Shown: one piece after another, positions 1-64,000 of the stretch
Numbering within the stretch: position 1 is the stretch's first letter
Layout of the letters: every line of letters starts with the position of its first letter
From: a virus
Reading direction: 5' to 3' (one strand)
Length of the DNA: 64,000 nucleotides
Virus record (IMG/VR): IMGVR_UViG_3300044782_000023
Program-made: the position numbers and the translations under genes
Notes under the pieces: model-generated
The model's database searches: none
Told to the model about the DNA's origin: nothing
Seen by the model: only the letters and a program-made list of their open reading frames with translations

Positions 1-148
1 GGCTGTCATATGCGCAAGACTGTGTCCTGCAACGGAAACGAGCGGATGTTGTGAGGACCGGCCTGGCCGAGACGAACATGCCGCTACGATCCGGTGTAGA
101 GCGGCTGCTGGAACACAGTGCATCGGCGGGCACTGATCGTCAGCAGCC
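1..148 (+). ncRNA. putative structured RNA upstream of tRNA-Met
   Basis: Nested complementary segments GGCTG/CAGCC, ATGC/GCAT, ACTGTGT/ACACAGT, GCAAC/GTTGT, GCCGCT/AGCGGC; no credible ORF. Confidence 0.4.
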
Positions 149-154
149 GATCGC

Positions 155-227
155 AGCGGGATGGTGCAGTTGGTAGCACGTCGGACTCATAATCCGAAGG
201 TCGGCGGTTCGAATCCGTCTCCCGCCA
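155..227 (+). tRNA. tRNA-Met(CAT), initiator-like fold, CCA not encoded
   Basis: Cloverleaf: acceptor AGCGGGA/TCCCGCC, D arm GTGC/GCAC, anticodon arm TCGGA-CTCATAA-TCCGA (CAT at 188-190), T arm GGCGG-TTCGAAT-CCGTC. Confidence 0.9.
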
Positions 228-342
228 CGAGACGCCCCTGGCGCACCAGGACGCCCGGTCGGCCGGACCGTGAAAGTAAACGGACCGGTAGAGCAGCCGC
301 TGGTGGGGGTGAAGACGGAGGAACACCGTCAAGCAAGCGCAT

Positions 343-412
343 GGGGCACGTGGTCATTGGTTCGGGAGTTGCTCTCCAGTTCCTTTCAGAGGTTCGATTC
401 CTCTGGGCTCCA
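343..412 (+). ncRNA. tRNA-like element with Ala-type acceptor (G3:U70) and intact T arm, degenerate D/anticodon arms
   Basis: GGGGCAC...GGGCTCC-A acceptor; AGAGG-TTCGATT-CCTCT T arm; central part forms only GGAG-TTGCT-CTCC. Confidence 0.55.
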
Positions 413-518
413 CGCGGCACGATATGTTGGTGAGTGACGGCCCGAGGCACCACAGCGGCCCGATCCGATCCGGCCTCTGCACGCCTTGACAGGGCCAGTC
501 CTGCGCAAAACTGGACGG

Positions 519-555
519 AAAGCCCCGACGCAGCCCCCTGCGTCGGGGCTTTTTT
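519..555 (+). terminator. intrinsic terminator closing the RNA cluster
   Basis: AAAGCCCCGACGCAG-CCCC-CTGCGTCGGGGCTTT followed by further T residues. Confidence 0.85.
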
Positions 556-591
556 CGCTGTTCCTGGCCGGGCTCGCGGTAGCCTTCCTCC

Positions 592-1377
592 ATGATGAGA
601 AAACTCGCTGCTGTCGGCGCACTCGCGCTGGTCTGTACCGTACCGGCGGGCGCCGCGAACGCCGATCCTCCCGCCCTGCCCTGCACGGTGGATTACCGCA
701 TGTCCAGCCCGGCCGGTTACGCCGACACCAGCGGGCACACGTTCGTCGGCGGGCTGTCGATCGTGAACCGCTCGGTGGCGCTGGTCCGCACCAACTGCAC
801 CGCCCTGCCGACGGGGTCCACCTGGACGGTCAGTGGTCCCGGTTTCTCCGCCAGCGGCACCGAATCGAACCTAGTCCATGATGTGGTCGCGGTGACGCCG
901 CCGACGTCGAACCGGTCGGCCGGGCTGCGTGTCGACCGCGTTAAGATCCGCATCGTCACTCCAGCGGTCGTGAACGATCCGGCCACCCCGGTGGATGAGA
1001 CCGCCGTGGCAACGGACACGACCTTCTTCCGCGACATCCGGCTGAAGCGGCGGGTGATCGCGACCAAGACGGATGCGGCGCCGGAGCCGGTCCGGTTCGG
1101 CACAACGGTGACCGCGCAGTCCCGGTTCAGCGTCGCCGACTGGTCTGACCAGGATTACGTGGCGCTGTCCGGGCGGACGGTCCGGCTCCAGTCCAGGGAC
1201 CTGGCCGGGGTGTATGACGACAACCTGGTTGTGGCCACGGACGTCACGGACTCCCGTGGTGTGGCCAGCGTGTCGTTCGTCGATACCACCACTCAGGTCT
1301 GGCGGTTCGACTTCAAGGGCTCGGCCACGCTCGGTCATGTTGACGCGGTGGGCGATCTGGTCCGGGTCCGCCCGTAG
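592..1377 (+). CDS. secreted hypothetical protein, 261 aa
   Basis: Signal-peptide-like N-terminus (MMRKLAAVGALALVCTVPAGAANA-D), beta-rich mature part. Confidence 0.7.
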   Translation: MMRKLAAVGALALVCTVPAGAANADPPALPCTVDYRMSSPAGYADTSGHTFVGGLSIVNRSVALVRTNCTALPTGSTWTVSGPGFSASGTESNLVHDVVAVTPPTSNRSAGLRVDRVKIRIVTPAVVNDPATPVDETAVATDTTFFRDIRLKRRVIATKTDAAPEPVRFGTTVTAQSRFSVADWSDQDYVALSGRTVRLQSRDLAGVYDDNLVVATDVTDSRGVASVSFVDTTTQVWRFDFKGSATLGHVDAVGDLVRVRP

Positions 1378-1404
1378 ACAAGCGGTTGTCAACTGATATA
1401 CGAT
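1375..1404 (+). promoter_or_regulatory. sigma70-type promoter with operator palindrome, upstream of the packaging/structural operon
   Basis: TAGACA-18nt-TACGAT with GACAAGCGGTTGTC palindrome. Confidence 0.65.
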
Positions 1405-1444
1405 CACCCTGATTGGTGCAGCGAAATACCCGGTCGTCGTCGTC

Positions 1445-2083
1445 ATGCCTCAGCCGGGGGCACGCCGCCGATCGAACGAGGCCCCGCCGGTTCGCCGGTC
1501 GGGGCCTCGTCTTGTCACCTCGTCTATGCTGATCTCCATGGGTGGACCTGGAAGTGGTGGAGCGCGCGCTCGCAGTGGTGGGCCGCCGCCGGACCCGCAC
1601 GCGCTCGCGCGCCAGCGGGACGGCAAGGAATGGACGAAACTGCCGTCGGCTGGCCGGATGGGGGAACCACCGGAATGGCCGGATGAGGTCGTGGAGCCGA
1701 ACGAGAAGGAACTGCTGATGTGGCGGCGCATCTGGATGTCGCCGCAGTCGCTCGTCTGGGAAGCCGACCACGCGCAGGACATGGTCGCCTTCTACGTGCG
1801 GACCTACCTGGAGGCGATGAAGCCTCACGCTGGTGCGCAGGCTCGGACGTTCGTGAAGCAGATGTCGGAAGCGTTGCTGCTGAGCCCGGCCAGCCTCACC
1901 CAGCAGCGGTATGTGATCGACGGGACCCCTGAGGCTCGGGCGATCGATGCCGCCGTGGCTGACCATGCTGCGAATGCCCGCCGACGCGGCCCTGGCAAGT
2001 CGGCTCGCGAGCGCTTCACCGTTGTGCAGCCGCCCGACGATGAGCCGGAAACGGATGTCGCGTCCGAGGAACCTCCGTTCTGA
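1445..2083 (+). CDS. terminase small subunit (true start may be downstream)
   Basis: GGARARSGGPPPDPHALARQR motif typical of actinophage TerS; position before TerL. Confidence 0.7.
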   Translation: MPQPGARRRSNEAPPVRRSGPRLVTSSMLISMGGPGSGGARARSGGPPPDPHALARQRDGKEWTKLPSAGRMGEPPEWPDEVVEPNEKELLMWRRIWMSPQSLVWEADHAQDMVAFYVRTYLEAMKPHAGAQARTFVKQMSEALLLSPASLTQQRYVIDGTPEARAIDAAVADHAANARRRGPGKSARERFTVVQPPDDEPETDVASEEPPF

Positions 2084-2265
2084 TGGGGGCTCATCGGCGT
2101 ACTTTTGCCAGGCTGGAAAGTAGGCTGGCGATGGCTACCGACTCGGCGAGCCGAGACGCGATTCTCGACCAGTGGCTGGACGTATCAACGCTGGCCACGG
2201 ATTACGATGCCGACCAGTGGGGTCTGAACCCCGATGATCCGATGTGGCAGGTGGGTTCCGAGTGA
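2083..2265 (+). CDS. hypothetical protein, 60 aa
   Basis: TGATG overlap with terS; GTGA overlap with next ORF. Confidence 0.55.
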   Translation: MGAHRRTFARLESRLAMATDSASRDAILDQWLDVSTLATDYDADQWGLNPDDPMWQVGSE

Positions 2266-2564
2266 AATGCGTGAAGATTGATGTGGAGAGCGCCATCCCC
2301 GAGGGGGAACTGGCGGACGGGCTTTTCAGCACGTTCATGAAGAACGATCTAGCCAAGAAGATCATCGACCAGCATCGTCACCGTGCCGACGAGGCTGCCT
2401 CATCTGTCGGGGGTAGCGTTCGCACTGACCGGGTGCCGGAGTTCTACATCCGGCGCGGCTCGGACCTGGTCGAAGGCGGTGATTTCCTGCTGACCGCCTC
2501 CCGGTGGGACGTCTGGGTGCCGGATGGCTTTGACCCGAAGCGCGTGGACAGTGCGAGCCGGTAG
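2262..2564 (+). CDS. hypothetical protein, about 100 aa
   Basis: GTG start overlapping previous stop; TAGTG overlap with terL. Confidence 0.6.
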   Translation: MKCVKIDVESAIPEGELADGLFSTFMKNDLAKKIIDQHRHRADEAASSVGGSVRTDRVPEFYIRRGSDLVEGGDFLLTASRWDVWVPDGFDPKRVDSASR

Positions 2565-5500
2565 TGCCGCTGCCGGTTCCGCAGAATGAGTACCTGGTCG
2601 ATTTTCCCACGCTCTGGGTGGCGATCGACTGGGTTGAGCACCACTGCGTCATCCCTGATGGCTTCGCGAAAGGCCAGCCGTACGAACTGGCCGACTGGCA
2701 GACGTGGTTCTATGTCAACCATTACCGGATCAAGCCGACCGCTTCATTGGATGGTCGACCGGCGGTGGGCGCTCCCGCGTTTCACTACCGGCGGTCCCAG
2801 ATCGTCATGCCGCAGAAGGCGCTTGCTCTAGACACGCCGATCGCCACGCCGAACGGCTGGTCCACGATGGAGCGTCTGATCGTCGGTGACCTGGTGTTCG
2901 ATAAGGATGGCCAGCCGACCAAGGTGCTGTCCAAGTCGCATCGCTGGCTGACTGATACCTTCCGGGTCGAGTTTAGCGACGGCTCCAGCCTGATCGCTTG
3001 TGGTGACCACGAGTGGGTGATTGTTGGTCTGCCGAGCCGGGTCTCGACGATGGGATTGATGCCGGGAATGTCCGTGCCCGCCGTCCCGGCCTTTCATAAG
3101 CCTGAGCGCCGAATCACCGCGATCACGCCGATCGAACCGGTGCTGACGCAATGCCTGACGGTCGAGTCAACGACGCACACGTTCCTTGCTGGGTCGGAGA
3201 TGATTCCCACTGGCAACTCTGGCAAGGGTCCGTTAACGGCGTCTCAGTGCTGTCTTGAGGGAGTGGGCCCGGCGCTGTTCGCTGGCTGGGCAGTAGAGGG
3301 CGACGTCTATCGCTGCCGGGACCATGGCTGCCCTTGTGGGTGGGAGTACTGGTATGGCGCGGGCGAGCCGATGGGTGTGCCGTGGCCGACACCACTGATT
3401 CAGATCACGGCATTTTCTGAGGAGCAGCCGCTAGCGCTGGACACCCCGGTTCCAACGCCGACCGGCTGGAGCAGCGTCGGAGCATTGAAAATCGGAGACG
3501 AGGTCTTCGATCAGGATGGGATACGCCAGACGGTTCAGCGCGCGACTCGCGTCATCAATGGGCTTGAATGTTTTGAGGTGACTTTCTCGGATGGCGAGAA
3601 AATTGTCGCGTCTGCCGGTCATGGCTGGACTATGGAGCGGAAGACGTCCCATGGCGATCGCCATGAAGTGGTCACTGTCACCACGGAAGAGTTGGCCGAG
3701 ACATACCTGAACGCGCGATACCGGACGGGAGCGGGGGCCGAATGGGAACTTCCCCGCGCGGACCTGGCGCTTGACCCGTATCTGCTGGGGTTGTGGCTCG
3801 GAGATGGCAGCACGGCGGATTCGACAATCGCCTATGACTCCCGGCTTCGGGGAGAGATGGAATCTATTGTCAAGCCGTTGCTGGCTGAGCATGAAGAGAT
3901 CGTCTGGACGCAGTCTGGAGGCAACGAAGGTACTTTCAGGATTCGACGCCGATACGGTCACGATCTGCTTGATAAGAGTTGCGGGGCTTGCCCCCGTGGT
4001 GAGCCACGGGACTCCATGCGCGAAACACTCCGAAGCATCGGGGTGCTCGGAGACAAGCACATACCCGATATCTATCTTCGTGCTTCCGCTGCCCAGCGTC
4101 GTGGTCTGCTCCAGGGGATGATCGACTCTGATGGCCATGTTGAAGCAAACGGGCGGGCCGGTTTCACCAATACGAACCCCCGCATCATCGCCGGGCTGGA
4201 GGAATTGCTGACCAGTCTCGGATACGCGCACAATAAGCGTTGGGACCGGACGGCCAATGCCTGGCGGTTGTTTTTTGTCCCAACGAGCGAAGCGCCGGTA
4301 GCCCGGTTGGCGCACAAGGTGGTTCGCCGCCGGGGATCGGCCTGGAGATATGTCTCCGAGGTTCGGCCTGTGGAGTCCGTTCCAGTTCGGTGCATCGGCA
4401 TCGACACTGAGGAGCACCTGTTCCTAGTCGGTCGGCGAGCCGTCCCGACGCACAACACTGACAACGTTTATGGCGCGTTGAAGCCGATGATCGAAAACGG
4501 TCCGCTCGCCAATATCGTCCCCCGCGTCGGGGAGGAGTTTATGCGCTTGCCTGGCGGCGGACGAATTGACACCGTCACCAGCAACAATCAGTCGCGTCTG
4601 GGCCAGCGGGTTACGTTCGTACCACAAGATGAAGCCATGCATCTAGACACTCCTCTCCCAACCCCAACTGGCTGGACGACGATGGGCGAAGTGGAGGTCG
4701 GCGATCTGCTCATCGGAGCGGATGGACGACCCGTCCGCGTTATCAAGACGACCGAAGTCCAACACGGACGGATCTGTTATCGAGTGACGTTCAAGGATGG
4801 CACGTCTGTCGTTGCGAGCGACGGCCATCAGTGGCTTACTCGTGTTGCCGCGTCGGTGGCGAAGCCGCAGGTACGCACGACGGGTGACATGTTCAGCAAC
4901 CCGCTCACACCCAACAGTAGGCAGCCGCGCCGATTCTGCGTTCCCGCTCCTGAGCCGTATGACCTCCCCGAAGTCGACCTCCCCGTATCGCCATACCTCC
5001 TGGGCCTCTGGCTGGGCGACGGGCGCACCGGCAACATGGAGATCGCTGCCCATAACGATGAAGCCGAGGAGCTTTGTCAATATTTGATCGAAGATGGCGC
5101 GAGCGAGGCGCGCGTCTGGCGACGGCAGCCGAAGGTCCCCATCATCAAACTCTCGCGCAAGATGGGCTTCCAGGGAGATTTGCGGCCTGATTACGTCAAG
5201 CGCTTCCAAGCGCTGCCTGCTTATCGGCTGAAGCACATCCCTGAGGAGTACTTTCGCGCATCGCTGGAGCAGCGACTGATGCTGCTTCGCGGCCTGATGG
5301 ATTCTGACGGGCACTGCACAGCCACTGGGTTCTGTACTTTCGCGGGCAACGAGCAACTGACCGGCGACATGGTGCGACTACTGCGAACGGTCGGAATCAG
5401 CGTCCAAAACGTGAAGCGGGCCGACCCACGAGCACGGACTGGTTTTGGCTGGAAGGTGAACTTCACCCCAAGGAACGGAATGCAACCGTTCCGGCTCAAG

Positions 5501-6694
5501 AGGAAGGCTGATCGGGTGAAGTCGGCTTGGGCCGGTTCCGATTGGATCGTCATTTCGTCCATCGAGCCAGTGGAGTCGGTTCCCGTCCGCTGCGTTGGCG
5601 TTGACTCTGACGACCACCTGTTCTTGGCTGGCGAGGGTGGGCACGTCACGCATAACTGCGGGTTGTGGCTGCCGATGAGCAAGGACGGCAAGGGCGGCAA
5701 CATGGTGAAGGTCGCCCACACTCAGCGCCGTGGCGCGTCCGGTATGAGCGGGAGAGTCACCGAATCCACTAACGCCTGGGACCCGAGCGAGAACAGTGTC
5801 GCGCAGCAGACCGCGCTGTCGGCGCTGACGAAGAAGGATATTTTCCGCCTGCACCGGCTGGCTCCGTCCACCTGGTCGTTCACTGACAAGCGCGAGCGCC
5901 GCAAGATCCTCAAGTTCGTTTACAAGGGGTCCTGGTGGGTGGACCTGGATTCGATCGAGGCGGAAGCCTCCGAGATCCTCCTTACCGATCCCGGCCAGGC
6001 CGAACGCTTCTACGGCAACAGGGTTGTGGCCGGGCTCGGACAGTGGATGGATGACGCGCTGTGGGAGGCGCATGAGGAGGACCGGGTGGTGCCGGATGGC
6101 ACCGCGGTCGCGGGCGGGTTCGACGGGTCGGAAAATGACGACTGGACGGCGATCCGGTTGGAGACGCAGGACGGGTTCCGTTTCACCCCGCGTTACGGGC
6201 CGGACCGGCGCCCGGCGTACTGGAACCCGGGCGAGTGGGGTGGTTCGATCCCGCGCGGTGAGGTCAATGCTTGCGTCGACGAGATCAGCCGCCGGTACCG
6301 GCTGCGGCGGTTCTACTGCGACCCCCGCGACTGGCGCAGTGAGATCGGGGAGTGGGCGCTGAAGGTCGGCGAGGAGGAGGTGTTTGAGTGGTCCACGTAC
6401 CGGATCGACGCCATGTTCTTGGCGCTGAAGCGGACCTTCAACGACCTGAAGTCCGGCCGGACTAAGCATGACCGTGACCCGGTCGCGGCCCAGCACATCA
6501 GCAACGCGCGGAAGGTGGCGAAACCGGGGGATAAGTACATCCTCGGTAAGCCGGATGCGCACAGGAAGATCGACATCGCGATGGCGGATACCCTGGCGCA
6601 TGAGGCCGCAGCCGATCTTCATGCCATCGGGCCTGACGCGTGGGCACCGAAGCGGCGGCTCACGCGGATGTCCGGCCGCGCCAGATCGTACTAG
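2564..6694 (+). CDS. terL: terminase large subunit with three inteins (1376 aa precursor, about 559 aa spliced)
   Basis: Spliced sequence restores Walker A PQK/SGKG, Walker B region FVPQDE/CG and C-terminal nuclease motifs (GFDGS, KIDIAMA); located before portal. Confidence 0.93.
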   Translation: MPLPVPQNEYLVDFPTLWVAIDWVEHHCVIPDGFAKGQPYELADWQTWFYVNHYRIKPTASLDGRPAVGAPAFHYRRSQIVMPQKALALDTPIATPNGWSTMERLIVGDLVFDKDGQPTKVLSKSHRWLTDTFRVEFSDGSSLIACGDHEWVIVGLPSRVSTMGLMPGMSVPAVPAFHKPERRITAITPIEPVLTQCLTVESTTHTFLAGSEMIPTGNSGKGPLTASQCCLEGVGPALFAGWAVEGDVYRCRDHGCPCGWEYWYGAGEPMGVPWPTPLIQITAFSEEQPLALDTPVPTPTGWSSVGALKIGDEVFDQDGIRQTVQRATRVINGLECFEVTFSDGEKIVASAGHGWTMERKTSHGDRHEVVTVTTEELAETYLNARYRTGAGAEWELPRADLALDPYLLGLWLGDGSTADSTIAYDSRLRGEMESIVKPLLAEHEEIVWTQSGGNEGTFRIRRRYGHDLLDKSCGACPRGEPRDSMRETLRSIGVLGDKHIPDIYLRASAAQRRGLLQGMIDSDGHVEANGRAGFTNTNPRIIAGLEELLTSLGYAHNKRWDRTANAWRLFFVPTSEAPVARLAHKVVRRRGSAWRYVSEVRPVESVPVRCIGIDTEEHLFLVGRRAVPTHNTDNVYGALKPMIENGPLANIVPRVGEEFMRLPGGGRIDTVTSNNQSRLGQRVTFVPQDEAMHLDTPLPTPTGWTTMGEVEVGDLLIGADGRPVRVIKTTEVQHGRICYRVTFKDGTSVVASDGHQWLTRVAASVAKPQVRTTGDMFSNPLTPNSRQPRRFCVPAPEPYDLPEVDLPVSPYLLGLWLGDGRTGNMEIAAHNDEAEELCQYLIEDGASEARVWRRQPKVPIIKLSRKMGFQGDLRPDYVKRFQALPAYRLKHIPEEYFRASLEQRLMLLRGLMDSDGHCTATGFCTFAGNEQLTGDMVRLLRTVGISVQNVKRADPRARTGFGWKVNFTPRNGMQPFRLKRKADRVKSAWAGSDWIVISSIEPVESVPVRCVGVDSDDHLFLAGEGGHVTHNCGLWLPMSKDGKGGNMVKVAHTQRRGASGMSGRVTESTNAWDPSENSVAQQTALSALTKKDIFRLHRLAPSTWSFTDKRERRKILKFVYKGSWWVDLDSIEAEASEILLTDPGQAERFYGNRVVAGLGQWMDDALWEAHEEDRVVPDGTAVAGGFDGSENDDWTAIRLETQDGFRFTPRYGPDRRPAYWNPGEWGGSIPRGEVNACVDEISRRYRLRRFYCDPRDWRSEIGEWALKVGEEEVFEWSTYRIDAMFLALKRTFNDLKSGRTKHDRDPVAAQHISNARKVAKPGDKYILGKPDAHRKIDIAMADTLAHEAAADLHAIGPDAWAPKRRLTRMSGRARSY
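2819..3217 (+). mobile_element. class-3 mini-intein 1 in TerL (133 aa, no endonuclease)
   Basis: ALALDTP start, DHEW (Trp), TQCLTV (Cys), ends IPTGN followed by Ser+1. Confidence 0.85.
3428..4456 (+). mobile_element. class-3 intein 2 in TerL with LAGLIDADG endonuclease (343 aa)
   Basis: PLALDTP start, GHGW, VRCIGI, VPTHN/Thr+1; LLGLWLGDG and LQGMIDSDG motifs. Confidence 0.92.
4634..5656 (+). mobile_element. class-3 intein 3 in TerL with LAGLIDADG endonuclease (341 aa)
   Basis: AMHLDTP start, GHQW, VRCVGV, HVTHN/Cys+1; LLGLWLGDG and LRGLMDSDG motifs. Confidence 0.92.
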
Positions 6695-6703
6695 GAGAAG
6701 CAG

Positions 6704-8392
6704 ATGGCACTGGCTCTGGCGACCACCCCCGATGTCGGCTCCCCCGAATGGTGGGTGAACCGTCTCTACCTGGTGTTGCAGGACCGCCGGGATGAGATCA
6801 ACAAGTACGATGACTACTACCGGGGCAACTTCCCGCTGCCGTGGCTGGCACCGCAGGCCCGCGACGATTTCCGCCGGGTGCTGAAGATGAGCCGGGCCAA
6901 CTACACCGGCTTGGTCATCGACGCCCAGTGCGAGCGGATGGCCGTCGAGGGGTTCTTCGTCACCGAGGACACCGATGGAACCCCAGACATCGACACCAAG
7001 AACGACGATCCGCTGGCGACCGACGCGGCGATGCAGCGGATCTGGCAGGCCAACAACCTGGACACATTCTTCGACCAGGGGCTGCTGGAGGCGGCGATCA
7101 CCGGCCAGTCTTACCTGTTGCTGGAGCCGAACGCGAAAGACTCGAAGACGCCGCATATTTACATTGAGCATTCCAGTCAGGTGGTTATCGCGTTCAAGGC
7201 TGGCACGAACCGCCGGGAGCCGCTGGCTGCACTGAAAGCGTGGACGGATGAGTGGACGGGGAAGATCTTCGCGACCCTGTATCTGGAACGTTCGATCCAC
7301 AAGTTCGAAACCGATGACCGGAACCTGGCCAATATCACCATGCAGGCGGCGGCGGGCGTCCCCGACAACCGGCTGATGCCGATCTGGAATCTCCGCTCGG
7401 TGCAGCAGGCGCAAGGCCCGAACCGGCTTGGCTACGTCCCGATGTTCGAACTGCCCAACAACCCCCGGCTGCTCACCGGTGGCCAGTCGGAAATCTGCGA
7501 TCTAACCGACACGCAGGACCGGATCGTGAAGACCATCGTCGATCGGATGATGACCCAGGATTATGGGGCGTTCCCGCAGAAGTGGGCGTCGGGCTGGCCG
7601 GAGGAGGACGGGTCGGGTAACCCGACCCCGGAGATCCAGATCGGCCGGGACCGGATCATCACCACCGAGGTCGCGGAAACCAAGTTCGGCCAGTTCACGG
7701 CGGCCGACATCAGCGGGTATATCGCCGCCAAGCAGGACGACGTCACGGACATGGCCAGCCGCAGCCGGACCCCGGCGCAATACCTGCTGGGCAGCATGTC
7801 AAACGTGAACAGCGACACCTTGAAGGCGTCTGAGTCCGGGCTGGTCGCGAAGGTCCGGCAGCGGATGCGCGGCCATAACGACCCGCTGGAGAACGCGATG
7901 ATGAGGGTGCGGGAGATGGCCGGGCTCCCCGCCGGACCTGGCGTGAACATCGAGGTGGTGTGGCGTAACCCGGAGTTCCGCACCGAGGGCGAACTGGTGG
8001 ACGCGCTGCTGAAGATGGCCGACCTCGGTGTGCCGGAGGAGGCGCTGTGGGGCCGCTGGGGTGCCACCCCCGAGGAGGTGCGCCGCTGGAAGGCCATGCT
8101 GGAGGACAAGATGAAACGAGCCGCCGCCGGGGACGCCACCGTCATCCTCGCCGAGCGCTACCGGGCCGCCGCCGCCGCACCCGCCGAAGCCGAGGCCGCT
8201 GCCGCAGCGGCGGAGAAGGTCGCCAAGGCGAGAGCCAATGGTGGCGGTGCGAACGACAAGGGCACACAGCCCGGCCAGGCCAGGGGCACGCGCGGCCCCG
8301 GGAACGCACGGACCGGCGGCCAGTCCGGCGGCAACTCGAAGTCCTCAGCGGCCAAGCGCCGCTCTGACGCGCCGAAGCCGAGCACGACATGA
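6704..8392 (+). CDS. portal protein (SPP1 gp6-like) with low-complexity C-terminal tail
   Basis: Position after terL, size, motifs (DDYYRG, YGAFPQKW, ASESGLVAK). Confidence 0.85.
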   Translation: MALALATTPDVGSPEWWVNRLYLVLQDRRDEINKYDDYYRGNFPLPWLAPQARDDFRRVLKMSRANYTGLVIDAQCERMAVEGFFVTEDTDGTPDIDTKNDDPLATDAAMQRIWQANNLDTFFDQGLLEAAITGQSYLLLEPNAKDSKTPHIYIEHSSQVVIAFKAGTNRREPLAALKAWTDEWTGKIFATLYLERSIHKFETDDRNLANITMQAAAGVPDNRLMPIWNLRSVQQAQGPNRLGYVPMFELPNNPRLLTGGQSEICDLTDTQDRIVKTIVDRMMTQDYGAFPQKWASGWPEEDGSGNPTPEIQIGRDRIITTEVAETKFGQFTAADISGYIAAKQDDVTDMASRSRTPAQYLLGSMSNVNSDTLKASESGLVAKVRQRMRGHNDPLENAMMRVREMAGLPAGPGVNIEVVWRNPEFRTEGELVDALLKMADLGVPEEALWGRWGATPEEVRRWKAMLEDKMKRAAAGDATVILAERYRAAAAAPAEAEAAAAAAEKVAKARANGGGANDKGTQPGQARGTRGPGNARTGGQSGGNSKSSAAKRRSDAPKPSTT

Positions 8393-8562
8393 GCGATCCG
8401 GACGTGATTGATCAGGTCGCTTGGGCACTACATTGCTGGACCTGCCCGGTCTGCGTCGTCAACGGTATCGAAGCGATGGCACACAGCGACCAGGACCATG
8501 TGACTGAGCCAGATCGAATGCAGGCAGCGTTCCTCGTCGGCATGCTGGGACTGACCAAATGA
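8389..8562 (+). CDS. small Cys/His-rich protein, 57 aa (absent from ORF track)
   Basis: MSDPDVIDQVAWALHCWTCPVC...; ATGA overlaps at both ends. Confidence 0.6.
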   Translation: MSDPDVIDQVAWALHCWTCPVCVVNGIEAMAHSDQDHVTEPDRMQAAFLVGMLGLTK

Positions 8563-9575
8563 CCGTCCAGACCGGCGCACCGGCCGGTACCCGGCAGGCT
8601 CAGGTCCTGCTGGCGTCGGCGGCCGAGTATCAGGCGGAGCAGGAAGCGGAGCGACGTCGGATGATCGCTGCCGTGATGGCGGTCTGGGCGACGCTGGACA
8701 TGAAACAGGTGTGGCCGTCGTGGACGATCGGCGGGCTGGGCAGCCGGATCTATCTGCTGCTGTCGTCGCTGATGGAACTGGTCGCCGCCGACGCGAACGG
8801 CTACGTGCGCAAGACGCTCGCCGACCAGGATCTGCTGTATCTCGGCCCGGACATCAACCCGATCAACTTCGCGGGGGTCGCCTCCGATGGCCGGGATCTG
8901 GAGCAGTTGCTGCGTGGCGCGATCATCAAGGTTCGCGAAGCGCAGCGCAAGGGCATGTCGGATGAGGCGGCGGCTGAGCGCGGTCGCCATTTCCTGGATC
9001 TGGTGCTGAAGACGCAGGTCGCGGACGCGGCGCGGGCAGCGGAGTCGGTCAGTATCACCGTGTCCGACCCGGAGACACCGGCGGGGAAGAAGGTGCAGGT
9101 CGGGTTCGTGCGGATGCTGACGCCGCCGTCGTGCGGCCGGTGTGCCGTCCTGGCCGGGAAGTTTTACAAGTGGAATTCCGGCTTCCTTAGACATCCGGCG
9201 TGCCAGTGCTTCCACGTGGTCACAACCATCGCTGGATCGAACGAGATACTCACCAACCCGTACGTCTACTTCAACTCCCTGTCCGAGCAGGAGCAGAACG
9301 ATCTGTTCGGGAAGGCACAGGCGGAAGCGATCCGCGACGGCGGCGACATCAGCCAGGTCGTCAACAGCGCGCGGACGGCCGGGTCGATGTTCACCGCCGA
9401 CGACGGGAAGCGCTACACGACCGAGGGGACGACGAAGCGGGGATTCGCTCGCGGGGTTGCTGGCCGAGTTCTTCGCCCTACCGTCTGGCAGATCTACCAA
9501 GACGCCGACGGGGATAAAGCGGAGGCGATCGAGGCGCTGCGCCTCTACGGGTATATTCTTCCGCGCACTCGCTGA
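8559..9575 (+). CDS. head morphogenesis protein (MuF-like minor capsid protein / maturation protease position)
   Basis: Synteny portal-X-scaffold; SCGRC...RHPACQC motif. Confidence 0.7.
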   Translation: MTVQTGAPAGTRQAQVLLASAAEYQAEQEAERRRMIAAVMAVWATLDMKQVWPSWTIGGLGSRIYLLLSSLMELVAADANGYVRKTLADQDLLYLGPDINPINFAGVASDGRDLEQLLRGAIIKVREAQRKGMSDEAAAERGRHFLDLVLKTQVADAARAAESVSITVSDPETPAGKKVQVGFVRMLTPPSCGRCAVLAGKFYKWNSGFLRHPACQCFHVVTTIAGSNEILTNPYVYFNSLSEQEQNDLFGKAQAEAIRDGGDISQVVNSARTAGSMFTADDGKRYTTEGTTKRGFARGVAGRVLRPTVWQIYQDADGDKAEAIEALRLYGYILPRTR

Positions 9576-9708
9576 TGCCTTGCGGTCCGCGATCCTATAT
9601 GCTGCATCCAGAAGTGATCACGGCGCGATACCACGATCACTCCCACACTTCGTCGGCGCGATGCCGACGCGCACGGCCAGCGCGAGGCTGGCAGACCAGG
9701 GAGAACGA

Positions 9709-10359
9709 ATGCTACCGCCCTTGTTCGATCCGCTCGGTTTTCGCTTGGATGGCCGCCCGTTCTGGGGTTTCTCCGGCGCCGAAGGTGACGATGACGGTGG
9801 TGACGGCGACGACGCTGCCGCCGAAAAGGACCCCGTCAAGGTATTGGAATCGACCCTGAGCAAGGTGCGCCAGGAGCGCAAGCAAGTTCAGGATGAGTTC
9901 CGGCCTTGGAAGGCCGCATTCCGCGAACTGGGTATTGACTCTCCGGACAGGTTGAAGGACTTGCTGGGGGGCGCTGGCGCTTCAGGTGGCACCGGCAAGC
10001 AGGAGCAGGTCGATGTCGAAGCGATCCGTAAGCAGGCTCGTGACGAGATCCGCCTGGAATCCAACCGTGATCTCGCTCTGGCGAAGGTGGAAGCCGCCGC
10101 CAAGGGAATGTTCGCGGACCCGGACGACGCGGTCGCGTTTTTCAAGGGGTCCGTGGATGACCTACTCGGCCGGGACGGCAAGCCGGATAAGAACGTGATC
10201 AAGCGGGAACTGGATGGCCTGCTGGCCGCGAAACCGCATTGGGGCGTCGGCAAGCAGGAGGATATGTCGTTCGACGGCGGCGCTCGCACTCCGGCCACCG
10301 CACCGAAGACGATGGACACCTTCCTGAGGCAAGCCTCGCGCAATAAGCGCGGGCAGTAA
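9709..10359 (+). CDS. capsid scaffolding protein, 216 aa
   Basis: GGAG RBS before ATG 9709; acidic then helical composition; directly before MCP. Confidence 0.75.
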   Translation: MLPPLFDPLGFRLDGRPFWGFSGAEGDDDGGDGDDAAAEKDPVKVLESTLSKVRQERKQVQDEFRPWKAAFRELGIDSPDRLKDLLGGAGASGGTGKQEQVDVEAIRKQARDEIRLESNRDLALAKVEAAAKGMFADPDDAVAFFKGSVDDLLGRDGKPDKNVIKRELDGLLAAKPHWGVGKQEDMSFDGGARTPATAPKTMDTFLRQASRNKRGQ

Positions 10360-10399
10360 GCGGCTCCCGCCCGGGGGTCGCATGACCCCTGGAGACGCA

Positions 10400-11434
10400 G
10401 TGAAGAACCACATCAGGGAGCCGATCGGCTTCCGCTCCGATGGGCGGCCGATTTACGGCTTCTCCGGCGGGGCCTATGACAGCCTGACCAACCGGTCGGA
10501 TGTCGCACCACTCATCCCAGAGCAGGTGTCCAACGAGATGCTCGGGAAGGCGACCGAAGGGTCCGCCGTTCTGGCGATGTTCCGCCGGATTCCCGTACAG
10601 GGCACGTCGCTTCGATTCCCCATTCTCACCGCCCTGCCGATCGCCTACTGGGTCGCCGGTGACACCGGCCTCAAGCAGACGACCGAGATGGGCTGGAGCA
10701 ACAAGTACCTCACGATCGAAGAGATCGCGACGATCATGCCGGTGCCTGACAACGTCATGGAAGACGTGTCGGTGAACATCTGGGACGAGGCGCAGCCGCT
10801 CATCGTGGAGGCGTTCGCCCGGGTGCTCGATTCGGCCGTGTACTTCGGTGCTGGTGCTCCCGCGTCGTTCCCGACGAACATCATCGCTGCCGCTGCCGCT
10901 GCGGTGAACTACATCGATGTTGGCGCGTCCACCGTGGCTCAGGGTGGATTCATGGGTGACCTGGACAAGTTGATCGGGAAAATCGAAGAGGACGGGTACG
11001 ACACCACCGGCTACCTCTCCCCGATCTCCACCCGCTCCAAGTTTCGCCAGACCCGTGACACCACTGGCCGGAAGATCGACGAGAACCGGGTCGGCGGTGA
11101 CCTGCGTAGCGTCGATGGCGTGCCGATCATGTACCCGATGCGCGGGCTGTTCCCCGTGTCCGGTGGTGTCGGCGTCAACGGTGTCGCGCTGATCGGTGGC
11201 GACTGGTCTCAGTTCGTTGTCGGCGTGAAGTCGGGGATCGAGTACAAACTCATCACCGACGGCGTCATCACCGACGACCAGGGCAACATCGTGTACAACC
11301 TGCCGCAGCAGGACATGCAGGCCATTCGGCTGAAGTTCCGGGTCGGCTGGCAGGTAGCGAACACGATCAACAACGACAACCCGACGGAAGCCACCCGCTA
11401 CCCCGTCGGCTATCTCCGGACGGTGGGCGCGTAA
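10400..11434 (+). CDS. major capsid protein (HK97 fold); start 10400 (GTG) or 10382
   Basis: Synteny, size, motifs (EEIATIMPV, IGGDWSQ, NLPQQDMQAIR). Confidence 0.88.
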   Translation: MKNHIREPIGFRSDGRPIYGFSGGAYDSLTNRSDVAPLIPEQVSNEMLGKATEGSAVLAMFRRIPVQGTSLRFPILTALPIAYWVAGDTGLKQTTEMGWSNKYLTIEEIATIMPVPDNVMEDVSVNIWDEAQPLIVEAFARVLDSAVYFGAGAPASFPTNIIAAAAAAVNYIDVGASTVAQGGFMGDLDKLIGKIEEDGYDTTGYLSPISTRSKFRQTRDTTGRKIDENRVGGDLRSVDGVPIMYPMRGLFPVSGGVGVNGVALIGGDWSQFVVGVKSGIEYKLITDGVITDDQGNIVYNLPQQDMQAIRLKFRVGWQVANTINNDNPTEATRYPVGYLRTVGA

Positions 11435-11832
11435 TGGGCATGAAGACGGTCAAGTCCATTGACCATGACGCCGCGACGATCCTCGCTACCGTCGTCACCA
11501 CGGTTGAGGCTCCGTTTACCGGGAAGGTCGCCGAGGTCACCTACACGGCGGTCGCCGCCGTAACCGGTGCGGCCTCACCGGCCAGCCGAACACTCAGCGT
11601 CATCAACCACGGCCAGGCCGGTGCTGGTACCACGGTGGTCGCCAGCCTCGCTCTGGTGTCAGGCGTCAACCTCGTCGCGTTCGATGAGAAGGCGGTCACC
11701 TTGTCCGTCACAGCGGCGGACCTTCTGGTCACCGCTGGCGATGTCCTGGAGTTCCGATCCGCCGCAGTCGGCGGTACAGGCCTGGTCGATCCCGGCGGGT
11801 CGGTCAGCGTTACTTTTGAGAGGAACGACTGA
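11434..11832 (+). CDS. putative capsid decoration protein, 132 aa
   Basis: Coupled to MCP (TAATG); beta-rich Ala/Val/Thr composition. Confidence 0.5.
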   Translation: MGMKTVKSIDHDAATILATVVTTVEAPFTGKVAEVTYTAVAAVTGAASPASRTLSVINHGQAGAGTTVVASLALVSGVNLVAFDEKAVTLSVTAADLLVTAGDVLEFRSAAVGGTGLVDPGGSVSVTFERND

Positions 11833-12155
11833 TGGCCGAAGTCCGTCCAGCCGCCAAGACCGCTGTCGCGCCGATCAACCCCAGTGGGTTGCAGCGCGGC
11901 GAGAAGGTCGGCACACCGCTGACTACCAACCCGCCACGTGGTGTCGATGAACTCCCCAGCGATGCGATCGCCGACGAGCCCGCCGCTGCTGCCCTTCAGA
12001 AGCACGTGAAGGGCATCATCGACAAGGAGACCGCCCAGGGGTACCGGGGCGATCCGAATAAGAACCGGACGCCGAATTCGGCTTACACTCTCGCCGGTGT
12101 CGGCCGGGGTGACGTTACTCCGGAGACCACGGTCCACACACCGTCGTCAAAGTAG
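11832..12155 (+). CDS. hypothetical virion-associated protein, 107 aa
   Basis: TGATG coupling in head operon. Confidence 0.55.
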   Translation: MAEVRPAAKTAVAPINPSGLQRGEKVGTPLTTNPPRGVDELPSDAIADEPAAAALQKHVKGIIDKETAQGYRGDPNKNRTPNSAYTLAGVGRGDVTPETTVHTPSSK

Positions 12156-12223
12156 TCCCAACTCCGGCCCACCTCCGCTTGGAGCGTGGGCCGGAGGTTC
12201 GCACTTGAGTTGGAGGACGCGTC

Positions 12224-12694
12224 ATGCCGTTCAGTGTCAGCACTGCCGACATCGAATCACGGTGGCGTCCCCTTTCCGTTGCGGAAGCCGACGTCGGGCT
12301 CCAGCGGCTAGTAGACGTGGAACGGCAGTTGCGCATTCGACGGCCGACACTGCTGGCGTTCTACACGGCGCTCGTAGCGGACGTTGCGCCGATCACGGTG
12401 AAAGCCGATCTGCTAGAAACGATTCGGGCAGTCCTGGCCGGTGTCGTCATCCGCTACCTGCGCAACCCTGACGTGACGTCACGTCAGGACATCGGCTCTG
12501 ATGGTTCGATCGGTATCGGCTTTGACACCCGGACTGATGGCGGCGTTTACCTGGCCGATGAGGATCTGGTGGAGATCGACGCGGCAGTGGCCGTTGCGGG
12601 CGGGGCCGCCTATGCCCGGGTGCGCTCGCGGGTCTTAGTATCGACGTTCCCCTATGCGACCGTCGGTGATCCGACGATCCTCCCCACACCGTAA
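12224..12694 (+). CDS. head-to-tail adaptor
   Basis: GGAGG RBS; TADIESRWRPLS motif typical of actinophage adaptors. Confidence 0.75.
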   Translation: MPFSVSTADIESRWRPLSVAEADVGLQRLVDVERQLRIRRPTLLAFYTALVADVAPITVKADLLETIRAVLAGVVIRYLRNPDVTSRQDIGSDGSIGIGFDTRTDGGVYLADEDLVEIDAAVAVAGGAAYARVRSRVLVSTFPYATVGDPTILPTP

Positions 12695-12702
12695 GGGCTC
12701 CC

Positions 12703-14805
12703 ATGGCTACGTTTAACCTGACTACGACGCCTTCGGTCATCGACCAGGGTGTCAGCGATTTCATCCGCGTCAGGAACGCCAGCGACGTCGTCGTGATCGT
12801 CACCAGGGGCGGCTACGAGATCGAACGTCTTCGGCCGGGCGCCTCGGGGACGTACTACCTGGAGCACGAGATCCCGGTGTACGCCGCAGTCGTCAGCGGG
12901 CTTGGAGCCGTCGACGTCGTCGCGACAGCGAAGGCGGCGCTGCCCTCGGCCACGTTCGCGCGGATCAGCAACCCGTTCGAGAAGATGCCATTCACCTGCT
13001 ATGGGCATTCGTTCATGGCGGCGGCCGGTGGCGCTGGGACGACCACGGGAGCCCGGTGGCCGGAGCGGATCGCCGCTCGGTTGGCGACTGGAGCGCTCGT
13101 CAATAACGCCGTCTCCGGTACGTCCATGTCTGAGATCGCGGCGCGCGCGCTGACCACCTGGACTCCGGCGACTCGTGGTCTTGTTGCGATGATGGGCATT
13201 CTCAATTCGGTGCAGTATCTGGAGGGCGCTTCGACGTGCGCCGAGTCGCTGCGGGCCGCCCTGGCGGTGCTCACGGCCTCCGCGAAGTTCGAGGAGTCCT
13301 CCACCATCTTCGCCTTCAACGGGACGTGGGTAGCCGGGCCTACCACTAACGTCAGCGGCAGCGCCAGCAAGCGGACCACTACTGTGACGGACAGCGTTGA
13401 TGTCTACCTGGCAACCGGGTCCGGTTATCTGATCACCCAACTTTCCGCGTCTTCGGGTGGAACGATCGTCGCGACCGTCTCCGGAACCGGAGCGGTAGTG
13501 GGGACCTGGTCGACCAACGGGCACGCACCGCACACCACGCCGGGGCCGATGGTCCTGGGTGTTTCCGGGCTTGCGGCGGGCGTTACAGTCCGGTTTACCC
13601 TGACGGCTGGCACCGGTTTCACCGTCGACGGCCTGCTGGTTCCGAACACAACGAACCCACCGGTCATCGTTTTCGGGCAGGAAGGGCCGTGTAACGTCTA
13701 CACGGGGGCTTCGGCGGCGAACACGGTGGACGTGAACCGTGCCCTTCAGGTCTCCTACGGGGCGGCTTGCGATGCGGTCATCGTTGATTTCCCGAGCGTC
13801 GTGAATGTTCGCGCCCTCGCCAGCGGCTGGCTGGTTGATGACTACACGTGGGTCGGCGATGGCACCCACCCGAATGATGCGGGGCAGGTCTTTCTGGCCG
13901 ACATCGCACAGCGTGCCTTACAGGAGGCGGTGATCGGCGCTCGCGACGGGCTGAACTTGATCACCGCGTCGCCCATGGTCGTGGAGGGAATGAGCGGGTA
14001 CTACGTCGGAAGCCCCACGGTTCCGCCGACGCCCACGTTGTTTTCTGCGGTCGGTGTTGTCAGCACGCAAGCGAACCTGTACGGGAGCATTCCGTCTACA
14101 GGTGGGTCCGCGATCACCGGGTACAAATGGCAATACCGTACGACCGCTGGTCCGGGCGCTTGGACGGATCTGCCGGGCTCGGCGACCGCCGTTACCGTCG
14201 CGACCGGCTTGACAAACGGCACGTCGTATGACTTTCGGATGGCCGCGACAAACGCTGTCGGTGACAGCGCATGGTCGGCTGCGGCCACCCCGACCGTGGT
14301 GTACGCCTACGACCTGTTCACCCGGGCGAACGCATCCAGCCTCGGAACGAGCACCAGTGGCACGGCGTGGACGTCGACGGCGGCGAACGGAATCGTCTCC
14401 AACATGGCGGGAGGTTCCGCTACGGTGACGGCCAACCCGTCAGTGATCGAAACGTCGCAGGCGACGTGCACCGTTCAGGCGCTGGTGGCCGCTGCGGGGT
14501 CTGTCGGGATCGTCGGGCGCGCAACGGATATCAGCAACCATTTCATTTTCACTGGATCGGTGACCGGCGCCTGGCAGTTGTATAAGCGGGTGGCTGGGGT
14601 GTTTACCTTGCTTCTCGACGCGGGGATTGTGGTTCGGACGGGCGACGTCCCTCAGATGGTGTTCAGCGGGAACACGATTACGGTCAAGTTGAACGGGGTG
14701 ACCATCGGAGCCGTTACTGACGCCTTCAACAACACCGCGACCAAGGCGGGTATCCGGATGAGCGATGCTCCGGGCCGGTTGGATGACTTCTTCGTCACCG
14801 CGTGA
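12703..14805 (+). CDS. SGNH/GDSL esterase + fibronectin III + lectin-like domain protein, 700 aa
   Basis: CYGHSF (Ser nucleophile), GILNS, DGTHPN; FN3 signature GGSAITGYKWQY...YDFRMAATNAVG. Confidence 0.75.
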   Translation: MATFNLTTTPSVIDQGVSDFIRVRNASDVVVIVTRGGYEIERLRPGASGTYYLEHEIPVYAAVVSGLGAVDVVATAKAALPSATFARISNPFEKMPFTCYGHSFMAAAGGAGTTTGARWPERIAARLATGALVNNAVSGTSMSEIAARALTTWTPATRGLVAMMGILNSVQYLEGASTCAESLRAALAVLTASAKFEESSTIFAFNGTWVAGPTTNVSGSASKRTTTVTDSVDVYLATGSGYLITQLSASSGGTIVATVSGTGAVVGTWSTNGHAPHTTPGPMVLGVSGLAAGVTVRFTLTAGTGFTVDGLLVPNTTNPPVIVFGQEGPCNVYTGASAANTVDVNRALQVSYGAACDAVIVDFPSVVNVRALASGWLVDDYTWVGDGTHPNDAGQVFLADIAQRALQEAVIGARDGLNLITASPMVVEGMSGYYVGSPTVPPTPTLFSAVGVVSTQANLYGSIPSTGGSAITGYKWQYRTTAGPGAWTDLPGSATAVTVATGLTNGTSYDFRMAATNAVGDSAWSAAATPTVVYAYDLFTRANASSLGTSTSGTAWTSTAANGIVSNMAGGSATVTANPSVIETSQATCTVQALVAAAGSVGIVGRATDISNHFIFTGSVTGAWQLYKRVAGVFTLLLDAGIVVRTGDVPQMVFSGNTITVKLNGVTIGAVTDAFNNTATKAGIRMSDAPGRLDDFFVTA

Positions 14806-14853
14806 ACCACCGTAGGATGACCAGTAGCGCACCATTCACGAAAGGCATCATCC

Positions 14854-15567
14854 ATGACTGAGGCCCGTCCTTCTGGCGCCCTTCTCACCTGCGTCATCCC
14901 CGCGCCGCCGAAGCGTCCGCTAATCAGGACTGTTGAGGACGCCGTGCGCTACGGCGGCGGTAGTCAGGCTCCGGGGAGGTGGAGCAAGGTATTCAATCCG
15001 GTTCGGACTCGCTGGCAGGACTCGAATCGGGAGAATTTCGAGCGTTCGATCGCCGCGCAGGATGCTGCCGAGGCGGCTGCTCGCGGCGGGGCGATGTCCG
15101 CTGTTGGCCACCTGTGGCTGGCGAAGGTCGACCTGGCCGGGAATCAGTATGACCTGGGGTTGGCTTCGTGCCGGGTTATCACCACGACTGGCGTCAACTT
15201 TATTGTGGATGCGTTCCAGGGGCTGGTCGAGCCGGAGAATATGAAATACCACGGCCTTGGTACTGGCGGGTCGGCTGAGGCTGTAGGCAACACCGCGTTG
15301 ACGACGGAATTGACCACCCAGTATTCCACGTCGAACACTCGCCCGACGGGGTCGCTGGGTGAGCAGGCCGGTAACGCGAACGTGTACGAGACCATCGCTA
15401 CCATCACCGTCTCCGCCACGGTGGCCGCCACCGAGCATGGGATCTTCTCGCAGGCCGCGACCGGCGGCGGAGTCATGCTGGACCGGACGCTGTTCTCCGT
15501 GGTCAACCTTGCGTCCGGTGAAAGTTTGCAGTCCACGTATCAACTTTCAATGTTCGCGGGGTTTTAG
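14854..15567 (+). CDS. putative collar/fibre-assembly structural protein, 237 aa
   Basis: GLGTG...TEHGIFSQAATGGGVMLDRTLFSVVNL resembles tail-collar-fibre proteins. Confidence 0.5.
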   Translation: MTEARPSGALLTCVIPAPPKRPLIRTVEDAVRYGGGSQAPGRWSKVFNPVRTRWQDSNRENFERSIAAQDAAEAAARGGAMSAVGHLWLAKVDLAGNQYDLGLASCRVITTTGVNFIVDAFQGLVEPENMKYHGLGTGGSAEAVGNTALTTELTTQYSTSNTRPTGSLGEQAGNANVYETIATITVSATVAATEHGIFSQAATGGGVMLDRTLFSVVNLASGESLQSTYQLSMFAGF

Positions 15568-15605
15568 CCTGTATGTTCTACTTTATCCGATAGGAGGGCG
15601 GCGAC

Positions 15606-16649
15606 ATGGCCAGCCTGATGCCCTCCGGGTCTCCGGAGACCTTCACTGGCTCCGACGGATCAGCGCCGAACGCGACGAACGTCGCCGTCACGTACGCGGA
15701 CGGGTCCGGCGCGATCACCGTCCAGTCCAACACCATGCGTCTGCGGACCGGGACGGCGATCAACAACCGGATATCTGTCCGGCTGACCGGCGTTTCTGTC
15801 GCCGATGGGGAACTGGTCTTCACCCACACCCTGGTCAACACGTCTTACCCGTACGTAATCCTGCGGGGCGGAAGCAACTTGGACTCCGGGAACGGGTACC
15901 TGTTCACCCTGGAGGCAGCCGACATGACCCTGACCCGGCATGTCTCGTACGCCGGGCCGGACCTGGTCACCATCACCCACGGGTTCACTCTCGGGCAGAC
16001 CGTCAAGACCAGGGTGTCGATCTTCGGCCAGGTCATTCGCGCTCGCACATGGTTGGCGACCGACTCGGAGCCGACGTCGGCCTGGCAGATCACCTACACC
16101 GACCCGACCGGCTCCGGTGGTATCTCAGCGGCCGGAATGATGGGCTGGACGACGGCGGCGGCGTCGGCCGGGGCGAAAGACTGGTTCATCGACGACGTCG
16201 ACGCCAAGGACACCCTGACTCCCACGCAGGCGACCCTGCTGGCGACCGCGTCGATCACCCCTTCTGCCGCTCTCGTCAAGACTATGCCGAAGATATTCGC
16301 CGCTGGAGTCAGCCCGGCGGGGGCGCTCGCCACGATGCGAGTCGTCGTGCGGTTGTTCACCGCCGGGGTAAGCCCGGCGGGCGCGCTTGTCAAGGCGCTG
16401 CCCCGAACGTTCGCGTCGTCGATCAGCCCCTCCGCTGTCATGGTGAAGCAGGACCTGAAGGCGTTCGCGAGCCTGATCATCCCCGTCGCGGCGTTGAACA
16501 AGAGCGCGGCCAAGAAGTTCACCGGCGAGGTCTCACCATCTGGTAGCGCGGTCGCGCTGTTTGTTGGCCGGATCTTCGGCCGTCCGGGAATCGTCGTGAT
16601 GTCTCTGATCACACGGTCCGAGGTCCGCATCCGGCACAGGAAAGGCTGA
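15606..16649 (+). CDS. putative fibre protein (lectin-like N-part, repetitive C-part), 347 aa
   Basis: GGAGG RBS; repeated (S/G)(I/V)SP(S/A)(A/G)AL units. Confidence 0.55.
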   Translation: MASLMPSGSPETFTGSDGSAPNATNVAVTYADGSGAITVQSNTMRLRTGTAINNRISVRLTGVSVADGELVFTHTLVNTSYPYVILRGGSNLDSGNGYLFTLEAADMTLTRHVSYAGPDLVTITHGFTLGQTVKTRVSIFGQVIRARTWLATDSEPTSAWQITYTDPTGSGGISAAGMMGWTTAAASAGAKDWFIDDVDAKDTLTPTQATLLATASITPSAALVKTMPKIFAAGVSPAGALATMRVVVRLFTAGVSPAGALVKALPRTFASSISPSAVMVKQDLKAFASLIIPVAALNKSAAKKFTGEVSPSGSAVALFVGRIFGRPGIVVMSLITRSEVRIRHRKG

Positions 16650-16655
16650 CATGGC

Positions 16656-16961
16656 ATGATCGACAGCAACCGGCATCCCGTGTACGTCGGCCAGAGAATC
16701 CTGGTCGAGATCGAGTACCGGCTGAATGGCAACCCCACCGACCCGACGATCGTCCAGTACACCTACCGGTCGCCGCTGGGCGTCACCGCCACCGTGACCT
16801 ACCCCGATGAGGCATTCATCCGCCGGTCGGAAGGTTTGTACGACGCCAGCATTCTGGTGGACGAGCCGGGCACCTGGATCATCCGCGGCGAAGGCGCCGG
16901 GATCGTTGACGGCGTAAATGAACTGGCCCAGGAAGTCCTCGCGAGTGGATTGAGTGGATAA
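16656..16961 (+). CDS. Ig-like structural protein, 101 aa
   Basis: Beta-rich, YDASILVDEPGTW motif. Confidence 0.5.
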   Translation: MIDSNRHPVYVGQRILVEIEYRLNGNPTDPTIVQYTYRSPLGVTATVTYPDEAFIRRSEGLYDASILVDEPGTWIIRGEGAGIVDGVNELAQEVLASGLSG

Positions 16962-16990
16962 TGGACGAGAACAGCAACCAGGAGGACATC

Positions 16991-17158
16991 ATGGCCCGCA
17001 CCGGAGCCACGAAGCCATCAGTACCAGACGTCGAACCGGTTATCGATTTCATGGCTGAAGCCCCGCCCGCTCGTCCGTACGGCGACGCGATCACCGCTGA
17101 ACATCGTGCGCTATTGGCTGCCAACGGCGTTAATGTCGCGGCGGCGTCCGGCGAATGA
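16991..17158 (+). CDS. hypothetical protein, 55 aa
   Basis: AGGAGG RBS before ATG 16991; ATGA overlap with next gene. Confidence 0.5.
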   Translation: MARTGATKPSVPDVEPVIDFMAEAPPARPYGDAITAEHRALLAANGVNVAAASGE

Positions 17159-17520
17159 GCATCGAAGCGATCGTCGCTAACGGCCGCCGACTTATCGGTA
17201 CGTCGTTTCTCGATCGCGCCCGCATCCAGGACCGGACGATGGTTCGGGACACCAGCGGCGGCCAGAAGGAGACGTTCACTGAACGGGGTGTCACCATCGA
17301 ATGCCGGTTCGTCACCCCGAAAGACGACGATCCGATCTTGAAGGTGGATAGTGTCTTCGGGCCAGCGACGATGGTGCTGCTGATGCCGCTTGGCACCGTG
17401 TTCGAGGAGGGCGATCGGGTCCGGAATCTCATTGACAGCAGCGTCTTCCAGATCACACGAGACGTGAGCGTCCCCTCTGAACTGGCTGTTCTGATGCGCG
17501 CCGGAATCCGGGAGGTGTAA
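17155..17520 (+). CDS. head-to-tail stopper
   Basis: Synteny and size; DTSGGQKETF...LLMPLGTVFEEGDRV. Confidence 0.7.
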   Translation: MSIEAIVANGRRLIGTSFLDRARIQDRTMVRDTSGGQKETFTERGVTIECRFVTPKDDDPILKVDSVFGPATMVLLMPLGTVFEEGDRVRNLIDSSVFQITRDVSVPSELAVLMRAGIREV

Positions 17521-17522
17521 CC

Positions 17523-17885
17523 GTGGCCGGGTGGAAAGTGAAGTTCAATCGGCTCGGCGCGGTCGCGAAGGCTATGCCACGCGAACTTGGTGATGGCGTC
17601 ACCGAGGTGGCGGAAGCGATGGCCCGGGAATTGAAGACGACCCTGTGGGTCGACACCGGGGTGGTCCGTCGGGTCACCACGGAACGGGATCAGGGGACGC
17701 TGCATTCAGAGGTCGCGGTCGGCTGGTATTTGGCTCACGGTTTCTACTCTGGTTTCCAAGAGTTCGGTGTTGCCAGCCGAGGTATCCCAGCCAGGCCGAT
17801 CGTGGCTCCGACCGCGCATATCTACGAACCGAAGTACGCGCTGGAGATGGCGGAAAAAGTGAAGGACGCCTGTGATGCGACGTGA
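17523..17885 (+). CDS. HK97 gp10-like tail completion protein
   Basis: VDTGVVRR...YSGFQEFG...PARP motif. Confidence 0.75.
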   Translation: MAGWKVKFNRLGAVAKAMPRELGDGVTEVAEAMARELKTTLWVDTGVVRRVTTERDQGTLHSEVAVGWYLAHGFYSGFQEFGVASRGIPARPIVAPTAHIYEPKYALEMAEKVKDACDAT

Positions 17886-18304
17886 TCGAAACCGTAGAGA
17901 TCGCCGAGGAATGGCTGTATGCCACGCTGAGTACTGACACAGCACTGGCCGCACTTGTCAGCGACCGGATTTCCGGCACGCTGAGTCCCGAACTGCTGGT
18001 CATGCCGTACGTGACTTTCTTGATGCAGTCCAGCCGCGACGTGTCAGCCGTTGGTGGGATCAGGATTTCCACTGACAACCTTTACATCGTCAAGGCCGTC
18101 GCTCAGACCAGCACGTGGGATGACCTGACGCCGATCGCCAGCCGAATCGATTACCTAATCCACCGGCCTGGCTCCGTCATGATCGAAGGTGGTGGATCGC
18201 TGACGTGCACTCGGGAGAGAGTGCACCAGTTGGCGGAAGTCGATGAGGGGCTGCAATATCGGCAACTCGGCGGCGTCTACCGAATCCGCGCGAGCGCGGA
18301 CTGA
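17882..18304 (+). CDS. tail terminator
   Basis: Synteny, size about 140 aa. Confidence 0.7.
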   Translation: MIETVEIAEEWLYATLSTDTALAALVSDRISGTLSPELLVMPYVTFLMQSSRDVSAVGGIRISTDNLYIVKAVAQTSTWDDLTPIASRIDYLIHRPGSVMIEGGGSLTCTRERVHQLAEVDEGLQYRQLGGVYRIRASAD

Positions 18305-18309
18305 ATGAG

Positions 18310-19809
18310 ATGAGAAGAAACATGCGCACCAAGATCAATCCGTTGGCGCCCGCGCTGGCTGTGGGCGCCGCGCTTGTCCTGGTCGGGACTGTCGCTTTCG
18401 CCGCACCATCGCGGCTGGCGGTCGTGCCTGCCAACCCGACGCAGCAGGAGGCGCTGGACGGGTTGGACACGGCCCGGCTGTATATACAGCAGCATCCTGA
18501 CGCGGTGATCCCCACAACGCCACCTCCGACCGCGAGCACTGATCCAGCAAATTTCTCAGCCACGGCCGGTGACCAGAAGATCGTCCTTGCGTGGGCGAAG
18601 CCGCTCGGCGGCACACCGACCGGATACATCTACGGGCGCAACGGTATCGACAGCACCGGCTATGGTGCGTACACCTCCCCGGTCCAGTCCGCGACGACTT
18701 TCACGGTCACTCTCGATAAGTTGATCAACGGAACGGCTTATCAGGTGTTCGTCGAAGCCGTTTATGCCAGCGGCAACAAGCGGGCCACCCTGACTCGCAC
18801 GCCGACGGGAACTGCTACGCCGACCGCTGCGCCGACGGGAACTGCTACGCCGACCGCTGCGCCGACGGGAACTGCTACGCCGACGGGAACCGCTGGCACC
18901 CGGCCATCTGGGTTGGCCTGGTCATCGGGCGTCTGGGCGAACGAGGACCGGACCGCGACTCAGCGTTTCAAGACCGAGGTCCGTGGCGGGCTCCAGTTGG
19001 ACAACCTGTTGGTCTACACCTGGCGCGACTCGATGGCGAACCAGAACCTCCCGGCCATGTACCGCGCCGGTCTGCCAGCAGACTTTGATCCGGCCACCCA
19101 GGACCTCGTGCTGGCGCTGACTACCTGGACCGCCGATGGCGCTTCGATGACCAACGCGCAAGCACGGGGCATCGGGACGTCGATCTGCGGTGTCGACTCC
19201 AACGCGATCGTCCGGCTCGACTGGGAGATGAACCTCAACGATGGGGCCGGATCGAACGGTGCGGCGCTGACGTCGTCTAACTATTCGGCGTGGGTGGCCC
19301 GGTTCCGGGCCGCCGCGACTGGGCTGAAGGCTACCTGCCCCGGCATCCGGATCGACTTCAACCCCAACCACGGGGCGGACCAGACGCCCGGCTGCAATAC
19401 GTCGCCGGTGGCAACCCAGTGTTCTCGCCGGGCTTTCCAGGCGTTGAAGGATGTCATCGATATCTTCGGGATCGATCGTTACGACTCGTTCCCGCCCGTC
19501 ACAGCGTCCGGGTCTGGCTGGTCCAGCCACCTGAACGGCTTCAACGAACTCGACGAGTCCCGGACATACGCGCTGGCGAACGGCAAGAAGTGGTCGGTCC
19601 CGGAGTGGGGCTTGTGGGTGTCCAGTAATAGTGGTGGCGGGGATGACCCGGAGTACATCGAACGGTATTTCACGTACTTCGCTGCACATAGCGCTGACAT
19701 CGCGTACGAGACGTACTTCAATGAGCCGAACTCGTACATCGTTTCCGACCTGCTGGATCACAACCCCAATGGCCGGGCCCAGTACCGGGCCAGCATCCTA
19801 GCCTCCTAG
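18310..19809 (+). CDS. secreted FN3 + GH26-like glycoside hydrolase, 499 aa
   Basis: Signal peptide; FN3; Pro/Thr linker; catalytic-like RLDWEMN and SVPEWG, DIFGIDRYD. Confidence 0.7.
   Translation: MRRNMRTKINPLAPALAVGAALVLVGTVAFAAPSRLAVVPANPTQQEALDGLDTARLYIQQHPDAVIPTTPPPTASTDPANFSATAGDQKIVLAWAKPLGGTPTGYIYGRNGIDSTGYGAYTSPVQSATTFTVTLDKLINGTAYQVFVEAVYASGNKRATLTRTPTGTATPTAAPTGTATPTAAPTGTATPTGTAGTRPSGLAWSSGVWANEDRTATQRFKTEVRGGLQLDNLLVYTWRDSMANQNLPAMYRAGLPADFDPATQDLVLALTTWTADGASMTNAQARGIGTSICGVDSNAIVRLDWEMNLNDGAGSNGAALTSSNYSAWVARFRAAATGLKATCPGIRIDFNPNHGADQTPGCNTSPVATQCSRRAFQALKDVIDIFGIDRYDSFPPVTASGSGWSSHLNGFNELDESRTYALANGKKWSVPEWGLWVSSNSGGGDDPEYIERYFTYFAAHSADIAYETYFNEPNSYIVSDLLDHNPNGRAQYRASILAS
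18801..18884 (+). repeat. 30-bp tandem repeat (about 2.8 copies) encoding the PTGTATPTAA linker
   Basis: GCCGACGGGAACTGCTACGCCGACCGCTGC repeated. Confidence 0.9.
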
Positions 19810-19874
19810 CACTGCTCTGGCACACTAGGCTAGAGCACGTAGATGACGCCCCCGAGCGTCTATAGCAGAAGTAG

Positions 19875-20891
19875 GTGGACGTCATCGCAGAGCGATCATC
19901 AGTTACCCAGAGTGTCCAGATTGGCGTAGAAACCGTCCCTGGCACTGCCGTCGCGGCAGGGAAACGACTCGGATCGATGGGCTTCAAGATCGGCCCGAGT
20001 ATCGATCCGAAGCCCCTGACGGTCATGGGAGCCAAATACCCCACCGTCATCATCCCCGGCAAGGAACTGACTGAGGCGGACATTTCCGGTTCGGCGGTGT
20101 ATACCGAGTTGCCCTACGCATTCTCCTCGGTCGTTTCCGCCGCAGTGGTGACCGCGATCATGGACGGCGCCACCCCAACGTTGGCATCCCGGTGGGTGTT
20201 CACTTCAAACACGTTCGGCGATGACGCTCCGAAGACCTACACGGTCGAGCAGGGGTCGGCGTTTCGAGCGCATCGGTTCTCCAACGCGATCATCACCGAA
20301 TACACCTGGTCATGGTCGCGTGAAGAAATCGAACTCGGCGGCACGATGATCGGCCGGGCGATCGAGGATGGCGTTACCTTGACGGCGACGCCTACTCTGC
20401 TCCCGCAGATACCGGTCCGGCCAGCGGAATTGTCGGTGTACATCGACTCCACGGCGGCCGGTCTGGGGACGACCAAGCAGTTGCGCACCCTCAAGGGCGA
20501 ATGCAACATCAGCGACAGGTTCGAGCCGCTGTGGGTAGTGGACGCCGCGCAGGCATCCTTCGTATCCACGGTCGAGGGTGAGCCGACTGTCGAGTTCAAG
20601 ATCACTCAGATGGCCGATACCCAGTCGGCCGCGAACCTGGTCGCGATGCGCAACGGGACCACGAAGTTCCTCCGGCTGCAAGCCATCGGGCCGGTCATCT
20701 ACACCAGCGCCACTCCGCTGACTGTCACTCACTCGTGCACGTGGGACGTGGCCGGGCAGGTTGTGGACGTGAAGCCGTTTGAGGATGAGGACGGTGTCTT
20801 CGCCATCGAATACACCTTCCGGGCCATCCATGACCCGACGTGGGCGAAAGCGTTCCAGGTCGAGGTCATCACCACTACCACCGCGCTGTAA
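19875..20891 (+). CDS. major tail protein
   Basis: Synteny, 338 aa, VQIGVETVPGTAV N-terminus. Confidence 0.8.
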   Translation: MDVIAERSSVTQSVQIGVETVPGTAVAAGKRLGSMGFKIGPSIDPKPLTVMGAKYPTVIIPGKELTEADISGSAVYTELPYAFSSVVSAAVVTAIMDGATPTLASRWVFTSNTFGDDAPKTYTVEQGSAFRAHRFSNAIITEYTWSWSREEIELGGTMIGRAIEDGVTLTATPTLLPQIPVRPAELSVYIDSTAAGLGTTKQLRTLKGECNISDRFEPLWVVDAAQASFVSTVEGEPTVEFKITQMADTQSAANLVAMRNGTTKFLRLQAIGPVIYTSATPLTVTHSCTWDVAGQVVDVKPFEDEDGVFAIEYTFRAIHDPTWAKAFQVEVITTTTAL

Positions 20892-20903
20892 GGGGACCCG
20901 TAC

Positions 20904-21257
20904 ATGAGGATTGATGAAGCGCTCGCTGAATCGAAGCCGCTGGCTGTGAAATTCAGCGGAGCCGTGCTCAACATCGAGTATCGGCCACCGGCGTACACCA
21001 TCCGTCAGATGACGGAGGCGGCGGCCGACAAGGACAATCCTGAGGCTCTGGTGAGGATGCTTCAGGACATCGTCATCGGCTGGGATCTGACCCGAATCGA
21101 GAAGTACTTCAGTGGCGACATCGGTTCCGAGCCGTTGGAACGCGAGGTCCCAGTCGACGTCACCAACCCCGATGACGTCCGCGATTACGTCCCGAACAAC
21201 ATCATCATGGGGATCATCAAGGCGATCCGGCAGGACAACGATCCTTCGGGGGAATGA
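20904..21257 (+). CDS. tail assembly chaperone (G)
   Basis: Between major tail and tape measure; ends in slippery G GGG GAA TGA. Confidence 0.8.
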   Translation: MRIDEALAESKPLAVKFSGAVLNIEYRPPAYTIRQMTEAAADKDNPEALVRMLQDIVIGWDLTRIEKYFSGDIGSEPLEREVPVDVTNPDDVRDYVPNNIIMGIIKAIRQDNDPSGE

Positions 21258-21469
21258 AGGCCCTCCGCCGCTACCTGGTGACGGATGGGGCGATGGGCGA
21301 AGTTCCGGAGTGGTTTTCGCTCATCACCGCAGCGCGCTACCTCGGTGTACCCCCGTGGGATCTGGCTGTGCGACCGGCTTGGTGGATGCATGTCGCGCTT
21401 GCGGCGCAGTCGGCGGAGAACGCCGCTAGCAAGAGGAAGCAGGTAAATCGCCATGCCGACGGTGGCTGA
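21248..21469 (+). CDS. tail assembly chaperone -1 frameshift extension (T part of GT)
   Basis: GGGGGAA at 21248-21254; -1 frame open to 21469. Confidence 0.75.
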   Translation, partial: GGMKALRRYLVTDGAMGEVPEWFSLITAARYLGVPPWDLAVRPAWWMHVALAAQSAENAASKRKQVNRHADGG

Positions 21470-24400
21470 ACTAGACGTCCAGATCAACGCCAAGGACGAT
21501 GCCTCCGCCACCATCATGGCGCTGGATGCGCTGTTGAAAGACCTGGACGGCGACGACGTCGACATCGACATCAACGCGAATACCGCTGCGGTGCAGGAGA
21601 AGATCCGCGAACTCCTGGCCCAGTTGCGGGAACTGGAGAACAGCGACCCGGACATTGACGTCACCGCCGATGTCGCCAGGGTAAAAGCGGAGATCGCCGA
21701 CCTATTCGCGTCGCTGCGGGAACTGGACTCCGCCGACCCGGACATCGACATCGACGTCAATACGGCCGGGGTGCGGGCGGAAATCGATGCACTCCTGGCC
21801 CGGCTGAGGGAACTGGACGCTTCCGACCCGGACATCGACATCGATATCAACACGGGTGGGGCGAGCGCCGAACTAGTCCGGTTGCGCGCGGAACTGAACG
21901 CGTTGCGGGATGAAACGATTCGCATCCGCGTTAACTCTGACGAGGTGCGCCGCGCCTCATCGGATATGAACCAACTGCGGAACTCGACCACACAGGCTGG
22001 CCGGTCTATGCGGCCTTTGACCGCCGCTGTCCTCGCGCTGGGTACAGCACTGATCCCGATCGGTGCTGTTGGTGTCGGCGCGATCATGTCCTTGGTGACG
22101 GCTTTCGCGGCGGCCGGTGTCGGAGCCGGGCTGTTCGCCGCTGTCGCGATCACCGCTTTCACACCGGTCAGGGCGGCGCTGAAGGACCTGAAGTCGGCAC
22201 AGGAGGAATACAACAAGGCCACCACCGACGCGGAACGGGATGCGGCACTCGCGAAGACTAAAGCCATCATGGACGAACTGGACCCGTCCATACGGAAAAT
22301 GGTCCAGTCGGTGCTCGATTTCAAGACCGCGTGGCGTGATTTCGCTGAGCAGTTCCGGCCGCAGATCTTTCAGATCGCGCAGGAGGGGCTGGCCGGGTTG
22401 ACCGCTCTCCTGCCGTCGCTGGCTCCGATGGTGCAGGGCGCGGCGGACGCGTTCCTGTCGCTGGAGCGTTCGCTCATATCGTCCTTGGGTAGCCCTTGGT
22501 GGCAGTCCTGGATGACCCTGATGGGCTCGGTGATGCAGCCACTCATCGAGGGCCTTGGCCGCAGTTTCGGCAACCTGATCACAGGGTTCGCGGCCCTCAT
22601 GGCTGCGTTCATGCCGTTGACGCTGGACTTCACCGGCGGTATGGAAGCGATGAGCCTGTCCTTCGCGAACTGGGCGAAAGGCTTGCAGGACAACAAGGGG
22701 TTCCAGGACTTCGTCGCTTACATCCGGGAGAACACGCCGCTGGTGCTGGCGTTGATCGGTGCGATGGCCGACGCGTTCGTCGCGCTGGTCATCGCTGGTG
22801 CTCCGCTCGGCGAGGCCCTAGTCATCATCGCCACCAACATGTTCAACATGATCGCCGCGTTCGCGGAAGCGAATCCAGCGTTGGCGACCGCCGTCCTCGC
22901 GATGATCGCGATCGGCGCGGTGGTCGTCAAACTCACTGGGCCGCTCCTAACGATCGGGAGGCTGTTCCTCATCCTCGGCTCCGCGCTTACCTTCGTAGCG
23001 CAGGGGCTGCTGGCTCTGGCCGGGTACTTCGTCGCCGGAGCCGCTGCCGCAGGAATCCTCGTTGTCGCCGTTCTCGCGATCATCGGGGCGCTGATCTACG
23101 CCTACTTCCATTTCGAGGCGGTCAGGAACATCGTCGATCAGACCGCAACCGCGATCGCGACGTTCGCGACGACCGTCTACACCGCGATCGTGAGCGGGCT
23201 CGGTGCGGCGGCCACCTGGTTGACGGCGACGTTCGGTCCAGCGGTGGAAGCCGTGATGACTTTCGTGATCGCGCAGTTCGAGAAGATCAGAACGTGGGCG
23301 CATGAGAACAGCGCGACGTTCCAGCAGGCGTGGCAGACCATCCTGGACTTCATTGCATTCGTGATGGCCGGTATGGGCACGGTTATCACTAACGGCCTGA
23401 CCGTCATCCAAGCCGTCTGGACCGCTGTCTGGCCCCTCCTGTCGGAGATCCTGCGTGGCGTGTGGGTGGCGATCCAGGGGGTTGTGACCGGGGCCCTGGA
23501 CATCATCCTGGGGACCATCCTGTTCTGGGCTGGTGTGCTGGCGGGCGACTGGACGGCTATGTGGGATGGGCTGTTGCAGATCGCGACTGGCATGTGGGAA
23601 ATGATCGCCGGAGTCTTCACCGGCGGGTTCATCATTCTCCAGGCTATTGCCAGGGCCGCCGAAGCGGTGCTAATGGCGACTCTGCAACTGCTCTGGACGG
23701 GGATCGTCGAGGGGTTCTCCGCCGCGTGGACAACAATCACCCAGGGGGCGACTGCCGCCTGGACGGGGATCACCACGGCCTTCGTCGCTGGGCAGACCGG
23801 AATCCAGGCTGGTGTCAACGGTTTCTGGACCGCCGTCCTGGAGATCTTCCTGGCCGGTTGGAATGAAATCGTCGAGGGGGCGACTGCCGCCTGGACGGGG
23901 ATCGCCACGGCCTTCGTCGCTGGGCAGACCGGAATCCAGGCTGGTGTCAACGGTTTCTGGACCGCCGTCCTGGAGATCTTCCAGGCCGGTTGGAATGAAA
24001 TCGTCGAGGGGGCGACCGTCGGCTGGACGTTGATCCAAACGATTTTCGTCGCTGGGCAGACCGGAATCCAGGCTGGTGTCAACGGTTTCTGGACCGCCGT
24101 CCTGGAGATCTTCCTGGCCGGTTGGAATGGGATCGTCGAGGGGACGACCGCTTTCTGGACGACGCTGACCATGCTGACAACCGCTGCGATGACGGGCATC
24201 CGAACGGTGATCACTACGGCGATGACGGGCATCCAAACGGTAGTCACCGCTGGCTGGAACGCGATCCTCCGCGCAGTCGAGGTGGCTCTGGCCGCCATTC
24301 TGGACGCCATCACCGCGGGGATGGCCGATGATGTCGCCGAAATCAACAACGGAGTCGAACAAATGGTCCAGGCTGTCACTGGAGCGGCCGGACGGTTCTT

Positions 24401-24869
24401 CGCCGCCGGGGCGTCATTGATGGAGAACTTGGCGCAGGGGATCGCTTCTGGGATCGGCCAAGCAGTCGGTGTCGTCGGCGACGCCATCGGCCAGTTGACC
24501 TCCTTGCTCCCGGGCAGCCCGGCCAAGACGGGTCCGCTGTCCGGCCAGGGGTACGCGCTGATCCGTGGCCAGCACCTGAGCGAGGACCTGGCGACAGGCA
24601 TCGCCAGCCGGGCCGGAATGGTGGCGCGGGCGGCCGGTGACATTGCCGACTTGATGACCTTGAACACGGACTCGGGGGCAGCGTTCAATGCCATCGCCAG
24701 AGGGACCCCAACCGGCGGCGGGGGCGGGGGTTATACCATCACGATTGCACCGGGAGCGATTGTGTTGCAGGTCGGCGACGGTGTCACCGCTGGTGAAGCC
24801 CGGGAAGCGTTCGACGGCGCGGCGGCATCGCTCGCGGACGAACTGCTGACAGCCCTCCGGAGGAGATAG
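21453..24869 (+). CDS. tape measure protein, 1138 aa
   Basis: Longest tail gene after chaperones; Ala/Gly-rich helical, 11-residue W/F periodicity. Confidence 0.92.
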   Translation: MPTVAELDVQINAKDDASATIMALDALLKDLDGDDVDIDINANTAAVQEKIRELLAQLRELENSDPDIDVTADVARVKAEIADLFASLRELDSADPDIDIDVNTAGVRAEIDALLARLRELDASDPDIDIDINTGGASAELVRLRAELNALRDETIRIRVNSDEVRRASSDMNQLRNSTTQAGRSMRPLTAAVLALGTALIPIGAVGVGAIMSLVTAFAAAGVGAGLFAAVAITAFTPVRAALKDLKSAQEEYNKATTDAERDAALAKTKAIMDELDPSIRKMVQSVLDFKTAWRDFAEQFRPQIFQIAQEGLAGLTALLPSLAPMVQGAADAFLSLERSLISSLGSPWWQSWMTLMGSVMQPLIEGLGRSFGNLITGFAALMAAFMPLTLDFTGGMEAMSLSFANWAKGLQDNKGFQDFVAYIRENTPLVLALIGAMADAFVALVIAGAPLGEALVIIATNMFNMIAAFAEANPALATAVLAMIAIGAVVVKLTGPLLTIGRLFLILGSALTFVAQGLLALAGYFVAGAAAAGILVVAVLAIIGALIYAYFHFEAVRNIVDQTATAIATFATTVYTAIVSGLGAAATWLTATFGPAVEAVMTFVIAQFEKIRTWAHENSATFQQAWQTILDFIAFVMAGMGTVITNGLTVIQAVWTAVWPLLSEILRGVWVAIQGVVTGALDIILGTILFWAGVLAGDWTAMWDGLLQIATGMWEMIAGVFTGGFIILQAIARAAEAVLMATLQLLWTGIVEGFSAAWTTITQGATAAWTGITTAFVAGQTGIQAGVNGFWTAVLEIFLAGWNEIVEGATAAWTGIATAFVAGQTGIQAGVNGFWTAVLEIFQAGWNEIVEGATVGWTLIQTIFVAGQTGIQAGVNGFWTAVLEIFLAGWNGIVEGTTAFWTTLTMLTTAAMTGIRTVITTAMTGIQTVVTAGWNAILRAVEVALAAILDAITAGMADDVAEINNGVEQMVQAVTGAAGRFFAAGASLMENLAQGIASGIGQAVGVVGDAIGQLTSLLPGSPAKTGPLSGQGYALIRGQHLSEDLATGIASRAGMVARAAGDIADLMTLNTDSGAAFNAIARGTPTGGGGGGYTITIAPGAIVLQVGDGVTAGEAREAFDGAAASLADELLTALRRR
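23744..24139 (+). repeat. three near-identical 132-bp (44-aa) tandem repeats in the tape measure
   Basis: Units start at 23744, 23876, 24008. Confidence 0.9.
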
Positions 24870-24872
24870 ACC

Positions 24873-27800
24873 GTGGCCACCACGATCACCACCACGAACC
24901 ATGGCGACGGCCTTCAGGGCAGTCCGGACAAGCGGCTGGACCTGGCGCCGGACGGCACCCTCTGGGCGCTTATCGTCGCACAGGGCAACCCCGGAACAGC
25001 GAAATTCTTCCGCAGTTCCAACGGTGGTGCGACCTGGACGTACGCCAGCGGAAGCGACATCTCCCTCGGCCAGTCCAGTGCGGTGCCGTCGTTCTTCATC
25101 GACGCGGACGGGTACGCGCACGTTTCGTGGATCAAGTGGAACGCGAATCCGCAGGTCGTGATCTACGCCCGGGGCAAGCCCACCGGAACCGCGACTACGG
25201 ATAGGGGGTGGTCCTGGACGAACCTGACGATCAGCCCGGCCAGTGGCCGTACCGGCGTGGACTCGGATCTGGTGGCGTTCCGTTCCGGGACCGGTTGGGT
25301 GGCGTTCGTGGCGTACGGGCTCGGCTCCGGAAACGGTTGCCAGGTCGCTCGGGTCACCATCACCGCCAGCGGTGCGCTCGCCGTCGGTGCGACCACCATG
25401 GGCCCGTCGACGGGCCTGGCCGCGTGGCAGTTCGGGTCGATCGAGTTCAACCACACCGGTGACGGCAAGACCGCCGCCGCCCTTCCGCACATCTACCTCT
25501 GCTCGGCGGTGCAAGGCACCAGTGCACCGGTCCGGGTGCAGCGGGCGCTGTACTCGGGTGGTTCCTGGACGTGGGAAGCGCCGGTGACCGCCGCGACCGG
25601 CGACGTTGTCAACACCACCATGTGCACCGTGTGGGACGGCGGGCTGCTGATGACGGCGGTCGCCCTGACCAGCGCGACCATACTTGTGTCGGAGTGGGAC
25701 GGTGCGGCCGGATCGGTGACGGCCCGTAACCCTCCGGCGGCGCCCGGCGGTACCGGCAACGTCCTGGGGCTGAGCCTGGCGGTCGATCCGGCCACCGACG
25801 ATGTCTACCTGGCGTACTACGACGCAACCGACGGTGACATCCGCTGGTCCAAGTTCACCCGGGGCGCGAACACCTGGTCGGCGTGGGCGGTCGCCGTTGC
25901 CCAGGGCGTACCCGGCGGGGACGGGAAGGTTTCCCTGGTCCGCCATCCCAGCCGTGACTCCGTGGACATGATCTTCGCGCAGGGTTCGGGTGGTTCCTGG
26001 ACGGTCCTGTCGCAGCAACTGGTGGCCCTGGTCCGGACGTCGGGGGCCCCGACGCTTGTCAGCCCGGCCAACGGGGCAGCGTTGGACCTGGCGGCCGGGG
26101 CGACGTTCACGTGGACGTACAACCCGGTCTCCCCCGGCGACACCCAGCAGGCGTGGGCGTTCAAGCGGGTGGAGGGTGCGACCACCGAGTACTGGAACGC
26201 GACGAGCCAGTCCTGGTCAGGGACGATCATCTGGAACACCACGGTCGCTGCCACACCGACCAGCGCGGTGTTCACCGCAGGCAAATGGACGAACGCTACC
26301 ACGTACACCTGGACGGTCGCGACCCGCTCCAGCACTGGCTCCGACTCGGCGTTCGCTGCTGTCCGGACCGTGATCGCGACGACGGCGCCGGTTGTTGTGG
26401 TGACCGCGCCATCGGGGATGACGTTTGCGGACTCCAGCCCGAACGTCGTGTGGACGTACACCTGCCTGGACGCGCAGCGTGACTACCGGGTGCGGATCAT
26501 TGAGGAGCAGGCCGGGATCGATCCGGATGTCACCACTCCCGTCTGGGATTCTGGTGTGGTGTCCTCGGCGATCGGCCGTTTCGTCCGGGTCGGGGTCAGC
26601 CTGACGAATGGCGCGGCGTACCGGGCGTATGTGAAGTCCACGAGTAGCGCGGCCGTCGCATCCGCGTGGGCCTACAGCCAGTTCGTCATCAGCATCGTCG
26701 CCCCCAATGGCCCGCTCGTCGAAGTCATCGACGAAATCCATTACGGCACCGATGTTCCCCGCGCCCGCCTGGACTTGCTGGCTCGCTCGTCCCTGCTGAC
26801 CGCAGCGCAGGACGTCGGCTCCGGCGGTTGGGAGGACGACACGAACAGCACGATCCTTCAGCAACTGGCCGATACGACGAACCAGTTGCTGCCCGGCATC
26901 AAGGTCACCAGTGTGGCTAGCGGGCTGATGGGTGTGCGGACCGTCCCCGGGAGCCCGCCACTGGCACCGTATGGGCAGGCGCAGCCTCCCGGACCGCTGT
27001 CCTTCCCGGCGGTGGCCGGGATCGTGTACACCCTGGTCGGCTCGGTGAAAGCCGCTGCCACCAGCCGGACCGCGCGTGCTCGCCTGCGCTGGTACGACGC
27101 GGACGACGGCACGGGCGCACTGATTTCGGAGTCTGTTGGTGACGCGGTGATCGTGACGTCGGGCGCCTACACGCAGACGGTGCTGACCGCTACCGCACCG
27201 GTCGGAGCCGTCCTAGCGCGGGTAGTATTCGAGATCCTGGGACCCACGGCGGCCGGTGAGATCTTCTACATCGCTGAGATGTCGTTCGCTCCAGGCCGCT
27301 CCACGAATTATCAGCCGGGTGGGTATTCGGCGACTCAGACGATCCGTGTGGAGCGCTCCGACGATGATGGCGTGACCTGGAAGGAAATCCTGTCCCGGGT
27401 CAAGCCGTCGCTGGCGCAGCAGGCGATCGCCACCGACCGGACCATGCCGTTCGGGGTCGACGTGAAATACCGCGCGTACACGGATGTTGATCCTGGCCTG
27501 GGTGCCGTGTTCACCAGCGCGGTCAGTCTGATTTCGACCATCAATTTGGACGCGGACCGTTGGGCCATCCGGGACCCCACCGATGACGACGGTGAGATCT
27601 ACGCTTACGTTGTCGGGCACAGGCGTTCCGATGACGAATCCTCAAGTGTGCACCGTCCTGCTGGCAGGGAGTTCCCGATCGTCGACACCGAGGGGCAGCA
27701 GGCTGCCGTCGGGATGCTTAGCGTTTTCGTTCCCGTCGCGGATATCGATTCGGCGGTCCTCGTGCTGCGCCGGACGGTTCCGATGATTGTTCAGGGGCCA

Positions 27801-27908
27801 ACTGGAATGATATTCCTGGCCCGCCTGCTACGCCGTGACTATAAGGTCGAGGCGCTCCGGCATCGGGTTATCGATATCGATTATGTTGACATTCAGGAGG
27901 CGCTGTAG
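24873..27908 (+). CDS. large minor tail protein (propeller-like N-part, FN3/Ig and carbohydrate-binding-like modules), 1011 aa
   Basis: Directly after TMP; RSSNGGATW and RSDDDGVTW Asp-box motifs. Confidence 0.7.
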   Translation: MATTITTTNHGDGLQGSPDKRLDLAPDGTLWALIVAQGNPGTAKFFRSSNGGATWTYASGSDISLGQSSAVPSFFIDADGYAHVSWIKWNANPQVVIYARGKPTGTATTDRGWSWTNLTISPASGRTGVDSDLVAFRSGTGWVAFVAYGLGSGNGCQVARVTITASGALAVGATTMGPSTGLAAWQFGSIEFNHTGDGKTAAALPHIYLCSAVQGTSAPVRVQRALYSGGSWTWEAPVTAATGDVVNTTMCTVWDGGLLMTAVALTSATILVSEWDGAAGSVTARNPPAAPGGTGNVLGLSLAVDPATDDVYLAYYDATDGDIRWSKFTRGANTWSAWAVAVAQGVPGGDGKVSLVRHPSRDSVDMIFAQGSGGSWTVLSQQLVALVRTSGAPTLVSPANGAALDLAAGATFTWTYNPVSPGDTQQAWAFKRVEGATTEYWNATSQSWSGTIIWNTTVAATPTSAVFTAGKWTNATTYTWTVATRSSTGSDSAFAAVRTVIATTAPVVVVTAPSGMTFADSSPNVVWTYTCLDAQRDYRVRIIEEQAGIDPDVTTPVWDSGVVSSAIGRFVRVGVSLTNGAAYRAYVKSTSSAAVASAWAYSQFVISIVAPNGPLVEVIDEIHYGTDVPRARLDLLARSSLLTAAQDVGSGGWEDDTNSTILQQLADTTNQLLPGIKVTSVASGLMGVRTVPGSPPLAPYGQAQPPGPLSFPAVAGIVYTLVGSVKAAATSRTARARLRWYDADDGTGALISESVGDAVIVTSGAYTQTVLTATAPVGAVLARVVFEILGPTAAGEIFYIAEMSFAPGRSTNYQPGGYSATQTIRVERSDDDGVTWKEILSRVKPSLAQQAIATDRTMPFGVDVKYRAYTDVDPGLGAVFTSAVSLISTINLDADRWAIRDPTDDDGEIYAYVVGHRRSDDESSSVHRPAGREFPIVDTEGQQAAVGMLSVFVPVADIDSAVLVLRRTVPMIVQGPTGMIFLARLLRRDYKVEALRHRVIDIDYVDIQEAL

Positions 27909-27910
27909 CC

Positions 27911-29005
27911 GTGTGGTCGACGACGCCTGAGTTCTCCGCCGCCCTTCTTGAATCTTCGCGGACGTGGAAAACGAAGATGGAAGTCCTGTACGCGGACGAG
28001 ATCGTCACCTCTCTGGACGTCATGGTCTCCGGTTATATCGGCCTGGACGACATCGCCGTCCGGCGGGAACTGCATACCACCATCGTTGATGCGGACGGGG
28101 TTATGACGCCCGCGCAGGCGACGGACCTGCTGACGCCCAAGGGCACCGAGATCCGTGTCTACCGCGGCCTTTACGTCGGCGCCGACTACGAGTGGGTGCC
28201 GATGGGGGTTTTCGGAATCGTCGAACCTGAGGTGAGATCGCATTCAGATGGGACGGTCATCGAGATCAAAGGTTTCGACCGGGTCGACAAGTTACGGGCG
28301 CTACATTTCACCGATCCGTGGGTGATCCCGGACGGCACGAATTTCGCGACAGCGATCGGCGCTATCGTTACGTCGAGGATGCCAACCGTCCCGGTTCGTC
28401 TCGCTCCGTCGACGTACACCACCCCGGCCATCACCTTCGACCGGCTGTCTTCCCCGTGGGACGCCATCAAGGTCCTGACCCAAGCCAGCGCAACGGTCGC
28501 GTATTTCGACCAGTTGGGGACGTTCGTGGTGGAGCCAGCCGTCGGCGTGCGAACAGGGATCACTTACGGCATCGGTGAACGTTCGCTGCTGATGACTAGC
28601 AGCAGGAAGTTCCTACCGACCGTCAGCGTCTACTCCGGGGTCATCGTGCGGGGTGAGCACCCGGACAAGACGCCGGTCCGAGTGGAGAAATGGGATGTCG
28701 ACCCGGCGTCGCCGACATACTCCGACGGGCCTTTCGGACGGCGCCCCTACGGCATCTATAGCCAGGCCGTCATCACCACGCCGCAGGCGCAGGCGCTCGC
28801 CGATGAAGCGCTGCCTCGGGTGACCCGGATGAAACAGGAATGCGAGATCACCACGCGTGGACATCCCGGCCATGAAGTCGGCGACATCATCACCATTGCC
28901 GACCCACGTTCGCGCACCAACGGCGACTACCAACTGATCACCGCGACGATCCCGTTGAAGAACGAGCAGGGGGCACACACTCGCCTGCGCTGCAAGGAGG
29001 CATAG
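27911..29005 (+). CDS. minor tail protein (tail hub/Tal-like, DUF5047-like)
   Basis: Motifs EWVPMGVF, PASPTYSDGPFGRRP, GHPGHEVGDII. Confidence 0.7.
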   Translation: MWSTTPEFSAALLESSRTWKTKMEVLYADEIVTSLDVMVSGYIGLDDIAVRRELHTTIVDADGVMTPAQATDLLTPKGTEIRVYRGLYVGADYEWVPMGVFGIVEPEVRSHSDGTVIEIKGFDRVDKLRALHFTDPWVIPDGTNFATAIGAIVTSRMPTVPVRLAPSTYTTPAITFDRLSSPWDAIKVLTQASATVAYFDQLGTFVVEPAVGVRTGITYGIGERSLLMTSSRKFLPTVSVYSGVIVRGEHPDKTPVRVEKWDVDPASPTYSDGPFGRRPYGIYSQAVITTPQAQALADEALPRVTRMKQECEITTRGHPGHEVGDIITIADPRSRTNGDYQLITATIPLKNEQGAHTRLRCKEA

Positions 29006-29045
29006 CCTCCACCGGACTCGGTAGAGCCCTCCTTACGTAGCAACG

Positions 29046-29102
29046 CTAACGTAGGGTCGAGGGCACCACTAACGTAGGGTCGAGGGCACCACTAACGTAG
29101 GG
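29046..29102 (+). repeat. 23-bp intergenic tandem repeat (2.5 copies)
   Basis: CTAACGTAGGGTCGAGGGCACCA twice plus CTAACGTAGGG. Confidence 0.9.
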
Positions 29103-29109
29103 AAACAGT

Positions 29110-29844
29110 GTGGAACGTGCAACGGACATCGCTAATCTCGCTGACCACATGGCGGATTCATCACCGGTCGCTACGCTACGCATCGCTGTCATCACCGCAG
29201 TACAGGCGAGCGTGGGGCGGCGAGTGCAGACCAACGCTACGGACGCTGCGTGGATACCCCGCTCCGAGGACACTACGTTAGCGGTCGGCGATCGAGTGTG
29301 GCTGCTCCAGCAGGGGGCAACGTTCGTCGTCGGAGGTCGCCTGTCAGGGGAACCGGGAGCGGTCCCCTTGGGGGCGGTGATGCCGTTCGCTGGTGCGACC
29401 GCCCCCGACGGCTGGCTGGCCTGCGATGGGGCTGCGGTATCGCGCACCACGTACGCGGGGCTTTTCGCGGTCATGGGTACTGGGTACGGAGTGGGTGACG
29501 GCAGCAGCACGTTCAACGTTCCGGATCTGCGCGAGCGGGTGCCGGTCGGTACGGGTCCTGGCCGGGCTCGCGCCGCGACTGGTGGTGCTGCGACGGTGGC
29601 CCTGTCGACGGCGAATCTGCCTGCCCACGATCACAGTTCGGCCGGTACCCACTCCCATGGCCTGAGCAGCATCGGTGGGGTGTTCGTCACCGCCGGTGGT
29701 GCTGTCGCTGCGCTCGCCAGCACGGCGGGAACGTGGGTGACGGACTCAGGCGGCAGCCATACTCACTCATCGGTAGGATCAGGGACGGCGCACGAGAATA
29801 TGATGCCGTTCGTCGTTTTGCTGTACGCGGTCCGTGCTCTGTGA
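29110..29844 (+). CDS. tail fibre protein with phage tail collar domain
   Basis: VPLGAVMPFAGATAPDGWLACDG...TFNVPDLRERVPVG. Confidence 0.85.
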   Translation: MERATDIANLADHMADSSPVATLRIAVITAVQASVGRRVQTNATDAAWIPRSEDTTLAVGDRVWLLQQGATFVVGGRLSGEPGAVPLGAVMPFAGATAPDGWLACDGAAVSRTTYAGLFAVMGTGYGVGDGSSTFNVPDLRERVPVGTGPGRARAATGGAATVALSTANLPAHDHSSAGTHSHGLSSIGGVFVTAGGAVAALASTAGTWVTDSGGSHTHSSVGSGTAHENMMPFVVLLYAVRAL

Positions 29845-29861
29845 TTTTCGGAAGGACTCTG

Positions 29862-30296
29862 ATGGCCACGCCCCGCCGTCGCTATCTGAGGCGTCTGCCT
29901 CTGATGGTCGGTGAGTACCCGCTGGAAATAGGGATGGTCGGCTACGCCGTCCTGTCGATCATCAATCTGGTAACAAATTGGGCTCCGTCCAACGCTCTGC
30001 GTGCGCTGCCCGATATGCTGGAGATTGTCTGGGCGATCCTGATGGGACTCGCCGCCGTCACCATAGCCAGTGGACTGGTGGTCAATAGGTTCGCCGTCGT
30101 CTCTACCGGGATGTATCTATTCGCAACGATTCTCGTGGCCTACTCCATTGCCATCGTGAGCGCCAGCGGCTGGCAGCGCGGGGGCGCCATCGCCGGGTTC
30201 CTCGCCATCATCGGCATCGTCTGCTTCCTGCGAGGATGGTGGCTCAAGGAACAGGAGGCCGCGCTGATCAACGAGATCGAGCGCAAGGATGCCTAA
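29862..30296 (+). CDS. multi-pass membrane protein (lysis cassette)
   Basis: GAAGGA RBS; about four hydrophobic segments. Confidence 0.65.
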   Translation: MATPRRRYLRRLPLMVGEYPLEIGMVGYAVLSIINLVTNWAPSNALRALPDMLEIVWAILMGLAAVTIASGLVVNRFAVVSTGMYLFATILVAYSIAIVSASGWQRGGAIAGFLAIIGIVCFLRGWWLKEQEAALINEIERKDA

Positions 30297-30716
30297 ATGA
30301 GCCCCACGTCCGATCCCGTGATCGTCGGGATCTTGGCCCTCCTGTCTTCAGGTGGGGCCAAATTGATTTACGACGCTAGTAGGCAGTGGCGGAGCGCTCC
30401 GCCACGCGCGGTCCGCTCCCAGGGGATCGTGGACGCGAACATCGCCACGGTGGCCCGCGCCCGCGACGAACTCGAAGAGGACAACATCCGCCTGCGTATG
30501 ATCCTAGGGGAGGAGCGCAAGCAGCGGACGGAGGTGGAGCGCTTGCACACCGAAGAACGAGCGCGCTGGCTCACCGACCAGAGGCGCCTGCGCGCCGACG
30601 TGAACCGCCTGGAGATGCGCCTGCGTAGCGAACAGGCCGACGCCGCTGCCCGATACGATGCCCTGCTGGAGCAGGTCCACCGGCTGCGCTTGCGAGCCAA
30701 CACGGAGGAAACCTGA
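30297..30716 (+). CDS. membrane-anchored coiled-coil protein (lysis cassette)
   Basis: N-terminal hydrophobic segment, charged helical remainder. Confidence 0.65.
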   Translation: MSPTSDPVIVGILALLSSGGAKLIYDASRQWRSAPPRAVRSQGIVDANIATVARARDELEEDNIRLRMILGEERKQRTEVERLHTEERARWLTDQRRLRADVNRLEMRLRSEQADAAARYDALLEQVHRLRLRANTEET

Positions 30717-31651
30717 TGGCCACTAAATACCCAGCCGCCCGCTGGCGCCCACTGTCCACCACACAGGGCCAGCCCCGGATGCAGTCCCATGACCTGATCG
30801 TTATGCACACCATGGCCGGGTACCTCACCGGCACGGATGCCATGTTCAAGAGGAACGGCTGGTCCGGTACCGAGTCCCATTTCGGCGTTGGCGGCGCATG
30901 GGGCGGCGACCGGACAGCCGGACTCGATGGTGTCGTCTACCAATGGCAGGACACCGAATTCCGGGCGGACGCGAACCTGGACGCGAACCGGTGGGCGATC
31001 AGCATCGAGACCGCCGACAACGCGCCGCTGCGGGCCAGGGACATCGAAGCCTGGACGCCGAAACAATTGGACGCCATCGTCAAACTGGTCGCCTGGTGTT
31101 GCCGGACCTACGGCATCCCCCCGATCCTGGTGCCGGATTCGAAACCCGGACGACGTGGAATCGCCTATCACCGCCAGGGGATCAGCCCCTGGAAAGTGGC
31201 AGGCGGTGACACTTGGTCCACATCGCCGGGCAAGGAATGCCCAGGCGACCGACGTATCAACCAGATCAGAAACGTTGTGATCCCTCGTGTTCAGGGGCTC
31301 CTGAATCCGAAACCCCCTGTCGTGGAGGACATCGTGGCGACGAAAGCCGAACTGAGGACACTCCTGGTCGACCTGATAAAGACTGAGAAGATCGTCCCGA
31401 ACAAGGTCTTGGACGCCGGGACGGTACAGGGCGCCGACTGGACCCTGGCGGGTGTGCTGGCCGCATCCGACCAGAAGTCGGACCTGATCCGGCGCGAGCA
31501 GACCGAGCAGGCCAAGACTCAGCAGAGCCAGAGCGAAGCCCTCACGGCCCTAGCGGTAGCCCTGAAGGCATCGGCCGCCGACGTGAAGCGCTTGGAAGGC
31601 AAGGTCGACACCCTGATCGCCCTGCTCACGCCGAAGCCACCGGCCACCTGA
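30716..31651 (+). CDS. endolysin, N-acetylmuramoyl-L-alanine amidase
   Basis: VMHTM, SHF, ISIE, HRQ...KECPG amidase_2 motifs. Confidence 0.88.
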   Translation: MATKYPAARWRPLSTTQGQPRMQSHDLIVMHTMAGYLTGTDAMFKRNGWSGTESHFGVGGAWGGDRTAGLDGVVYQWQDTEFRADANLDANRWAISIETADNAPLRARDIEAWTPKQLDAIVKLVAWCCRTYGIPPILVPDSKPGRRGIAYHRQGISPWKVAGGDTWSTSPGKECPGDRRINQIRNVVIPRVQGLLNPKPPVVEDIVATKAELRTLLVDLIKTEKIVPNKVLDAGTVQGADWTLAGVLAASDQKSDLIRREQTEQAKTQQSQSEALTALAVALKASAADVKRLEGKVDTLIALLTPKPPAT

Positions 31652-31707
31652 AACCCCCAGCCCGGGGCGCCCCGGGCTGGTCCGTATGACCCTAGGAGGA
31701 TGCCGTG

Positions 31708-32046
31708 ATGGGCATCGAGAAGTTCATCCAGTACGTTTTGATCGCCGTGCTCGGATCAACCGGCGCGACCGCGTTGATCACCGGAGACTTCACCGACCGG
31801 GTGGTGCTCATCGGCCTAGCCGTCACCACGCTCGGCGCCGCCGGGACGTACCTGGCCGCGAACACGCCGGACCAGCCGTGGGCCAAGCAGGCCATCGGCA
31901 TCTTCACCGCCGCCGTCCTCGTCCTCGTGTCGGCCTGGACGGACCAGACCATCACCACCGCGGAATTCGTTCAGATCCTCCTGGCCGCAGTAGGGGCCTG
32001 GCAGGTCGGCACCGTAGCGAACACCACACGGACCCTGTCGAAGTAG
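31708..32046 (+). CDS. holin
   Basis: Small multi-TM protein after endolysin; AGGAGG RBS. Confidence 0.7.
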   Translation: MGIEKFIQYVLIAVLGSTGATALITGDFTDRVVLIGLAVTTLGAAGTYLAANTPDQPWAKQAIGIFTAAVLVLVSAWTDQTITTAEFVQILLAAVGAWQVGTVANTTRTLSK

Positions 32047-32053
32047 AGGAGAC

Positions 32054-32084
32054 AAGCCCCCTCACGAACGGTGAGGGGGCTTTC
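32054..32084. terminator. bidirectional terminator between lysis genes and the convergent T4SS-like operon
   Basis: AAGCCCCCTCAC-GAACG-GTGAGGGGGCTT. Confidence 0.75.
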
Positions 32085-32325
32085 CCTTATCCAATGCGTT
32101 GCGCACGCTCCCGTCGGACAGTGCCAGCCGGTGAATCATCTGGGAGTCGAAACCGTGGCAGAGCAGGTAGTCCCGGACGATCGCCCCGATCCGGCACTTC
32201 GGAGTACGGGTCTCCTGATGCAGGTCCACCAGTGCAACGGCCAGGTCGGCGCTGGCGGCTTCGAGTTCATTCTGTGCCCGCAACTTCCGCGCTGCGGCCA
32301 CCCCGACGTCATCTACCGCGCTCAT
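32062..32325 (-). CDS. hypothetical protein, 87 aa, last gene of the T4SS-like operon
   Basis: ATGA overlap with the upstream hydrolase gene. Confidence 0.55.
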   Translation of the reverse strand: MSAVDDVGVAAARKLRAQNELEAASADLAVALVDLHQETRTPKCRIGAIVRDYLLCHGFDSQMIHRLALSDGSVRNALDKGKPPHRS

Positions 32326-33254
32326 CGTGCTCCCACCATCTGCCAGTGCCAACCTTCGGGCTTGCTGCCACCAGGCTCAGCCCAGTCCGGGTGATGCCAG
32401 CCGAACCGCTTGCTGTTCTCATGCATCCAGACGTCGTATGCACTTGCGACGACCCACTGGCCGCCGTCTGGACCGCACAGGTCGAGCGCCAGCCCCCAGC
32501 CGTGGTTGGATGTGCCGGGGGTCGCCGCCAGGCCGGGCTTGCGCCGACGCACGTCGATCTGCGCGGCCAGCGACCGGTACGAATCGGTGATGCACGGCTT
32601 GGACCCGAAGCGTTGCTGATAGGCCCGCGCGAGTGAGTCGAACGAGTTGGCCGCGTCGGCACGCAGCCGGTGGCGCCGATCAGCCCAGAGGGTACACAGG
32701 GCGCTCGCCGGGATCATCCCGTTCTGGTACTGGCCTGCGTCAGCGGCGCACTTCCCGGCCGCAGGCACAACGCACGTCGGCTGAACATCAACGCCGGTCA
32801 GGAACTTACGGTACGAGCCGGACCAGTACGTCACCCAGGGGTTCCACGACTGTCCGGCGTCCGACCAGACGGCGAAGGCCATCTTCATGTTGTGGCCGGG
32901 GTCGGCCCAGTTGCCGGTGGCGAGGATCGCCTCATGGATCGAGTTGATCTGCATCAGGCCGTAATCGACGGACCCGTTGCCGTTCTGGTTGGTAGCCTTG
33001 GCGTCCCAGCCGGATTCGGCCCGCGCGACCGCGACGGCGATGTCCACGTCCTGGCCCCTGAACCCGGCTCGATAGGCGTGCGCTGACACAGCAGCGGCAT
33101 CCAGCCCGCCGGTCGGGGCAGCCACCGAACAGTCGGCCGTCTCGTCGCCGGTCATGCCGGGGAACTTCGGCGGGCCGGATAGGAAAGCCGTTGCCATCAG
33201 CGGCACCATGAAGACTCCGGCTATGGGGACCAGGATTAGGGCTGCGCGCTTCAC
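32322..33254 (-). CDS. VirB1-like peptidoglycan hydrolase: lytic transglycosylase + M15B (VanY-like) peptidase
   Basis: N-terminal TM; RAESGW and GLMQIN; SYRS, TSNHGWGLALD, EGWHW. Confidence 0.85.
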   Translation of the reverse strand: MKRAALILVPIAGVFMVPLMATAFLSGPPKFPGMTGDETADCSVAAPTGGLDAAAVSAHAYRAGFRGQDVDIAVAVARAESGWDAKATNQNGNGSVDYGLMQINSIHEAILATGNWADPGHNMKMAFAVWSDAGQSWNPWVTYWSGSYRKFLTGVDVQPTCVVPAAGKCAADAGQYQNGMIPASALCTLWADRRHRLRADAANSFDSLARAYQQRFGSKPCITDSYRSLAAQIDVRRRKPGLAATPGTSNHGWGLALDLCGPDGGQWVVASAYDVWMHENSKRFGWHHPDWAEPGGSKPEGWHWQMVGAR

Positions 33255-33730
33255 CGGGCGTACTCGATGTTGAGGACTTTCCAGGCCCCGTCGACGACGA
33301 TCATGTCGAGGACGAGGTCGCCGTCGGTGGTCGGGACGGATACCTTCTGGCGGGTGGGGCCGTCGAGCAGCACCTTGACGACGCCTGTGATCCGCTGGCC
33401 GGGCGGGGGTTTCGGTGCGTCGTTGACGGACTCGACCGCTTCCTGCTGCCCGAGCCGGGCGAACCCAGCGCGGTCACCCAGCAGGAACGCGCTGACGGCC
33501 TCCATGGCGATCGGAGCACTCGGTCCATACCCGGGCGGCGGTGACCCTAGCGCTGACGCTGGAGAGGGCGGCAGTAGTCCGGTGGACTGTGCTGTCGGCG
33601 TGGGCTGCATCGTCGGGAGGTTCCTGACCCGGCTGATGGTCAATGCCATGAACATGATGATGATGAGCGCACCGGCACCGGCCGCCATCATCTTCAGCCG
33701 CTGCGGGCTGTCGAACAACCAGGCGGTCAT
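33251..33730 (-). CDS. single-pass membrane protein, putative VirB8/TcpC-like, 159 aa
   Basis: One TM, Pro-rich linker, small alpha/beta C-terminal domain; position between VirB6-like and VirB1-like genes. Confidence 0.45.
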   Translation of the reverse strand: MTAWLFDSPQRLKMMAAGAGALIIIMFMALTISRVRNLPTMQPTPTAQSTGLLPPSPASALGSPPPGYGPSAPIAMEAVSAFLLGDRAGFARLGQQEAVESVNDAPKPPPGQRITGVVKVLLDGPTRQKVSVPTTDGDLVLDMIVVDGAWKVLNIEYAR

Positions 33731-33777
33731 TCGACGGGCCCCGTCTTCAGCGCGCGGGCTTCCTTCTCGGTCATCAT
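33727..33777 (-). CDS. 16-aa micro-ORF MMTEKEARALKTGPVE
   Basis: AAGGAG RBS; ATGA overlaps at both ends. Confidence 0.4.
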   Translation of the reverse strand: MMTEKEARALKTGPVE

Positions 33778-35531
33778 GGCCGGGCTCCTTCGTTGTCGTC
33801 AGAACGCTCGTACGGGGTGTACGGGCTGGACGCGTCGTCTGGTGGTGGTATGTCGCTCGCGTCGACATGGACTTCGTAAGCGGCAGGTAAGGCGTTGACG
33901 ATGTGGCCGGTCAGGGGTTCGGCGTCCACCGTGGTCGGGGTCTCCGGCACGAACGCCGGAGTCGGGTGGTAAATGTTCGCCTGCACCACTGTTGGCGTGG
34001 TGACGTCCTCCGACAGGCGCTCCGGTTCCTGCACCTTGTCCTCCACGGCTTTCGCCACGGCAGCACCGGCGAACGACCCTCCGACGTAGGAGATCAACGC
34101 GGTCTTCAGCAGTCGACCGATGATGCTGTGACCGTCCGCGCGCCCGAAAGACACGATGGCTTTGAATTTCGCGATCGGTCCGATCGCGGCCCAGGCGATG
34201 CCGGTGCCGATCATCAGCAGCAGCAGCGACCACCACAGGCTCACGCCCGGCGCCATGCACGCTTGCAGGTAAACCCCGAACAGCCACGAGCCGACCGCTG
34301 CGATCAGCACATAGACGGTGGCCTGAATAGCGTTGTTGATCAAACCCATTCCCAACTCCTGCCCGGTTCGGCGACCGATGCGAGGCTGGAGGATGGCGGC
34401 TGTCAGGACCAGCCAGAAGATCGCCAGCATGACTAGGACAATCGCACAGGCGATCATCAGGATGGCAACGGCCAGGCGGATCGCGCAGGCCGCGACGACA
34501 GTCAGCAGTTCCACCACCGTTTCCGTCGAACCTGACTCCTGGCCAGTCAGGTACCTATAGGCCGTCGGATCTTCCGCTTCCACCTTCGCGGCGATGTCCT
34601 TGAACTGATCAGCCTTCGTCTTCGTCAGCGCTTCGCGGGCCTTCGGCTGATCCTTCGGGTCCAACGCGTTGATCGAGTCGAGTTCCGTCCAGGAGACCCT
34701 GGTGCTGGCCAGGAGGTCCGGCCCATAGGTGGCGGCCACCGGAGTCACGGCGCTACCGAAGTTACGTCGCAGCCACCCCTGGTACTGAACGTTCTTCACG
34801 ACCTGGTTGGTGGCCGCGTCCGAGGGGTTCGCGCCGTCGTTCAGCGTGGCCACCAGCGTCCCTGCGGCCGTCTGACTGACTTCCGATGCGAGCATCGGGG
34901 ACAGCAGCAGCAGGCTAGAGATGGTGATGACAATGAAAACCCAGCCGACATTAGTTGCGGCGGAAGACATGTCACCGCTCTGAGCGCGATACAGCAGGAC
35001 GATGGTGGCGAAGGTGATCGCTAACGCCAGGAAAGGAACGAGGATGCTGGTATTCACCACGCCGGTAGCACGAGCCGCGAAGTCGTCAAGGAACGCGACC
35101 ACCCATCCGGGCTCCCAGGCTCGCCGGTCCACCGAATCTGTCAGCGACACCAGGCCGTCACCGATCGAGGTGATGGTGTTCGCGATCGCCGAGTCGGCAG
35201 ACGCGTTCGTTATCCGCGCCCACGATGTGGGGTCGATCGCGCATCCCAAGTCGTAGGTGTGTGAGCGAAGGCCCGCGAAGCCGCCGGTACTCCAGATGTG
35301 GTCGGGTGAGTTGTCCGACGTGACGACGATGGGGCGTTCACCCAGGAGCCCGGCCAGGCCAGTCTCCGGGGTGGCTGCGAACGGCGCCTGCTTCGGACAC
35401 ACCTCAACTCCGGGGATGTCCACTGACCTGACTGCGGCATCCGACGACGATGCGGCCCAGACGATCAGCAGCAGCCCGGCCGCGCAAAAGAACAGGAACA
35501 ACCGCAACCGCGAGTTCCATCGGCGCTTCAC
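33774..35531 (-). CDS. VirB6/TrbL/TcpH-like polytopic membrane protein, 585 aa
   Basis: Signal/TM N-terminus, several TM helices, low-complexity C-tail; immediately downstream of VirB4. Confidence 0.65.
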   Translation of the reverse strand: MKRRWNSRLRLFLFFCAAGLLLIVWAASSSDAAVRSVDIPGVEVCPKQAPFAATPETGLAGLLGERPIVVTSDNSPDHIWSTGGFAGLRSHTYDLGCAIDPTSWARITNASADSAIANTITSIGDGLVSLTDSVDRRAWEPGWVVAFLDDFAARATGVVNTSILVPFLALAITFATIVLLYRAQSGDMSSAATNVGWVFIVITISSLLLLSPMLASEVSQTAAGTLVATLNDGANPSDAATNQVVKNVQYQGWLRRNFGSAVTPVAATYGPDLLASTRVSWTELDSINALDPKDQPKAREALTKTKADQFKDIAAKVEAEDPTAYRYLTGQESGSTETVVELLTVVAACAIRLAVAILMIACAIVLVMLAIFWLVLTAAILQPRIGRRTGQELGMGLINNAIQATVYVLIAAVGSWLFGVYLQACMAPGVSLWWSLLLLMIGTGIAWAAIGPIAKFKAIVSFGRADGHSIIGRLLKTALISYVGGSFAGAAVAKAVEDKVQEPERLSEDVTTPTVVQANIYHPTPAFVPETPTTVDAEPLTGHIVNALPAAYEVHVDASDIPPPDDASSPYTPYERSDDNEGARP

Positions 35532-38200
35532 AGCATCTCCTCGTCCAGTAGCCAGTGGTGAGACGACCCGGCTGGAGCCGGGTCGGTCAGCAGCGCCGCT
35601 TTCAGCGCCGGATGGTAGTCGACGTCGACGCGCATGCCGCCAACATTGCCGTCCACGTCACGGTGGACCCATTCGCCGGGTACGGACGTGGACAGGTTCA
35701 TCAGCACCCCGGCGTAGCGGGGGTCGGTCAAGCCGAGCATGGCCATGGCCTCCAGCGCGGGCTCCGTGCTGGCCATCCGGCCCGCGAATACCGACGCGAT
35801 GAAGTTCTTCAATTCGCCTGAAAGCATCTGCGGGTTGATGCTTTTGACGCCGAGAGCCACATACAGGTTCCACTTGCTGTGGTCGCGTCCCAGCCGGGAG
35901 AACATGCTGCGACCGGGCCCGGAGTCGGTGAGCGACTCCGCTTCGTCGAAGAACACCGCTGCCCGCTGCTCACGCGGCTTGGAGTAGATCAGCCGGTGGG
36001 TGTAGAGCGCGGTCAGGCGCAATACCGCGTCAGCGCCGATTTCCGTCGGGTTCCAATCCCGGCGCGGGGTCCCGTCGGCGGCCCGGACGATGCCCGGCGT
36101 GGTGATCACGGTGAGGGTCTTGCTGTACTGGCCGGGCTCTACCGTCACGCCCCGGGGCGGGAACAGCAGGCGCAGCAGCGGGGCCGTGCTGGCGTCTACC
36201 AGCGCCCCCGCGACCGCGTCGGCGTGTACGTCCTCCAGTGTCACCAGGTTGTCCACCAGGTCCCAGAGGGTGCTGGTGGTTTCCCAGCCGGATCGGTCGG
36301 CGTGACGACGGGCGGCCAAGCGCAGTGTCTCCCGGGTCCGGCCCGACTCCCGGCTCCCATCGGCGACCAGATCTTCGGGTAGGCACCGCAGGGCCATATC
36401 GATGGCCAGGTCACGGCGTTCGGACCGGGCCTGCTCTACAGCGTCAGCCCAGTCACCGGGTTCCGGGTGGTCGGCGCGATGCGGGATACCGATCAGGCCG
36501 GGCGGGCTCAGGATGCCCTTGCGCCCGGTCAGGAGATTGACTTCCTGGGAGACGGCGGCGATCTCTGGCAGGTCGCACAGTTTCGCCAGCGGACCGGACG
36601 GGTCGTTGATGATCGTCATGATGCCCCGGCGTACCAGGTTGTACGCGATCGCTCCGAAGAGGACGGACTTGCCGGACCCGAGAGTGCCGATCATCAGGTG
36701 CATGTTCTGCGCCCGTCCGGTCCGCAGTCCTTCTGTGGCGTAGTGCGGGTCATGCATGACCGGGCGGCGCGAAGCGCCACGGGTGTGCCCAAGGTACGGA
36801 CCACGCGAGTCCCCGACGCTGGCGGTGGCGTTGGCCATCCCAGCCGTCAGGTACGGCAGCCGCAGGCGACGCTGATAGCCGACCCGGTCGAACGGTTCGG
36901 CTATCACGGTCGACTGGAGCATGAAGGATTGGCAGTCGGCACCAGTGAAATCCATCCGCAGACCGCTGGCGCTATACATGTGAGTGAACGAGGCACAGCG
37001 TTCTTCCACGACATCGGCCGCCGACAGGATCATCACGCCGTCGCTGTTGTAGCGGTCCTGGCCGGTGATAATCACGTTGATCTGACCCTGGAAGCGGGTG
37101 GCTTCCAGGGCCTGACCGTTGACAACCTGGTCGCGAGTGTTCAGCGCGACAGCGATGCCGTTGTCGATGACGGCCGGTGGGGTTTCCTTGTGCCAGCCGT
37201 AGTCGCGTTTGATGAACTCCGCCTTCCGCAGTTCCAGTTCGACCTCCGCCTTCATCTCCTCACCGGAGCGGATTCTGCCGACGACGCTCCATTCCACTGG
37301 GAACGGCGCCCCCATAGCGTCCCGGACCGACTCGGCGTGCACCTGCCACGGCGGCAGCCCGTTCTCCGGGTAGTTCAAATCAGCCAGCCGGGCGACCGTT
37401 AGTACGCGAGCCGCTGTCGTCGTCTTCCGGCCGTTGGCCCACGAGGTGACCGCCACAGTGCGTCCGAAAGGGGTCTCCACCCAGCGGATATCGTTGCCGA
37501 GCGCGGGGATTGCCAGTTCGTCCCAGCCGGAACGGGCCTGCACGCCGACCGGCTGCGTTCCTGGAGCCAGCGAGCGCATCCGCAGCCAGCCCTGCTCGAA
37601 CTCGGTCATCGGGCGCGAGCCCGCCCACCCGGACACGACGTCCGACAATCGCTTGACGTCCTCCAGTACCGGCAGCAGTGCCGAATGCGGCGCCCCGCCA
37701 GCCCGGTACGCCTCCAGGTGCTTGCGCAGGTCGAACCGGCTGTTCACCCGGGCGTTCAGGGTGAAGTAGCGGAACACCACCTTGTCGTCCATGCCGGAGC
37801 GAGCGATGACGTCCTGCTGGCGGACCAGGTGCGAGTTCCAGGTCTCGCACCCGCATCGGCCGCGCAGCAGGTCGCCCTTGGGCATCGACAGGTCGCAGGT
37901 GTGCACGTCCGGTGTCGGCGCGGGAGTCCTGGCGTCAAGTTGCGCCGCCCATGACTGGACGGGGTGTGGCCGGGTGGAAACCCGTTCGTGGTAGAACCGC
38001 CCGGCCAGGTTGCTGAAGACGTCAGCGTCCTGGTTCATCCGGGAGATTTTTGCGTCGTTTCCGGTGAAATCCCAGCGGGCAGGGCCGATCCGGTACCCGG
38101 CCCAGATGGTGCCGTCCTTCTGTACGGTCAGGTTCTCGATGATCTCCCGGGCGTTCGGGGCTAGCGGGGGCTGCTTGTGCTTCCACATCAGATCGTCCAC
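35528..38200 (-). CDS. VirB4-like (TcpF/ConE) conjugation ATPase, 890 aa
   Basis: Walker A GTLGSGKS, NDPSG, Walker B VFFDEAE, RDHSKWN...FIASVFAGR; size and context. Confidence 0.82.
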   Translation of the reverse strand: MDDLMWKHKQPPLAPNAREIIENLTVQKDGTIWAGYRIGPARWDFTGNDAKISRMNQDADVFSNLAGRFYHERVSTRPHPVQSWAAQLDARTPAPTPDVHTCDLSMPKGDLLRGRCGCETWNSHLVRQQDVIARSGMDDKVVFRYFTLNARVNSRFDLRKHLEAYRAGGAPHSALLPVLEDVKRLSDVVSGWAGSRPMTEFEQGWLRMRSLAPGTQPVGVQARSGWDELAIPALGNDIRWVETPFGRTVAVTSWANGRKTTTAARVLTVARLADLNYPENGLPPWQVHAESVRDAMGAPFPVEWSVVGRIRSGEEMKAEVELELRKAEFIKRDYGWHKETPPAVIDNGIAVALNTRDQVVNGQALEATRFQGQINVIITGQDRYNSDGVMILSAADVVEERCASFTHMYSASGLRMDFTGADCQSFMLQSTVIAEPFDRVGYQRRLRLPYLTAGMANATASVGDSRGPYLGHTRGASRRPVMHDPHYATEGLRTGRAQNMHLMIGTLGSGKSVLFGAIAYNLVRRGIMTIINDPSGPLAKLCDLPEIAAVSQEVNLLTGRKGILSPPGLIGIPHRADHPEPGDWADAVEQARSERRDLAIDMALRCLPEDLVADGSRESGRTRETLRLAARRHADRSGWETTSTLWDLVDNLVTLEDVHADAVAGALVDASTAPLLRLLFPPRGVTVEPGQYSKTLTVITTPGIVRAADGTPRRDWNPTEIGADAVLRLTALYTHRLIYSKPREQRAAVFFDEAESLTDSGPGRSMFSRLGRDHSKWNLYVALGVKSINPQMLSGELKNFIASVFAGRMASTEPALEAMAMLGLTDPRYAGVLMNLSTSVPGEWVHRDVDGNVGGMRVDVDYHPALKAALLTDPAPAGSSHHWLLDEEML

Positions 38201-38901
38201 TCCACTCGGTATTCGGTGCGGCCGACCCGGAAGCCCTGCGCCGTGCGCTCGATCATCTTGTGCCGTGGTTGCCTCGTCAGGGGGACGAGGCGTTTCTCAA
38301 CGATTGCGCCGGTCAGCGGTTGGGCGATCACTGGAGTTGCGGTCACTGGCGCCGCAGCGGCGGTCAGTGGCTCGGCAGCCACTGGGGTTGCGGTGGAGGT
38401 GAGCATCAGCGGGGCGACGTTCACCTCGATGGCGGGCCTCAGGCGGGGGCCTGAGGCGACCAGGCGAGGCAGGCGCAGCCAGTACCCGAAGGGACGATTC
38501 CAGTCCAGGTACCTGCCCCGACCGCGGACCACAAGGATCGGCAGCGCGAGCGCCGCCAGAAAAGCCACGGGCAGGAACGCCGGACGAATCCAGGTCATCG
38601 GGTTCGCCGAAACGACCAGGCAGACAACGGCCACTAGGGCAGCGATCAGCCTGAACCGCCGTCGGGGGCTGTCGGGGCTGGTCCGTTGGGCGATCGACCG
38701 GCCGCCGACCCAGGTAGCCCAGGCGACGACGATTCCGGCGGGGACAACGAACACCAGGAGGACCATGCCGACCAAAAGGACGGTGAACGCAAGCGCCATC
38801 TCCTCCAGCGTCCAGTCGAACGGGAACCGCATGCCCTTCGGTCCCAGGTAGGGCTTGCGGATCTGCCGCCCCGGGTCGTCGGCGATTTGCCGGGGGCTCA
38901 C
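38188..38901 (-). CDS. TcpE/VirB3-like membrane protein, 237 aa
   Basis: Multiple N-terminal TMs; directly upstream of VirB4. Confidence 0.55.
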   Translation of the reverse strand: MSPRQIADDPGRQIRKPYLGPKGMRFPFDWTLEEMALAFTVLLVGMVLLVFVVPAGIVVAWATWVGGRSIAQRTSPDSPRRRFRLIAALVAVVCLVVSANPMTWIRPAFLPVAFLAALALPILVVRGRGRYLDWNRPFGYWLRLPRLVASGPRLRPAIEVNVAPLMLTSTATPVAAEPLTAAAAPVTATPVIAQPLTGAIVEKRLVPLTRQPRHKMIERTAQGFRVGRTEYRVEWTI

Positions 38902-39011
38902 TTGATCAGCCAGGCGACGATGTCATCGCGGTAGAGGAACAGGTCCAGCGCGCCGAAAAACAGCGCGCTGATGGCCATCAGGGAGAGGACGCGCTCTGTC
39001 AGCGGGCTCAT
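38898..39011 (-). CDS. 37-aa single-TM protein (absent from ORF track)
   Basis: MSPLTERVLSLMAISALFFGALDLFLYRDDIVAWLIK; overlaps neighbours at both ends. Confidence 0.55.
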   Translation of the reverse strand: MSPLTERVLSLMAISALFFGALDLFLYRDDIVAWLIK

Positions 39012-39280
39012 CAGGACAGGATCTTCGTGATGGCTGTGAGCATGGCTGCGCCATACCCGGTGATGACGGCTGCGCCAGCGGCGAGCCCGAGCAGACTCAG
39101 GCAGATCATGGACGCTCCGACCATGCTGGCCGCCTGGCTGTAGTCACCGCGCTGGCCGTGGGTGAGCAGGCCCTTCAGGGTGAGGTAGACCAGCACGACC
39201 AGGCAGCCCAGCAGTAGGAAGCCCTTGGCCCAGATAAGTCCGTTCTCTAGCGCGATATTTGGTTCTGCGAGCAGGTGCAT
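39011..39280 (-). CDS. two-TM pilin/VirB2/TcpD-like protein, 89 aa
   Basis: GAAAGGA RBS; two hydrophobic helices joined by a short loop; first gene of operon. Confidence 0.55.
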   Translation of the reverse strand: MHLLAEPNIALENGLIWAKGFLLLGCLVVLVYLTLKGLLTHGQRGDYSQAASMVGASMICLSLLGLAAGAAVITGYGAAMLTAITKILS

Positions 39281-39317
39281 GACGATTCCTTTCGTGGGTG
39301 ACTATCGATCTGCTAAC

Positions 39318-39347
39318 AGAGTAGCAGACTTGACAACCGCTTGACAA
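39318..39347 (-). promoter_or_regulatory. promoter/operator for the T4SS-like operon
   Basis: TTGTCA-18nt-TACTCT on minus strand, containing AAGCGGTTGTCAA. Confidence 0.65.
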
Positions 39348-39350
39348 CGC

Positions 39351-39395
39351 AAAAAGGCCCGGCCGGTCCAGAGGCGAAATGCCTCCGGCCGGGCC
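39351..39395 (-). terminator. intrinsic terminator insulating the T4SS-like operon
   Basis: GGCCCGGCCGG/CCGGCCGGGCC stem followed by TTTTT on minus strand. Confidence 0.7.
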
Positions 39396-39412
39396 GGGCC
39401 CTGATGGAGCGC

Positions 39413-39613
39413 CTACCAGCGCGGCGACTCGTAATGATCCTGGCTGGTGAGGTGCCAGCCCTGGCACATCCCGCATTCGTAATAGCGGACCGGGGTGGCG
39501 TGCCGAACCTGTCCTGCGGTGGCCTTGATCCGGCTCAACGCCTTCTTGGCTTCATCCGAATCTCGATACCGGACCTTCCTGCTCGGGCAGTCCGCACGGC
39601 GCGAACGCTTCAC
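39413..39613 (-). CDS. small Zn-binding hypothetical protein
   Basis: YYECGMCQGWHLTS motif. Confidence 0.65.
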   Translation of the reverse strand: MKRSRRADCPSRKVRYRDSDEAKKALSRIKATAGQVRHATPVRYYECGMCQGWHLTSQDHYESPRW

Positions 39614-40077
39614 AGCGACTCGTAGTCCGGATCATGCACATGCGGCTCGAACATGTCGGACACCCGGTGCTCGGGCCGGTGCAGCGCCGCGTGTTCCTTC
39701 TCAAGCCCGGCCAGGGACGGGTCGTCGCTCATCTGGGCATGAAAGATCCGCAGGTGCGCGAGCATCGAACCAGGGTCCATGAACGTCACCGGCGTCGCGT
39801 ACGGTTTCGCCTTGTCACGCTTGCCGATCTCGATCCCGCCGAACTTCGTGGCGATCAGTCCTTTCGCCGTCGCCTCGGTGACCCGGGGGTCAGCCTGCGG
39901 TGGGCGGCGGCTGACCAGTTCCACCGTGCCGGTGCGGACGCCCGTCCATGTCTGCGTCGGATGCGACAGCGTGAACACGCGCTTCATGTGGTCTGCGGTG
40001 GTGATCACCCACTCCTTGCCGCCACCGGCAACGACGTCACCGCCATGAACGTCTGACCAGTCCACGGATTCACTCAT
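39610..40077 (-). CDS. hypothetical protein, 155 aa
   Basis: Coupled ORF in leftward operon. Confidence 0.6.
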   Translation of the reverse strand: MSESVDWSDVHGGDVVAGGGKEWVITTADHMKRVFTLSHPTQTWTGVRTGTVELVSRRPPQADPRVTEATAKGLIATKFGGIEIGKRDKAKPYATPVTFMDPGSMLAHLRIFHAQMSDDPSLAGLEKEHAALHRPEHRVSDMFEPHVHDPDYESL

Positions 40078-40252
40078 TGGGCACCGTGTAGCCTTCGTGT
40101 TCGGCGCATTCTACGTGCCACGGCTCGCGGTTGATGAAAACGATCTCATCGCCTCGGTGGACGATATCGCCGTCTGGACCGAAGCAGTTGCCGCTGAAGA
40201 ACGCCTTGAATCTCGCCGACGTCCGGCCGGTGCGCTGTTCTGGCATGGTCAT
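40070..40252 (-). CDS. small hypothetical protein
   Basis: Coupled ORF; C...WHVEC motif. Confidence 0.55.
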   Translation of the reverse strand: MTMPEQRTGRTSARFKAFFSGNCFGPDGDIVHRGDEIVFINREPWHVECAEHEGYTVPNE

Positions 40253-40476
40253 TCCTTTCTGTTGAGTGGCGTCGTGGTGATGACAGCCCGGTGCGGACTG
40301 TCGGTGAAGGATTTCGTGTGTTTCCCGCAGAGGTGCACGGTGTACGCCATGCCGTCTGGTTCGACACAGGCCAGCCGGTACGAGGACTTGTCGTTACAGT
40401 CCGGCACGCGGCAGATCCGGTCCTCCGGCAGTGGTTTCATCCCGCGCTCGCGCCGGGTGGAGCCACCCTTACTCAT
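40249..40476 (-). CDS. small Cys/His-rich protein, 75 aa
   Basis: CRVPDC...LCGKH; overlaps neighbours. Confidence 0.5.
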   Translation of the reverse strand: MSKGGSTRRERGMKPLPEDRICRVPDCNDKSSYRLACVEPDGMAYTVHLCGKHTKSFTDSPHRAVITTTPLNRKE

Positions 40477-40942
40477 TGGCCAGCCGGAGGCCGTAGTTCT
40501 GACCACGCTTAGCGACCATCCATCGGCCGCTGAGGACCGCGCCCCGCTCAGCGCCCGCTCGCCGCAGGACATCCACCAGGTCGGTAACGAATATCGGCCA
40601 CGTCCGTAGGTCTAGCGGAGCGTTGGCCGATTTCAGTATCAAGTACCTCGCAGACCCGCCCGACGCGATCGAATAGATCTGGAAGTCGGCGCGAAAAGGC
40701 ACGTTGTCACGCCATTCCGGCTCCAGGTACACCTGCTTCCAGGAGTCGCGGATCTGCCGCTCGGCCTGCATGAACATACTGCCGATGATCGGCGGATCAA
40801 GCGGCTCCCAGATCTGGCTACGCTCCAGCCGCTCTCCGGTCGCCGTGTCCTCATAGTGGCTGAACGGGTGGTAGTCGCGGGGGAAGTGCAGCAGGGAGCC
40901 GTCCGGGGCATACGGGGCCTTGGAGACGGACGTCTTCTTCAC
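40469..40942 (-). CDS. hypothetical protein, 157 aa
   Basis: GAGGAG RBS region, GTG start. Confidence 0.6.
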   Translation of the reverse strand: MKKTSVSKAPYAPDGSLLHFPRDYHPFSHYEDTATGERLERSQIWEPLDPPIIGSMFMQAERQIRDSWKQVYLEPEWRDNVPFRADFQIYSIASGGSARYLILKSANAPLDLRTWPIFVTDLVDVLRRAGAERGAVLSGRWMVAKRGQNYGLRLANE

Positions 40943-40944
40943 CG

Positions 40945-41169
40945 TCAGATCTCCTCGAACTGGGTATAGATGCCAACGCCGCGCAAGATTTCCAGGTAGT
41001 CGTCGTCGGACACACCGTTCCATCCGGGGTCCCCTGGGTGGAACGTCATCCGCAGGGCGGCGACGGCAACGACTCTGCTCGGGTAGTCGACGGGGACGCG
41101 GAACCTGGACCGACCACCGTGCCGCCGTGCGACTGCACCGGTCATCGAGACGGTCATCCGGACGGCCAT
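40945..41169 (-). CDS. hypothetical protein, 74 aa
   Basis: TGATG coupling to upstream 16-aa leader ORF. Confidence 0.5.
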   Translation of the reverse strand: MAVRMTVSMTGAVARRHGGRSRFRVPVDYPSRVVAVAALRMTFHPGDPGWNGVSDDDYLEILRGVGIYTQFEEI

Positions 41170-41219
41170 CAGGTGCCCACGGTGTTCAGCGAAGCCATGG
41201 ACTGCCGCTTGATCGTCAT
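41169..41219 (-). CDS. 16-aa leader ORF MTIKRQSMASLNTVGT
   Basis: Strong AGGAGG RBS right after the leftward promoter. Confidence 0.4.
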   Translation of the reverse strand: MTIKRQSMASLNTVGT

Positions 41220-41250
41220 AGTGCCTCCTAGTGTGTTGTCGTCGGGATGG

Positions 41251-41292
41251 AATGTACATGGATTGACATGAGGTTGTCAACTGAAGTACAGT
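41251..41292. promoter_or_regulatory. overlapping divergent promoters (switch region)
   Basis: Plus: TTGACA(41263)-18-TACAGT; minus: TTGACA(41280)-18-TACATT; shared TTGACA-N6-TGTCAA palindrome. Confidence 0.75.
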
Positions 41293-41332
41293 CGGAGATG
41301 TCATATCCGAAAATTCCTACCCTGGAGGACGC

Positions 41333-41563
41333 ATGGCCAAGGCCAAGCGATATACGGAGCAGTTCTCTTTCGTGGGGACCTCCACCGCCTACGAACTCCT
41401 GCGCGCCGTCGCAGACCAGTCCTACACCGACAAGGCGCCGGTCGTGCGCGCTGGGATCGACCTGCTGTTCGGCCTGGCCGACGGCGAACTGCGGCCCGGT
41501 GACACGTTCGAAGCCGCGGTCGCGCGGGTGGTCAACCACATACAGCCGGTCGCGGCTCCGTAG
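41333..41563 (+). CDS. ribbon-helix-helix-like DNA-binding protein, 76 aa
   Basis: GGAGG RBS; alternating strand TEQFSFVG then two amphipathic helices; monocistronic. Confidence 0.55.
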   Translation: MAKAKRYTEQFSFVGTSTAYELLRAVADQSYTDKAPVVRAGIDLLFGLADGELRPGDTFEAAVARVVNHIQPVAAP

Positions 41564-41572
41564 ACCCTAGAC

Positions 41573-41607
41573 ACAGCCCCTCACCGATCGGTGAGGGGCT
41601 GTTTTTT
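41573..41607 (+). terminator. intrinsic terminator
   Basis: ACAGCCCCTCACC-GATC-GGTGAGGGGCTGT-TTTTT. Confidence 0.85.
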
Positions 41608-41670
41608 GTCTCGCGACGGCTCAGACCCGGCCAGCAGGCAGCCGTGGACGCACCTGTGCGTGTCGATTTG

Positions 41671-42039
41671 GCTACCCTACGCAGCCAGATCGGCGAAAAA
41701 GGGGCTTTCAAGATCCACATGTAGGGTTATGTAGGGTTTCCTGAAAGTCTCCACACGTACGCACATATGGCATCTATCAGGAAACCCTACATAACCCTAC
41801 ATGTTGATCTTCGTAGCCTCGTTGATCATGATCCGGTGCGCCCTACGCTGGCTGGCTGAGCGTCGTCGCCCGTAGTACTCGTACGGCTACCCTGCGCAGC
41901 CAGATCGGCGAAAAAGGGGCTTTCAAGATCAACATGTAGGGTTATGTAGGGTTTCCTGAAAGTTTCCACACGTACGCACATATGATATCTTTCAGGAAAC
42001 CCTACATAACCCTACATGTTGATCTTCGTAGCCTCGTTG
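41671..42039. repeat. two about 154-bp direct repeats (215-bp period), each with a long inverted repeat; candidate origin
   Basis: Copy 2 has perfect 38-bp arms at 41925-41962 and 41989-42026; ATGTAGGGTT doubled within each arm. Confidence 0.85.
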
Positions 42040-42083
42040 CCCGGTTGCCTGGCCGGGGGGCCAGCATTCATACAAGGAGCCAG

Positions 42084-44384
42084 ATGAGCATCTCGCTGAA
42101 CGCGGCACGTGACGCCGGATTGGCATACGCCAGGCGCGGCTGGCACGTCTTCCCCCTGATTCGTCATGACAAGACCCCGTGGACCCCGAACGGACAGAAC
42201 GATGCGATCACGGACGAAGCCAAGATCCGCTACGCCTTCGGTGACAAGGGCACGGCGAATGTTGGCATCCACTGCCGCCCGAGCGGGCTGTACGTTGTCG
42301 ATGTCGACATGAACCCGTGGAAGGGCAAGGTCGGGAAGGCCACTTGGGACGCCCTGGCAGCCCTACACGGCCATGTGGAGACCTACACGGTCCGAACCTG
42401 GTCGGGTGGCCTGCACTTCTACTACAGCCACCCTGAGGGCTTCCTGGCGAACACCACGGGCGCACTCGGCCCGGACATCGACACCCGGGGCAACGGTTTT
42501 GTCGTGGCAGCGCCGTCCTACATCAGGGAAATCCATGGGGGCGTCGTGCACGAGGGTGTCTATGAGGTCGTCGATGATCGGGAGCCTGCCCCGCTCCCGC
42601 AGTGGATCATTGACGCGCTGCGCAAGCCGGAGCCGCGTACGACGAACGGCCCGCTCGCCAGTGACGGACTGGCTCTAGAGCGGGTACGAGCGCTGGCCGC
42701 AGAACTGGCCGGGTGTGTCTTCGGAGCGAACGCTGCGGCGGCCAGTCTCAGCACTAAGGTCGGGAATTACGTCGGCGCCGGTCAGATCGACGGCGACCAG
42801 GCGACCCAGATCATGGTACGGGCTGTCGAGGACTGGTCGTGGGCCAAGCCGGAAGACCGGACCACGATGCACAACACCATCCGACGGCAGATCGCCTTCG
42901 GTGCACAGCGCCATGACCGGCCCTGGGAGGCCCCTGTGAGCGAACAGACCGGCATCTGGGATAAGTACGCCCAGGTCACTGTTTCTGATCCCTCTGCGAG
43001 CCGTCTGAGCCTCGTGAGTGACAACGCGCTTCCGGTGCCCGCACCCGCCGAGGTCGGGCACGGTCAGTACCGGATGGCCCAGCGGATGCTGCGCGAGCAC
43101 GGCCAGGATCTGCGCTACTCCACGGCCCTGGGCTGGTACTACTACGACGCCATCAGGTGGGCGGCGGACCGCAGCGGCAATGCTGAGCGCAGATCCCACG
43201 AAACGATCGACCTGGCTTACTCCGAGGTCTCCCAGTGCAAGGACCTGGAGGACCGCAAGGCATTCCTGCGAGATATCGCCAAGATTGAATCAGCCAGTGG
43301 GATGTCCGGGATGCTGGAGCACCTGGGGGCGATGCTGCCGGTCGCGGCCGGTGAAGACCCGTTCGACAAGCAGGCGCACCTGTTCAACACGCCCAGTGGG
43401 GTCCTTGACCTGCTGGCCGGGCAGCAGCGCGAACACCGCCGCGAGGATCTGATCTCGAAGGTCGCTGGAAGTGTCGTAGGGACGACTCGCAGCGAGTTGT
43501 TCGATTCTTTCCTACAGCGAATCCTGCCGGACTCGCAGGTGCGTGCGTACGTGCAGCGACTTTTCGGCCAAGCGATGCTGGGTCGGGTTACCGAGCACAT
43601 CCTTCCGATCTTCACAGGAGAGGGGCGCAACGGCAAGGGCACCCTCAGGGACGCCGTGCGATACGCGTTCGGTGACTACGCGTTGGAGGTGGACCCGGAG
43701 ATTCTGATGGAGCAGAAGAACGCACAGCATAAGACCTTCTTGATGGAGTTGATGGGGCGTCGCCTGGTGTTCTGTTCCGAGGGTGACAAGGGGCGGAAAT
43801 TCGCTGAGGCGACAATGAAGCGCCTTGTCGGCGGCGACGAGATCCAGGCGAACCGGATGCATCGTGATCCGATCACCTATTCTCCTAGCCACACGCTGGT
43901 CATGCTGACGAACCATCTTCCTAATGTCTCGGGTGACGATCCCGCGATATGGGCGCGGATTCAGGTGGTCCCATTTGATGTGGTGATCCCACCTAAGGAA
44001 CGGGACGGGAATCTGCCGGAGAGATTGAAGGCTGAGGCTCCGGCAGTTCTGGCCTGGGTATATGAGGGGTGGAAGGAATACCAGAAGCAGGGCTTGAACC
44101 CGCCGGAGGCCGTGAAGGCGAGCACTCAGGCATACCAGGACGAATCAGACTCCATGAGTCGGTTCCTGAAAGAGAACTCGATGGTAAATCGAGGGGAGTC
44201 CATCCAGGCGAGGACTTTCTATGACGTCTACACGAAATGGAGTCAGGCCGAAGGCGAGCATGCCGAAACTGGTGTCGTATTCGCGAAGTCTTTGAAGGCC
44301 CGGGGGATCGATAAGAAGAGGACGGAGAAAGGCGTGAGATACCAGGGCCTGATGCTGGCCGGAGATTATGCTGGAGACTATTGA
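42084..44384 (+). CDS. bifunctional primase-polymerase fused to D5/P4-family SF3 helicase, 766 aa
   Basis: AAGGAG RBS; GWHVFPL, YVVDVD, TWSGGLHFYY, DIDTRG; Walker A GEGRNGKGT, TNHLP. Confidence 0.9.
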   Translation: MSISLNAARDAGLAYARRGWHVFPLIRHDKTPWTPNGQNDAITDEAKIRYAFGDKGTANVGIHCRPSGLYVVDVDMNPWKGKVGKATWDALAALHGHVETYTVRTWSGGLHFYYSHPEGFLANTTGALGPDIDTRGNGFVVAAPSYIREIHGGVVHEGVYEVVDDREPAPLPQWIIDALRKPEPRTTNGPLASDGLALERVRALAAELAGCVFGANAAAASLSTKVGNYVGAGQIDGDQATQIMVRAVEDWSWAKPEDRTTMHNTIRRQIAFGAQRHDRPWEAPVSEQTGIWDKYAQVTVSDPSASRLSLVSDNALPVPAPAEVGHGQYRMAQRMLREHGQDLRYSTALGWYYYDAIRWAADRSGNAERRSHETIDLAYSEVSQCKDLEDRKAFLRDIAKIESASGMSGMLEHLGAMLPVAAGEDPFDKQAHLFNTPSGVLDLLAGQQREHRREDLISKVAGSVVGTTRSELFDSFLQRILPDSQVRAYVQRLFGQAMLGRVTEHILPIFTGEGRNGKGTLRDAVRYAFGDYALEVDPEILMEQKNAQHKTFLMELMGRRLVFCSEGDKGRKFAEATMKRLVGGDEIQANRMHRDPITYSPSHTLVMLTNHLPNVSGDDPAIWARIQVVPFDVVIPPKERDGNLPERLKAEAPAVLAWVYEGWKEYQKQGLNPPEAVKASTQAYQDESDSMSRFLKENSMVNRGESIQARTFYDVYTKWSQAEGEHAETGVVFAKSLKARGIDKKRTEKGVRYQGLMLAGDYAGDY

Positions 44385-44395
44385 GGAGGAAGACC

Positions 44396-44683
44396 ATGAG
44401 TAAGCCCACTGTCAGAGGGTACTTTCAGCCCGTCAAGGATCGGCTGAACAACGTGATGCTGATCCGCGTGGCGTGCGAACCCTGCAACCGATGGCATGCG
44501 CACGGAGATGGCTCTTTAGACGAGGACCGGACTCCTGTAGGCGAGTTGACTCACCGGTCAAGCCATTGCGTCGACCCACAGAACTACCCCAATGGCTATT
44601 GGATCGAGATCCAGCCCGACCCCTACGATCCTCGATGGTCGGCGCCTCGCGGGAAGATTAGCACCGCCTATCGACGTAGTTGA
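44396..44683 (+). CDS. Zn-binding hypothetical protein
   Basis: GAGGA RBS; CEPCNRWHAHG. Confidence 0.6.
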   Translation: MSKPTVRGYFQPVKDRLNNVMLIRVACEPCNRWHAHGDGSLDEDRTPVGELTHRSSHCVDPQNYPNGYWIEIQPDPYDPRWSAPRGKISTAYRRS

Positions 44684-44709
44684 CAAGCGGTTGTCATGCT
44701 AGATATGAT
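44680..44709 (+). promoter_or_regulatory. promoter/operator
   Basis: TTGACA-18-TATGAT with TGACAAGCGGTTGTCA. Confidence 0.7.
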
Positions 44710-44737
44710 CGACTCAACAACCAACATTGGAGCACTC

Positions 44738-44848
44738 ATGCCCTGGTCGCTGTTCCTCACCATCCTGGCGCAGGTCGTCATCGGGTCCGCTGTGGCGTTC
44801 TTCGTCACCGCGATCGCCTTTGGCATAGTCAAGGGGATGCGGAAGTGA
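44738..44848 (+). CDS. 36-aa single-TM protein (absent from ORF track)
   Basis: GGAG RBS; MPWSLFLTILAQVVIGSAVAFFVTAIAFGIVKGMRK. Confidence 0.55.
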   Translation: MPWSLFLTILAQVVIGSAVAFFVTAIAFGIVKGMRK

Positions 44849-45171
44849 ACGAACCTCCCACAGAACAGGTCCGGTACACCCCGACCATCCGCCACGACAC
44901 CCAGACCGATCAGGTCACCATCGACTGGCACGACACGCGCCCCTCAAAAATCCTGATCAGTGCCGAGGTACTGCAATCCCTGATCGACCAGCGCAACGCC
45001 ATGGCGACGGCCTCCCATGTGCAGGCCCGACGGATCTCCGCCATGGAAATCCTGCTGACACTGATCCGGCTTGGACGGCGTCCAAACCGGGCCGACTGGG
45101 AGGCAGCACAGTTGACTCCGCTGCCGCCAGCAGTCCGCATGAGCCTCCTCGCACGAAAGGGCCGGATATGA
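44845..45171 (+). CDS. hypothetical protein
   Basis: GTGA coupling. Confidence 0.55.
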   Translation: MNEPPTEQVRYTPTIRHDTQTDQVTIDWHDTRPSKILISAEVLQSLIDQRNAMATASHVQARRISAMEILLTLIRLGRRPNRADWEAAQLTPLPPAVRMSLLARKGRI

Positions 45172-45539
45172 CTAACCTTCAGCGCCGGTTCAGCGCCGCC
45201 ATCGACGCATTCCGCCAGGCAGCGCCGCAGCGATACCTGATAGTCGAGTCGCTGGCCCCGATTGGTTATCGCATCGGGTGGCACATCCTGCACGAATTCG
45301 TCGACTACCACGACGCTCACCTGTACCGGTCTGAGCACTACCCAGACCGACGCATTCGCATCATGGTCGAATCTGAATGGCGCCGACGGACTATCGACAT
45401 CGCACGCGGACAGGTCCCGTGGATAGCGATGGCCAAGATCGAAGCCCAATTGGCGCTCGTCCGGTCCGAACTCGCGGACGAGCGGTCCATTGGCCGGGCT
45501 CGCTTGCTCGACACGTTCGGCCAATCCGAGCATCCCTAA
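45168..45539 (+). CDS. hypothetical protein, 123 aa
   Basis: ATGA coupling. Confidence 0.55.
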   Translation: MTNLQRRFSAAIDAFRQAAPQRYLIVESLAPIGYRIGWHILHEFVDYHDAHLYRSEHYPDRRIRIMVESEWRRRTIDIARGQVPWIAMAKIEAQLALVRSELADERSIGRARLLDTFGQSEHP

Positions 45540-45569
45540 ACTGTCGCACCCCAATGGGAGACTGAACGC

Positions 45570-46751
45570 ATGAGCGAAACAGACCTGTACGACAAGTACG
45601 GACCCGTCAAGCCGTCCAGCAAGGGCATCCCGGCGCTACTGAACCCGGACGACCGAGAGGACCCGGACCGGCCGCTGCGGACCGAGGATCTGATCCCCCG
45701 GCACGGCTCGCACGACACCCCGAAGATCTGGCTACCGGACGGTTCCGGAATGCAGTACTACGGGCGGCCTTCCGGCTGGGGTGCGTGTGCCGACAATGAG
45801 GAACTGATCGCCGAATGGTCCACCTCCAAGGTCGTGGAGGGCCTGCTGGACACCGGCGAGCAGGGCCGGACGCTGCGTGGCGAGCGCGCCATGCTCGGCC
45901 CGCGCGAGGAGAACAAGGGCGCGCACAAGGCGCTGCACAAGAAGGCCAAGAACCTCGTTTTCACCGCCGACCGTGAAGGCACGCTGAAGCACAAGATGAC
46001 CGAGAAGTATGATCTTGGCATCGGTTTCGCCCAGGTAGAGGAGTACGACTATGTGATCGACGAGTGGGTCCGGCTGACCCGTTTCATGCCGAACGTGCAT
46101 CTGGCCAGTGGCCGCGAAGGCGTGGAGTGCTTCGTTGCCATGGACAAGCAGCGGCTGGACCAGTACGGCCAGCCGATGTTCGACGAGGACGGCACACCCA
46201 TCATGATCCGGACGGCGGGCACGTTCGACCGGCTGAAGCGCTGGACCCCCTGCCCGATCTGCGGGAAGTCCAACCGGATCGTGGACCTGAAAACCAGTAG
46301 CGTGAAATCGTTTCCGTACGCACAGCGCAAGTCGGGGATTCAGTTGGGCCAGTATGGCAACGCCGAGGAGTACGTGCCCTGGCCGGACGGGAAAGGCGCG
46401 GACCGCTACCCGCTGCCGGACGTATGCCTGCATACCGGAATCCTCGTGTCCATCCCGCCGGACGCACCCGGCAGTCTGCATTACGTCGACATCGCCCGGG
46501 GTTTCTTCCGCGCCGTGTCCCTGATTCCGTGGATCAAGGAGCACCAGAAGGAACAGGACTGGATGGTGGAATTCACTCCCACGCCGAACATCTGGCTCCT
46601 CATCGACCAGGCCACTACCACGACTGAGGTGCAGGCGCTCTGGCGTCAGCATCCCGGTGAGCACTGGGAAGGCGCGCTCACCAAATACGCGTGCGCGCGC
46701 ATCGACACCCTCAGCAAAGGAGTGATCACATGGGCGCCGAACATGACCTGA
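45570..46751 (+). CDS. PD-(D/E)xK exonuclease (RecB/Cas4/RecE-like)
   Basis: EGVEC...AGTFDRL...IVDLKTS...QLGQY. Confidence 0.75.
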   Translation: MSETDLYDKYGPVKPSSKGIPALLNPDDREDPDRPLRTEDLIPRHGSHDTPKIWLPDGSGMQYYGRPSGWGACADNEELIAEWSTSKVVEGLLDTGEQGRTLRGERAMLGPREENKGAHKALHKKAKNLVFTADREGTLKHKMTEKYDLGIGFAQVEEYDYVIDEWVRLTRFMPNVHLASGREGVECFVAMDKQRLDQYGQPMFDEDGTPIMIRTAGTFDRLKRWTPCPICGKSNRIVDLKTSSVKSFPYAQRKSGIQLGQYGNAEEYVPWPDGKGADRYPLPDVCLHTGILVSIPPDAPGSLHYVDIARGFFRAVSLIPWIKEHQKEQDWMVEFTPTPNIWLLIDQATTTTEVQALWRQHPGEHWEGALTKYACARIDTLSKGVITWAPNMT

Positions 46752-46799
46752 AAGACTAGTCCCCGGATCAGCAGTACATCAACCAGAGGAGGCCCTGTC

Positions 46800-47822
46800 A
46801 TGGGAACCGAGAACCAGATCGATCACATCGCCATCGTCATCGACGCCAGCGACTCCATGCGCGCGCTGAGGGAAGCGGTCGTCAAGGTCGTCGACGGCCA
46901 GATCGCCTACCTGGCGCGGCGTTCCAAGGAACTGGACCGGGAAGTCAGGGTCACCGTCTACACGTTCGCGAGCACGGTGGAGTGCCTGATCTTCGACAAG
47001 GACGTGCTGCGCCTGCCGTCCATCGCGTCGATGTACCGGACGAAAGGCATGACCGCGCTGATCGACGCCACCATCAAGTCCCAGCAGGACCTGGCGACCA
47101 CATCCACCATCTACGGTGACCACGCTTTCCTGTCGTTCATCGTGACGGACGGGTACGAGAACCGCAGTCGTCAGAGCCCGCAGCACCTGCGCTCGCTCCT
47201 TGCGTCGCTGCCGGACAACTACACCGTCGCGACCCTCGTGCCGGACCATCAGTCGATGGATTGCGCCATCCGCAACGGGTTTCAGCGGGACAACGTGCGG
47301 ACCTGGGACGCCACCAGCGAATCCGGCGTGGCCCTGGCTGGCGAGTCCATGAACACCGCCACGGAAAACTTCTTCGCAGGCCGCGCTTCCGGCCAACGCG
47401 GCTCCCGCACGATCTTCTCCACCGGCACCGACGTGGTCAATGCGGCGACCGTGAAGACGGCGCTCGCCCCACTGGCCGGGGACAAGTACCGGCTGATCCC
47501 AGTTGAACCGCAGGGCCTGGACAGGGTCCGGGTCGACAACTTCATCCGGCTGGACTGTGGGATGGAATTCAAGTTGGGCTCGGTCTTCTACCAGTGGAAC
47601 AAGCGGGAGAAGGTCCAGCCGCAGAAACGTCTTGCGGTGGTGGAGAAGAAGACCGACCGGGTGTACGTCGGCACGGGGGACGAGATCCGTCAGATGATCG
47701 GCCTGCCGGACATGTCCGTCACTCAGAAGGCCACCCCCAACCCGGATTACGACGTGTTCGTCCAGTCCACCGCCCCGAACCGCAACCTCATGGCTCACAC
47801 GAAAGTCCTGGTGATGCTGTGA
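46800..47822 (+). CDS. von Willebrand factor A domain protein
   Basis: MIDAS motif IDASDSM, TALIDA, IVTDGYEN. Confidence 0.82.
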   Translation: MGTENQIDHIAIVIDASDSMRALREAVVKVVDGQIAYLARRSKELDREVRVTVYTFASTVECLIFDKDVLRLPSIASMYRTKGMTALIDATIKSQQDLATTSTIYGDHAFLSFIVTDGYENRSRQSPQHLRSLLASLPDNYTVATLVPDHQSMDCAIRNGFQRDNVRTWDATSESGVALAGESMNTATENFFAGRASGQRGSRTIFSTGTDVVNAATVKTALAPLAGDKYRLIPVEPQGLDRVRVDNFIRLDCGMEFKLGSVFYQWNKREKVQPQKRLAVVEKKTDRVYVGTGDEIRQMIGLPDMSVTQKATPNPDYDVFVQSTAPNRNLMAHTKVLVML

Positions 47823-48250
47823 GCGACGAGGTGGCCGAGCGCCGGTCTGACGCGGTGTCCGGTGTGCTGTACGAGCCCGGCCAGGCACCTGCCCTGGCCG
47901 GGCTCGACCCGGCGCAGGCGCGGATGGGCATCGGTGGCCCACTGGCTGGGAAGGTGCTGCGCTCCAATAGTTCCCGGTTGTACTACCGCCTGCCGTCCGT
48001 GACGGTTGTTGCCGACTTCGATACTGGGCGGATCGCGGACGTCACGGCCGAAGCGCCGGTGTCCATGACGTACGTGCCGAGGTTCGTGACGATCATCGGC
48101 CGGACGTACCGGATCTGGGTGGATGAGGAGTGGTGGAGCGAGGCCGATGGCAACCTAGTGGATTCTGGTCTTGAGGACCGGGTCATCGCCACGCTGATCG
48201 ATGCCGATCCGGCGGATTGCCGCCGCTGCCAATTGCTTCCGGTGACATGA
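47819..48250 (+). CDS. hypothetical protein, 143 aa
   Basis: GTGA coupling. Confidence 0.55.
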   Translation: MSDEVAERRSDAVSGVLYEPGQAPALAGLDPAQARMGIGGPLAGKVLRSNSSRLYYRLPSVTVVADFDTGRIADVTAEAPVSMTYVPRFVTIIGRTYRIWVDEEWWSEADGNLVDSGLEDRVIATLIDADPADCRRCQLLPVT

Positions 48251-48309
48251 ACCTGTAAACTGCTTGATGTACGACCGAAACCATCCAGCGAAACGAAAGA
48301 GGCTCAAGA

Positions 48310-49077
48310 ATGAGCGAGCACGACGACGTCGAAGAGGAACTGTACGACCGGTACGAGGCAGCCTCAACAGGCAACCTCGCCCCTGTGGTGAGTTGGAAAA
48401 AGGCTGACATCGGTGACTCGTTCACCGGCATCCTGCTCCCCGCCGACCCGCTGAAGCGCCCCGACAAGGGGTACGCGGTCCGGCGTGAGTACAAGCAGGC
48501 GAACAAGAAGGAAGGCCAGGAGGCCGGTTACACGGTCTGGCCGCCGAAGAACAACGTCGACAAGATCTTCCGCCCCGTCGTGGAGTCCGAGTTCGCCTCC
48601 CGCTGGCCGACTGAGGACCTGTCGAAGGCCCGCAAGGTCGGCCAGTACCACTACACGTTCGAGACCGGACTGCACGACGGCAGCCTCCTGTCCGGTCCGT
48701 ACCGGGAGCGGTTGAAAGACATGGACCCGCCGGTCGATCCGGCCACCGTCACCGGCCGTCGGATCATCGAGCAGGGCAAGGACCTCACCGAAAAAATTGA
48801 GGCCGCGCTGAAGCCGGTCGGCCGCAAGCCAATGCCCGGCCAGATCTGGACGGTGGCGATCGAAAACCGAGTCGGCAACGACTACGGCGGTGAGACCACC
48901 ATCTACAAGGTGACGATCCAGGCTCCCACCCAGGACAGCCGGGCCGTCGTCGCGGCGCACATCCAAGCCGCCAAGGACGCGGACGCGGCTGCCGGTGAAG
49001 CCGAAGACGCTGCCGCCGGTGAGAAGTTCGCCGGTGTCTCGACGGCTGGCAGCACCGAAGGGCCCCCACCCTTCTAG
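48310..49077 (+). CDS. putative single-stranded DNA-binding protein
   Basis: WKKADIGDSFTGI beta-rich core; acidic/Pro tail ending in Phe; recombination context. Confidence 0.5.
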   Translation: MSEHDDVEEELYDRYEAASTGNLAPVVSWKKADIGDSFTGILLPADPLKRPDKGYAVRREYKQANKKEGQEAGYTVWPPKNNVDKIFRPVVESEFASRWPTEDLSKARKVGQYHYTFETGLHDGSLLSGPYRERLKDMDPPVDPATVTGRRIIEQGKDLTEKIEAALKPVGRKPMPGQIWTVAIENRVGNDYGGETTIYKVTIQAPTQDSRAVVAAHIQAAKDADAAAGEAEDAAAGEKFAGVSTAGSTEGPPPF

Positions 49078-49132
49078 AACGTCCTGCGGTGGAGTTCCGC
49101 CGCACCTACATACTTCGACAGAGGAGATTCGC

Positions 49133-49414
49133 ATGGTTAAGGCATTCGATCCGAGCAAGGCCCGCGAGCAGGCGGAAGCCACTATTAAGGCCGCACAGGA
49201 CGTGCGGGCGAAACTGGTAGAGAAGGTCACCAAGGCCGCCGGTCGCCTTGAGTCCGCCACGACCGCTCGGGACGCCGCGCAGGCGAAGGTGGACGAGCAG
49301 GACGCGTTGATCGCCCGTCAGCGTTCCTACCTGGCGGCGACGGCTGAACTGGTCATCGCCTCGTCCGAGGGCGCGGTCGAACGCGAGGAAACGGCTGTCG
49401 CTTCACCCTTCTAA
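49133..49414 (+). CDS. coiled-coil hypothetical protein
   Basis: AGGAG RBS. Confidence 0.6.
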   Translation: MVKAFDPSKAREQAEATIKAAQDVRAKLVEKVTKAAGRLESATTARDAAQAKVDEQDALIARQRSYLAATAELVIASSEGAVEREETAVASPF

Positions 49415-49429
49415 CCCGTCCCCTCAACT

Positions 49430-49472
49430 GACCGACCGCCACCTGTTGGACTAGGTGGCGGTCGGTCCTTTT
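49430..49472 (+). terminator. intrinsic terminator
   Basis: GACCGACCGCCACCT/AGGTGGCGGTCGGTC stem followed by CTTTT. Confidence 0.7.
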
Positions 49473-49480
49473 GGAGCGTC

Positions 49481-50068
49481 ATGCCGCCGAAGATCTGTAC
49501 CCGCTGCAAGGGCGCCGACAAGGCCCCGGGGAAACAGAAATGCTACGAGTGTCTGATGCTGGAGCAGTCGCCGTACGCCCAGGAAATGGACGCCGAGCGT
49601 CGTCTGGCGTGCGTTCCGGTCGAGATGCGGCTGGAGCGGGTGCCGAACACCCAATGGCCGACCGGCCGCCGCTGGTGTTCCGGCTGCCAGTCGTTCCGGC
49701 GGGTCGTGGACTGTGTTGGTTCGCGGTGCCAGGTGTGCGCTGGCCGGGCAGCCTGGGAGGCGATGCTCCCGCGCACGTACAAGATCGGGCTGTCGGACGG
49801 TTCGGTGCGTCCGTTCACCGCCGACGATTACCGGGTGCTGTACCGGGAGTGCGGTGGCCGGTGTCCGATCTGCCACCGGAAGGTGGTGTCCAAACGGATG
49901 GCAGTTGACCATGACCATGAAACCGGGTTAGTACGAGGACTTTTGGACGCCTCGGATGACTGGGGATGCAACCGGGCGGTGCTCGGGAACATTAGAGACC
50001 TGGCGATGGCCCGGCGGATCGTGGAGTACCTGGAATCTCCGCCCGCCGTCCGCATCATTACCAGTTGA
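49481..50068 (+). CDS. recombination endonuclease VII-like protein
   Basis: CPICH...VDHDHETGLVRGLL...CNRAVLG plus N-terminal CxxC pairs. Confidence 0.82.
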   Translation: MPPKICTRCKGADKAPGKQKCYECLMLEQSPYAQEMDAERRLACVPVEMRLERVPNTQWPTGRRWCSGCQSFRRVVDCVGSRCQVCAGRAAWEAMLPRTYKIGLSDGSVRPFTADDYRVLYRECGGRCPICHRKVVSKRMAVDHDHETGLVRGLLDASDDWGCNRAVLGNIRDLAMARRIVEYLESPPAVRIITS

Positions 50069-50094
50069 CAAGTGGTTGACAAGTCTCGTAGTCT
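50065..50094 (+). promoter_or_regulatory. promoter/operator
   Basis: TTGACA-18-TAGTCT. Confidence 0.65.
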
Positions 50095-50132
50095 CTTCCT
50101 ATGGAATCCCTTGACTACCAGGAGACGCAACG

Positions 50133-50339
50133 ATGATCAGCAAAGACACCTTCCTCGGCTACGACCGCGACGGCGACCTGGTGTACCGGCGACCTGACGG
50201 TCGGGTCTACCATACCGACCTCGACGCCACCGACCTCGACATCAATGGGGCCGAATGCCCGTGCGTGTTCGACCTCGTCAGCCACGACGAGAACACCTAC
50301 CTAAGACTCTTCGGTCCAATCACGAGGAAGCCGCGATGA
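50133..50339 (+). CDS. hypothetical protein, 68 aa
   Basis: AGGAG RBS. Confidence 0.6.
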   Translation: MISKDTFLGYDRDGDLVYRRPDGRVYHTDLDATDLDINGAECPCVFDLVSHDENTYLRLFGPITRKPR

Positions 50340-50608
50340 TCGACGCGGACGACGAGCGGATCTCATACATTCCTTTCGACGACGTCACTAAGGCCCGAGG
50401 GCTGGTCGAGGCGTGGCGCGACGCCTGGTGGTCGGTCCATCCCGAACGGGGTCTGATCATGTGGAGGCCGAACCGCCGGTCGGCGGGGTTCCCGCAGTGC
50501 AACCAGAACGAGATCATCGCCAGGAAAATCGGGGACAAGATGTATCCCTGGGCCGAGATTCGGCAGATTCCGCTCGTACTGATCCCCCGTGGACCAGATG
50601 AGTACTGA
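50336..50608 (+). CDS. hypothetical protein, 90 aa
   Basis: ATGA coupling. Confidence 0.6.
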   Translation: MIDADDERISYIPFDDVTKARGLVEAWRDAWWSVHPERGLIMWRPNRRSAGFPQCNQNEIIARKIGDKMYPWAEIRQIPLVLIPRGPDEY

Positions 50609-50609
50609 T

Positions 50610-50744
50610 ATGGACGAGACCGTGTCCACCGAAAACGCCACCAGCGGGATTGCGCTGATCATGGCTGAAACAAACCGGCGCCAGCACCTCGTCGACAACT
50701 GGCAGGGCTTCAGCCACGCCGCGAGAACGGCGACGGGGAAGTGA
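50610..50744 (+). pseudogene. 44-aa truncated duplicate of the 50806 gene
   Basis: 50621-50691 nearly identical to 50847-50926. Confidence 0.5.
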
Positions 50745-50805
50745 TCACCTACTGATCTCTGACAACAACTTGACAAGCGCTTGGCAACCGTGGGAGGATG
50801 GGTCC

Positions 50806-51138
50806 ATGACGAAGACGAGCACACTCAGCACTACGATATTGAAGAACGTGTCCACCGAAAACGCCACCAGCGGGATTGCGGTGGCGGCGCTCATCATGGC
50901 TGAAGCCAACCGGCGGCAGCACCTCGCCGGTGGCGTCCAGTCCATCCAGTGGGACCGAGCGAACGGCGTCGGCGTCCTCGTGGACGACGAAGGGCAGATG
51001 ATCCACTTGGCCAACGCGTTGTCCCTGACCGTCCGGATGGTCCCCCGGAAGATCGACGGGGGCAAGCAGGGCGTCGGTCACGGACGAACCGGCGAGTTCG
51101 CCGGGCACCTGGTCACCGTCTGGTACGTGGAGATCTGA
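50806..51138 (+). CDS. hypothetical protein, 110 aa
   Basis: GGAGG RBS; preceded by TTGACA-18-GAGGAT (50770-50799). Confidence 0.6.
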   Translation: MTKTSTLSTTILKNVSTENATSGIAVAALIMAEANRRQHLAGGVQSIQWDRANGVGVLVDDEGQMIHLANALSLTVRMVPRKIDGGKQGVGHGRTGEFAGHLVTVWYVEI

Positions 51139-51263
51139 TGGCCCTCGCCATCGTCTTCCCGGACGGGAAGCGGGGAGACATCGACGACCTCATGGACTAC
51201 ATCATGTCCATGATCCTCGAACACCCCGATGCCACCCTCAAGATCAAGGTGGACGCGCCATGA
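51138..51263 (+). CDS. hypothetical protein, 41 aa
   Basis: TGATG and ATGA couplings. Confidence 0.5.
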   Translation: MALAIVFPDGKRGDIDDLMDYIMSMILEHPDATLKIKVDAP

Positions 51264-51460
51264 AAATCCTCCGGCTTGTCGACGGCAAGGTCTATGAGGC
51301 GGTTGAAACTCGGCCGACCGTCGTCTTCGATGTGCACACCGGAGCCCAGGACGTCCTGGTGGCCGAGACGCTGGACGGTGACGATGTCCTCGGGCCCGGC
51401 GACGTCGCCGGAACCAGTACTTGGCTGGACGGCTTCGGGGTCGTCACCGGCGCGTCGTGA
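51260..51460 (+). CDS. hypothetical protein, 66 aa
   Basis: Coupled ORF. Confidence 0.5.
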   Translation: MKILRLVDGKVYEAVETRPTVVFDVHTGAQDVLVAETLDGDDVLGPGDVAGTSTWLDGFGVVTGAS

Positions 51461-51972
51461 ACGCCCGCGCGGGAGTCGTGACGTCGCAGGTGGTGTGGCT
51501 GGCCAGCCTGCCGCTGACGGCGCACGCTCCCACGCTCGAAGGCTCCATCAAGGGCGCGGTGGCCGGTTTCGTGGCCGCCGCGCTTTCATCGTTCCTCCCG
51601 GACCTGGACCACCCGAAATCCACCGTCGGCCGATACGTTCCCGGCTGGGTCCGCTGGCTGATGGGCGGACATCGGATGGGCTCACACTCGCTGGCGTCCG
51701 TCGCCGTTGCCTGGTGGCTGACCGGGTACCTGCTGGACAACCCAATCGTCGCGAACGCCGTTGCCGTCGGCTGGCTGTCGCACATCCTCCTGGACATGCT
51801 GACCATTCAAGGTGTCGGCCTGCTCTACCCGTTCACCCGGCTCCGGTTCCGCCTGGCCAGCATGGTCACCGGATCGCGCGGTGAAGACGTGTTCGTGATG
51901 ATCATGAAAGGTGTCGGCGGGGTCTTCCTTGTCGGCTACGGCTTCCTGCTCGTCCAATCCCTCGGAGTCTGA
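51457..51972 (+). CDS. YdjM/DUF457-like membrane-bound metal-dependent hydrolase
   Basis: LPDLDH, HRMGSHS, SHILLDMLT, LLYPF; several TMs. Confidence 0.8.
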   Translation: MNARAGVVTSQVVWLASLPLTAHAPTLEGSIKGAVAGFVAAALSSFLPDLDHPKSTVGRYVPGWVRWLMGGHRMGSHSLASVAVAWWLTGYLLDNPIVANAVAVGWLSHILLDMLTIQGVGLLYPFTRLRFRLASMVTGSRGEDVFVMIMKGVGGVFLVGYGFLLVQSLGV

Positions 51973-52743
51973 ATGGCACTGCATATGACGTCAGACGTCA
52001 TACAGGAACTGGTCCGCGGATTCCGCGCACGTCTCCCGCAGGAGGCGTGCGCTTTCGTCGTCGCCGACCAGGGCGACCCGTCCCTCGCGGTGCGGGTCCA
52101 CTGGATGGCCAACGTCTCCCCGTCCCCCATCAACGAGTACCTGATGGATGACGACGCCGTCCGGCTGGCTTACACCGAGTTCGACCAGCGCGCGGAGGAA
52201 GTCCTGGCCGTCGCCCATTCCCACCCGACCAGCGAGCCGGTGATGAGCGCGAAAGACCGCGAGCGAGCCGGTGACACGACAATCGCCTACTTGATCGTCT
52301 CGCTGGCGCAGCAGAGACCAAGGATCGGGGCGTGGCGGGTCGAACGGTTCATCGGCAACACGGTCGTACACTACGAGCCGATCGACGTCGTGCAGCAGAC
52401 ACCGATACCAGTCGGTCCGTGGGCTCTGCTGCCCGGCAACTACGTCCGCATCGCCTACCAGCGGACGGGGAAGACGCCTCTGGTTACGGTGCTCGCTACC
52501 ACCGGCACATGCGACGGCACCGATGTGCTGCTCGAACCAGACAACAGCACCGGTCCCCGATCGCTGCCGTTGGAGCGCATCCGGTCCGTGCATATGCTAC
52601 AAGAAGGCCAAGCAGCCTCCACCGCTCGGCGACAACTGCGCTCCGTGGCGCGTGCTCTCCTGGATGACATCTCGGCGACCCCGGCGCTGGTCGGCGTGCT
52701 CGCGCGAGCATTTCCGGAGCACATACAGATCGACCAGCGATGA
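51973..52743 (+). CDS. JAB/MPN+ metalloprotease with extra C-terminal domain, 256 aa
   Basis: QEACAF and HSHPTSEPVMSAKD (JAMM motif). Confidence 0.8.
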   Translation: MALHMTSDVIQELVRGFRARLPQEACAFVVADQGDPSLAVRVHWMANVSPSPINEYLMDDDAVRLAYTEFDQRAEEVLAVAHSHPTSEPVMSAKDRERAGDTTIAYLIVSLAQQRPRIGAWRVERFIGNTVVHYEPIDVVQQTPIPVGPWALLPGNYVRIAYQRTGKTPLVTVLATTGTCDGTDVLLEPDNSTGPRSLPLERIRSVHMLQEGQAASTARRQLRSVARALLDDISATPALVGVLARAFPEHIQIDQR

Positions 52744-52940
52744 GCGTCACCATGACCATCATCCGGGTGACCATCCTCGGCGGCCCCACCGACGGATGGT
52801 CGGGGCGTATCCGGGTCCCCCTCGAAGAGGAAGCGCTCGGGCGCATCCGGCTGGCTGGGATCGTGTTCCGTGTCCACCACGGTGGTGGACGGATGCTACT
52901 GGTTCACCCATCCGCCCAGGGGTTGCTGTGGCGCCGTTAG
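52740..52940 (+). CDS. hypothetical protein, 66 aa
   Basis: ATGA coupling. Confidence 0.5.
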   Translation: MSVTMTIIRVTILGGPTDGWSGRIRVPLEEEALGRIRLAGIVFRVHHGGGRMLLVHPSAQGLLWRR

Positions 52941-53242
52941 ACAGCGTCGGTGCCGAGGGTGTGGGCTTCGGCTTTCAGGGCGGCGATGCTGGCGCGGATC
53001 TCCGCGAGCCGGGCCAACCGTGCGGACTGGATGGCCTGCCAGTCGGCGATCGACGCGAGCGTGGCAGCGCACCCGTTCTTCTTGTCTTGGCCGAGCAGGA
53101 ACCTGTCGTTATTGACGATCGCAACACCCAGTTCTTGCAGCAACTTGTTCCTCATGTTGCTGCTGTCGCCCGCGTCGAACAATGCCCCGTCGCAATAGAT
53201 CGCGGACAGGTCACCTGACCGGTGTAGTTGCCACTGCGCCAT
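52937..53242 (-). CDS. hypothetical protein, 101 aa
   Basis: GAAAGGGA RBS; end of leftward operon. Confidence 0.55.
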   Translation of the reverse strand: MAQWQLHRSGDLSAIYCDGALFDAGDSSNMRNKLLQELGVAIVNNDRFLLGQDKKNGCAATLASIADWQAIQSARLARLAEIRASIAALKAEAHTLGTDAV

Positions 53243-53280
53243 CGTCGTCCCTTTCGATCGTAGTCAGCCGTAAACGTACA

Positions 53281-53487
53281 TCACGACAGGTCCTTCGGTT
53301 CAGCCACGGCGTGCCACGGCCTGTTCTGGGCAACGACATAAGCGTCGCCATCGGGTGACATCTGGTACGCCTCGGCGTCGCTGTGCTGGCCGGGGACCGC
53401 GACGACGATCGCGATGACGTCGCCGATCGGCAGCCGCTCGCGGCGCAGACGCTTCCCGTCATACTTCCCGCCGATCAGATGTATCAT
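53281..53487 (-). CDS. hypothetical protein, 68 aa
   Basis: TGATG coupling. Confidence 0.5.
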   Translation of the reverse strand: MIHLIGGKYDGKRLRRERLPIGDVIAIVVAVPGQHSDAEAYQMSPDGDAYVVAQNRPWHAVAEPKDLS

Positions 53488-53882
53488 CAGATCCCCCTGC
53501 GGTGGGATAGTGAACGTTGCTGGCTGACCGCGGCCACTGACCGGCCGAGGCGGCGGGCCAGTTGCAGGGCAGTCTGCGCGTACCGGCGTCCATCCGGCTT
53601 CTCCGTGATCAGAGCCAATTCATCCGACGTCCATTCCTTCCTGTAGTTCTTGCCCCGGCCAGCGGCGGCCCGCTTCGCACGCATCATGTCCAGGTGCGCA
53701 GCCGTGCAGACTTCGCACTTGCAGCCCCAGTTCCGGTACGTGCTGGCGTTATGGACGGTCGGAACGCCATCCTCCCGCCGGACCCGCTGGACGTACATCC
53801 GCTGCGTGTTCCCGTCCGTGCATATATCGCACCGGCACAGCAGTGCGTACCGTCGGGCTGTCCCATGCTTGGCGCTACTCAT
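53487..53882 (-). CDS. Zn-finger plus HTH putative DNA-binding protein
   Basis: HGT...CRCDIC and HNASTYRNWGCKCEVC; C-terminal WT..EL...LARRLGRS. Confidence 0.6.
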   Translation of the reverse strand: MSSAKHGTARRYALLCRCDICTDGNTQRMYVQRVRREDGVPTVHNASTYRNWGCKCEVCTAAHLDMMRAKRAAAGRGKNYRKEWTSDELALITEKPDGRRYAQTALQLARRLGRSVAAVSQQRSLSHRRGI

Positions 53883-53946
53883 GCTATTACCACCAATTGG
53901 TTGACGGACGAGACACCGTAGTTCACAGCAGTTCGCCAATTCTCGC

Positions 53947-56622
53947 TCATGACGTCACCAGTTCCTTGAAGTTGTCGGGCAGAAGGCATGTCGGCATTCC
54001 GAGGCGGAGAAGAGTGGTCCAATCCTCTTCGGTGTTGGTGTAGTTCGGGTCGGCGTCCGCCGGACATGGCAACCAATAGGCTTGGCATTCGACGGGCGTG
54101 CCGTCACCGATCTGTACGGTGGCCCGGCCTTTCGCCTTGCTGGGCACATCGCGGCCGACGCCTGAGTCTCCGTAGATCATCAGGGCTCGGATGCCGTCGA
54201 TGGCACCAACGGTCGCTCGGCCCGGCAGGTTCTGCCGAACACCGGACGTACCGAACATCTGCGAGTCCGGGCTCTGCGTGCTGATGATGATGTGGATGCC
54301 GCACTTGCGGGCCATCGCAATGACGTCGGCCAGCGCCCGGATCGCCCCGGGGACCTTCTCGCCCGGCCGCTTGAGCGGATTATCATCGTCATCCTTCTCT
54401 CCAGACGTCCATACATCGAACACCCGGTCGTAGTAGGCCTTGAACTCGTCGAAGACGCAAATCCACTTCTCGTGGCTGTCAAGGGGTATGCCGCGCTCCT
54501 CGAAAGCGGTGTAGCGGCGGTCCATCTCGCGCTGGATCATGAACGCGACATCCCACAGGTCGCGGGGCTTGGTCACGATACTCTTCACGCCGGGCCAGCC
54601 CCGGAAGCCCACCATCTCCACTCGCTTCGGGTCCGACAGAATCAGGCGAACCTCCTTGCGGGAGGCCGAATCAGAGGCGGCGGCGATGATGGAGCGGAGG
54701 ATTGAGGTGTTATGCGTCGGGACGCATGCCTCTCCCGCCAGATACAGGCTGCTGGCGGAGTCCACTGTGATGCACCGGACGGGGACGCTCTCGACTGGAT
54801 TGACCGCGACGATGGAACGACGTCGAGACTTCCCATCGCTGACGGCGATGCCCTGACGATCCAACTTCCGAGGATTGCGGAAGACTGCTTCATGTGCGGT
54901 GAAACAGATCCGGTATGCCGTCGAACTGGCTTCGGTGCGACCCTTGCAGCGCTTGGTTCTCATGGTGGCCTTGAATCCCAGCCCCCGAGATAGTTCGAGA
55001 ACACCCCTGGCCAGTTTCTCGCTGGTCGACGTGTATTCGACGGTCCCCAGCGCAACATTCCCATCGCCGTCAAACAGACCGGCGAGCAACGCCTTCCGCT
55101 GCTCGATCGAGCCCCGGAGGTACGCCTCGGGAATGTGCTTGTTTCCCCACACGCCGAGCCTGCGCAGCCGAGACTCCACACCATCCCTCGTGACTGAAAC
55201 GGCGAATCGGACGTCATGGGCATCAGACCTCGGGTCTTTCCGTACTGAAGTGATCCGTGCGACCTTGCCGATCTCCTCGATCATGAAAGCAAGATCCTGT
55301 CCACCTGTGGTGAAGGACGCCTTCGTGCTTCCACCGTCTGCAAGCCACGTTCCGAACAGATAGGGATCTAGCGGCAGTTCCTGCGCTGGGTAATCAAGCG
55401 GACCGGCGATGGGAATCGCATGGTTGCGGGCGCCATCCTTGCGGCCGACTAACGTGGCGCGGACTTCCTCTGTCGTGCGTACCTGTGGCGGCCTGTCGTA
55501 CATCCGGCTGGCCGTCGTACTGGTCAGCCAGTTATGATCCGCGTCGGCGACGATCGTCGCTCCATCGCTGAAGACGACCTCGTAGCATGGACGTCCGTAC
55601 CGGACCTGATGAGCGTAGACAACGCGGCACGCCTTGCCGTCCTCGTCGAAAACCTCCTGACCCTGGACCAGTTCGCCCATGGTCGCCCAGCCCTTCGGCG
55701 TTGGCACGGGGGTGTCAAGCGCCAGGGCCTTCCCACTGTTAGTTTCTCCGATGATCAGCAAGTGGGACGTGTCCATCAGGTTGAATGAAACCCCGTCGGC
55801 GATCGGCAGAACGTACCAGGGGCGGCCCTCTTCCAGCCCAGGATGGTGAACTATCTTCGGCATCGCCGGACGTCGGGTGAACGACGCGCGGTCGTTCTGG
55901 GTGTCCCAGTCGGCGATCCAGCGGTCCCCGATCTTGGCCTGGATCTTGTTCAGCAGATCGAACCGCTTGTCGCTCTCATGGTCGGGGAATCCCGTGCCGA
56001 TGTAGGACACAGTGAAGGCGTTCATGCCCTGCACGTTGAGAATGCGCACGTCCCCCTTGGGGCCGACCGCTTCTCGCACGGCCATGACGATCCGTGCGAC
56101 GTCCAGTCCGCCGGGCTCGTCCTGCGAAACCGGTGAAATGGTTTTCCGGGGGCGGCGGCGCGCTGCACCTTTCTGGACCAAATAGGTGCCGAATGTGGCA
56201 CCGATGGACAGGCCTGACCAGAGCGCCCACTCCCGCGCGGTCGCCTCGTCGTGCTGAAACACGCTCTGCCAGGTGTACCCACCGAGGATCATTGACCCCG
56301 ATCCATACACCAGGCTTGGGGTCCATCGGTGCGGAACCCGGTTGCGCCGGGCGCGGTCGGCCGCCTCACGCGCCGTCTTCTTCTTGTGGCAGGACGTCAG
56401 CCGAGTGGACCCCTTCGGATTGCACAGCACCTGGAGGTTATCCGGGTCCGTGCGCTGCTCGGGCGTACTCTCGCTCTCCGGAATGATGTGGTCGATGTTG
56501 ACCGCGGATATGCTGAAGTACTTCCGGCACCCGGCGCATTGGTACCTGCGTGGGTCGCTCTTATGCTGGGCGAGGTCCAGCACGAGGCGCCGGGTGGCCG
56601 GGAGCAGTTTCGTCTGACTCAT
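53947..56622 (-). CDS. HNH nuclease - 2 TM - FtsK/SpoIIIE-type ATPase fusion with intein (891 aa precursor, about 551 aa spliced)
   Basis: CAGC...NIDHIIP...NLQVLC...CHKKKT; spliced Walker A GETNSGK/T, DPKRVE, Walker B VFDEF, ARKCGIHIIISTQ. Confidence 0.82.
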   Translation of the reverse strand: MSQTKLLPATRRLVLDLAQHKSDPRRYQCAGCRKYFSISAVNIDHIIPESESTPEQRTDPDNLQVLCNPKGSTRLTSCHKKKTAREAADRARRNRVPHRWTPSLVYGSGSMILGGYTWQSVFQHDEATAREWALWSGLSIGATFGTYLVQKGAARRRPRKTISPVSQDEPGGLDVARIVMAVREAVGPKGDVRILNVQGMNAFTVSYIGTGFPDHESDKRFDLLNKIQAKIGDRWIADWDTQNDRASFTRRPAMPKIVHHPGLEEGRPWYVLPIADGVSFNLMDTSHLLIIGETNSGKALALDTPVPTPKGWATMGELVQGQEVFDEDGKACRVVYAHQVRYGRPCYEVVFSDGATIVADADHNWLTSTTASRMYDRPPQVRTTEEVRATLVGRKDGARNHAIPIAGPLDYPAQELPLDPYLFGTWLADGGSTKASFTTGGQDLAFMIEEIGKVARITSVRKDPRSDAHDVRFAVSVTRDGVESRLRRLGVWGNKHIPEAYLRGSIEQRKALLAGLFDGDGNVALGTVEYTSTSEKLARGVLELSRGLGFKATMRTKRCKGRTEASSTAYRICFTAHEAVFRNPRKLDRQGIAVSDGKSRRRSIVAVNPVESVPVRCITVDSASSLYLAGEACVPTHNTSILRSIIAAASDSASRKEVRLILSDPKRVEMVGFRGWPGVKSIVTKPRDLWDVAFMIQREMDRRYTAFEERGIPLDSHEKWICVFDEFKAYYDRVFDVWTSGEKDDDDNPLKRPGEKVPGAIRALADVIAMARKCGIHIIISTQSPDSQMFGTSGVRQNLPGRATVGAIDGIRALMIYGDSGVGRDVPSKAKGRATVQIGDGTPVECQAYWLPCPADADPNYTNTEEDWTTLLRLGMPTCLLPDNFKELVTS
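54709..55728 (-). mobile_element. class-3 intein with LAGLIDADG endonuclease (340 aa) in the FtsK P-loop
   Basis: ALALDTP start, DHNW, VRCITV, VPTHN/Thr+1; LFGTWLADG and LAGLFDGDG. Confidence 0.92.
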
Positions 56623-56780
56623 GACCGACCTTCCTGTCCGACGCCCCGACACAGGCGAGTATCGGAGTCGGCGGCGAAATGTGGAGCGATCGTACGATCA
56701 TCGTTGACGCGCTTGATCTTTCCGCATGCTGGGCATGTCGCCACGTCATCTATGACGTGGCGACCCTTGCGATCGAACAT
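56619..56780 (-). CDS. 53-aa Zn-ribbon-like protein (absent from ORF track)
   Basis: MFDRKGRHVIDDVATCPACGK...PH...C; GGAGG RBS; TAATG and ATGA overlaps. Confidence 0.55.
   Translation of the reverse strand: MFDRKGRHVIDDVATCPACGKIKRVNDDRTIAPHFAADSDTRLCRGVGQEGRS
56737..56764. repeat. perfect 13-bp inverted repeat with 2-nt spacer
   Basis: GTCGCCACGTCAT-CT-ATGACGTGGCGAC. Confidence 0.9.
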
Positions 56781-57055
56781 TAGGACCTCCGTCGGCGATC
56801 GGCGCCGCGCTGGGCGAACTTGTCGGCCTTGTCAATGAACTCCTTCAGCAGGGCATCGATCTCGTCCGCGTCAGGGTCGCGGAAGCCCTCCATATACGGG
56901 CCGAAGTATCCTTCGTCGTCCATCCCGCCGGGCACCCGGCGGGTTTCCGTCAAGCCGCCCTTGAGGGCGAGCCGCTCCCGGGCATTGACGGCCTCGGACA
57001 GCACGACGCGGATTAGGCCAAGTGCGATGCTCGCGTCGTCTCTACGGTCGATCAT
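56780..57055 (-). CDS. hypothetical protein, 91 aa, first gene of the FtsK operon
   Basis: GAGGAG RBS. Confidence 0.6.
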   Translation of the reverse strand: MIDRRDDASIALGLIRVVLSEAVNARERLALKGGLTETRRVPGGMDDEGYFGPYMEGFRDPDADEIDALLKEFIDKADKFAQRGADRRRRS

Positions 57056-57082
57056 GGTTTCTCCTCGGTGCCGTCTATGTTG

Positions 57083-57112
57083 AGAGTACATCTGTTGACA
57101 TTGGCCTGTCAA
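57083..57112 (-). promoter_or_regulatory. promoter/operator for the HNH-FtsK operon
   Basis: TTGACA-18-TACTCT with TTGACA-N6-TGTCAA palindrome. Confidence 0.7.
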
Positions 57113-57966
57113 CCCAGCAGGACCTTCTCCCACCGGCCGATCTTCACCGCAGCGGCGGCCAGCGTAATCGTCTCCCCCGACCAGTCCTTCGTCTCCCTGA
57201 CCATGTCATCAGGAGTCCACGGGGACCGCTCGCGAGCCATCAGCCAGTCATTCCACAGCGGGTGCTCCCGAGCGGGCCACCGCTTCTGCCCCAACGCCGG
57301 TCTCGGCGAAACAGGCCGAGGCGCCGCGACCGGCGAAACAGGCCGAGGCGCCGCGACCGGCGGTCTCGGCGAAACCGGCTTCGGAGCCGCTGCGGCGACC
57401 GTGACGGTAGACGTGGGCGCCGCCGTCAGTCCACGGGCCTTCGCCGGGTTCGTCTCACCGGCCCAGACGGCGGCCCGAAAAGCCTTCGCCGACAGCCTCG
57501 GAAACAGCACCCACTGAATGGCCGTGAACTTCACCGCACGCCCGTCGATCAACTCCAGTGCCCGCAGCCGGTCACGAGACATCGAACGGGACCTGATCGC
57601 CCACAACACCGGCGACAGCGTCGACAGGACACCGAACACAATCGCCGGAGCGTTCGGTGCCACGAGGCGCGGCGCGAAATGGGCGTAGTTCAGGAGCCCG
57701 GCCAGCAGGCCCACCCCGTACGACCCCAAGCGCAGGCGCAGCGACGCGTCCCCGGCCAGTAGGGCGCGGTGCGCCTCGGCGGCCAGGTAGACCCCGATGG
57801 ACTCCACCGCGAGCGCGAAACCGACCGCTACGTACCAGAAACGGGAGCCAGGCGTCAGGTGCTCGTGCGCCCACATCACCTGACCGTAAGCGGCCACGGT
57901 GTTCACCAACAACAGCGGAACGACCAGCGCGACGTTCGCGATCAGGTCAGGGTGCTTCTTCTTCAT
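57109..57966 (-). CDS. DUF2637/Spd-like membrane protein with Pro-rich linker and C-terminal helical domain
   Basis: Four TMs, PVSPRP repeats; architecture like actinomycete plasmid spread proteins. Confidence 0.5.
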   Translation of the reverse strand: MKKKHPDLIANVALVVPLLLVNTVAAYGQVMWAHEHLTPGSRFWYVAVGFALAVESIGVYLAAEAHRALLAGDASLRLRLGSYGVGLLAGLLNYAHFAPRLVAPNAPAIVFGVLSTLSPVLWAIRSRSMSRDRLRALELIDGRAVKFTAIQWVLFPRLSAKAFRAAVWAGETNPAKARGLTAAPTSTVTVAAAAPKPVSPRPPVAAPRPVSPVAAPRPVSPRPALGQKRWPAREHPLWNDWLMARERSPWTPDDMVRETKDWSGETITLAAAAVKIGRWEKVLLG

Positions 57967-58208
57967 GCCCGCCGATACCCCCAGCCAATCCCGTCGACGG
58001 GGACCACGGTCATGGCGATCTTCGTGTTGGCCGTGGCTTGCGCAGCGACCCGGACGGCGGTCGCGTGGGTCGTGAACGCGACCACCTCGCCCTGCATGAT
58101 CACACCGAAGCCCTGATGCCAGTAGCGAGTACAGGGGACGTTGGCGTTGCTGCCCTGACGAACGAGTTTAGGCGTCGTGAACACGCCCACCCGTGACCCG
58201 TTACGCAT
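57963..58208 (-). CDS. hypothetical protein
   Basis: Coupled ORF. Confidence 0.45.
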   Translation of the reverse strand: MRNGSRVGVFTTPKLVRQGSNANVPCTRYWHQGFGVIMQGEVVAFTTHATAVRVAAQATANTKIAMTVVPVDGIGWGYRRA

Positions 58209-58416
58209 CAGCCACCCCGACATACCAGTGGTTGCTGCCGTCGGGCAATGGCGCGACATCCAGGCGGATGCTTGTGTCGGCCTGCATCATGTCCAGCGCC
58301 ATCCGAGCGGAGTCCTCGTCCACGAACATGACGATCCACTGACCCTCACGCCACGTCGGCTGCCAGCCCGACGCGGCCCAAGCCGGGACCGGTGTCTTCT
58401 GTCGCGGGTTCAGCAT
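58201..58416 (-). CDS. hypothetical protein, 71 aa
   Basis: Coupled ORF. Confidence 0.5.
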   Translation of the reverse strand: MLNPRQKTPVPAWAASGWQPTWREGQWIVMFVDEDSARMALDMMQADTSIRLDVAPLPDGSNHWYVGVADA

Positions 58417-58898
58417 GATTCCAACTTCCTGATCAGCGCCAGCAGAGCGCGGGCGGTTGACGGCTTCAGCCGAACGACGGTGTCACCGGACGCGGTGACG
58501 TGACTGGTGATCATTTCGACCAGTTCCCTGTCGGCGGCGCTCATCCGGCTACCCGCCTTGGCCTGCTCGATCGACTTGAACGGGCGCACGATCCGCCCGA
58601 GGACGTGCGCGTGCAGGACGTACACGCCGGAGCCGTTGCGTCGGTCCAACTTCAGGGCCACGACGGCGTCGCCCTTATGCATGGACGACAGCGCTCCGGA
58701 GACTTTCCCGTGGTGCTCTCCGGTTAGCACCTCGATCTCCGCCGATGTGGCCCCGATGGGGCCGCGCTCGGCGAGGATCTGAAGAATCCTCCGTTGACGC
58801 CGGGCGAGCGCACCGGATTCGACGGCCTGCTCGGCGGCTTCCTTGGACTGCTCGACCGGTACGTAACCGGCCGTGCCGTTGTAGGGGGCGCTGGTCAT
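58410..58898 (-). CDS. winged-helix DNA-binding protein
   Basis: RQRRILQILAERGPIGATSAEIEVLTGEHHGKVSGALSSM. Confidence 0.65.
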   Translation of the reverse strand: MTSAPYNGTAGYVPVEQSKEAAEQAVESGALARRQRRILQILAERGPIGATSAEIEVLTGEHHGKVSGALSSMHKGDAVVALKLDRRNGSGVYVLHAHVLGRIVRPFKSIEQAKAGSRMSAADRELVEMITSHVTASGDTVVRLKPSTARALLALIRKLESC

Positions 58899-58996
58899 GA
58901 GATGATCTCCCTTGTCGTCATGGCTAGAGTCAACCACGAATGACAAGCGGTTGTCAAGTCTACGACGGGCTCCGGCAGGTCACCCCGCAACAGGAA

Positions 58997-59029
58997 AGCC
59001 CCCGCCCCTCGAATGGAGGGGCGGGGGCT
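58997..59029 (-). terminator. intrinsic terminator
   Basis: AGCCCCCGCCCCTC/GAGGGGCGGGGGCT stem followed by TTT on minus strand. Confidence 0.7.
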
Positions 59030-59511
59030 CAGTGCTCCAGGTGGTGAATGATGAACGGCATCAGGGCCCAGTTCATGACCTGATACTTCAGGTCCAGCCT
59101 GGCCCGGGTATCCGGGTCGAGACCGACCTTCCTGGCCGGATTCTGATTGTCCCGGCCATCGGACATCTTCACCGTCAGCGCGCGGCGGTTGCTGCCGACT
59201 CGCATGTAGTACTCCAGGCGAGGCTCGCCCTTGCGGTGAGTGAGGGCGTCGACGGCGTCGTGGATTTCGGGGCCGAACGCGTCCCTGATGTCAGCCAGCG
59301 TGGCGGGGGTGTCCTCGACCACGTCATGCAGCCACGCACATGCGAGCGTTATCTCGTCGGCGCCAGCCTTGCGCAGGTGCTCGACCACCCGCTCCACATG
59401 CCGGATGTACGGCTCGCCGTCATGCTTGTTGACTTGGCCGTCATGTGACAGGTGGGCGAAAAGTCGTGCCTGGTCCTCGATTTCCGACGCCGTTGTCGTC
59501 ATCAGGCTCAT
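59029..59511 (-). CDS. HD-domain hydrolase, RelA/SpoT/Mesh1-like (small alarmone hydrolase-like), 160 aa
   Basis: HDGQ...GEPYIRH, AWLHDVVEDT, VDALT, VKMSDGRDN. Confidence 0.78.
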   Translation of the reverse strand: MSLMTTTASEIEDQARLFAHLSHDGQVNKHDGEPYIRHVERVVEHLRKAGADEITLACAWLHDVVEDTPATLADIRDAFGPEIHDAVDALTHRKGEPRLEYYMRVGSNRRALTVKMSDGRDNQNPARKVGLDPDTRARLDLKYQVMNWALMPFIIHHLEH

Positions 59512-59744
59512 CCCCGCATCTCTTTCACCACGGCGTCGATGCCGCCGGTGATGCGATGCTCCAGTCCGAGGTGGCGGATTGTAGCCGACCGAACTCGGTA
59601 GACACTGTCGTAGTGGATGGTGATCAGCACGCCGTCGCAGGTGGCGTAGTGGGTTGCGCTGCCCAGGCCCTCTGCGAGGCTCACATTCCAGCCGTACCGG
59701 TGTCCGGCGGCGACGATCCTGGCCGGGCTGTCGATGACTCTCAT
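59508..59744 (-). CDS. hypothetical protein, 78 aa
   Basis: ATGA couplings. Confidence 0.55.
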   Translation of the reverse strand: MRVIDSPARIVAAGHRYGWNVSLAEGLGSATHYATCDGVLITIHYDSVYRVRSATIRHLGLEHRITGGIDAVVKEMRG

Positions 59745-59917
59745 TGCTTGCCTCGCAGGTCGTTCTGAATCTTCCGGACCAGGTTGGTAATGCCACCGAA
59801 CTTCGTGGATTCCAGGTTGGCAATCACCTGATCCAGTTCGCGGACGGCGGCGTTGATGCGGGCCTGCTTGTCGGCGTTTTCACGTTCCGACTGTTCGATG
59901 CGGTGGGCGACGCTCAT
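59741..59917 (-). CDS. coiled-coil hypothetical protein, 58 aa
   Basis: TGATG coupling. Confidence 0.5.
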   Translation of the reverse strand: MSVAHRIEQSERENADKQARINAAVRELDQVIANLESTKFGGITNLVRKIQNDLRGKQ

Positions 59918-60457
59918 CAGAGCATCGCCTTCAGGTTCATGATCTTCTGGTAGTGCATGTCTGCGACCTCCTGGAAATCGATCTCGCGTCCTTGATTCTG
60001 GGCTGTGGCTTGGCTGTTGCGGGCTCGGGCACAAGCAAGACAATTCCGCCTGGGAAGGACGGACGGAACGAGATTTGGCTCCCGCAATGGATGACGCCGG
60101 GGGCAGTGTTTCTTGCTGGTCGAGAAGTGAGTGCCGTGCCCTACGCTGTCGCGTCGGTTGTCACTCCGAGTGCCCCAGCGCAGATTGCTCAGCACGTTAT
60201 TGGATGGATCGCCATCGCCGTGACAACACTCCTGCCCGGCTGGACAGGGGCCAACGAACGCCTGCAGTACGAGGCGATGGATTCGTCTGCCTTTTCCCTT
60301 CAGGTTGACATAACGACGCCCACTCTTCTGGGTCATGATCTTCAAGATCTGGCCCGAGAGCGCCCGTCCGAAAATCGAACGACATGCGGCAGACTCCGGA
60401 CTCGACCCTGGTCGGACACCTCGTAGACGTCCTGACCGGAAGCCAACGTTCTGTCAT
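59917..60457 (-). pseudogene. NUMOD4-HNH homing endonuclease disrupted by two frameshifts
   Basis: MTERWLPV / QDVYEVSDQGRVRSLP / SGQILK...IHRLVLQAF...CCHGDGDPSNNVLSNLRW lie in three different frames. Confidence 0.75.
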
Positions 60458-60705
60458 TTGTCCAGCATGGAGCGAAGTTCGGCCTTGATGCGCTGGGCGT
60501 CGGGGCCGGTGAAACTGCGGGCGTTGTTGAGGAAGTAGCGGACGATGTACCTGGCGTCGTCAGCGCCGTACGTGTCGTCGATGCTTTTGAGGTGGAACAT
60601 CGCTGCCAGGTACGGCTCGGCGGCGAAGTTGACACCGTTGCCCCTCCCGGACCAGATGGCGTTGATTTCTTCGGCGATCTCATAGAGTTTCCGGTTGGTA
60701 GCCAT
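60454..60705 (-). CDS. hypothetical phage protein, 83 aa
   Basis: GAAAGGA RBS; FAAEPYL...YFLNNA. Confidence 0.65.
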   Translation of the reverse strand: MATNRKLYEIAEEINAIWSGRGNGVNFAAEPYLAAMFHLKSIDDTYGADDARYIVRYFLNNARSFTGPDAQRIKAELRSMLDK

Positions 60706-60842
60706 AGGTCATCCTTTCATCGGTGACGAACAGTTGTCAAGTGGTTGTCAGGTCAGGTGTGGGTCGCGGAACAGCACGCCATCCTGGTGGAACTGCTCAT
60801 GAACCTCATGCTGGAACAGGTCCATGATCTGAATGGTGATCG

Positions 60843-60974
60843 TCAGGATGAGCACCATTCCTCCCCCGGGTCGGCGTCGGCGGGGCACCGGCCGCTATCG
60901 TCCAGCAGATACCCGCAGTACGGGCAGAAACCGTCCGGGTTCTCGTTCTCGTACAGGTCGGTGGGCTCGTCCAT
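60843..60974 (-). CDS. small Cys-rich protein, 43 aa
   Basis: FCPYCG...C...C; TGATG coupling. Confidence 0.45.
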   Translation of the reverse strand: MDEPTDLYENENPDGFCPYCGYLLDDSGRCPADADPGEEWCSS

Positions 60975-61234
60975 CAGATGCCATCCCTGCTTGGACAGTG
61001 CGCAGGCGAGTGAGTGGGGTAGCCGTTCCAGGTGGGGCATTCATCGGTGTGCACATGCTGGGCCTTCTCGATCTGAATCGAATGGCCCAGCATGGCCATG
61101 GCTTCCAGCAGCGGGGTTCCGGCGACGACCAGATCGGCGTAGTCGCCGATGGTCTTCTCCACCCCGTTGACCCTGATCCGGGTCCCGGCGGGCAGGCCAT
61201 GGAGTTCGCTCGTGTTCTCGATCTGCACGAACAT
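60974..61234 (-). CDS. hypothetical protein, 86 aa
   Basis: TGATG couplings; H...C...H...C motif. Confidence 0.55.
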   Translation of the reverse strand: MFVQIENTSELHGLPAGTRIRVNGVEKTIGDYADLVVAGTPLLEAMAMLGHSIQIEKAQHVHTDECPTWNGYPTHSPAHCPSRDGI

Positions 61235-61398
61235 CAGGCCACCGCTTCCTTGCGCAGGGACACCCGGACGTTGCCACGGGTGCGCAGGCGCTTGAGGCGG
61301 CGGTCGCCGTGGATTCCGGCGGCGTTGCTGCGGCGGCGGGCCAGGACGCGGTCGATCCGGTCCGGGTTGGCCTCGGGGCGGTAACGGTTCTTGCTCAT
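61234..61398 (-). CDS. basic 54-aa protein (absent from ORF track)
   Basis: MSKNRYRPEANPDRIDRVLARRRSN...; follows promoter at 61442-61471. Confidence 0.45.
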   Translation of the reverse strand: MSKNRYRPEANPDRIDRVLARRRSNAAGIHGDRRLKRLRTRGNVRVSLRKEAVA

Positions 61399-61441
61399 CT
61401 CGTTTTCCCTCTCTGGGGCGGTGTGCCGTGCTGCGAGATCG

Positions 61442-61471
61442 ACTCTACATCCGATGACAAGTGGCTGTCAA
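61442..61471 (-). promoter_or_regulatory. promoter/operator
   Basis: TTGACA-18-TAGAGT. Confidence 0.65.
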
Positions 61472-61515
61472 GCCGGTCAGGCCCGCGCGGATTGCCAGAG
61501 GGGTCTCGTCAACGG

Positions 61516-61722
61516 TCACCGCCTGACGCCTACATACACCGAAATCGTTTCCGTGCCCACGCGGACGGCGTGGCCGGTGGCAGCGGCGTGGTCCTTGACG
61601 TCCTGAAGAGTGTGCGGTCCGGACGCGCGCTCGAACCGGCAGTAGTCACAGACGGCTGCATCGTGACGACCATGGATCGCTGGGCCTTGTACGGGGTTGT
61701 CATGTATCCATGGTGGCGACAT
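61516..61722 (-). CDS. small Zn-finger-like protein
   Basis: CDYC...H...H motif. Confidence 0.45.
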   Translation of the reverse strand: MSPPWIHDNPVQGPAIHGRHDAAVCDYCRFERASGPHTLQDVKDHAAATGHAVRVGTETISVYVGVRR

Positions 61723-61761
61723 GACAACCGCCTGTCAACTAGGTGTTGATAGGCTGACCGG

Positions 61762-62349
61762 ATGGCAGAACCTCCAGAGTCCCCCGCCTTGGGCCGTCCG
61801 GTGAAAGATCCAACTTCCAACGTCATGGATCTGGTGCAGGCCGCCAACCGGCGCCAAGACGACCTACGCGAGATGGAGGCCCGCAGCCTGCGCCATGAGA
61901 TGGGACTGCGGGCCGAGTTCGACGAAAAACTGCGGCTGGCCGAGTCGGCGCGGATCGACGCGATCCGACTGGTCGACACCCAGCAGGTCCAGCGAGCAGC
62001 CGAAGTGCAGGCTGCACAGGCGCTCGCGCTGGCTACCCAGGTGGCGACATCGGCCGAAGCGCTGCGGACTCAGGTAGCGACATCGGCCGAAGCGCTGCGG
62101 ACACAAGCAGTGGCGGCACAGATCCAATCCGACGCGAAACTGGCCGAAGCGCTCGACCCAGTCCGACGCGATATCGCGGACCTGCGCAAGGTCCAATACG
62201 AGACAGCAGGCGGGAAGACCCAGGTCGTCGAGGCGCGATCCACGACGGATCAGGCTCGACTCAACATCGGAGCCATCCTTGGGGCTGCATCGGTGTTCAT
62301 GGTGCTCGCGTTCGGCATTGCGTCCGTGGCTATAGCACTGGCTCGCTAG
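61762..62349 (+). CDS. C-terminally membrane-anchored coiled-coil protein, 195 aa
   Basis: Helical QVATSAEALRT duplication; C-terminal TM. Confidence 0.6.
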   Translation: MAEPPESPALGRPVKDPTSNVMDLVQAANRRQDDLREMEARSLRHEMGLRAEFDEKLRLAESARIDAIRLVDTQQVQRAAEVQAAQALALATQVATSAEALRTQVATSAEALRTQAVAAQIQSDAKLAEALDPVRRDIADLRKVQYETAGGKTQVVEARSTTDQARLNIGAILGAASVFMVLAFGIASVAIALAR

Positions 62350-62749
62350 CCACGACGGCTTCCCAGCCGAGCATCGTCAGCGCCTCCCCCAGACCCGACC
62401 AGCGCAGGACCTTCCCCACAGGAACACCCCGGGAGTTCACCCGCTGCGTGTACGCGCCGTCGGCGCTCACCCGGACGACATACCCGTCCAACAGGCAGTA
62501 TGGGTGCACCTCATCGGTCAACCAGTGCAGACCACGCTCGGCCCGCCTGCCCGTAGTGCTGCGGACTGCGAGCACCGTGGCATCCTGCTCGGTAGCACGG
62601 ACCGTACTGGCCGCCGTGGACAGATCAGGATGAGCATCCAAGACCACCACGTACCTGCCGTCACCCGTGGCGGACGTGACCGTGCCGAACTTATCCAACC
62701 AGGGGAACAGCCATGTGCTGCCGGTCAGTTGTACACGTGCGCCGATCAT
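62330..62749 (-). CDS. hypothetical protein, 139 aa
   Basis: AAGGAG RBS. Confidence 0.55.
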   Translation of the reverse strand: MIGARVQLTGSTWLFPWLDKFGTVTSATGDGRYVVVLDAHPDLSTAASTVRATEQDATVLAVRSTTGRRAERGLHWLTDEVHPYCLLDGYVVRVSADGAYTQRVNSRGVPVGKVLRWSGLGEALTMLGWEAVVASEPVL

Positions 62750-62804
62750 CAGGTCTCCTTCGCGTCCAATCCAAGACCACACACGAAGGAGACCTGATAC
62801 ATCA

Positions 62805-63068
62805 TCAGGCATCGATCTTCACCGGGCGCCAGCGGATGTAACGCTGGATTTCCTTGAGGTTGCACTCCAGCGAAGATCGAAACCACGTGCCGACCACGCA
62901 CTTAGTGACCGTCGCGTACGTACCGTCCCCGAACCGGACCTCAATCCGGTCCACGAACGTACTGTCTGGGTCTACCCAACGAAGGGCCAGCACGTCCCAG
63001 GGCGTGGGGCTCTCCTCGGTCCAGCCGCGTTCCAGGCCGACCTTCAGGATCTCGTCTCGTAGTGTCAT
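62805..63068 (-). CDS. hypothetical protein, 87 aa
   Basis: Downstream of motif copy at 63097-63113. Confidence 0.5.
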   Translation of the reverse strand: MTLRDEILKVGLERGWTEESPTPWDVLALRWVDPDSTFVDRIEVRFGDGTYATVTKCVVGTWFRSSLECNLKEIQRYIRWRPVKIDA

Positions 63069-63141
63069 AGGTTCAGAGTGCCGACCTGCCGACCACTTGT
63101 CAAGCGGTTGACAGGTCAGCCTGCCGGGCTGTCCCTGCTAC

Positions 63142-63945
63142 CTAGACACCAGCGCCGGTATCATCCCGAACGTTCGTCGCATAGTCGTAGTAACTGGTTT
63201 CCGCAACGTTCTCGTAACCGTAGGTATGGGTGTTGCCCCACCGGTTGTTACCGAACGTGGTCCGGTAGTTGTGGTACGTCCCAGAGGCGCCGTCTACCGC
63301 CTGCACGCTGTAGTTGCCGCCGTTGAAGTAGTTGCCGAACACCGCGATCGGCCCGTACGCGCTCGGACCAAGGTCGGGGGCGATGAACAGGGCCGCGTTG
63401 CCGTTCGTCGCATCGAGATAGTTGCCAGTGATGGTGACGTTAGTGACGCCGCCCTCGACCTGTGCACAGTCGGCGTGGGAGCCTTCCGTCACGTACACAC
63501 CATGGCAGTAGTTGCCGATCAGGTTGACGTTGCTGCCGATCTTGAACCCGTCATCAGCCATACCACTGACGTCCAAGCGGACCGCATGGTAATTGGCGCC
63601 GACGACACTGTTGCTGAACCCGATCACCGTAGAATCGATGATCGTCGCGGACTTGCCCGAGAGGACTTCGATTCCGGTGCCGGTATGCGCAGTAGTCGAC
63701 ACCCTAGTTCTGGTGACCTGCACGTTCGTTGCGTTGATGATCAGTTTGCCGAGGATGTTCTTGGCGTCGACCGTGCTGTTGTTCGTGGTGACCGTGTAAT
63801 CCCCGTTGATGGTGGTCAGCGAGGTTCCGGTCGGCACCCCCACCGTAGGGGCGGTCGCGCTGGCCGGGCCAGCAAGAGAAAACAGGGTCGCCAGGACGAT
63901 CGCCAGGACGGCGAGCGCGGCGGTGCGAGGGCGGACAGTGCGCAT
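63142..63945 (-). CDS. secreted right-handed beta-helix (pectate lyase-like) protein
   Basis: Signal peptide (LAVLAIVLATLFSLAGPASA); HADCAQ, VTITGNYL, VFGNYFNGGNY repeats. Confidence 0.7.
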   Translation of the reverse strand: MRTVRPRTAALAVLAIVLATLFSLAGPASATAPTVGVPTGTSLTTINGDYTVTTNNSTVDAKNILGKLIINATNVQVTRTRVSTTAHTGTGIEVLSGKSATIIDSTVIGFSNSVVGANYHAVRLDVSGMADDGFKIGSNVNLIGNYCHGVYVTEGSHADCAQVEGGVTNVTITGNYLDATNGNAALFIAPDLGPSAYGPIAVFGNYFNGGNYSVQAVDGASGTYHNYRTTFGNNRWGNTHTYGYENVAETSYYDYATNVRDDTGAGV

Positions 63946-64000
63946 GGAAGGGGCTCCCCGTGGCAGTAGATGTGACAATCTCAGCCTACAGGGAGCCGGT

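Follow-up and report, generated by a model that had tools for sequence, protein, structure and literature searches.

Promoter-embedded TTGWCAA arrays with an 11-bp period appear to link the virion, VirB4-type and early operons of an uncultured actinobacterial phage and may serve a small phage repressor

Arc and Mnt of phage P22 and CopG of pMV158 are RHH repressors that act on repeated short boxes overlapping promoters. Dispersed operators of one global regulator are known from the P1 C1 system and the RK2 KorA/KorB regulon, and OmpR/PhoB-type regulators bind 6-7-bp repeats with an 11-bp periodicity. The RHH protein omega (ParB, pSM19035) recognizes 7-bp boxes (5'-WATCACW-3') that are direct or inverted and overlap promoters, and two omega dimers bind two repeats (PMC9499535). 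The site of mycobacteriophage L5 is 5'-GGTGGc/aTGTCAAG (PMC5712189); such sites occur singly, are asymmetric 13-mers to which a monomer binds, are located for the most part within operons and affect elongation (PMC9283540). The consensus of Streptomyces MtrA is G/T-T-G/A-A-C-C-N5-G-T-G/T-A-C-N (PMC5650626).

The motif TGACAANNNNTTGTCA was searched, with up to two mismatches, in the window, the whole 64,000-nt stretch of phage DNA analysed here. The search revealed 15 matches at 12 intergenic loci, where about 1.2 were expected; dinucleotide shuffles averaged 1.2 matches and never gave more than 5, and none of 100 shuffles reached 15. This result bore out the original prediction that TGACAA-N4-TTGTCA-like copies lie at about 12 listed intergenic loci and are enriched over shuffled sequence. 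Permitting three mismatches yielded just 10 extra matches, which is the chance level, and all 12 loci were gaps between called genes or gene starts. The basic unit was a self-palindromic heptamer, TTGWCAA, present in two or three copies at a spacing of exactly 11 bp. Heptamer pairs were confined to this spacing (12 in the window versus 0.05 expected per spacing), apart from a 22-bp spacing within three-unit arrays, which occur at three window loci (50760/50771, 60724/60735 and 63087/63098). One heptamer copy constitutes the -35 hexamer, and the next copy always lies in the promoter spacer. The arrays and two genes under them are given below, G and L numbers denoting relatives.

1375-1404, plus strand: P(terS) promoter-array, upstream of terS (1445) and the ~30-kb virion operon; TAGACA (-35, unit 1), TTGTCAA in the spacer, 18 nt, TACGAT; array and leader conserved at the orthologous G004 position 57906
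39318-39347, minus strand: P(virB4 module) promoter-array; TTGTCA, 18 nt, TACTCT; a terminator-like hairpin (39358-39372) comes before it, and it aligns with its orthologues in G001, G002, G003 and G004
35528-38200, minus strand: VirB4-like AAA_10 ATPase, marker gene of the module under the 39331 array
41251-41292, unstranded: two-unit array with two back-to-back promoters, rightward at 41263 (TTGACA, 18 nt, TACAGT; RHH-like gene) and leftward at 41280 (TTGACA, 18 nt, TACATT); arrangement repeated in G002, with arrays also before the RHH-like gene in G001, G003 and G005
44680-44709, plus strand: promoter-array after the Prim-Pol gene; TTGACA, 18 nt, TATGAT; orthologues at G002 5128, G001 19292 and G003 42973
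50065-50094, plus strand: promoter-array after the endonuclease VII gene; TTGACA, 18 nt, TAGTCT; orthologues at G001 25627 and G003 35837
50759-50799, plus strand: three-unit array; CTGACAA, TTGACAA, TTGGCAA, then GAGGAT and an ATG 6 nt on, possibly a leaderless start; orthologues at G001 27439 and L013 16029
57083-57112, minus strand: P(ftsK operon) promoter-array; TTGACA, 18 nt, TACTCT; orthologues at G001 40291, G003 20739, L011 13362 and L012 2851
53947-56652, minus strand: HNH-FtsK/SpoIIIE ATPase with an intein, in the operon under the 57096 array
58928-58957, minus strand: array preceding the winged-helix gene; its -10 region (TTGACTCTA) is atypical and conserved; orthologous three-unit arrays at G001 43330, G003 17640, L011 9672 and L013 6442
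60711-60751, minus strand: three-unit array before an 83-aa gene (60454-60705); TTGACA, 18 nt, AAGGAT, ATG 5 nt on; orthologue at G003 15410
61442-61471, minus strand: promoter-array; TTGACA, 18 nt, TAGAGT; orthologue at G003 14018
61710-61738, minus strand: two-unit array of uncertain orientation and -10 (CACCAT at 17 nt)
63087-63113, minus strand: array before an 87-aa gene (62805-63068), with two good units and one weak unit; no convincing -10 seen

As evident from this list, the eight promoters that had been described as a -35 hexamer, 18 nt and TANNNT were all found exactly as claimed, and the second half-site said to lie inside the spacer was present in each as the spacer box. The spacer of exactly 18 nt held for these eight window promoters but not for the relatives, in which it is 17 or 18 nt. 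When 99 arrays from nine sequences were tallied, nAnnnT was found 17-18 nt downstream in 81 (82%), compared with 11% at random positions, and the offset profile peaked at 17 (38) and 18 (48). The -35 box was TTGACA in most promoter-oriented arrays, with an A at the box centre in 94% and positions 0-5 near-invariant, although the arrays were found via this box and the figures carry that ascertainment bias. Additionally, ACGAC occurred 7-10 nt past the -10 in 37 of 89 arrays, against a background of 3.8%; this conserved ACGAC (+1 to +4) would fit a fixed start site. Among contigs from one metatranscriptome, the end of one falls at 57067, some 8 nt within the predicted start of the 57096 promoter, which is a weak indication. 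Another RNA-library contig runs straight across the 44681 promoter, a point against the promoter-operator reading.

The best reading of these sequences is that the arrays are SigA-type promoters with embedded operator boxes. The spacer box could, conversely, be a positive or specificity element for which a bound phage protein or a modified polymerase is required, as at T4 MotA boxes, in which case the motif would be a label of 'phage promoters' and not of repressed ones. Practically all phage transcription units share the design, and a generic sigma-70 scan of 38.5-64 kb, which returned just five promoter-like sites, no more than its shuffles, placed all five on arrays; the poor -10 hexamers at 58941, 63098 and 61722 might also need help. 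Most arrays, however, combine a perfect TTGACA -35 with good spacing and TAnnnT and should work unaided, since a near-consensus SigA promoter needs no activator. Moreover, general promoter geometry would lead one to expect blocking from this box location, as proteins that sit on the polymerase face with their centre near -22 to -27 usually hinder transcription instead of stimulating it. We regard a positive role of the box as improbable.

The relative orientation of the boxes varied among genomes. The central base of the spacer box is free (T in 85% of the window group, about 50/50 in G001 and G003, A in 80% of G004), and because of this freedom the relatives often have direct instead of inverted repeats. 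The inverted (A..T) form accounted for 9 of the 15 window matches, and 85% of window spacer boxes ran opposite to the -35 box; among relatives, the direct form (A..A) equalled or outnumbered the inverted one, and it predominates in G003 and G004. The word 'palindromic' in the original prediction is thus only partly right, holding for the window but not for the relatives. A free central base would suit a two-fold-symmetric reading head on each box. In G004, the boxes other than the -35 are mostly asymmetric yTGACCA in direct orientation; they fit a head-to-tail reader better than a symmetric one, which is a point against the repressor view.

The arrays were conserved beyond the window. Five related IMG/VR phage contigs contained 20, 20, 29, 4 and 3 motif matches, whereas a reversed-pattern control gave 0 or 1, and the same arrays were found in four further metagenome contigs. 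Their positions are orthologous, with arrays ahead of the terminase, VirB4-module, FtsK, RHH and winged-helix genes, even though the relatives' proteins are just 35-67% identical. These comparisons support one cis-element family that would link the terminase/virion, VirB4-type module, FtsK, and early and replication units, and nearly all transcription units in this uncultured phage of actinobacteria appear to start at such an array promoter. The single regulon proposed for the virion, conjugation and early operons accordingly stands as a shared cis-element family, orthologous in the relatives. The VirB4 module has an array promoter in the window, G001, G002, G003 and G004, the last being a complete genome bounded by terminal repeats, and G005 has a motif match about 1 kb upstream of its VirB4 gene. 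In some genomes, the module is inverted together with its own promoter; this, with its conservation in relatives, argues that it is native to the lineage, and confirms the view that the conjugation module is not a chimeric assembly artefact.

The inversion of the VirB4 module between relatives, with an array at one end, might also suggest that the repeats are recombination or packaging sites or act via an RNA or DNA hairpin, and the A..T versions of the window can indeed fold to a 6-bp hairpin (-5.5 kcal/mol). The direct-repeat versions of G001, G003 and G004 are unable to form one (0 to -0.2 kcal/mol), yet their positions are conserved; the boxes would be untranscribed from their own promoter, given the predicted start sites, and the other end of the inverted module has no array. 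The relatives' arrays thus disfavour such a reading, and we judge it highly improbable.

From the cis architecture and its conservation, which are observed, we infer repression and a binder: with a rough probability of 0.55, the arrays would be SigA promoters with built-in boxes for one phage repressor, the RHH-like protein being the preferred binder. The standard phage promoter would consist of a host SigA-type -35 (TTGACA) and -10 (TAnnnT/nAnnnT) 17-18 nt apart, with two or three TTGWCAA operator boxes phased at 11 bp on one helix face, the -35 itself serving as one box and the next box filling the spacer. A sequence-specific phage protein on each box would cover -35 to about -20 and exclude RNA polymerase, so that the virion, VirB4/T4SS-like, FtsK, replication and small early units and the regulator's own gene would come under one negative control. 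The RHH-like protein would bind as one dimer per self-palindromic box, with cooperation between neighbouring dimers, as in Arc, CopG and omega. The winged-helix protein would be the second choice, and both proteins may act on the same boxes. One repressor on every promoter, including the only one of the late operon, would need an extra step for expression timing. The two candidates are as follows.

41333-41563, plus strand: candidate regulator 1, 76-aa RHH-like protein, with a predicted strand bearing K/R-Y-T-x-Q
58410-58898, minus strand: candidate regulator 2, 162-aa winged-helix (MarR/ArsR-like) protein

Judged by their sequences and models, both appear to be real DNA-binding-type proteins, and both are found in every complete array-bearing genome, so that presence or absence cannot tell them apart. 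For the RHH-like protein, the K/R-Y-T-x-Q strand and the predicted strand-helix-helix order are kept in most homologues, with P replacing T in G004. The monomer model was poor (pLDDT 61), with helices at 17-33 and 35-45 after an unstructured N-terminus; Pfam RHH_1 matched one of seven homologues (E=0.047), a PDB profile search with the protein revealed nothing relevant, and its Atlas feature matches of 0.94 were CopG/RHH-named clusters. The homodimer model scored 0.58 (best control 0.00) and had a partner pLDDT of 75-76; its interface is symmetric and in each chain takes in residues 6-23 and 34-46, and different runs shared no fewer than 95% of contacts. This modelled homodimer, which pairs the N-terminal strands, clears a threshold that was also cleared by 20 of 30 homodimers with solved structures and by 1 of 23 solved single chains; it was made with an author-built alignment, and its score may reflect likeness to solved RHH dimers. 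An RHH fold is tentatively supported. An array lies at most 70 nt upstream of the RHH-like gene in five genomes, and G004 has TTGAC boxes in another arrangement at this place. All six inspected contigs with an RHH homologue bear arrays; a seventh homologue (P0003) lies on a 3.2-kb contig.

The winged-helix protein could instead read the boxes, either on its own or in a CI/Cro-like pair that shares operators, with this protein as maintenance repressor and the RHH-like protein as partner. Its AF2 model was confident (pLDDT 87; H-H-H plus a beta hairpin), Foldseek matched it to MepR, MarR and ArsR (E 2e-3 to 5e-2, probability 0.9-1.0), and MarR_2 was found in 14 of 29 homologues, with the query itself below Pfam thresholds; the model thus points to a winged helix-turn-helix fold. 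The recognition helix HGKVSGALSSMHK is highly conserved, and the gene's own promoter has a conserved three-box array and a seemingly deliberately weak -10 in five genomes. An array with a weak -10 at its own promoter is typical of an autoregulated repressor gene. On the other hand, the family also includes remote members with a comparable helix from Microbacterium phages in whose inspected regions there are no arrays, and G003 alters the conserved helix K while its boxes are unchanged. The geometry of two-box arrays would be suitable for a MarR-type dimer on a 16-20-bp palindrome, but three-box and direct-repeat arrays would fit such a dimer less well, and three boxes sharing the middle one are hard to reconcile with a classical dimer that occupies a 16-bp palindrome. 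We consider this protein a rather unlikely principal reader, and the RHH-like protein is slightly favoured as the candidate box binder.

The motif is almost unchanged among genomes, yet identity in both candidates falls to 35-49%. Repressors and operators of phages frequently change more quickly than this, and a near-invariant motif with drifting candidates leaves room for a conserved host factor, a possible binder of the motif. As an alternative to a phage repressor, the boxes could be sites of a host OmpR/PhoB-type response regulator such as MtrA, with no phage repressor needed, and the entire phage programme would depend on how the host is signalling; the phage encodes no response regulator of this type. 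Exact 11-bp phasing with two or three units per array is a hallmark of the boxes of this family, the dominance of direct repeats in G003 and G004 agrees with it, and the constancy of the motif would be expected if a host protein constrains it. The G004 sequence TTGACA-N5-yTGACC resembles the Streptomyces MtrA consensus (PMC5650626), but this likeness is in part trivial because TTGACA is the -35; the match is partial, the 11-bp period agrees, and the orientation is direct in G003 and G004 and inverted in the window, with its 85% of inverted spacer boxes. Furthermore, the isolated phage nearest by portal, Arthrobacter phage Karkharias, has no arrays, which instead co-occur with a lineage-specific gene set. 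Host control is accordingly unlikely in our view. Its fullest form, with every promoter of the lineage, including the virion and T4SS-like ones, wired to a conserved MtrA-like regulator, seems a little less probable still; if true, host cell-cycle or envelope signalling would pick silence, virion production or conjugation-like transfer.

We compared the arrays with the described systems. Like the MtrA and PhoP/GlnR boxes of actinobacteria, they consist of two or three 6-7-bp units with an 11-bp period that overlap promoter elements, and the MtrA consensus kTrACC-N5-GTkACn (PMC5650626) resembles the G004 arrays; those boxes, however, are oriented direct repeats of host regulons, whereas the phage central base is free and the window units are mostly inverted. 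The gp71 system of cluster A mycobacteriophage L5 (an operator and about 24 stoperators) is likewise an actinophage system in which one short site recurs more than 20 times across the genome, and its operator overlaps the Pleft -35 as the phage boxes overlap theirs. The L5 site is strikingly similar to the phage GYGGYTGTCAAG, and GTGGCTGTCAA is present at 61461, while extra L5-like half-sites inside window genes are at chance level. The phage sites differ in being paired or tripled symmetric heptamers, 82% of them in promoter position, and no gp71 homologue was found by tblastn and phmmer in the window, G001-G004 and their proteins (best E 0.37); a cluster A stoperator/gp71 system, with its single asymmetric 13-bp sites that mostly lie outside promoters and are oriented with transcription, was rejected on these grounds. 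As in P1 C1 and RK2 KorA/KorB, one regulator, here a predicted one, would serve at least a dozen operators for replication, transfer or lysis, and maintenance, but those systems have single 12-17-bp sites, unrelated proteins and Gram-negative hosts. With omega-type RHH repressors, the phage would share a small dimeric candidate with one proposed dimer per short box, direct or inverted boxes that cover the spacer and -35 at several promoters, among them that of the regulator gene itself, and neighbouring proposed dimers on one DNA face. It differs in that omega heptads are contiguous (7-bp period) and the phage arrays have an 11-bp period, in that the phage -35 hexamer is itself a box, in its 12-29 promoters per genome, virion and T4SS-like operons included, and in that the candidate's RHH fold is just tentatively supported and its binding predicted. 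Promoter-embedded operator control is thus of a known, familiar phage kind, with the boxes most likely being docking sites for one small repressor; what is new here is the 11-bp-phased heptamer design and the unstudied lineage using it.

The motif TGACAA-N4-TTGTCA, originally predicted as a palindrome at about 12 loci, was found 15 times in the window with at most two mismatches, against 1.2 matches expected, and none of 100 shuffled sequences reached 15. The 12 predicted loci accounted for every one of these matches, and the matches added by a third mismatch were at chance level only. The eight promoters predicted with the motif were all recovered, with a spacer of 18 nt and the -10 hexamers as quoted. 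Upon counting boxes as 7-mers with at most one mismatch from TTGWCAA, we found box pairs at an 11-bp spacing only (12 in the window versus 0.05 expected per spacing); the corresponding numbers in relatives were 18, 15 and 24, with a 22-bp spacing added by triplets. As pairs were confined to these spacings, the element consists of a self-palindromic heptamer present twice or three times at intervals of one helical turn, referred to here as an array. In promoter orientation, the -35 hexamer (TTGACA) is one box, the spacer always holds the next box, and an optional third box lies one turn upstream. No particular base is required at the centre of the spacer box: it was T in 85% of cases in the window group and A in 80% in relative G004, where the spacer box was mostly yTGACCA, with a split of about 50/50 in relatives G001 and G003. 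The palindrome is therefore a trait of the window genome, in which the original description stands, and not of the element in general. A hairpin role of the boxes in RNA or DNA was ruled out, as the direct-repeat versions do not fold. A full-text literature search revealed no description of an operator with these box sequences.

The window has a G+C content of about 64% and contains the following components:

Plus strand: small terminase, 1376-aa large terminase with LAGLIDADG/Hint inserts, SPP1-type portal and HK97-type capsid, with the tail region next
32062-39347, minus strand: VirB4/T4SS-like module (VirB4-like AAA_10 ATPase, SLT+VanY hydrolase)
41333-41563, plus strand: 76-aa RHH-like protein
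Further along the window: Prim-Pol/D5 replicase, HNH-FtsK ATPase with intein, DUF2637 protein
58410-58898, minus strand: 162-aa winged-helix protein

The portal showed 57% identity to Arthrobacter phage portals. No DNA-level relative was found among isolated phages when 50 kb of the window was compared by megablast with 50,697 phage records, the VirB4-like and RHH-like proteins had no tblastn match in phage records, and VirB4 and winged-helix profiles revealed no relatives among 185,579 species genomes. Window DNA was found repeatedly in sediment and freshwater metagenomes from many studies; the lineage is known only from these two sources and is missing from the species genomes and the isolated phages. 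No integrase was present among the window proteins scanned. A tRNA-Met (CAT), which may be phage-borne or belong to a host junction, lies at 155-228; a gene for a secreted protein (592-1377) and the terminase promoter are found downstream of it. Both the large terminase (2564-6694) and the HNH-FtsK ATPase (53947-56652, 901 aa) contain segments of the LAGLIDADG homing-endonuclease or Hint type; since the orthologues in G003 and G001 are shorter (about 560 and 555 aa, respectively), these segments are intein-like inserts of the window copy only.

Five IMG/VR relatives, syntenic with the window at 35-90% protein identity, were obtained by protein-guided searches.

IMG/VR relatives of the window, with motif matches and position of the VirB4/T4SS-like module
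G001: 60.9 kb; VirB4 67% identical; 20 motif matches; module at 7195-14532
G002: 25.9 kb; VirB4 92% identical; 3 motif matches; module at 11388-18973
G003: 80.7 kb, CheckV 100% complete; VirB4 66% identical; 20 motif matches; module at 48783-56473
G004: 77.9 kb, 127-bp direct terminal repeats; 29 motif matches, 28 arrays; module at about 23000-30400
G005: 40.8 kb; 4 motif matches

The terminal repeats indicate that G004 is a complete virion genome. A reversed-pattern control gave 0-1 matches in the five relatives. Arrays were also found in four more metagenome contigs bearing homologues of the winged-helix gene. They are not shared by related actinophages in general: no arrays occur in Arthrobacter phage Karkharias, and none were present in the genome portions covered of Microbacterium phages with winged-helix homologues.

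Promoter alignment placed an array 5' of the VirB4 module in the window and in G001 to G004, and G005 showed a motif match near its VirB4 gene. Orthologous arrays were also located before the RHH-like gene, after Prim-Pol, after endonuclease VII, before the FtsK operon and before the winged-helix gene; additionally, the window and G004 have an array ahead of the terminase operon, with a leader sequence common to both. The predicted single regulon holds, with arrays at orthologous virion, VirB4-module, FtsK-operon, replication and candidate-regulator gene sites. In the window and G003, the whole VirB4 module and its own array promoter have an orientation opposite to that of the tail genes; in G001, G002 and G004 the orientations agree. 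The far end of the module had no array, so array-mediated inversion is not supported. The promoter moves with the inverted module, which supports the prediction that the module is native to the lineage and co-adapted. In five related contigs, each taken from a different IMG/VR metagenome record, the module bears the promoter-operator design of the lineage; this shows that it belongs to the phage as an integral, co-regulated component and did not arise through misassembly. As judged from the sequences, the original observation is confirmed and its interpretation is partly supported: regulon and co-adaptation hold, and the one phage regulator is a candidate only.

An nAnnnT hexamer was found 17-18 nt after a box in 81 of 99 arrays from nine sequences, versus 11% at random positions, and the offset profile had sharp peaks at 17 and 18. 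In the region 38.5-64 kb, scanning for generic sigma-70 promoters gave five sites, all of them on arrays, with a total not above that of shuffles. The predicted promoter direction fitted the next gene at 11-12 of the 12 window loci. The -10 hexamer was followed after 7-10 nt by ACGAC in 37 of 89 arrays (background, 3.8%), a position that fits a fixed start site; this was strongest in G004 (18/25 arrays). The initial sequence (c)ATGACGACGA(A) was kept after the -10, for example at G004 516, 63398 and 72207 and window 58914-58921. The conserved sequence may represent a 5' leader or an additional control element; the ATG within it is a start codon in some arrays and not in others. In some arrays, an ATG was located only 5-6 nt past the -10, and their messages may be leaderless. 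Many arrays, in the window (39358-39372) and in relatives, were preceded by a terminator-like hairpin, GC-rich and with a T-run, directly before the -35 box. Such a hairpin stands ahead of the VirB4-module promoter in four genomes, forming compact terminator-promoter junctions between transcription units. Among the contigs of one metatranscriptome run, of low and patchy depth, with uninformative uncovered stretches (including 39000-40333) and no reported start or end pile-ups, one RNA contig stopped at 57067, some 8 nt into the predicted FtsK-operon transcript, where DNA contigs continue, and another ran through the promoter at 44681.

A near-consensus SigA promoter needs no activator, and a protein on the boxes at -35 and about -22 would exclude polymerase; the boxes were therefore read as putative repressor operators. 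The RHH-like and winged-helix genes each have arrays in their own promoter. Both occur in every complete array-bearing genome, and both were present in G001, G003 and G004; presence or absence was thus dropped as a way to separate them. PHROGs and Pfam revealed no repressor family among ten small early proteins, and PDB sequence searches with the two candidates gave nothing useful. The winged-helix fold was modelled confidently. The RHH-like protein belongs to a rare family and has a predicted strand-helix-helix order; the strand K/R-Y-T-x-Q is kept in most homologues, with P for T in G004. RHH was barely detected by sequence profiles, and the AF2 monomer (pLDDT 61) was too poor for a fold search. 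Atlas feature matches were to CopG/RHH clusters. The homodimer model scored 0.58 (best control, 0.00), with a symmetric interface at 6-23 and 34-46, pLDDT 75-76 and at least 95% of contacts shared between runs. Among solved structures, 20 of 30 homodimers and 1 of 23 single chains reach the mark that it passed; this pass may reflect likeness to solved RHH dimers.

On two weak arguments, the RHH-like protein is favoured over the winged-helix protein as candidate box reader. Omega-type RHH dimers use symmetric boxes that have a free centre, work in both orientations and come in pairs or triplets (PMC9499535), and the arrays resemble this usage. Additionally, arrays are present on all six RHH-bearing contigs inspected, whereas Microbacterium phages with distant winged-helix homologues lack them in the parts covered. 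The asymmetric, direct boxes of G004 count against this assignment. Moreover, the motif is almost invariant while both candidates diverge to 35-49% identity, which would be compatible with a conserved host factor. OmpR/PhoB regulators of actinobacteria, MtrA among them, have boxes phased at 11 bp that the arrays resemble (PMC5650626). The G004 RHH-like promoter (TTGACA-18-TATGGT) has TTGAC boxes 8 bp apart, not 11 (TTGACAGGTTGACATGACGTCAAC; contig L025 1790-1830, corresponding to G004 19610-19700), a different operator geometry at a putatively autoregulated promoter.

The arrays provide a testable transcription-unit map for an uncultured actinophage lineage, unusual in having both a tailed-virion module and a conjugation-like VirB4/FtsK module. 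The design is compact, as two or three identical boxes are set at intervals of one helical turn and one of them is also the -35, and, if true, it would offer a useful set of repressible promoters for high-GC Gram-positive hosts.

The right half of the window motif is nearly the same as the L5 stoperator (GGTGGc/aTGTCAAG; PMC5712189). At the 61455 array, CTTGACAGCCAC (61457-61472) is the exact reverse complement of stoperator consensus bases 1-12, and a single GTGGCTGTCAA lies within the FtsK gene (54472-54482). In L5, a monomer binds single asymmetric 13-mers that lie mainly outside promoters (PMC9283540). The likeness prompted consideration of an L5 gp71-like repressor, which was rejected because no gp71 homologue was found in the window or in G001 to G004; on both grounds, membership in the L5 system fails, and the likeness is probably convergence. 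In their predicted function, the arrays are similar to the RHH operator arrays of omega, Arc and CopG and to the dispersed operators of P1 and RK2. The regulatory kind, one regulator with many operators, is already known. New are the lineage and the design of heptamers phased at 11 bp, in which the -35 is a box.

What the first reader, a model, noticed from the sequence alone, without database searches (positions are those of the whole stretch)
32062..39347. Conjugative type IV secretion operon embedded in an intact tailed-phage genome
Seen: directly after holin, on the opposite strand, is a tightly coupled operon (ATGA/GTGA overlaps). Its order is 2-TM pilin-like, 37-aa TM, TcpE-like, 890-aa ATPase (GTLGSGKS / FFDE), polytopic 585-aa membrane protein, single-pass 159-aa protein, transglycosylase+peptidase, 87-aa ORF. 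It has its own promoter (39318-39347) and an upstream terminator, and shares a convergent terminator with the lysis genes. Established: this order matches Gram-positive mating-pair-formation modules (VirB2/B3/B4/B6/B8/B1; Tcp/Con types), and tailed phages and phage-plasmids rarely carry them. Inference: a hybrid element with two horizontal routes, virion and cell-to-cell channel. The operon sits where temperate siphoviruses keep the integrase/immunity cassette.
Basis: partly seen in the sequence, partly recalled or inferred. Interest (0 to 1): 0.95.

Follow-up and report, generated by a model that had tools for sequence, protein, structure and literature searches.

The report
Tailed phage carrying a secretion channel
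An uncultured virus of high-GC Gram-positive bacteria, like its whole lineage of roughly 76-81 kb relatives, carries a conserved gene set for the membrane channel that plasmids use for mating. This suggests, but does not prove, that these viruses can also pass DNA straight from cell to cell.

Summary
At 32062-39347 (minus strand) there is a tightly coupled eight-gene operon. It has its own sigma-70-like promoter, an upstream terminator, and a terminator shared convergently with the holin gene.

- **What it encodes.** The 890-aa ATPase is a full-length VirB4 (Foldseek best match R388 TrwK, E 9e-24, well ahead of HerA and TrwB). Its neighbours are a polytopic VirB6/TrbL-like protein, a bitopic protein with an NTF2/VirB8-type domain, an SLT+VanY wall hydrolase, and TcpE/PrgI-like and pilin-like small membrane proteins.
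- **Where it sits.** It lies between the lysis genes and the Prim-Pol replication genes of a tailed actinophage. An independent metagenome assembly bridges both junctions.
- **Relatives.** Every relative whose gene neighbourhood was seen, about a dozen down to 41% ATPase identity, has the same placement. One is a 77.9-kb genome with terminal repeats. Their VirB4s form one clade, separate from the chromosomal and plasmid homologues of Actinomycetota. All operon genes are under purifying selection.
- **What is missing.** No relaxase, integrase or partition gene was found. The only candidate DNA motor is a conserved HNH-FtsK protein.
- **Verdict.** A phage-borne type IV secretion module is well supported. 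Conjugative function remains an inference. This scan found the same kind before on other DNA. I found no paper describing it.

The parts
39356..39400 (-). Terminator-like GC hairpin with T-run just upstream of the operon promoter
   Evidence: Sequence read; inverted repeat I13; terminator scan. The same hairpin precedes the operon in L003, L004 and L012.
39318..39347 (-). Sigma-70-like promoter: TTGTCA, 18 nt, TACTCT, with a doubled GTTGTCAAG motif
   Evidence: A promoter of the same form is conserved upstream of the operon in L003, L004, L012 and L005. The doubled motif also stands before right-arm operons at 44679, 50064, 50769 and 60733.
39011..39280 (-). 89-aa two-TM small membrane protein (VirB2/pilin-like position)
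   Evidence: TM prediction. ESM Atlas look-alikes are small 2-TM clusters, some carrying TrbC/T4SS_pilin/Maff2 (0.84-0.91, lead only). Orthologues exist in L003, L004 and L012. dN/dS 0.27 against L003.
38898..39011 (-). 37-aa single-TM ORF
   Evidence: GC3 0.89. Relatives have short ORFs of 31-55 aa at the same place. Its reality as a gene is not otherwise tested.
38188..38901 (-). 237-aa membrane protein, TcpE/PrgI (VirB3)-like
   Evidence: 2-3 TM. Conserved N-terminal motif and NRP..YW motif in 7 orthologues. Nearest ESM Atlas cluster is the TcpE family of Actinomycetota, 0.89. Predicted contact with the VirB4 N-domain has weak support only: 0.52 against best control 0.00.
35528..38200 (-). 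890-aa VirB4-family ATPase
   Evidence: Pfam AAA_10 2e-15. NCBIfam TcpF 4e-9. A profile against PDB is best on 4AG5 VirB4, 9e-7. The AF2 model (pLDDT 86.8) matches full-length TrwK/VirB4 of R388 at E 9e-24, TM 0.55-0.60, against HerA 2e-9 and TrwB 2e-7. Walker A and B are intact. dN/dS 0.11.
33774..35531 (-). 585-aa polytopic membrane protein, VirB6/TrbL-like
   Evidence: Signal plus about 6 TM. Homologous to the protein following VirB4 in Streptomyces plasmid NZ_CP029542 (26%, 2e-31) and in L010, and adjacent to VirB4 in 77 of 80 chromosomal loci. ESM Atlas look-alikes carry TrbL. No direct Pfam TrbL hit.
33251..33730 (-). 159-aa bitopic protein with extracytoplasmic NTF2-like (VirB8/TcpC-type) domain
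   Evidence: Alignment A2. AF2 C-terminal domain has pLDDT above 90. Top VIA-align matches: DotI Z 10.5, TraM(R64) 10.2, IcmL-like 10.0, VirB8 9.2, TraM(pIP501) 9.1, PrgL 8.9, TcpC 8.8. Generic NTF2 proteins score similarly.
32322..33254 (-). 310-aa secreted cell-wall hydrolase (SLT lytic transglycosylase + VanY-type peptidase), VirB1 analogue
   Evidence: Pfam SLT_3 7e-17, VanY 5e-10, SLT 8e-8. N-terminal signal/TM. A hydrolase (SLT with VanY, M23 or VldE; VanY alone in L010) closes the cassette in the relatives; the Streptomyces plasmid NZ_CP029542 has NlpC/P60 there.
32062..32325 (-). 87-aa soluble ORF closing the operon
   Evidence: ATGA coupling. Orthologues in L003, L004 and L012. dN/dS 0.30. 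No family match.
32053..32080 (.). Bidirectional terminator hairpin shared with the convergent holin-like gene (31705-32046)
   Evidence: Sequence read.
53947..56652 (-). HNH-FtsK/SpoIIIE protein interrupted by an intein: candidate DNA motor / coupling protein for the channel (inferred link)
   Evidence: Pfam HNH, FtsK_SpoIIIE and intein/LAGLIDADG domains. Homologous to the FtsK gene next to the VirB4 cassette on plasmid NZ_CP029542. There is one FtsK_SpoIIIE gene in each of G001 and G003-G005, and it lies 1.5 kb from the cassette in L006.
57109..57966 (-). DUF2637-like membrane protein shared with an ICE-like relative
   Evidence: Weak Pfam DUF2637 hit, below the family cut-off. 41% identical to the DUF2637 protein of L010, which carries the same VirB4 cassette. 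Present in G001.

Best explanation
The operon is a functional, vertically inherited monoderm-type type IV secretion module. It comprises a VirB4 ATPase, a VirB6-like channel protein, a VirB8-like protein, a VirB1-like wall hydrolase and VirB3/TcpE-like and small membrane proteins. An ancestor of this uncultured actinophage lineage captured it once from actinobacterial plasmid/ICE transfer systems.

It is its own transcription unit, driven by a host-type promoter rather than by read-through from the late genes. Shown: it encodes the parts of an envelope-spanning channel. Inferred: that channel moves DNA out of the infected or carrier cell into a touching neighbour. The cargo is most likely the element's own genome, pumped by the conserved membrane-anchored HNH-FtsK protein in the relaxase-free, double-stranded manner of Streptomyces TraB. 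This would give the phage a virion-independent route of spread.
For: Identity of the parts:
- VirB4 by sequence and full-length fold.
- NTF2/VirB8-type fold behind a TM anchor.
- SLT+VanY hydrolase.
- VirB6-like partner homologous to the one that follows VirB4 in plasmids and chromosomes.
- TcpE-like protein, with weak support for binding VirB4 (0.52 against control 0.00).

Same gene order, plus an FtsK gene, on Streptomyces plasmid NZ_CP029542.

In the phage, not beside it:
- Synteny tail-lysis-cassette-PrimPol in L003, L004, L005, L006, L012, L013 and two further contigs.
- Portal and VirB4 lie on the same record in G003 (80.7 kb), G004 (76 kb) and G005 (77.9 kb, direct terminal repeats).
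- Both junctions are bridged by the independent run X4.

Single old capture: a 41-member clade holds all 8 verified phage contexts. It is split from the chromosomal/plasmid clade by a branch of 0.91 with 100% support.

Still in use: dN/dS of 0.11-0.36 for the seven genes with a reliable orthologue in L003, and invariant Walker motifs.

Own promoter and terminator are conserved in relatives.

Transfer role of the family:
- A VirB4-like gene is required for conjugation of pRAW (PMC4173767).
- The SLP2.19-23 cassette is required for SLP2 transfer (PMC2782261).
- A Streptomyces plasmid-phage with a tra locus, pZL12, is on record (cited in PMC3583192).
Against: - No relaxase: PF03432 and PF08751 are absent, and no relaxase domain appeared in any ORF scanned.
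- No integrase, serine recombinase, ParA or ParB in the window or in G001 and G003-G005.
- No member of the phage clade occurs in 185,579 species genomes; the best match is 34%. There is therefore no sign of a stable donor state.
- The link between the HNH-FtsK protein and the channel rests only on co-occurrence.
- In the one metatranscriptome that holds this phage, RNA contigs tile the structural genes, but only one 262-nt contig lies on the operon.
- VirB6 and VirB3 assignments rest on leads, not on profile hits.
- Bacillus phage SPP1 has an early, non-essential VirB4/TrwB-like ATPase with membrane partners of unknown role (PMC6316719). A phage-internal use is therefore possible.
Confidence: 0.5

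Rival explanations
1. The module is a phage-internal translocon used during the infection cycle, as proposed for SPP1 gp31-gp32. It would be made early in the infected cell to handle phage or host DNA or proteins at the membrane (completion of genome entry, superinfection exclusion, host takeover). It would not serve cell-to-cell transfer.
For: - The lineage shows no lysogeny or plasmid-maintenance genes.
- The operon shares the doubled promoter motif with right-arm (early-type) operons.
- SPP1 offers a precedent: a non-essential early VirB4/TrwB-like ATPase next to membrane proteins (PMC6316719).
- No relaxase.
Against: - The cassette carries a secreted wall hydrolase and a VirB8-type extracytoplasmic domain. 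These are parts needed to cross the wall outward.
- It is orthologous gene for gene to plasmid and ICE cassettes.
- It has no detectable similarity to any isolated phage, SPP1 included.
Confidence: 0.27
2. The channel secretes proteins rather than DNA, or remodels the wall. It could be an effector or toxin delivery system against neighbours, or a lysis/release aid for thick-walled or hyphal hosts.
For: - T4SSs include protein-secreting members (general knowledge; review PMC12857230).
- The cassette sits next to the lysis genes and ends in a two-domain hydrolase.
- No relaxase was found.
Against: - No candidate effector gene is conserved with the cassette.
- The operon is separated from the lysis genes by a terminator and has its own promoter.
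- The conserved companion gene is a DNA translocase.
Confidence: 0.12
3. There is no hybrid. The region is an assembly chimera, or an ICE/plasmid segment lying next to or inserted recently into a prophage, carried as passive cargo.
For: - The operon is inverted relative to the oriented relatives.
- It has its own promoter and terminators, like a moron.
- Its nearest non-phage homologues are plasmid and chromosomal.
Against: - Independent contigs bridge both junctions.
- About a dozen divergent relatives (41-92% ATPase identity) from different metagenomes keep the cassette at the same place, including a genome with terminal repeats.
- The phage VirB4s are monophyletic.
- Purifying selection acts on the operon genes tested against L003.
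- No GC shift.
- No flanking repeats or integrase.
Confidence: 0.03

Closest known systems
VirB4 cassette of actinobacterial plasmids and chromosomal elements (e.g. Streptomyces sp. NEAU-S7GS2 linear plasmid NZ_CP029542; Rhodococcus, Prescottella and Gordonia plasmids; more than 580 chromosomal loci in Nocardioides, Kineosporia, Dactylosporangium, Glycomyces and others)
   Same: - Same order on NZ_CP029542: two small ORFs, ATPase of about 900 aa, large polytopic protein, protein of about 170 aa, wall hydrolase, with an FtsK/SpoIIIE gene nearby.
- The ATPase (25-34%), the polytopic protein (22-30%) and FtsK are detectably homologous.
   Different: - Those loci have no phage structural genes within 10 kb.
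- They form a separate VirB4 clade.
- Plasmid NZ_CP029542 uses NlpC/P60 as its hydrolase, and the ICE-like locus L010 VanY alone, rather than SLT+VanY.
- The plasmid cassettes shown here are themselves uncharacterised.
[quoted passage not shown]
   Same: Both are co-transcribed membrane proteins plus a VirB4-like ATP-binding protein. The SLP2 set is reported as required for conjugal transfer (PMC2782261).
   Different: - Homology to the phage genes was not tested here, because no SLP2 sequence was at hand.
- The cmd genes act in sporulation and do not replace the plasmid genes.
- No phage context.
Monoderm conjugative T4SSs: pCW3 Tcp (TcpF/H/C/G/E/A), pCF10 Prg/Pcf, pIP501 Tra, ICEBs1 Con
   Same: - Same minimal part list: VirB4 (TcpF hit 4e-9), VirB6-like, VirB8/TcpC-like NTF2 protein, wall hydrolase, and a TcpE/PrgI-like small membrane protein.
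- The Tcp system also uses an FtsK-like coupling protein (my own knowledge of TcpA).
   Different: - Only remote sequence similarity.
- No relaxase or oriT was found here.
- The host element is a tailed phage, not a plasmid or ICE.
pRAW-type mycobacterial conjugative plasmids
   Same: An actinobacterial T4SS-like locus with VirB4 and a TcpC/VirB8-like protein but no recognisable VirB3 or VirB6. The virB4-like gene is experimentally needed for conjugation (PMC4173767).
   Different: - pRAW also needs a type VII system and has a TraA relaxase and VirD4.
- Mycobacterium plasmids were not among the tblastn matches.
Bacillus phage SPP1 gp31/31.1/31.2/gp32 module (also Geobacillus phage GBK2)
   Same: A tailed phage encoding a large ATPase with VirB4/TrwB/FtsK-like similarity next to small membrane proteins, proposed to form a translocon of unknown role (PMC6316719).
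   Different: - SPP1 has no VirB6-, VirB8- or VirB1-like genes.
- No detectable sequence similarity to this ATPase.
- Different phylum.
Streptomyces plasmid-phage pZL12
   Same: An actinobacterial element that is both a tailed phage and conjugally transferable. [quoted passage not shown]
   Different: - pZL12 is a ParAB-bearing plasmid (PMC4487206) with a tra locus.
- It was not among the plasmid matches to this VirB4.
- The present lineage has no partition or replication-initiator genes that I could recognise.

Membership tests
Type IV secretion system, monoderm (Gram-positive / MPF-FATA-like) minimal set | VirB4-family ATPase with N-terminal and C-terminal (RecA-like) domains and intact Walker A/B | tested here: met
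   AAA_10 2e-15; TcpF 4e-9; profile against 4AG5, 9e-7. The model aligns over about 900 columns to TrwK/VirB4, E 9e-24, TM 0.55-0.60, 13 orders of magnitude better than HerA, DndH or TrwB. GTLGSGKS and FFDE are present.
Type IV secretion system, monoderm (Gram-positive / MPF-FATA-like) minimal set | VirB6/TrbL/PrgH/TcpH-like polytopic membrane protein next to VirB4 | tested here: inconclusive
   Position and topology fit. It is homologous to the protein that follows VirB4 in plasmids and in 77 of 80 chromosomal loci. ESM Atlas look-alikes carry TrbL in 11-25% of members. None of 9 orthologues hits Pfam TrbL. Not folded.
Type IV secretion system, monoderm (Gram-positive / MPF-FATA-like) minimal set | VirB8/TcpC/PrgL-like bitopic protein with NTF2-like domain | tested here: met
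   N-terminal TM, linker and 90-residue domain (pLDDT above 90). The top three of 48,161 chains are DotI, TraM and IcmL-like (Z 10.0-10.5), with VirB8, TrwG, PrgL, TcpC and TraM(pIP501) at Z 8.8-9.2. Caveat: unrelated NTF2 proteins reach Z 9-10, so the fold alone is not specific.
Type IV secretion system, monoderm (Gram-positive / MPF-FATA-like) minimal set | VirB3/PrgI/TcpE-like small membrane protein binding VirB4 | tested here: inconclusive
   No Pfam hit. The nearest ESM Atlas cluster is the TcpE family, 0.89. Complex prediction gives weak support: 0.52 against best control 0.00, runs agree in at least 85% of contacts, partner pLDDT at least 63. In the tool's calibration the pass mark was reached by 58 of 80 solved complexes and 2 of 110 mismatched pairs, but a pass at 0.60 or under came from only 7 of those 80 and from both mismatches, so it is weak.
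Type IV secretion system, monoderm (Gram-positive / MPF-FATA-like) minimal set | VirB1-like peptidoglycan hydrolase | tested here: met
   SLT_3 7e-17, SLT 8e-8 and VanY 5e-10, with a signal peptide.
Self-transmissible conjugative element (conjugative plasmid / ICE) | Relaxase with oriT | tested here: not met
   No relaxase domain in any window ORF scanned. PF03432 and PF08751 are absent from G001 and G003-G006, although their controls ring. Other MOB classes and oriT were not searched.
Self-transmissible conjugative element (conjugative plasmid / ICE) | Type IV coupling protein (VirD4 or TcpA/FtsK type) | tested here: inconclusive
   No second AAA_10 or VirD4 gene in G001 or G003-G005. One FtsK_SpoIIIE gene per genome, fused to HNH in the window and in L006. 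Its homologue lies beside the cassette on plasmid NZ_CP029542. Coupling to the channel is untested.
Self-transmissible conjugative element (conjugative plasmid / ICE) | Stable maintenance in a donor (integrase, or replication/partition) | tested here: not met
   PF00589, PF00239, PF13614, PF01656 and PF02195 are absent from G001 and G003-G005. None was found in the window.
Tailed phage (Caudoviricetes) | Terminase, portal, major capsid, tape measure, tail and lysis genes in one colinear block | tested here: met
   PHROG hits for TerL 4e-122, portal 1e-98, MCP 3e-40, TMP 7e-44, tail proteins and endolysin. Portal is 57% identical to Arthrobacter phages of the Bridgette group. Relatives are 76-81 kb, and one has direct terminal repeats with CheckV completeness 100%.
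Phage-plasmid | Plasmid replication and partition genes in a phage genome, extrachromosomal prophage state | tested here: not met
   No ParA/ParB. Replication is of the Prim-Pol/D5 type common in phages. The physical state in cells is not testable here.
SPP1 gp31-gp32-type phage module | Sequence relationship to SPP1 gp32 and its small membrane partners | tested here: not met
   tblastn of the ATPase and of the VirB6-like protein against 50,697 phage records gave no match. There is only a local PHROG hit (phrog_24614, 2e-5) over the P-loop region.

The most novel reading that the evidence does not exclude
A lineage of apparently non-temperate, terminal-repeat tailed phages uses a plasmid-derived type IV secretion channel plus an HNH-FtsK pump. 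With these it passes its double-stranded genome directly from an infected cell into touching neighbours (or across hyphal cross-walls) before lysis. This would be virion-independent cell-to-cell spread for a bacterial virus, without relaxase and without a lysogenic donor.
Probability: 0.3. Interest if true: 0.95.

Novelty: new variant of a known kind. Interest (0 to 1): 0.8.

Why it matters
Phages and conjugative elements are treated as the two separate engines of horizontal gene transfer, each with its own machinery, host-range rules and defences. A deep, conserved phage lineage that keeps a complete minimal type IV secretion set under purifying selection would blur that division.

- If the channel moves the phage genome, receptor-based host range, antibody or DNase sensitivity, and burst-based models of spread would not fully apply to these viruses. 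Phage DNA could then enter cells that lack the receptor.
- If it does something else, such as entry, exclusion or secretion, it is a new phage use for a T4SS. That might also explain the long-unexplained SPP1 gp32-type modules.

Either way the question is directly testable once a host is found. The relaxase-free pairing of an HNH-FtsK protein with a VirB4 channel is also a lead for actinobacterial conjugation itself.

Tried and rejected
- **Isolated phages.** Megablast of the operon, and tblastn of the ATPase and the VirB6-like protein, against 50,697 phage records gave no match.
- **Own genome.** None is held.
- **Invertible switch.** There are no flanking inverted repeats, so the inversion relative to relatives is an evolutionary rearrangement.
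- **Pfam TrbL.** No hit on nine VirB6-like orthologues.
- **Foldseek on the 159-aa model.** Only generic NTF2 proteins at E of about 2e-3. The exhaustive VIA search was needed to see the VirB8-class matches.
- **FtsK tblastn against phages.** Swamped by the intein and uninformative.
- **RNA runs.** None was listed for the operon. The one metatranscriptome that holds the phage shows almost nothing on the operon. This is contig-level evidence only.
- **Small right-arm proteins and the rest of relative G001.** Pfam and PHROG scans found no repressor, integrase, relaxase or partition gene.
- **pZL12 paper.** Not held, so its tra genes could not be compared.
- **SLP2.** No sequence at hand, so that link is by description only.
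- **DUF2637 literature search.** Nothing useful.
- **Complex prediction.** VirB4 N-domain with the 237-aa protein gave weak support only.

Full report
**1. The observation**

The window is 61-67% GC throughout, with no compositional break at the operon. On the minus strand between 39280 and 32062 lie eight ORFs with high third-position GC. Their start and stop codons overlap as TGATG, GTGA, GTGA, GTGA and ATGA; the only gap is 43 nt, before the 159-aa gene.

- 89 aa with two TM segments;
- 37 aa with one TM;
- 237 aa with two to three TM;
- an 890-aa soluble ATPase with GTLGSGKS and FFDE;
- 585 aa with a signal sequence and about six TM;
- a single-pass 159-aa protein;
- a 310-aa protein with a signal peptide;
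- an 87-aa ORF.

Upstream there is a GC hairpin with a T-run (39356-39400). It is followed by TTGTCA, 18 nt and TACTCT (39347-39318), a Shine-Dalgarno sequence and the ATG. A second hairpin (about 32053-32080) separates the operon end from the convergent holin-like gene.

The flanks are phage genes:
- Upstream: TerS, a 1376-aa intein-bearing TerL, portal, major capsid protein, tape measure, tail and collar proteins, and endolysin.
- Downstream: Prim-Pol/D5 primase-helicase, exonuclease and Endo VII.

**2. It is not an assembly artefact or an adjacent island**

The stretch occurs in sediment and freshwater-sediment metagenomes. Contigs of an independent 2018 run (X4) cross both junctions (31000-32176 and 37481-40000) in the window's orientation at 99% identity or more.

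More telling are the relatives. Each one whose gene neighbourhood I could see has the cassette right after the tail and lysis genes, with the Prim-Pol gene close by on one side or the other:
- L003: 92% ATPase identity.
- L004 (G001): 67%.
- L012: 62%.
- L013: 53%.
- the contig of P0025: 53%.
- L005: 49%.
- the contig of P0028: 48%.
- L006: 41%.

An alignment-based scan of IMG/VR added five more records. Three of them are near-complete and also hold a portal gene 58-79% identical to the window's: G003 (80.7 kb), G004 (76 kb) and G005 (77.9 kb, with direct terminal repeats and CheckV completeness 100%). The cassette is therefore a core module of a phage lineage with genomes of about 76-81 kb.

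**3. What the genes are**

*ATPase.* It hits Pfam AAA_10 (2e-15) and NCBIfam TcpF (4e-9). A 21-sequence profile finds the VirB4 structure 4AG5 first in the PDB (9e-7). The AlphaFold model (pLDDT 86.8, pTM 0.82) aligns over about 900 columns, N-terminal domain included, to TrwK/VirB4 in the R388 T4SS structures (E 9e-24, TM 0.55-0.60). DndH, HerA and TrwB follow only at 5e-10 to 2e-7.

*159-aa protein.* It has a TM anchor, a Pro/Ser linker and a confidently folded 90-residue alpha+beta domain. In an exhaustive comparison with 48,161 chains, the three best matches are the VirB8-class proteins DotI, TraM(R64) and an IcmL-like protein (Z 10.0-10.5). VirB8, TrwG, PrgL, TcpC and TraM/TraH of pIP501 follow at Z 8.5-9.2. 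Generic NTF2 proteins score in the same range, so this is consistent with VirB8 rather than proof.

*310-aa protein.* It combines a lytic transglycosylase with a VanY-type peptidase.

*585-aa protein.* It gives no Pfam hit, even across nine orthologues. However, it is homologous to the protein that follows VirB4 on a Streptomyces plasmid and in an ICE-like contig, and in 77 of 80 chromosomal loci. Its nearest ESM Atlas clusters carry TrbL/VirB6.

*Small membrane proteins.* The nearest Atlas cluster of the 237-aa protein is a TcpE-family cluster of Actinomycetota (0.89). A predicted complex with the VirB4 N-domain got weak support only (0.52 against best control 0.00). The 89-aa protein resembles small two-TM proteins of conjugative systems. 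These three assignments are leads, not findings.

**4. Where the module comes from**

No isolated phage has a detectable homologue of the ATPase or the VirB6-like protein.

Plasmids of Streptomyces, Rhodococcus, Prescottella, Gordonia and others do, at 25-28% identity over the full length. The 45.8-kb linear plasmid NZ_CP029542 has the same order: two small ORFs, ATPase, a 784-aa protein, a 177-aa protein and an NlpC/P60 hydrolase. An FtsK/SpoIIIE gene lies 2.6 kb away.

In 185,579 species genomes there are more than 580 relatives, all at 34% identity or less. They occur in Nocardioides, Kineosporia, Marmoricola, Dactylosporangium, Glycomyces and others. None has homologues of this phage's structural genes within 10 kb.

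A maximum-likelihood tree of 72 ATPases separates a 41-member clade (the window plus the metagenomic proteins P0001-P0040) from all chromosomal and plasmid sequences. The separating branch is 0.91 substitutions per site with 100% SH-aLRT support. The eight members whose phage context I verified are spread through that clade, including its deepest split. This fits one old capture followed by vertical descent with the phage. The tree is midpoint-rooted, so direction is inferred from distribution, not shown.

Between the window and L003, dN/dS is 0.11 for VirB4 and 0.19-0.36 for the other six genes with a reliable orthologue.

**5. Regulation and orientation**

In every relative for which I hold an oriented locus, the cassette points the same way as the tail and lysis genes. 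In the window alone it is inverted. No flanking inverted repeats exist, so this is a fixed rearrangement, not a switch.

In the co-directional relatives, too, a terminator hairpin and the same TTGTCA/TTGACA, 17-18 nt, TATGGT-type promoter stand between the lysis genes and the cassette. The cassette is therefore an independent transcription unit everywhere.

Its doubled GTTGWCAAG motif recurs in front of several right-arm operons, which suggests co-regulation with non-structural genes.

One freshwater-sediment metatranscriptome holds this phage at 99% identity or more. RNA contigs tile 616-2478 and almost all of 9661-20000, unevenly, as RNA would rather than contaminating DNA. In 32062-39347 only a single 262-nt contig lies on the operon. 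The tool warns that contigs cannot rank expression. I take this only as a hint that the cassette is not part of the late regulon.

**6. What is missing**

No relaxase domain appeared in any ORF of the window that I scanned or in the remainder of G001.

In G001 and in G003-G005, six-frame searches found none of the following, although every control rang:
- tyrosine or serine recombinase;
- PF03432 or TrwC relaxase;
- ParA (AAA_31, CbiA) or ParB.

Each genome has exactly one VirB4-type AAA_10 gene and one FtsK/SpoIIIE gene. In the window the latter carries an N-terminal HNH domain and an intein. It is homologous to the FtsK gene beside the cassette on plasmid NZ_CP029542.

No member of the phage clade sits in any sequenced genome. 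The lineage therefore looks non-temperate, or its hosts are unsampled.

**7. Reading**

Shown:
- It is a complete minimal monoderm T4SS part list.
- It is conserved, selected and independently transcribed.
- It is a core module of a tailed-phage lineage.
- It derives from the same family as actinobacterial plasmid and ICE cassettes.

Established elsewhere:
- VirB4-like genes of actinobacterial plasmids are needed for conjugation (pRAW, PMC4173767).
- A six-gene cassette with a VirB4-like ATPase is needed for SLP2 transfer (PMC2782261).
- Streptomyces TraB moves double-stranded DNA without a relaxase (review PMC12857230).
- A Streptomyces plasmid-phage with a tra locus exists (pZL12, cited in PMC3583192).

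Inferred: the channel exports DNA, probably the phage genome, to neighbouring cells, with HNH-FtsK as the motor. I put this at about one half.

The main rival is a phage-internal translocon of the kind suspected for SPP1 gp31-32 (PMC6316719). The apparent lack of a lysogenic or plasmid state favours it.

**8. Novelty**

Full-text searches for phage genomes with VirB4 plus structural genes found nothing beyond the SPP1 remark. A recent T4SS review does not mention phages.

This scan has reported the same kind on other DNA: a 76-kb soil actinophage (e1-5347164) and further phage lineages (e1-3508054, e1-3286158). The window is thus another member of a still unpublished class. I file it as a new variant of a known kind: a known machine in an unexpected carrier, without the usual DNA-processing partner.

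Noticed in passing
window 32062-39400 versus L003, L004, L005, L006, L012, L013: The whole cassette, with its promoter and upstream terminator, is inverted in this genome relative to every relative with an oriented locus. That includes L003, which is 92% identical. No inverted repeats flank it.
   Followed up: partly
window 616-2478 and 9661-20000: A freshwater-sediment metatranscriptome (run X11) has contigs at 99% identity or more that tile the TerS region and the capsid-to-tail genes. The deepest lies over 9661-13157. This suggests the phage was being transcribed in situ.
   Followed up: partly
window 1-155: Contigs of two other runs (X4 DNA, X11 RNA) match the window from position 155, the first base of tRNA-Met. 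To the left of it they carry a different sequence. This is a variable boundary or a genome-end effect at the tRNA.
   Followed up: no
window 2564-6694 and 53947-56652: Both the large terminase (1376 aa) and the FtsK-like protein (901 aa) are interrupted by inteins with homing-endonuclease domains. The FtsK orthologues in relatives are 528-565 aa and lack the intein.
   Followed up: partly
window 39329/39340, 44679/44690, 50064/50075, 50769/50780, 60733/60744: A doubled GTTGWCAAG motif with 11-bp spacing stands in front of the T4SS operon and several right-arm operons. There are 33 single matches against 9 expected. It is probably a shared promoter or operator element.
   Followed up: partly
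L035 (Nocardioides ungokensis chromosome) 301-5761: Next to the chromosomal VirB4/VirB6-like pair lies a divergent cluster: a 452-aa AAA_10 ATPase, an EccE-like protein, a TrbL/VirB6-like protein and an M23 peptidase. This may be a cmdABCDEF-type or second secretion-like system.
   Followed up: no
G006 (IMGVR_UViG_2923649072_000003, provirus, 85 kb) and G007 (IMGVR_UViG_3300028578_000003, 163 kb): Two IMG/VR records hold VirB4 genes of the distant (27-30%) chromosomal/plasmid type. They also hold a portal homologue (25-26%). G006 also has an integrase and an FtsK gene. These are either further phage-T4SS combinations or ICEs caught inside provirus calls.
   Followed up: no
window 51421-52743; L006 17091-17534 and 21344-21814; L010 5628-6401: A YdjM-like membrane hydrolase and a JAB/JAMM protease recur in the phage relatives. 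YdjM also occurs in the ICE-like contig that shares the VirB4 cassette.
   Followed up: no
contig of P0025 (JGI 3300043313, 76 kb): A variant layout. The Prim-Pol gene lies between the lysis genes and the cassette, and three extra genes (175, 521 and 98 aa) are inserted between the VirB8-like gene and the hydrolase.
   Followed up: no

Follow-up and report, generated by a model that had tools for sequence, protein, structure and literature searches.

In the theory of conjugation, DNA that is to pass through a T4SS must first be nicked, and then be piloted, by a relaxase. TraB is the one established exception in Actinomycetota, where the way in which a closed circular duplex is threaded by the motor has been left open. 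The 64,000-nt stretch of phage DNA analysed here (hereafter the window) bears on both points, as it encodes a protein in which an HNH nuclease domain precedes an FtsK-type ATPase, along with a minimal T4SS and no recognisable relaxase. The question is thus whether an ATPase carrying its own nuclease could start, as well as drive, the transfer of the phage genome.

Architecture of the fusion protein

The fusion gene lies in a single reading frame on the minus strand (53947-56652), which ends in a stop codon at 53947-53949. Its probable start codon is the ATG at 56622, with GGAAGG just ahead of it, and the same start and the same 891-aa product were obtained by independent gene calls on three contigs from other samples. 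Pfam families found above their cut-offs in the precursor are HNH (31.8 bits, cut-off 21.4), FtsK_SpoIIIE (PF01580; 36.2 bits, cut-off 24, despite the interruption by an intein), LAGLIDADG_3 and Hom_end (Table 1). A preliminary description, made from the letters of the sequence, had proposed that splicing yields an HNH domain, a membrane hairpin and an FtsK-type ATPase devoid of a C-terminal gamma winged helix. This architecture, with a helical hairpin as the middle element, is confirmed by Pfam, by the motifs, every one of which was located in the precursor, and by an AF2 model of the protein (pLDDT 85). In the latter, the RecA-like domain is followed by only ~30 residues forming two short helices, and a winged helix of the TraB type, which binds clt, is absent.

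Table 1. Features of the fusion gene and of associated loci in the window.
Feature	Position	Strand	Evidence
Entire fusion gene (HNH, hairpin, FtsK-type ATPase), 891 aa as precursor and 551 aa once spliced	53947..56622	-	ORF, start/RBS, gene calls, Pfam
N-terminal zinc-HNH nuclease domain (predicted), aa 1-95 (CxxC, DH, N, C, CH)	56338..56622	-	Pfam HNH, conservation, model
Helical hairpin, aa 99-152, K/R-rich flanks, probable two-helix membrane anchor	56167..56328	-	AF2 model, hydropathy
Linker and N-terminal part of the motor (alpha-like domain, strand into Walker A GETNSGK), end of N-extein	55729..56166	-	Alignment, model/Foldseek
340-aa class-3-type intein with LAGLIDADG homing endonuclease, between K and T of the P-loop	54709..55728	-	Absence in homologues, Pfam, motifs
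C-extein: remainder of the RecA-like ATPase (Walker B VFDEF, STQSPD, RQNLPGRA), short conserved tail (EDW..LLRLGMP), no gamma wHTH	53950..54708	-	Pfam, invariant columns, model
DUF2637-like membrane protein, candidate accessory, in the leftward operon of the fusion and two genes ahead of it	57109..57966	-	Weak Pfam DUF2637 (E 0.005)
Minimal Gram-positive-type T4SS module	32322..39280	-	Pfam AAA_10, SLT_3, VanY; TM peaks

In the numbering of the precursor, the HNH motifs are CAGC (29-32), DHIIP (44-48), NLQVLC (62-67) and CH (78-79), and an alignment of 28 diverse sequences shows no variation at C29, C32, D44, H45, N62, C67, C78 and H79. The domain is modelled with a pLDDT of 92 and its top solved matches are the HNH nucleases 5h0m, PtuB and 4h9d. 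Judged by sequence and model, the presence of the DH pair, the Asn, the metal-binding His and a Cys4-type zinc site predicts a nuclease of the HNH (beta-beta-alpha-Me) class. This fold lies outside the HUH, Rep_trans, PD-(D/E)XK and tyrosine-recombinase folds, and the protein therefore belongs to no known relaxase family. HNH enzymes form no covalent 5' adduct of the kind that pilots T-DNA through classical T4SSs. Of note, 5h0m and 4h9d, among the nearest solved folds, are small nicking enzymes, with weak match scores.

The AF2 model places two helices at about aa 100-121 and 126-154, where the preliminary description had seen two TM segments. The hairpin itself is thus borne out, but its hydrophobicity is marginal in this protein: mean Kyte-Doolittle values over 19 aa reach only ~0.3 and ~0.8 for the helices at aa 101-121 and 131-151; membrane proteins encoded in the nearby T4SS module score 1.65-3.2 in the same test. 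The equivalent helices of divergent family members are clearly hydrophobic (1.6-2.4), so that a membrane anchor is well supported for the family as a whole and probable, not certain, for the window protein. The flanks of the hairpin are rich in K and R and its loop is acidic, a charge pattern that would fit a cytoplasmic location of both the HNH domain and the motor.

Within the intein (aa 299-638), Ala1, HNW (block B), VRCITVD (block F) and PTHN followed by T (block G) were recognised, and its Ala1, Trp-Cys-Thr triad, C-terminal HN and +1 Thr are those expected of a class 3 intein, to which it can be assigned on these signatures. It is missing exactly in 27 homologues of 535-561 aa, which confirms the splice junction, and is thus carried by a single member out of 28; its excision would rejoin the Walker A motif GETNSGK (aa 292-298) to T639. 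The intein is 35-36% identical to the terminase inteins of the same genome and ~41% identical to a region of gp206 of mycobacteriophage Catera, which has been discussed among class 3 inteins (PMC3196547). A tblastn search of deposited phages with the whole precursor returned 942 records that matched the intein only, and the exteins were consequently searched separately.

A rare but conserved family

This fusion of HNH and FtsK domains accounts for ~24 of 1.84 billion clusters defined at 50% identity. These clusters extend down to ~30% identity, with the HNH domain always in the same position and its catalytic and zinc residues invariant; all 27 intein-less homologues retain these residues as well as Walker A and B. 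Mean pairwise identity in the family amounts to 55% for the HNH domain and 55-56% for the motor, and to 30-37% for the hairpin and linker. Since all members keep the key residues of the nuclease domain, at a level of conservation that equals that of the motor, this domain more probably has a central function linked to pumping than an accessory one.

The carriers form a lineage of uncultured, 70-80 kb actinobacterial tailed phages. A portal identity of 57% makes Arthrobacter and other Micrococcales candidate hosts. The fusion has no match in 50,697 deposited phage genomes, megablast of the gene against deposited phages returned nothing, and neither the N-extein nor the VirB4-like protein described below is matched in these 50,697 records, and this phage group is without a cultured member. 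The literature searched describes neither the fusion nor a T4SS of this type carried by a phage.

The motor resembles coupling ATPases of Gram-positive conjugation

Kinship of the motor was judged by profile and fold ranks. Its Walker A and Walker B (VFDEF, aa 723-727) motifs, its profile match and the motifs invariant in the family assign it, at the level of sequence, to the FtsK/SpoIIIE-HerA superfamily of ATPases, and model and Foldseek make it alignable to FtsK and TcpA motors from residues ~163-177 on. The preliminary description had proposed a structural comparison with TcpA, VirD4 and other translocases. The best solved fold match proved to be TcpA of pCW3 (6o1x, E 2e-17), followed by the FtsK motor (5e-14), while a profile search of the PDB returned FtsK (2.5e-14) and TcpA (2.6e-12). 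No TrwB or VirD4 chain reached E<=0.01 in that profile search or figured in the 50 best Foldseek matches, and the Pfam families T4SS-DNA_transf and TrwB_AAD_bind have no match in the fusion protein, which is hence not of the VirD4/TrwB type. At the sequence level, the C-extein is 25-28% identical to phage FtsK/SpoIIIE-like proteins, and ESM Atlas features, which score at most 0.86 against generic actinobacterial FtsK clusters, were uninformative.

The nearest cellular and plasmid relatives of the motor are FtsK-like genes that close operons for a VirB4, a VirB6-like protein and a hydrolase, as seen in 17 of 20 actinobacterial loci with full flanks; they occur in Microbacteriaceae, Rhodococcus, Mycolicibacterium and Cutibacterium plasmids. 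Together with TcpA as top structure, this supports the view, based on sequence and model, that the motor is of the coupling-protein kind. No relative of the motor bearing an HNH domain was found among GTDB species genomes.

A T4SS module accompanies the fusion

The module in the window encodes a 2-TM protein of 89 aa, a 3-TM protein of 237 aa, a VirB4-like AAA_10 ATPase (35528-38200), a 6-TM protein of 585 aa, a single-TM protein of 159 aa and a TM-anchored SLT and VanY hydrolase. Its gene order is that of the T4SS operons of actinobacteria and of Cutibacterium plasmids that end in an FtsK-like gene, and the module is kept in the related genomes G001-G003. It adjoins the lysis cassette. No integrase or resolvase was found in genomes of the window type.

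In the window, 16 kb separate the fusion gene from the T4SS operon. The fusion and the VirB4-like gene occur together in the window, in G001 and in all four IMG/VR relatives that are 96-100% complete, namely G002, G003, G006 and G008. More generally, each of the nine informative contexts with the fusion also holds a minimal T4SS of Gram-positive type; the co-occurrence with virB4 in related phages that the preliminary description had called for is thus found, and its converse, homologues living mostly without T4SS genes, is not. In two distant relatives, L101 and L103, the fusion immediately follows the operon for VirB4, a membrane protein and a hydrolase, on the same strand, and a third, L095, shows the same layout in the part that it holds, with the fusion after the T4SS operon. 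The gene thus keeps the company expected of a coupling protein, with a VirB4-type ATPase, a VirB6-like protein and a wall hydrolase encoded in the same genomes. The DUF2637-like gene lies beside the fusion in G001 and G002 also, and a faint DUF2637 gene precedes the 800-aa HNH-FtsK variant of L095.

No known relaxase detected in these phages

The preliminary description had recognised no relaxase, and indeed none of the known families was detected among the ~50 window proteins scanned with Pfam. For this phage the scan covers the 64,000-nt window of a 74,206-bp contig, ~10 kb of which lie outside it. A relaxase elsewhere in the genome was therefore looked for in relatives, where searches for seven Pfam relaxase families and for tyrosine recombinases, whose fold TcpM-type relaxases share, gave no match: PF03432, PF02486 and PF08751 are absent from G001-G003, G006 and G008, PF03389, PF01076 and PF13814 from G001-G003, and PF07514 and PF00589 from seven records. 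This includes the four relatives that are 96-100% complete, in none of which a known Pfam relaxase was detected. Receipt of a relaxase-DNA complex, another hallmark of coupling proteins, thus finds no counterpart here as far as these seven families and tyrosine recombinases are concerned.

The cellular loci give a similar picture. Pfam detects no relaxase in ten proteins flanking the cellular T4CP homologues, TrwC and Relaxase profiles match in some of the eight host genomes without a tie to the T4SS loci, and no HNH lies within 10 kb of the cellular or plasmid FtsK-like coupling genes. Besides the T4CP, VirB4 and the hydrolase, the proteins flanking the cellular genes have no homologue in the phages, and no candidate relaxase is common to both. 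In addition, MOB-suite finds no relaxase in the one Cutibacterium acnes plasmid with such a T4SS that was examined, and types it as non-mobilizable, so that the lack of a known relaxase is not peculiar to the phages. Replacement of the relaxase by the HNH domain is therefore only one reading; a relaxase of an unrecognised family, or dsDNA transfer as by TraB, may be at work instead.

Comparison with known DNA translocases

TcpA of pCW3 shares with the fusion protein an FtsK/SpoIIIE-type NBD devoid of a gamma domain and preceded by two N-terminal helices, and the genes of both are associated with those for VirB4, a wall hydrolase and a membrane protein of the VirB6 kind. However, the two are only 17-18% identical and TcpA has no nuclease domain, whereas the window protein has an HNH domain ahead of the hairpin, comes with no relaxase that could be found and is carried by a tailed phage. 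The TcpA system of Clostridium perfringens uses a dedicated relaxase, TcpM; Orf21 of Tn916 and ConQ of ICEBs1 are related FtsK-like coupling proteins of Gram-positive conjugation. Closer still to the motor (26-36% identity over residues ~143-533) are the T4SS coupling proteins of Microbacterium, Plantibacter, Rhodococcus, Mycolicibacterium and a C. acnes plasmid (NC_021086.1), encoded in operons that share the order VirB4-like gene, gene for a ~650-aa membrane protein, hydrolase gene and FtsK-like gene. They differ in their size (610-800 aa), in their N- and C-terminal extensions and in being borne by plasmids or chromosomes, not by phages.

Chromosomal FtsK combines 4-5 TM helices with a long linker and also possesses a gamma wHTH. 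The alpha and RecA-like beta motor fold, Walker A and B and the Arg/Gln motifs of FtsK/SpoIIIE are found in the window protein, which in contrast has a hairpin of two helices and a linker of 20 aa, lacks the gamma domain and carries an HNH domain.

Two relaxase-free systems also invite comparison. Streptomyces TraB, the translocase of plasmids and AICEs, is a membrane-associated hexamer of the FtsK family that transfers dsDNA between cells without a relaxase or any other processing enzyme (PMC4447253, PMC3429521). Family, independence from a relaxase and occurrence in Actinomycetota are common ground, but TraB reads clt repeats through a C-terminal wHTH, needs no T4SS and has no nuclease, whereas in the window protein the wHTH is missing, an HNH domain is present and the genetic link is to a VirB4 T4SS. 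In the transjugation of Thermus thermophilus, TdtA of ICETh1, a membrane-bound hexamer of the FtsK/HerA family, donates DNA without a relaxase, together with NurA-like and restriction nucleases (PMC5365140). TdtA is the closest precedent for a logic of cutting and pumping; it differs in that its nucleases are separate and of other folds, no T4SS is involved, the recipient takes up DNA by competence, and the motor is HerA-like and not TcpA/FtsK-like.

What may the fusion protein do?

The reading that we favour, at a probability of roughly 0.45, is that the fusion protein acts as coupling ATPase (T4CP) for a phage-borne, conjugation-type T4SS and that its N-terminal HNH domain would initiate transfer by cutting. 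The precursor would become active only once the class 3 intein has spliced out of the P-loop, and the 551-aa product would then be anchored by its hairpin at the cytoplasmic face of the membrane, presumably as a hexameric ring such as those of FtsK and TcpA. Docked on the VirB4/VirB6-like channel, the ring would drive phage DNA towards it, while the HNH domains, tethered beside its membrane-proximal mouth, would nick or cut the substrate and thereby provide a free end for the motor and the channel. In other systems the initiating cut is made by relaxases; the initiation proposed here would involve no covalent pilot protein. As a result, the phage genome could pass from cell to cell without virions. 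Points that speak against this reading are the marginal hydrophobicity of the hairpin, the 16 kb that separate the fusion gene from the T4SS operon in the window, and the lack of a covalent 5' adduct in the chemistry of HNH enzymes. The interpretation of the preliminary description, a fusion that cuts the DNA of the element and pumps it into the VirB4 channel, is as a whole partly supported.

The strongest competitor, although we consider it rather unlikely, accepts the motor as a T4SS coupling ATPase and denies the HNH domain the part of a relaxase. The nuclease would instead process concatemers or terminally redundant linear DNA ahead of transfer, cut host or other resident DNA at the membrane, or free the channel of DNA that has stalled in it, and transfer would be initiated by an unrecognised relaxase or by cut-free pumping of dsDNA in the manner of TraB, which requires no processing enzyme (PMC4447253, PMC3429521). 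Plasmid and chromosomal T4SS relatives work, or presumably work, without an HNH domain, which is confined to the phage-borne lineage and may thus be an add-on with another role; the lack of a recognised relaxase in the plasmid T4SS examined points the same way. Yet the invariance of the HNH domain and its motor-like conservation in all members are not what an add-on would lead one to expect, nor do cellular loci and phages share a candidate relaxase.

Somewhat less probable again is a role in exclusion or conflict, with a membrane-tethered nuclease-translocase capturing incoming phage or plasmid DNA, or host DNA, reeling it in and destroying it, and with a linkage to the T4SS that is incidental or regulatory. 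Pairs of a nuclease and an FtsK/HerA-type ATPase recur in defence and conflict systems, HerA-Sir2 and HerA-NurA are among the lower-ranked Foldseek matches, and in PADLOC the ATPase core is partly matched by mad8 and SspH, and the HNH domain by PtuB of Septu. The PADLOC matches, however, span generic P-loop and HNH cores only, and membership in these defence systems was rejected on that ground. Moreover, the nearest motors are conjugative and not defensive, a T4SS is present in 9/9 contexts, and in three of them the fusion is the last cistron of the T4SS operon, the place of the coupling protein in plasmids.

It is improbable that the T4SS-like module and the ATPase serve the lytic cycle, be it in DNA entry or exit, envelope remodelling or protein secretion, with the HNH domain degrading host DNA or aiding packaging. 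HNH proteins are known to assist phage terminases, and this proposal would suit genomes without integrase or resolvase whose module neighbours the lysis genes. Nevertheless, L103 has an additional HNH between its terminase subunits, the typical position of a packaging HNH, and related Arthrobacter phages of ~43 kb, with a similar portal, have neither the VirB4-like gene nor the fusion, so that neither is required for the basic lytic cycle. Lastly, the genome is rich in selfish elements (the intein studied here, the paralogous terminase inteins, a free-standing HNH_3 gene), but a homing HNH endonuclease fused by chance and functionless in the protein is very hard to reconcile with a fixed position, invariant residues over ~24 clusters down to ~30% identity and conservation equal to that of the motor, when insertions of homing endonucleases are sporadic, as is the intein (1/28 members).

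Implications for phage biology

A conserved nuclease built into a coupling ATPase, with no recognisable relaxase nearby, makes the fusion protein a candidate self-priming DNA pump. A bolder proposal, for which we would claim only tentative standing, is that these phages spread their genomes without virions by their own T4SS and that the HNH-armed coupling protein initiates transfer independently of a relaxase, as a hexameric pump for dsDNA or ssDNA which would make its own end at the membrane. If true, this would be a third conjugative mechanism of DNA processing, beside relaxase-piloted ssDNA transfer and dsDNA transfer of the TraB type, and conjugation would be a second way for a tailed phage to spread. 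Complete tailed-phage genomes do carry an entire minimal T4SS beside a full virion module, in a pairing that is conserved, and some phages may hence have two routes of transmission, which would bear on phage host range, on horizontal gene transfer and on the boundaries between phages, plasmids and ICEs.

An HNH nuclease domain on an FtsK-type motor

The fusion gene is a single long ORF whose probable start codon, the ATG at 56622, is preceded six bases upstream by GGAAGG, and gene calling on three contigs of independent origin, two from Logan runs and one from a JGI metagenome, yields an identical 891-aa product. Pfam recognizes in the precursor, all above their cut-offs, HNH (31.8 bits, aa 39-95 in GTG-start numbering), FtsK_SpoIIIE (36.2 bits), LAGLIDADG_3 and Hom_end, which agrees with the preliminary description of the spliced protein as an HNH domain joined to an FtsK/SpoIIIE ATPase. 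The AF2 model of P0002, a 72%-identical homologue (pLDDT 85), displays the same HNH domain, helix pair and motor (see table) and also bears out the proposed absence of a C-terminal gamma winged helix, as the motor is followed by a tail of ~30 residues with two short helices. Modelled by itself, the HNH domain reaches a pLDDT of 92; among solved structures, the HNH of phage GVE2 (5h0m, TM 0.5), PtuB and the Geobacter HNH nickase come closest, and their E-values are weak, as can be expected of a 98-residue domain.

In alignments of 22 sequences (A1) and of 28 N-termini, some from members with identities near 30% (A3), residues C29, C32, D44-H45, N62, C67 and C78-H79 of the HNH domain are invariant. 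The Walker A (GxTxxGKT) and Walker B (DE) motifs of the motor are likewise invariant, together with additional Arg, Gln and Asn residues. Mean pairwise identity is 55% in the HNH region and 55-56% in the two motor domains (30% in the hairpin, 37% in the linker); the nuclease domain is therefore constrained as strongly as the ATPase.

Features of the window and domains of the P0002 model (nt, window; aa, model)
Feature	Position	Strand	Remarks
Large terminase	2564-6694 nt	+	contains inteins
YdjM-type 'metal-dependent hydrolase'	51421-52743 nt	+	membrane protein
CxCxxC protein	53487-53939 nt	-	150 aa, directly downstream of fusion
Fusion ORF	53947-56652 nt	-	single long ORF
FtsK intein	54709-55728 nt	-	insert within the P-loop of the fusion gene
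DUF2637-like protein	57109-57966 nt	-	multi-TM, Pro-rich C-terminal half
HD_4 protein	59029-59823 nt	-	RelA/SpoT-type HD
HNH_3 endonuclease	59917-60345 nt	-	free-standing
T4SS module, small protein		-	2 TM
T4SS module, small protein		-	3 TM
T4SS module, VirB4-like ATPase		-	890 aa, AAA_10
T4SS module, 585-aa protein		-	6 TM
T4SS module, single-TM protein		-	
T4SS module, TM-anchored hydrolase		-	SLT+VanY
P0002, HNH domain	1-95 aa		
P0002, two long helices	100-121, 126-154 aa		
P0002, disordered linker	155-171 aa		
P0002, alpha-like and RecA-like domains	176-520 aa		
P0002, C-terminal tail			~30 residues, no winged helix formed

The P-loop, GETNSGK (aa 292-298), is split by a 340-residue insert and continues at T639. 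This insert starts with Ala, ends with HN and contains the motifs HNW (block B), VRCITVD (block F) and PTHN (block G) as well as two LAGLIDADG motifs; judged by its Trp-Cys-Thr signature, it is a class 3 intein. It is ~41% identical to a region of mycobacteriophage Catera gp206, treated among class 3 inteins (PMC3196547). Its boundaries are confirmed by 27 homologues from a word-indexed search (535-561 aa, 42-72% identity over the N-extein, i.e., the part preceding the intein), which lack exactly the insert. It is also 35-36% identical to inteins of the large terminase of the same genome, where at least two full-length paralogues and a third, shorter match are found; the FtsK and terminase inteins start with A/P-LALDTP and end with THN, and the terminases of the IMG/VR relatives G002 and G003 (560 aa) are intein-free. 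An intein akin to those of the phage is apparently also present in a cellular FtsK-like homologue from an uncultured Actinomycetota MAG (L049 3110-4318; L050): tblastn matches run on into the intein region as well as a terminase intein.

The two TM segments of the preliminary description find mixed support: helices at the hairpin position are clearly hydrophobic in the divergent members P0028, P0019 and P0024 and in the proteins of relatives G006 and G008, but those of the window protein score only ~0.3 and ~0.8 (19-residue Kyte-Doolittle window), and all predicted membrane proteins of the adjoining T4SS module score 1.65-3.2 in the same test. The hairpin is flanked by Lys/Arg-rich stretches and has an acidic loop. 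With the hairpin inserted across the membrane, nuclease and motor would both face the cytoplasm, in line with the preliminary description.

Association with a phage-borne T4SS

The window is a tailed-phage genome. It encodes the large terminase with its inteins, a portal of the SPP1 type that shares 57% identity with those of ~43-kb Arthrobacter phages, a capsid of the HK97 type and tail proteins, besides an amidase endolysin, Prim-Pol/D5, an exonuclease and endonuclease VII. The lysis genes are followed by a minimal Gram-positive-type T4SS module. A tblastn search of 50,697 deposited phage genomes found no match to its VirB4-like protein or to the N-extein.

Full-length fusion homologues were found on three IMG/VR contigs (one with direct terminal repeats, two rated 100% complete), all syntenic with the window and all with a VirB4-like gene. 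Searching from the VirB4 side returned eight contigs, including two additional near-complete ones (98% and 96%) that both encode the fusion with intact HNH motifs; it is missing only from three fragments (36-62% complete). All complete or near-complete IMG/VR relatives thus pair the two genes. In an exhaustive search of 1.84 billion representatives, the complete HNH and motor architecture was seen in ~24 clusters, other strong matches being motor-only; Pfam revealed one further HNH-bearing variant of 800 aa. In three distant members, the fusion gene comes immediately after the T4SS operon, in the same orientation, following AAA_10, a 638-aa protein and a VanY hydrolase (L101), after 938-aa and 692-aa proteins and an SLT+M23 hydrolase, with terminase and portal downstream (L103), or after a membrane protein, an SLT/NlpC hydrolase and a DUF2637-like protein (L095). 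This last-gene place is that of coupling proteins in plasmid operons. HNH-FtsK homologues therefore do not occur mostly apart from T4SS genes, as judged by the pairing in relatives and this operon linkage.

Several neighbouring genes recur. The YdjM-type hydrolase, followed in the window by a Prok-JAB protein, is also near an FtsK-type gene in L101 (12232-12756), L103 (14677-15222), L099 (13946-14722) and the P0053 contig, and two genes past the FtsK-like gene of Micrococcus plasmid pLMV7, and may represent yet another conserved partner. The CxCxxC protein, with repeated motifs and a PHROG 'HTH DNA binding' match, accompanies the fusion in G001 and G002 as well and might act as an accessory in DNA recognition. 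The DUF2637-like protein precedes both the fusion gene and the 800-aa variant (L095 3866-5326). The HD_4 and HNH_3 genes share a leftward early-like region, and an HD_4 homologue lies next to a T4SS locus in Curtobacterium as well (L030 19820-20299).

Affinity of the motor

For the comparison suggested in the preliminary description (TcpA, VirD4, TraB, EccC), profile and fold ranks were used; these place TcpA and FtsK on top and EccC lower, VirD4 being absent. A profile search of PDB sequences gave FtsK (2.5e-14), TcpA, the pCW3 coupling protein (2.6e-12, longest stretch), and then EccC, and Foldseek ranked TcpA first (2e-17), followed by FtsK (5e-14), EccC/EssC and HerA. No TrwB or VirD4 was returned by the PDB profile search, and a VirD4/TrwB identity was rejected on this basis. 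The protein belongs to no known relaxase family either.

Among GTDB genomes (one per species), no homologue with HNH was found; the best matches are Actinomycetota FtsK-like proteins of 610-800 aa, 26-32% identical over residues ~143-533. Twenty such loci have complete flanks, and 17 of these show a VirB4-like gene in the same orientation 5-8 kb upstream; examples examined with Pfam read AAA_10, an unannotated ~650-aa protein, an M23 or NlpC/P60 hydrolase and the FtsK-like gene. The annotated gene order of Cutibacterium acnes plasmid NC_021086.1 is the same. Ranks and operon context together place the motor among the FtsK-like coupling proteins encoded in T4SS operons of actinobacteria. The fusion protein is thus a member of the FtsK/SpoIIIE superfamily, predicted from sequence and models to act like a TcpA-type coupling protein. 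In contrast to FtsK proper, it has no gamma wHTH domain, and it differs from Streptomyces TraB in lacking a clt-binding wHTH.

Relaxases and the role of the HNH domain

As previously proposed, no relaxase was recognized in the window: Pfam, which like the profiles below detects known families only, found none among its ~50 proteins, ~10 kb of the 74-kb contig lying outside the window. In six-frame searches of complete relatives, Relaxase, Rep_trans and TrwC profiles had no match in G001-3, G006 and G008, nor had MobA_MobL, Mob_Pre and Replic_Relax in G001-3 or TraI_2, Phage_integrase and Resolvase in seven records; control genomes gave matches in these relaxase and integrase searches. While no integrase or resolvase was found in the window-type genomes (G001-G008), contig L101, with the same T4SS and HNH-FtsK operon, has genes for a tyrosine integrase and a repressor-like HTH protein (16714-17946), so that the lineage seems to span integrating and non-integrating members.

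The best-supported reading is that the fusion is the coupling ATPase of a phage-borne T4SS with an integral predicted nuclease. A basic helix connects the HNH domain with the first helix of the hairpin, and a linker of 20 residues connects the second with the motor, so that in a ring the nucleases would encircle the membrane-proximal pore mouth. The putative nuclease may nick or cut the substrate, thereby giving the free end needed by motor and channel; we consider this the most likely role, though at a probability somewhat below one half. A precedent for a nuclease-plus-pump without relaxase is DNA donation in Thermus, where TdtA, a hexamer of the FtsK/HerA type bound to the membrane, depends on a NurA-like nuclease and on a restriction enzyme (PMC5365140).

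The main weakness of the HNH domain as initiator is that homologous plasmid T4SS systems lack it, and the one examined, NC_021086.1, is also without a recognized relaxase. The absence of a relaxase is hence not phage-specific, and the HNH domain may instead process concatemeric or linear phage DNA, or attack other DNA. This plasmid bears a full operon (L100, 17646-28039: VirB4-like ATPase, membrane protein, C40 peptidase, FtsK-like gene) and is typed as non-mobilizable by MOB-suite, as are 121 of the 322 plasmids in which the motor has a match; its actinobacterial T4SS class may systematically escape standard typing. It is very unlikely that the HNH is a selfish element without function, since the domain is as conserved as the motor, with invariant catalytic and zinc residues.

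No description of an HNH-type IV coupling protein fusion, or of a phage-borne T4SS of this type, was found in the literature searched. There is a smaller but appreciable probability that the coupling ATPase with its predicted nuclease exemplifies, in a phage, a genuinely new way of processing DNA for conjugation that does not depend on a relaxase.
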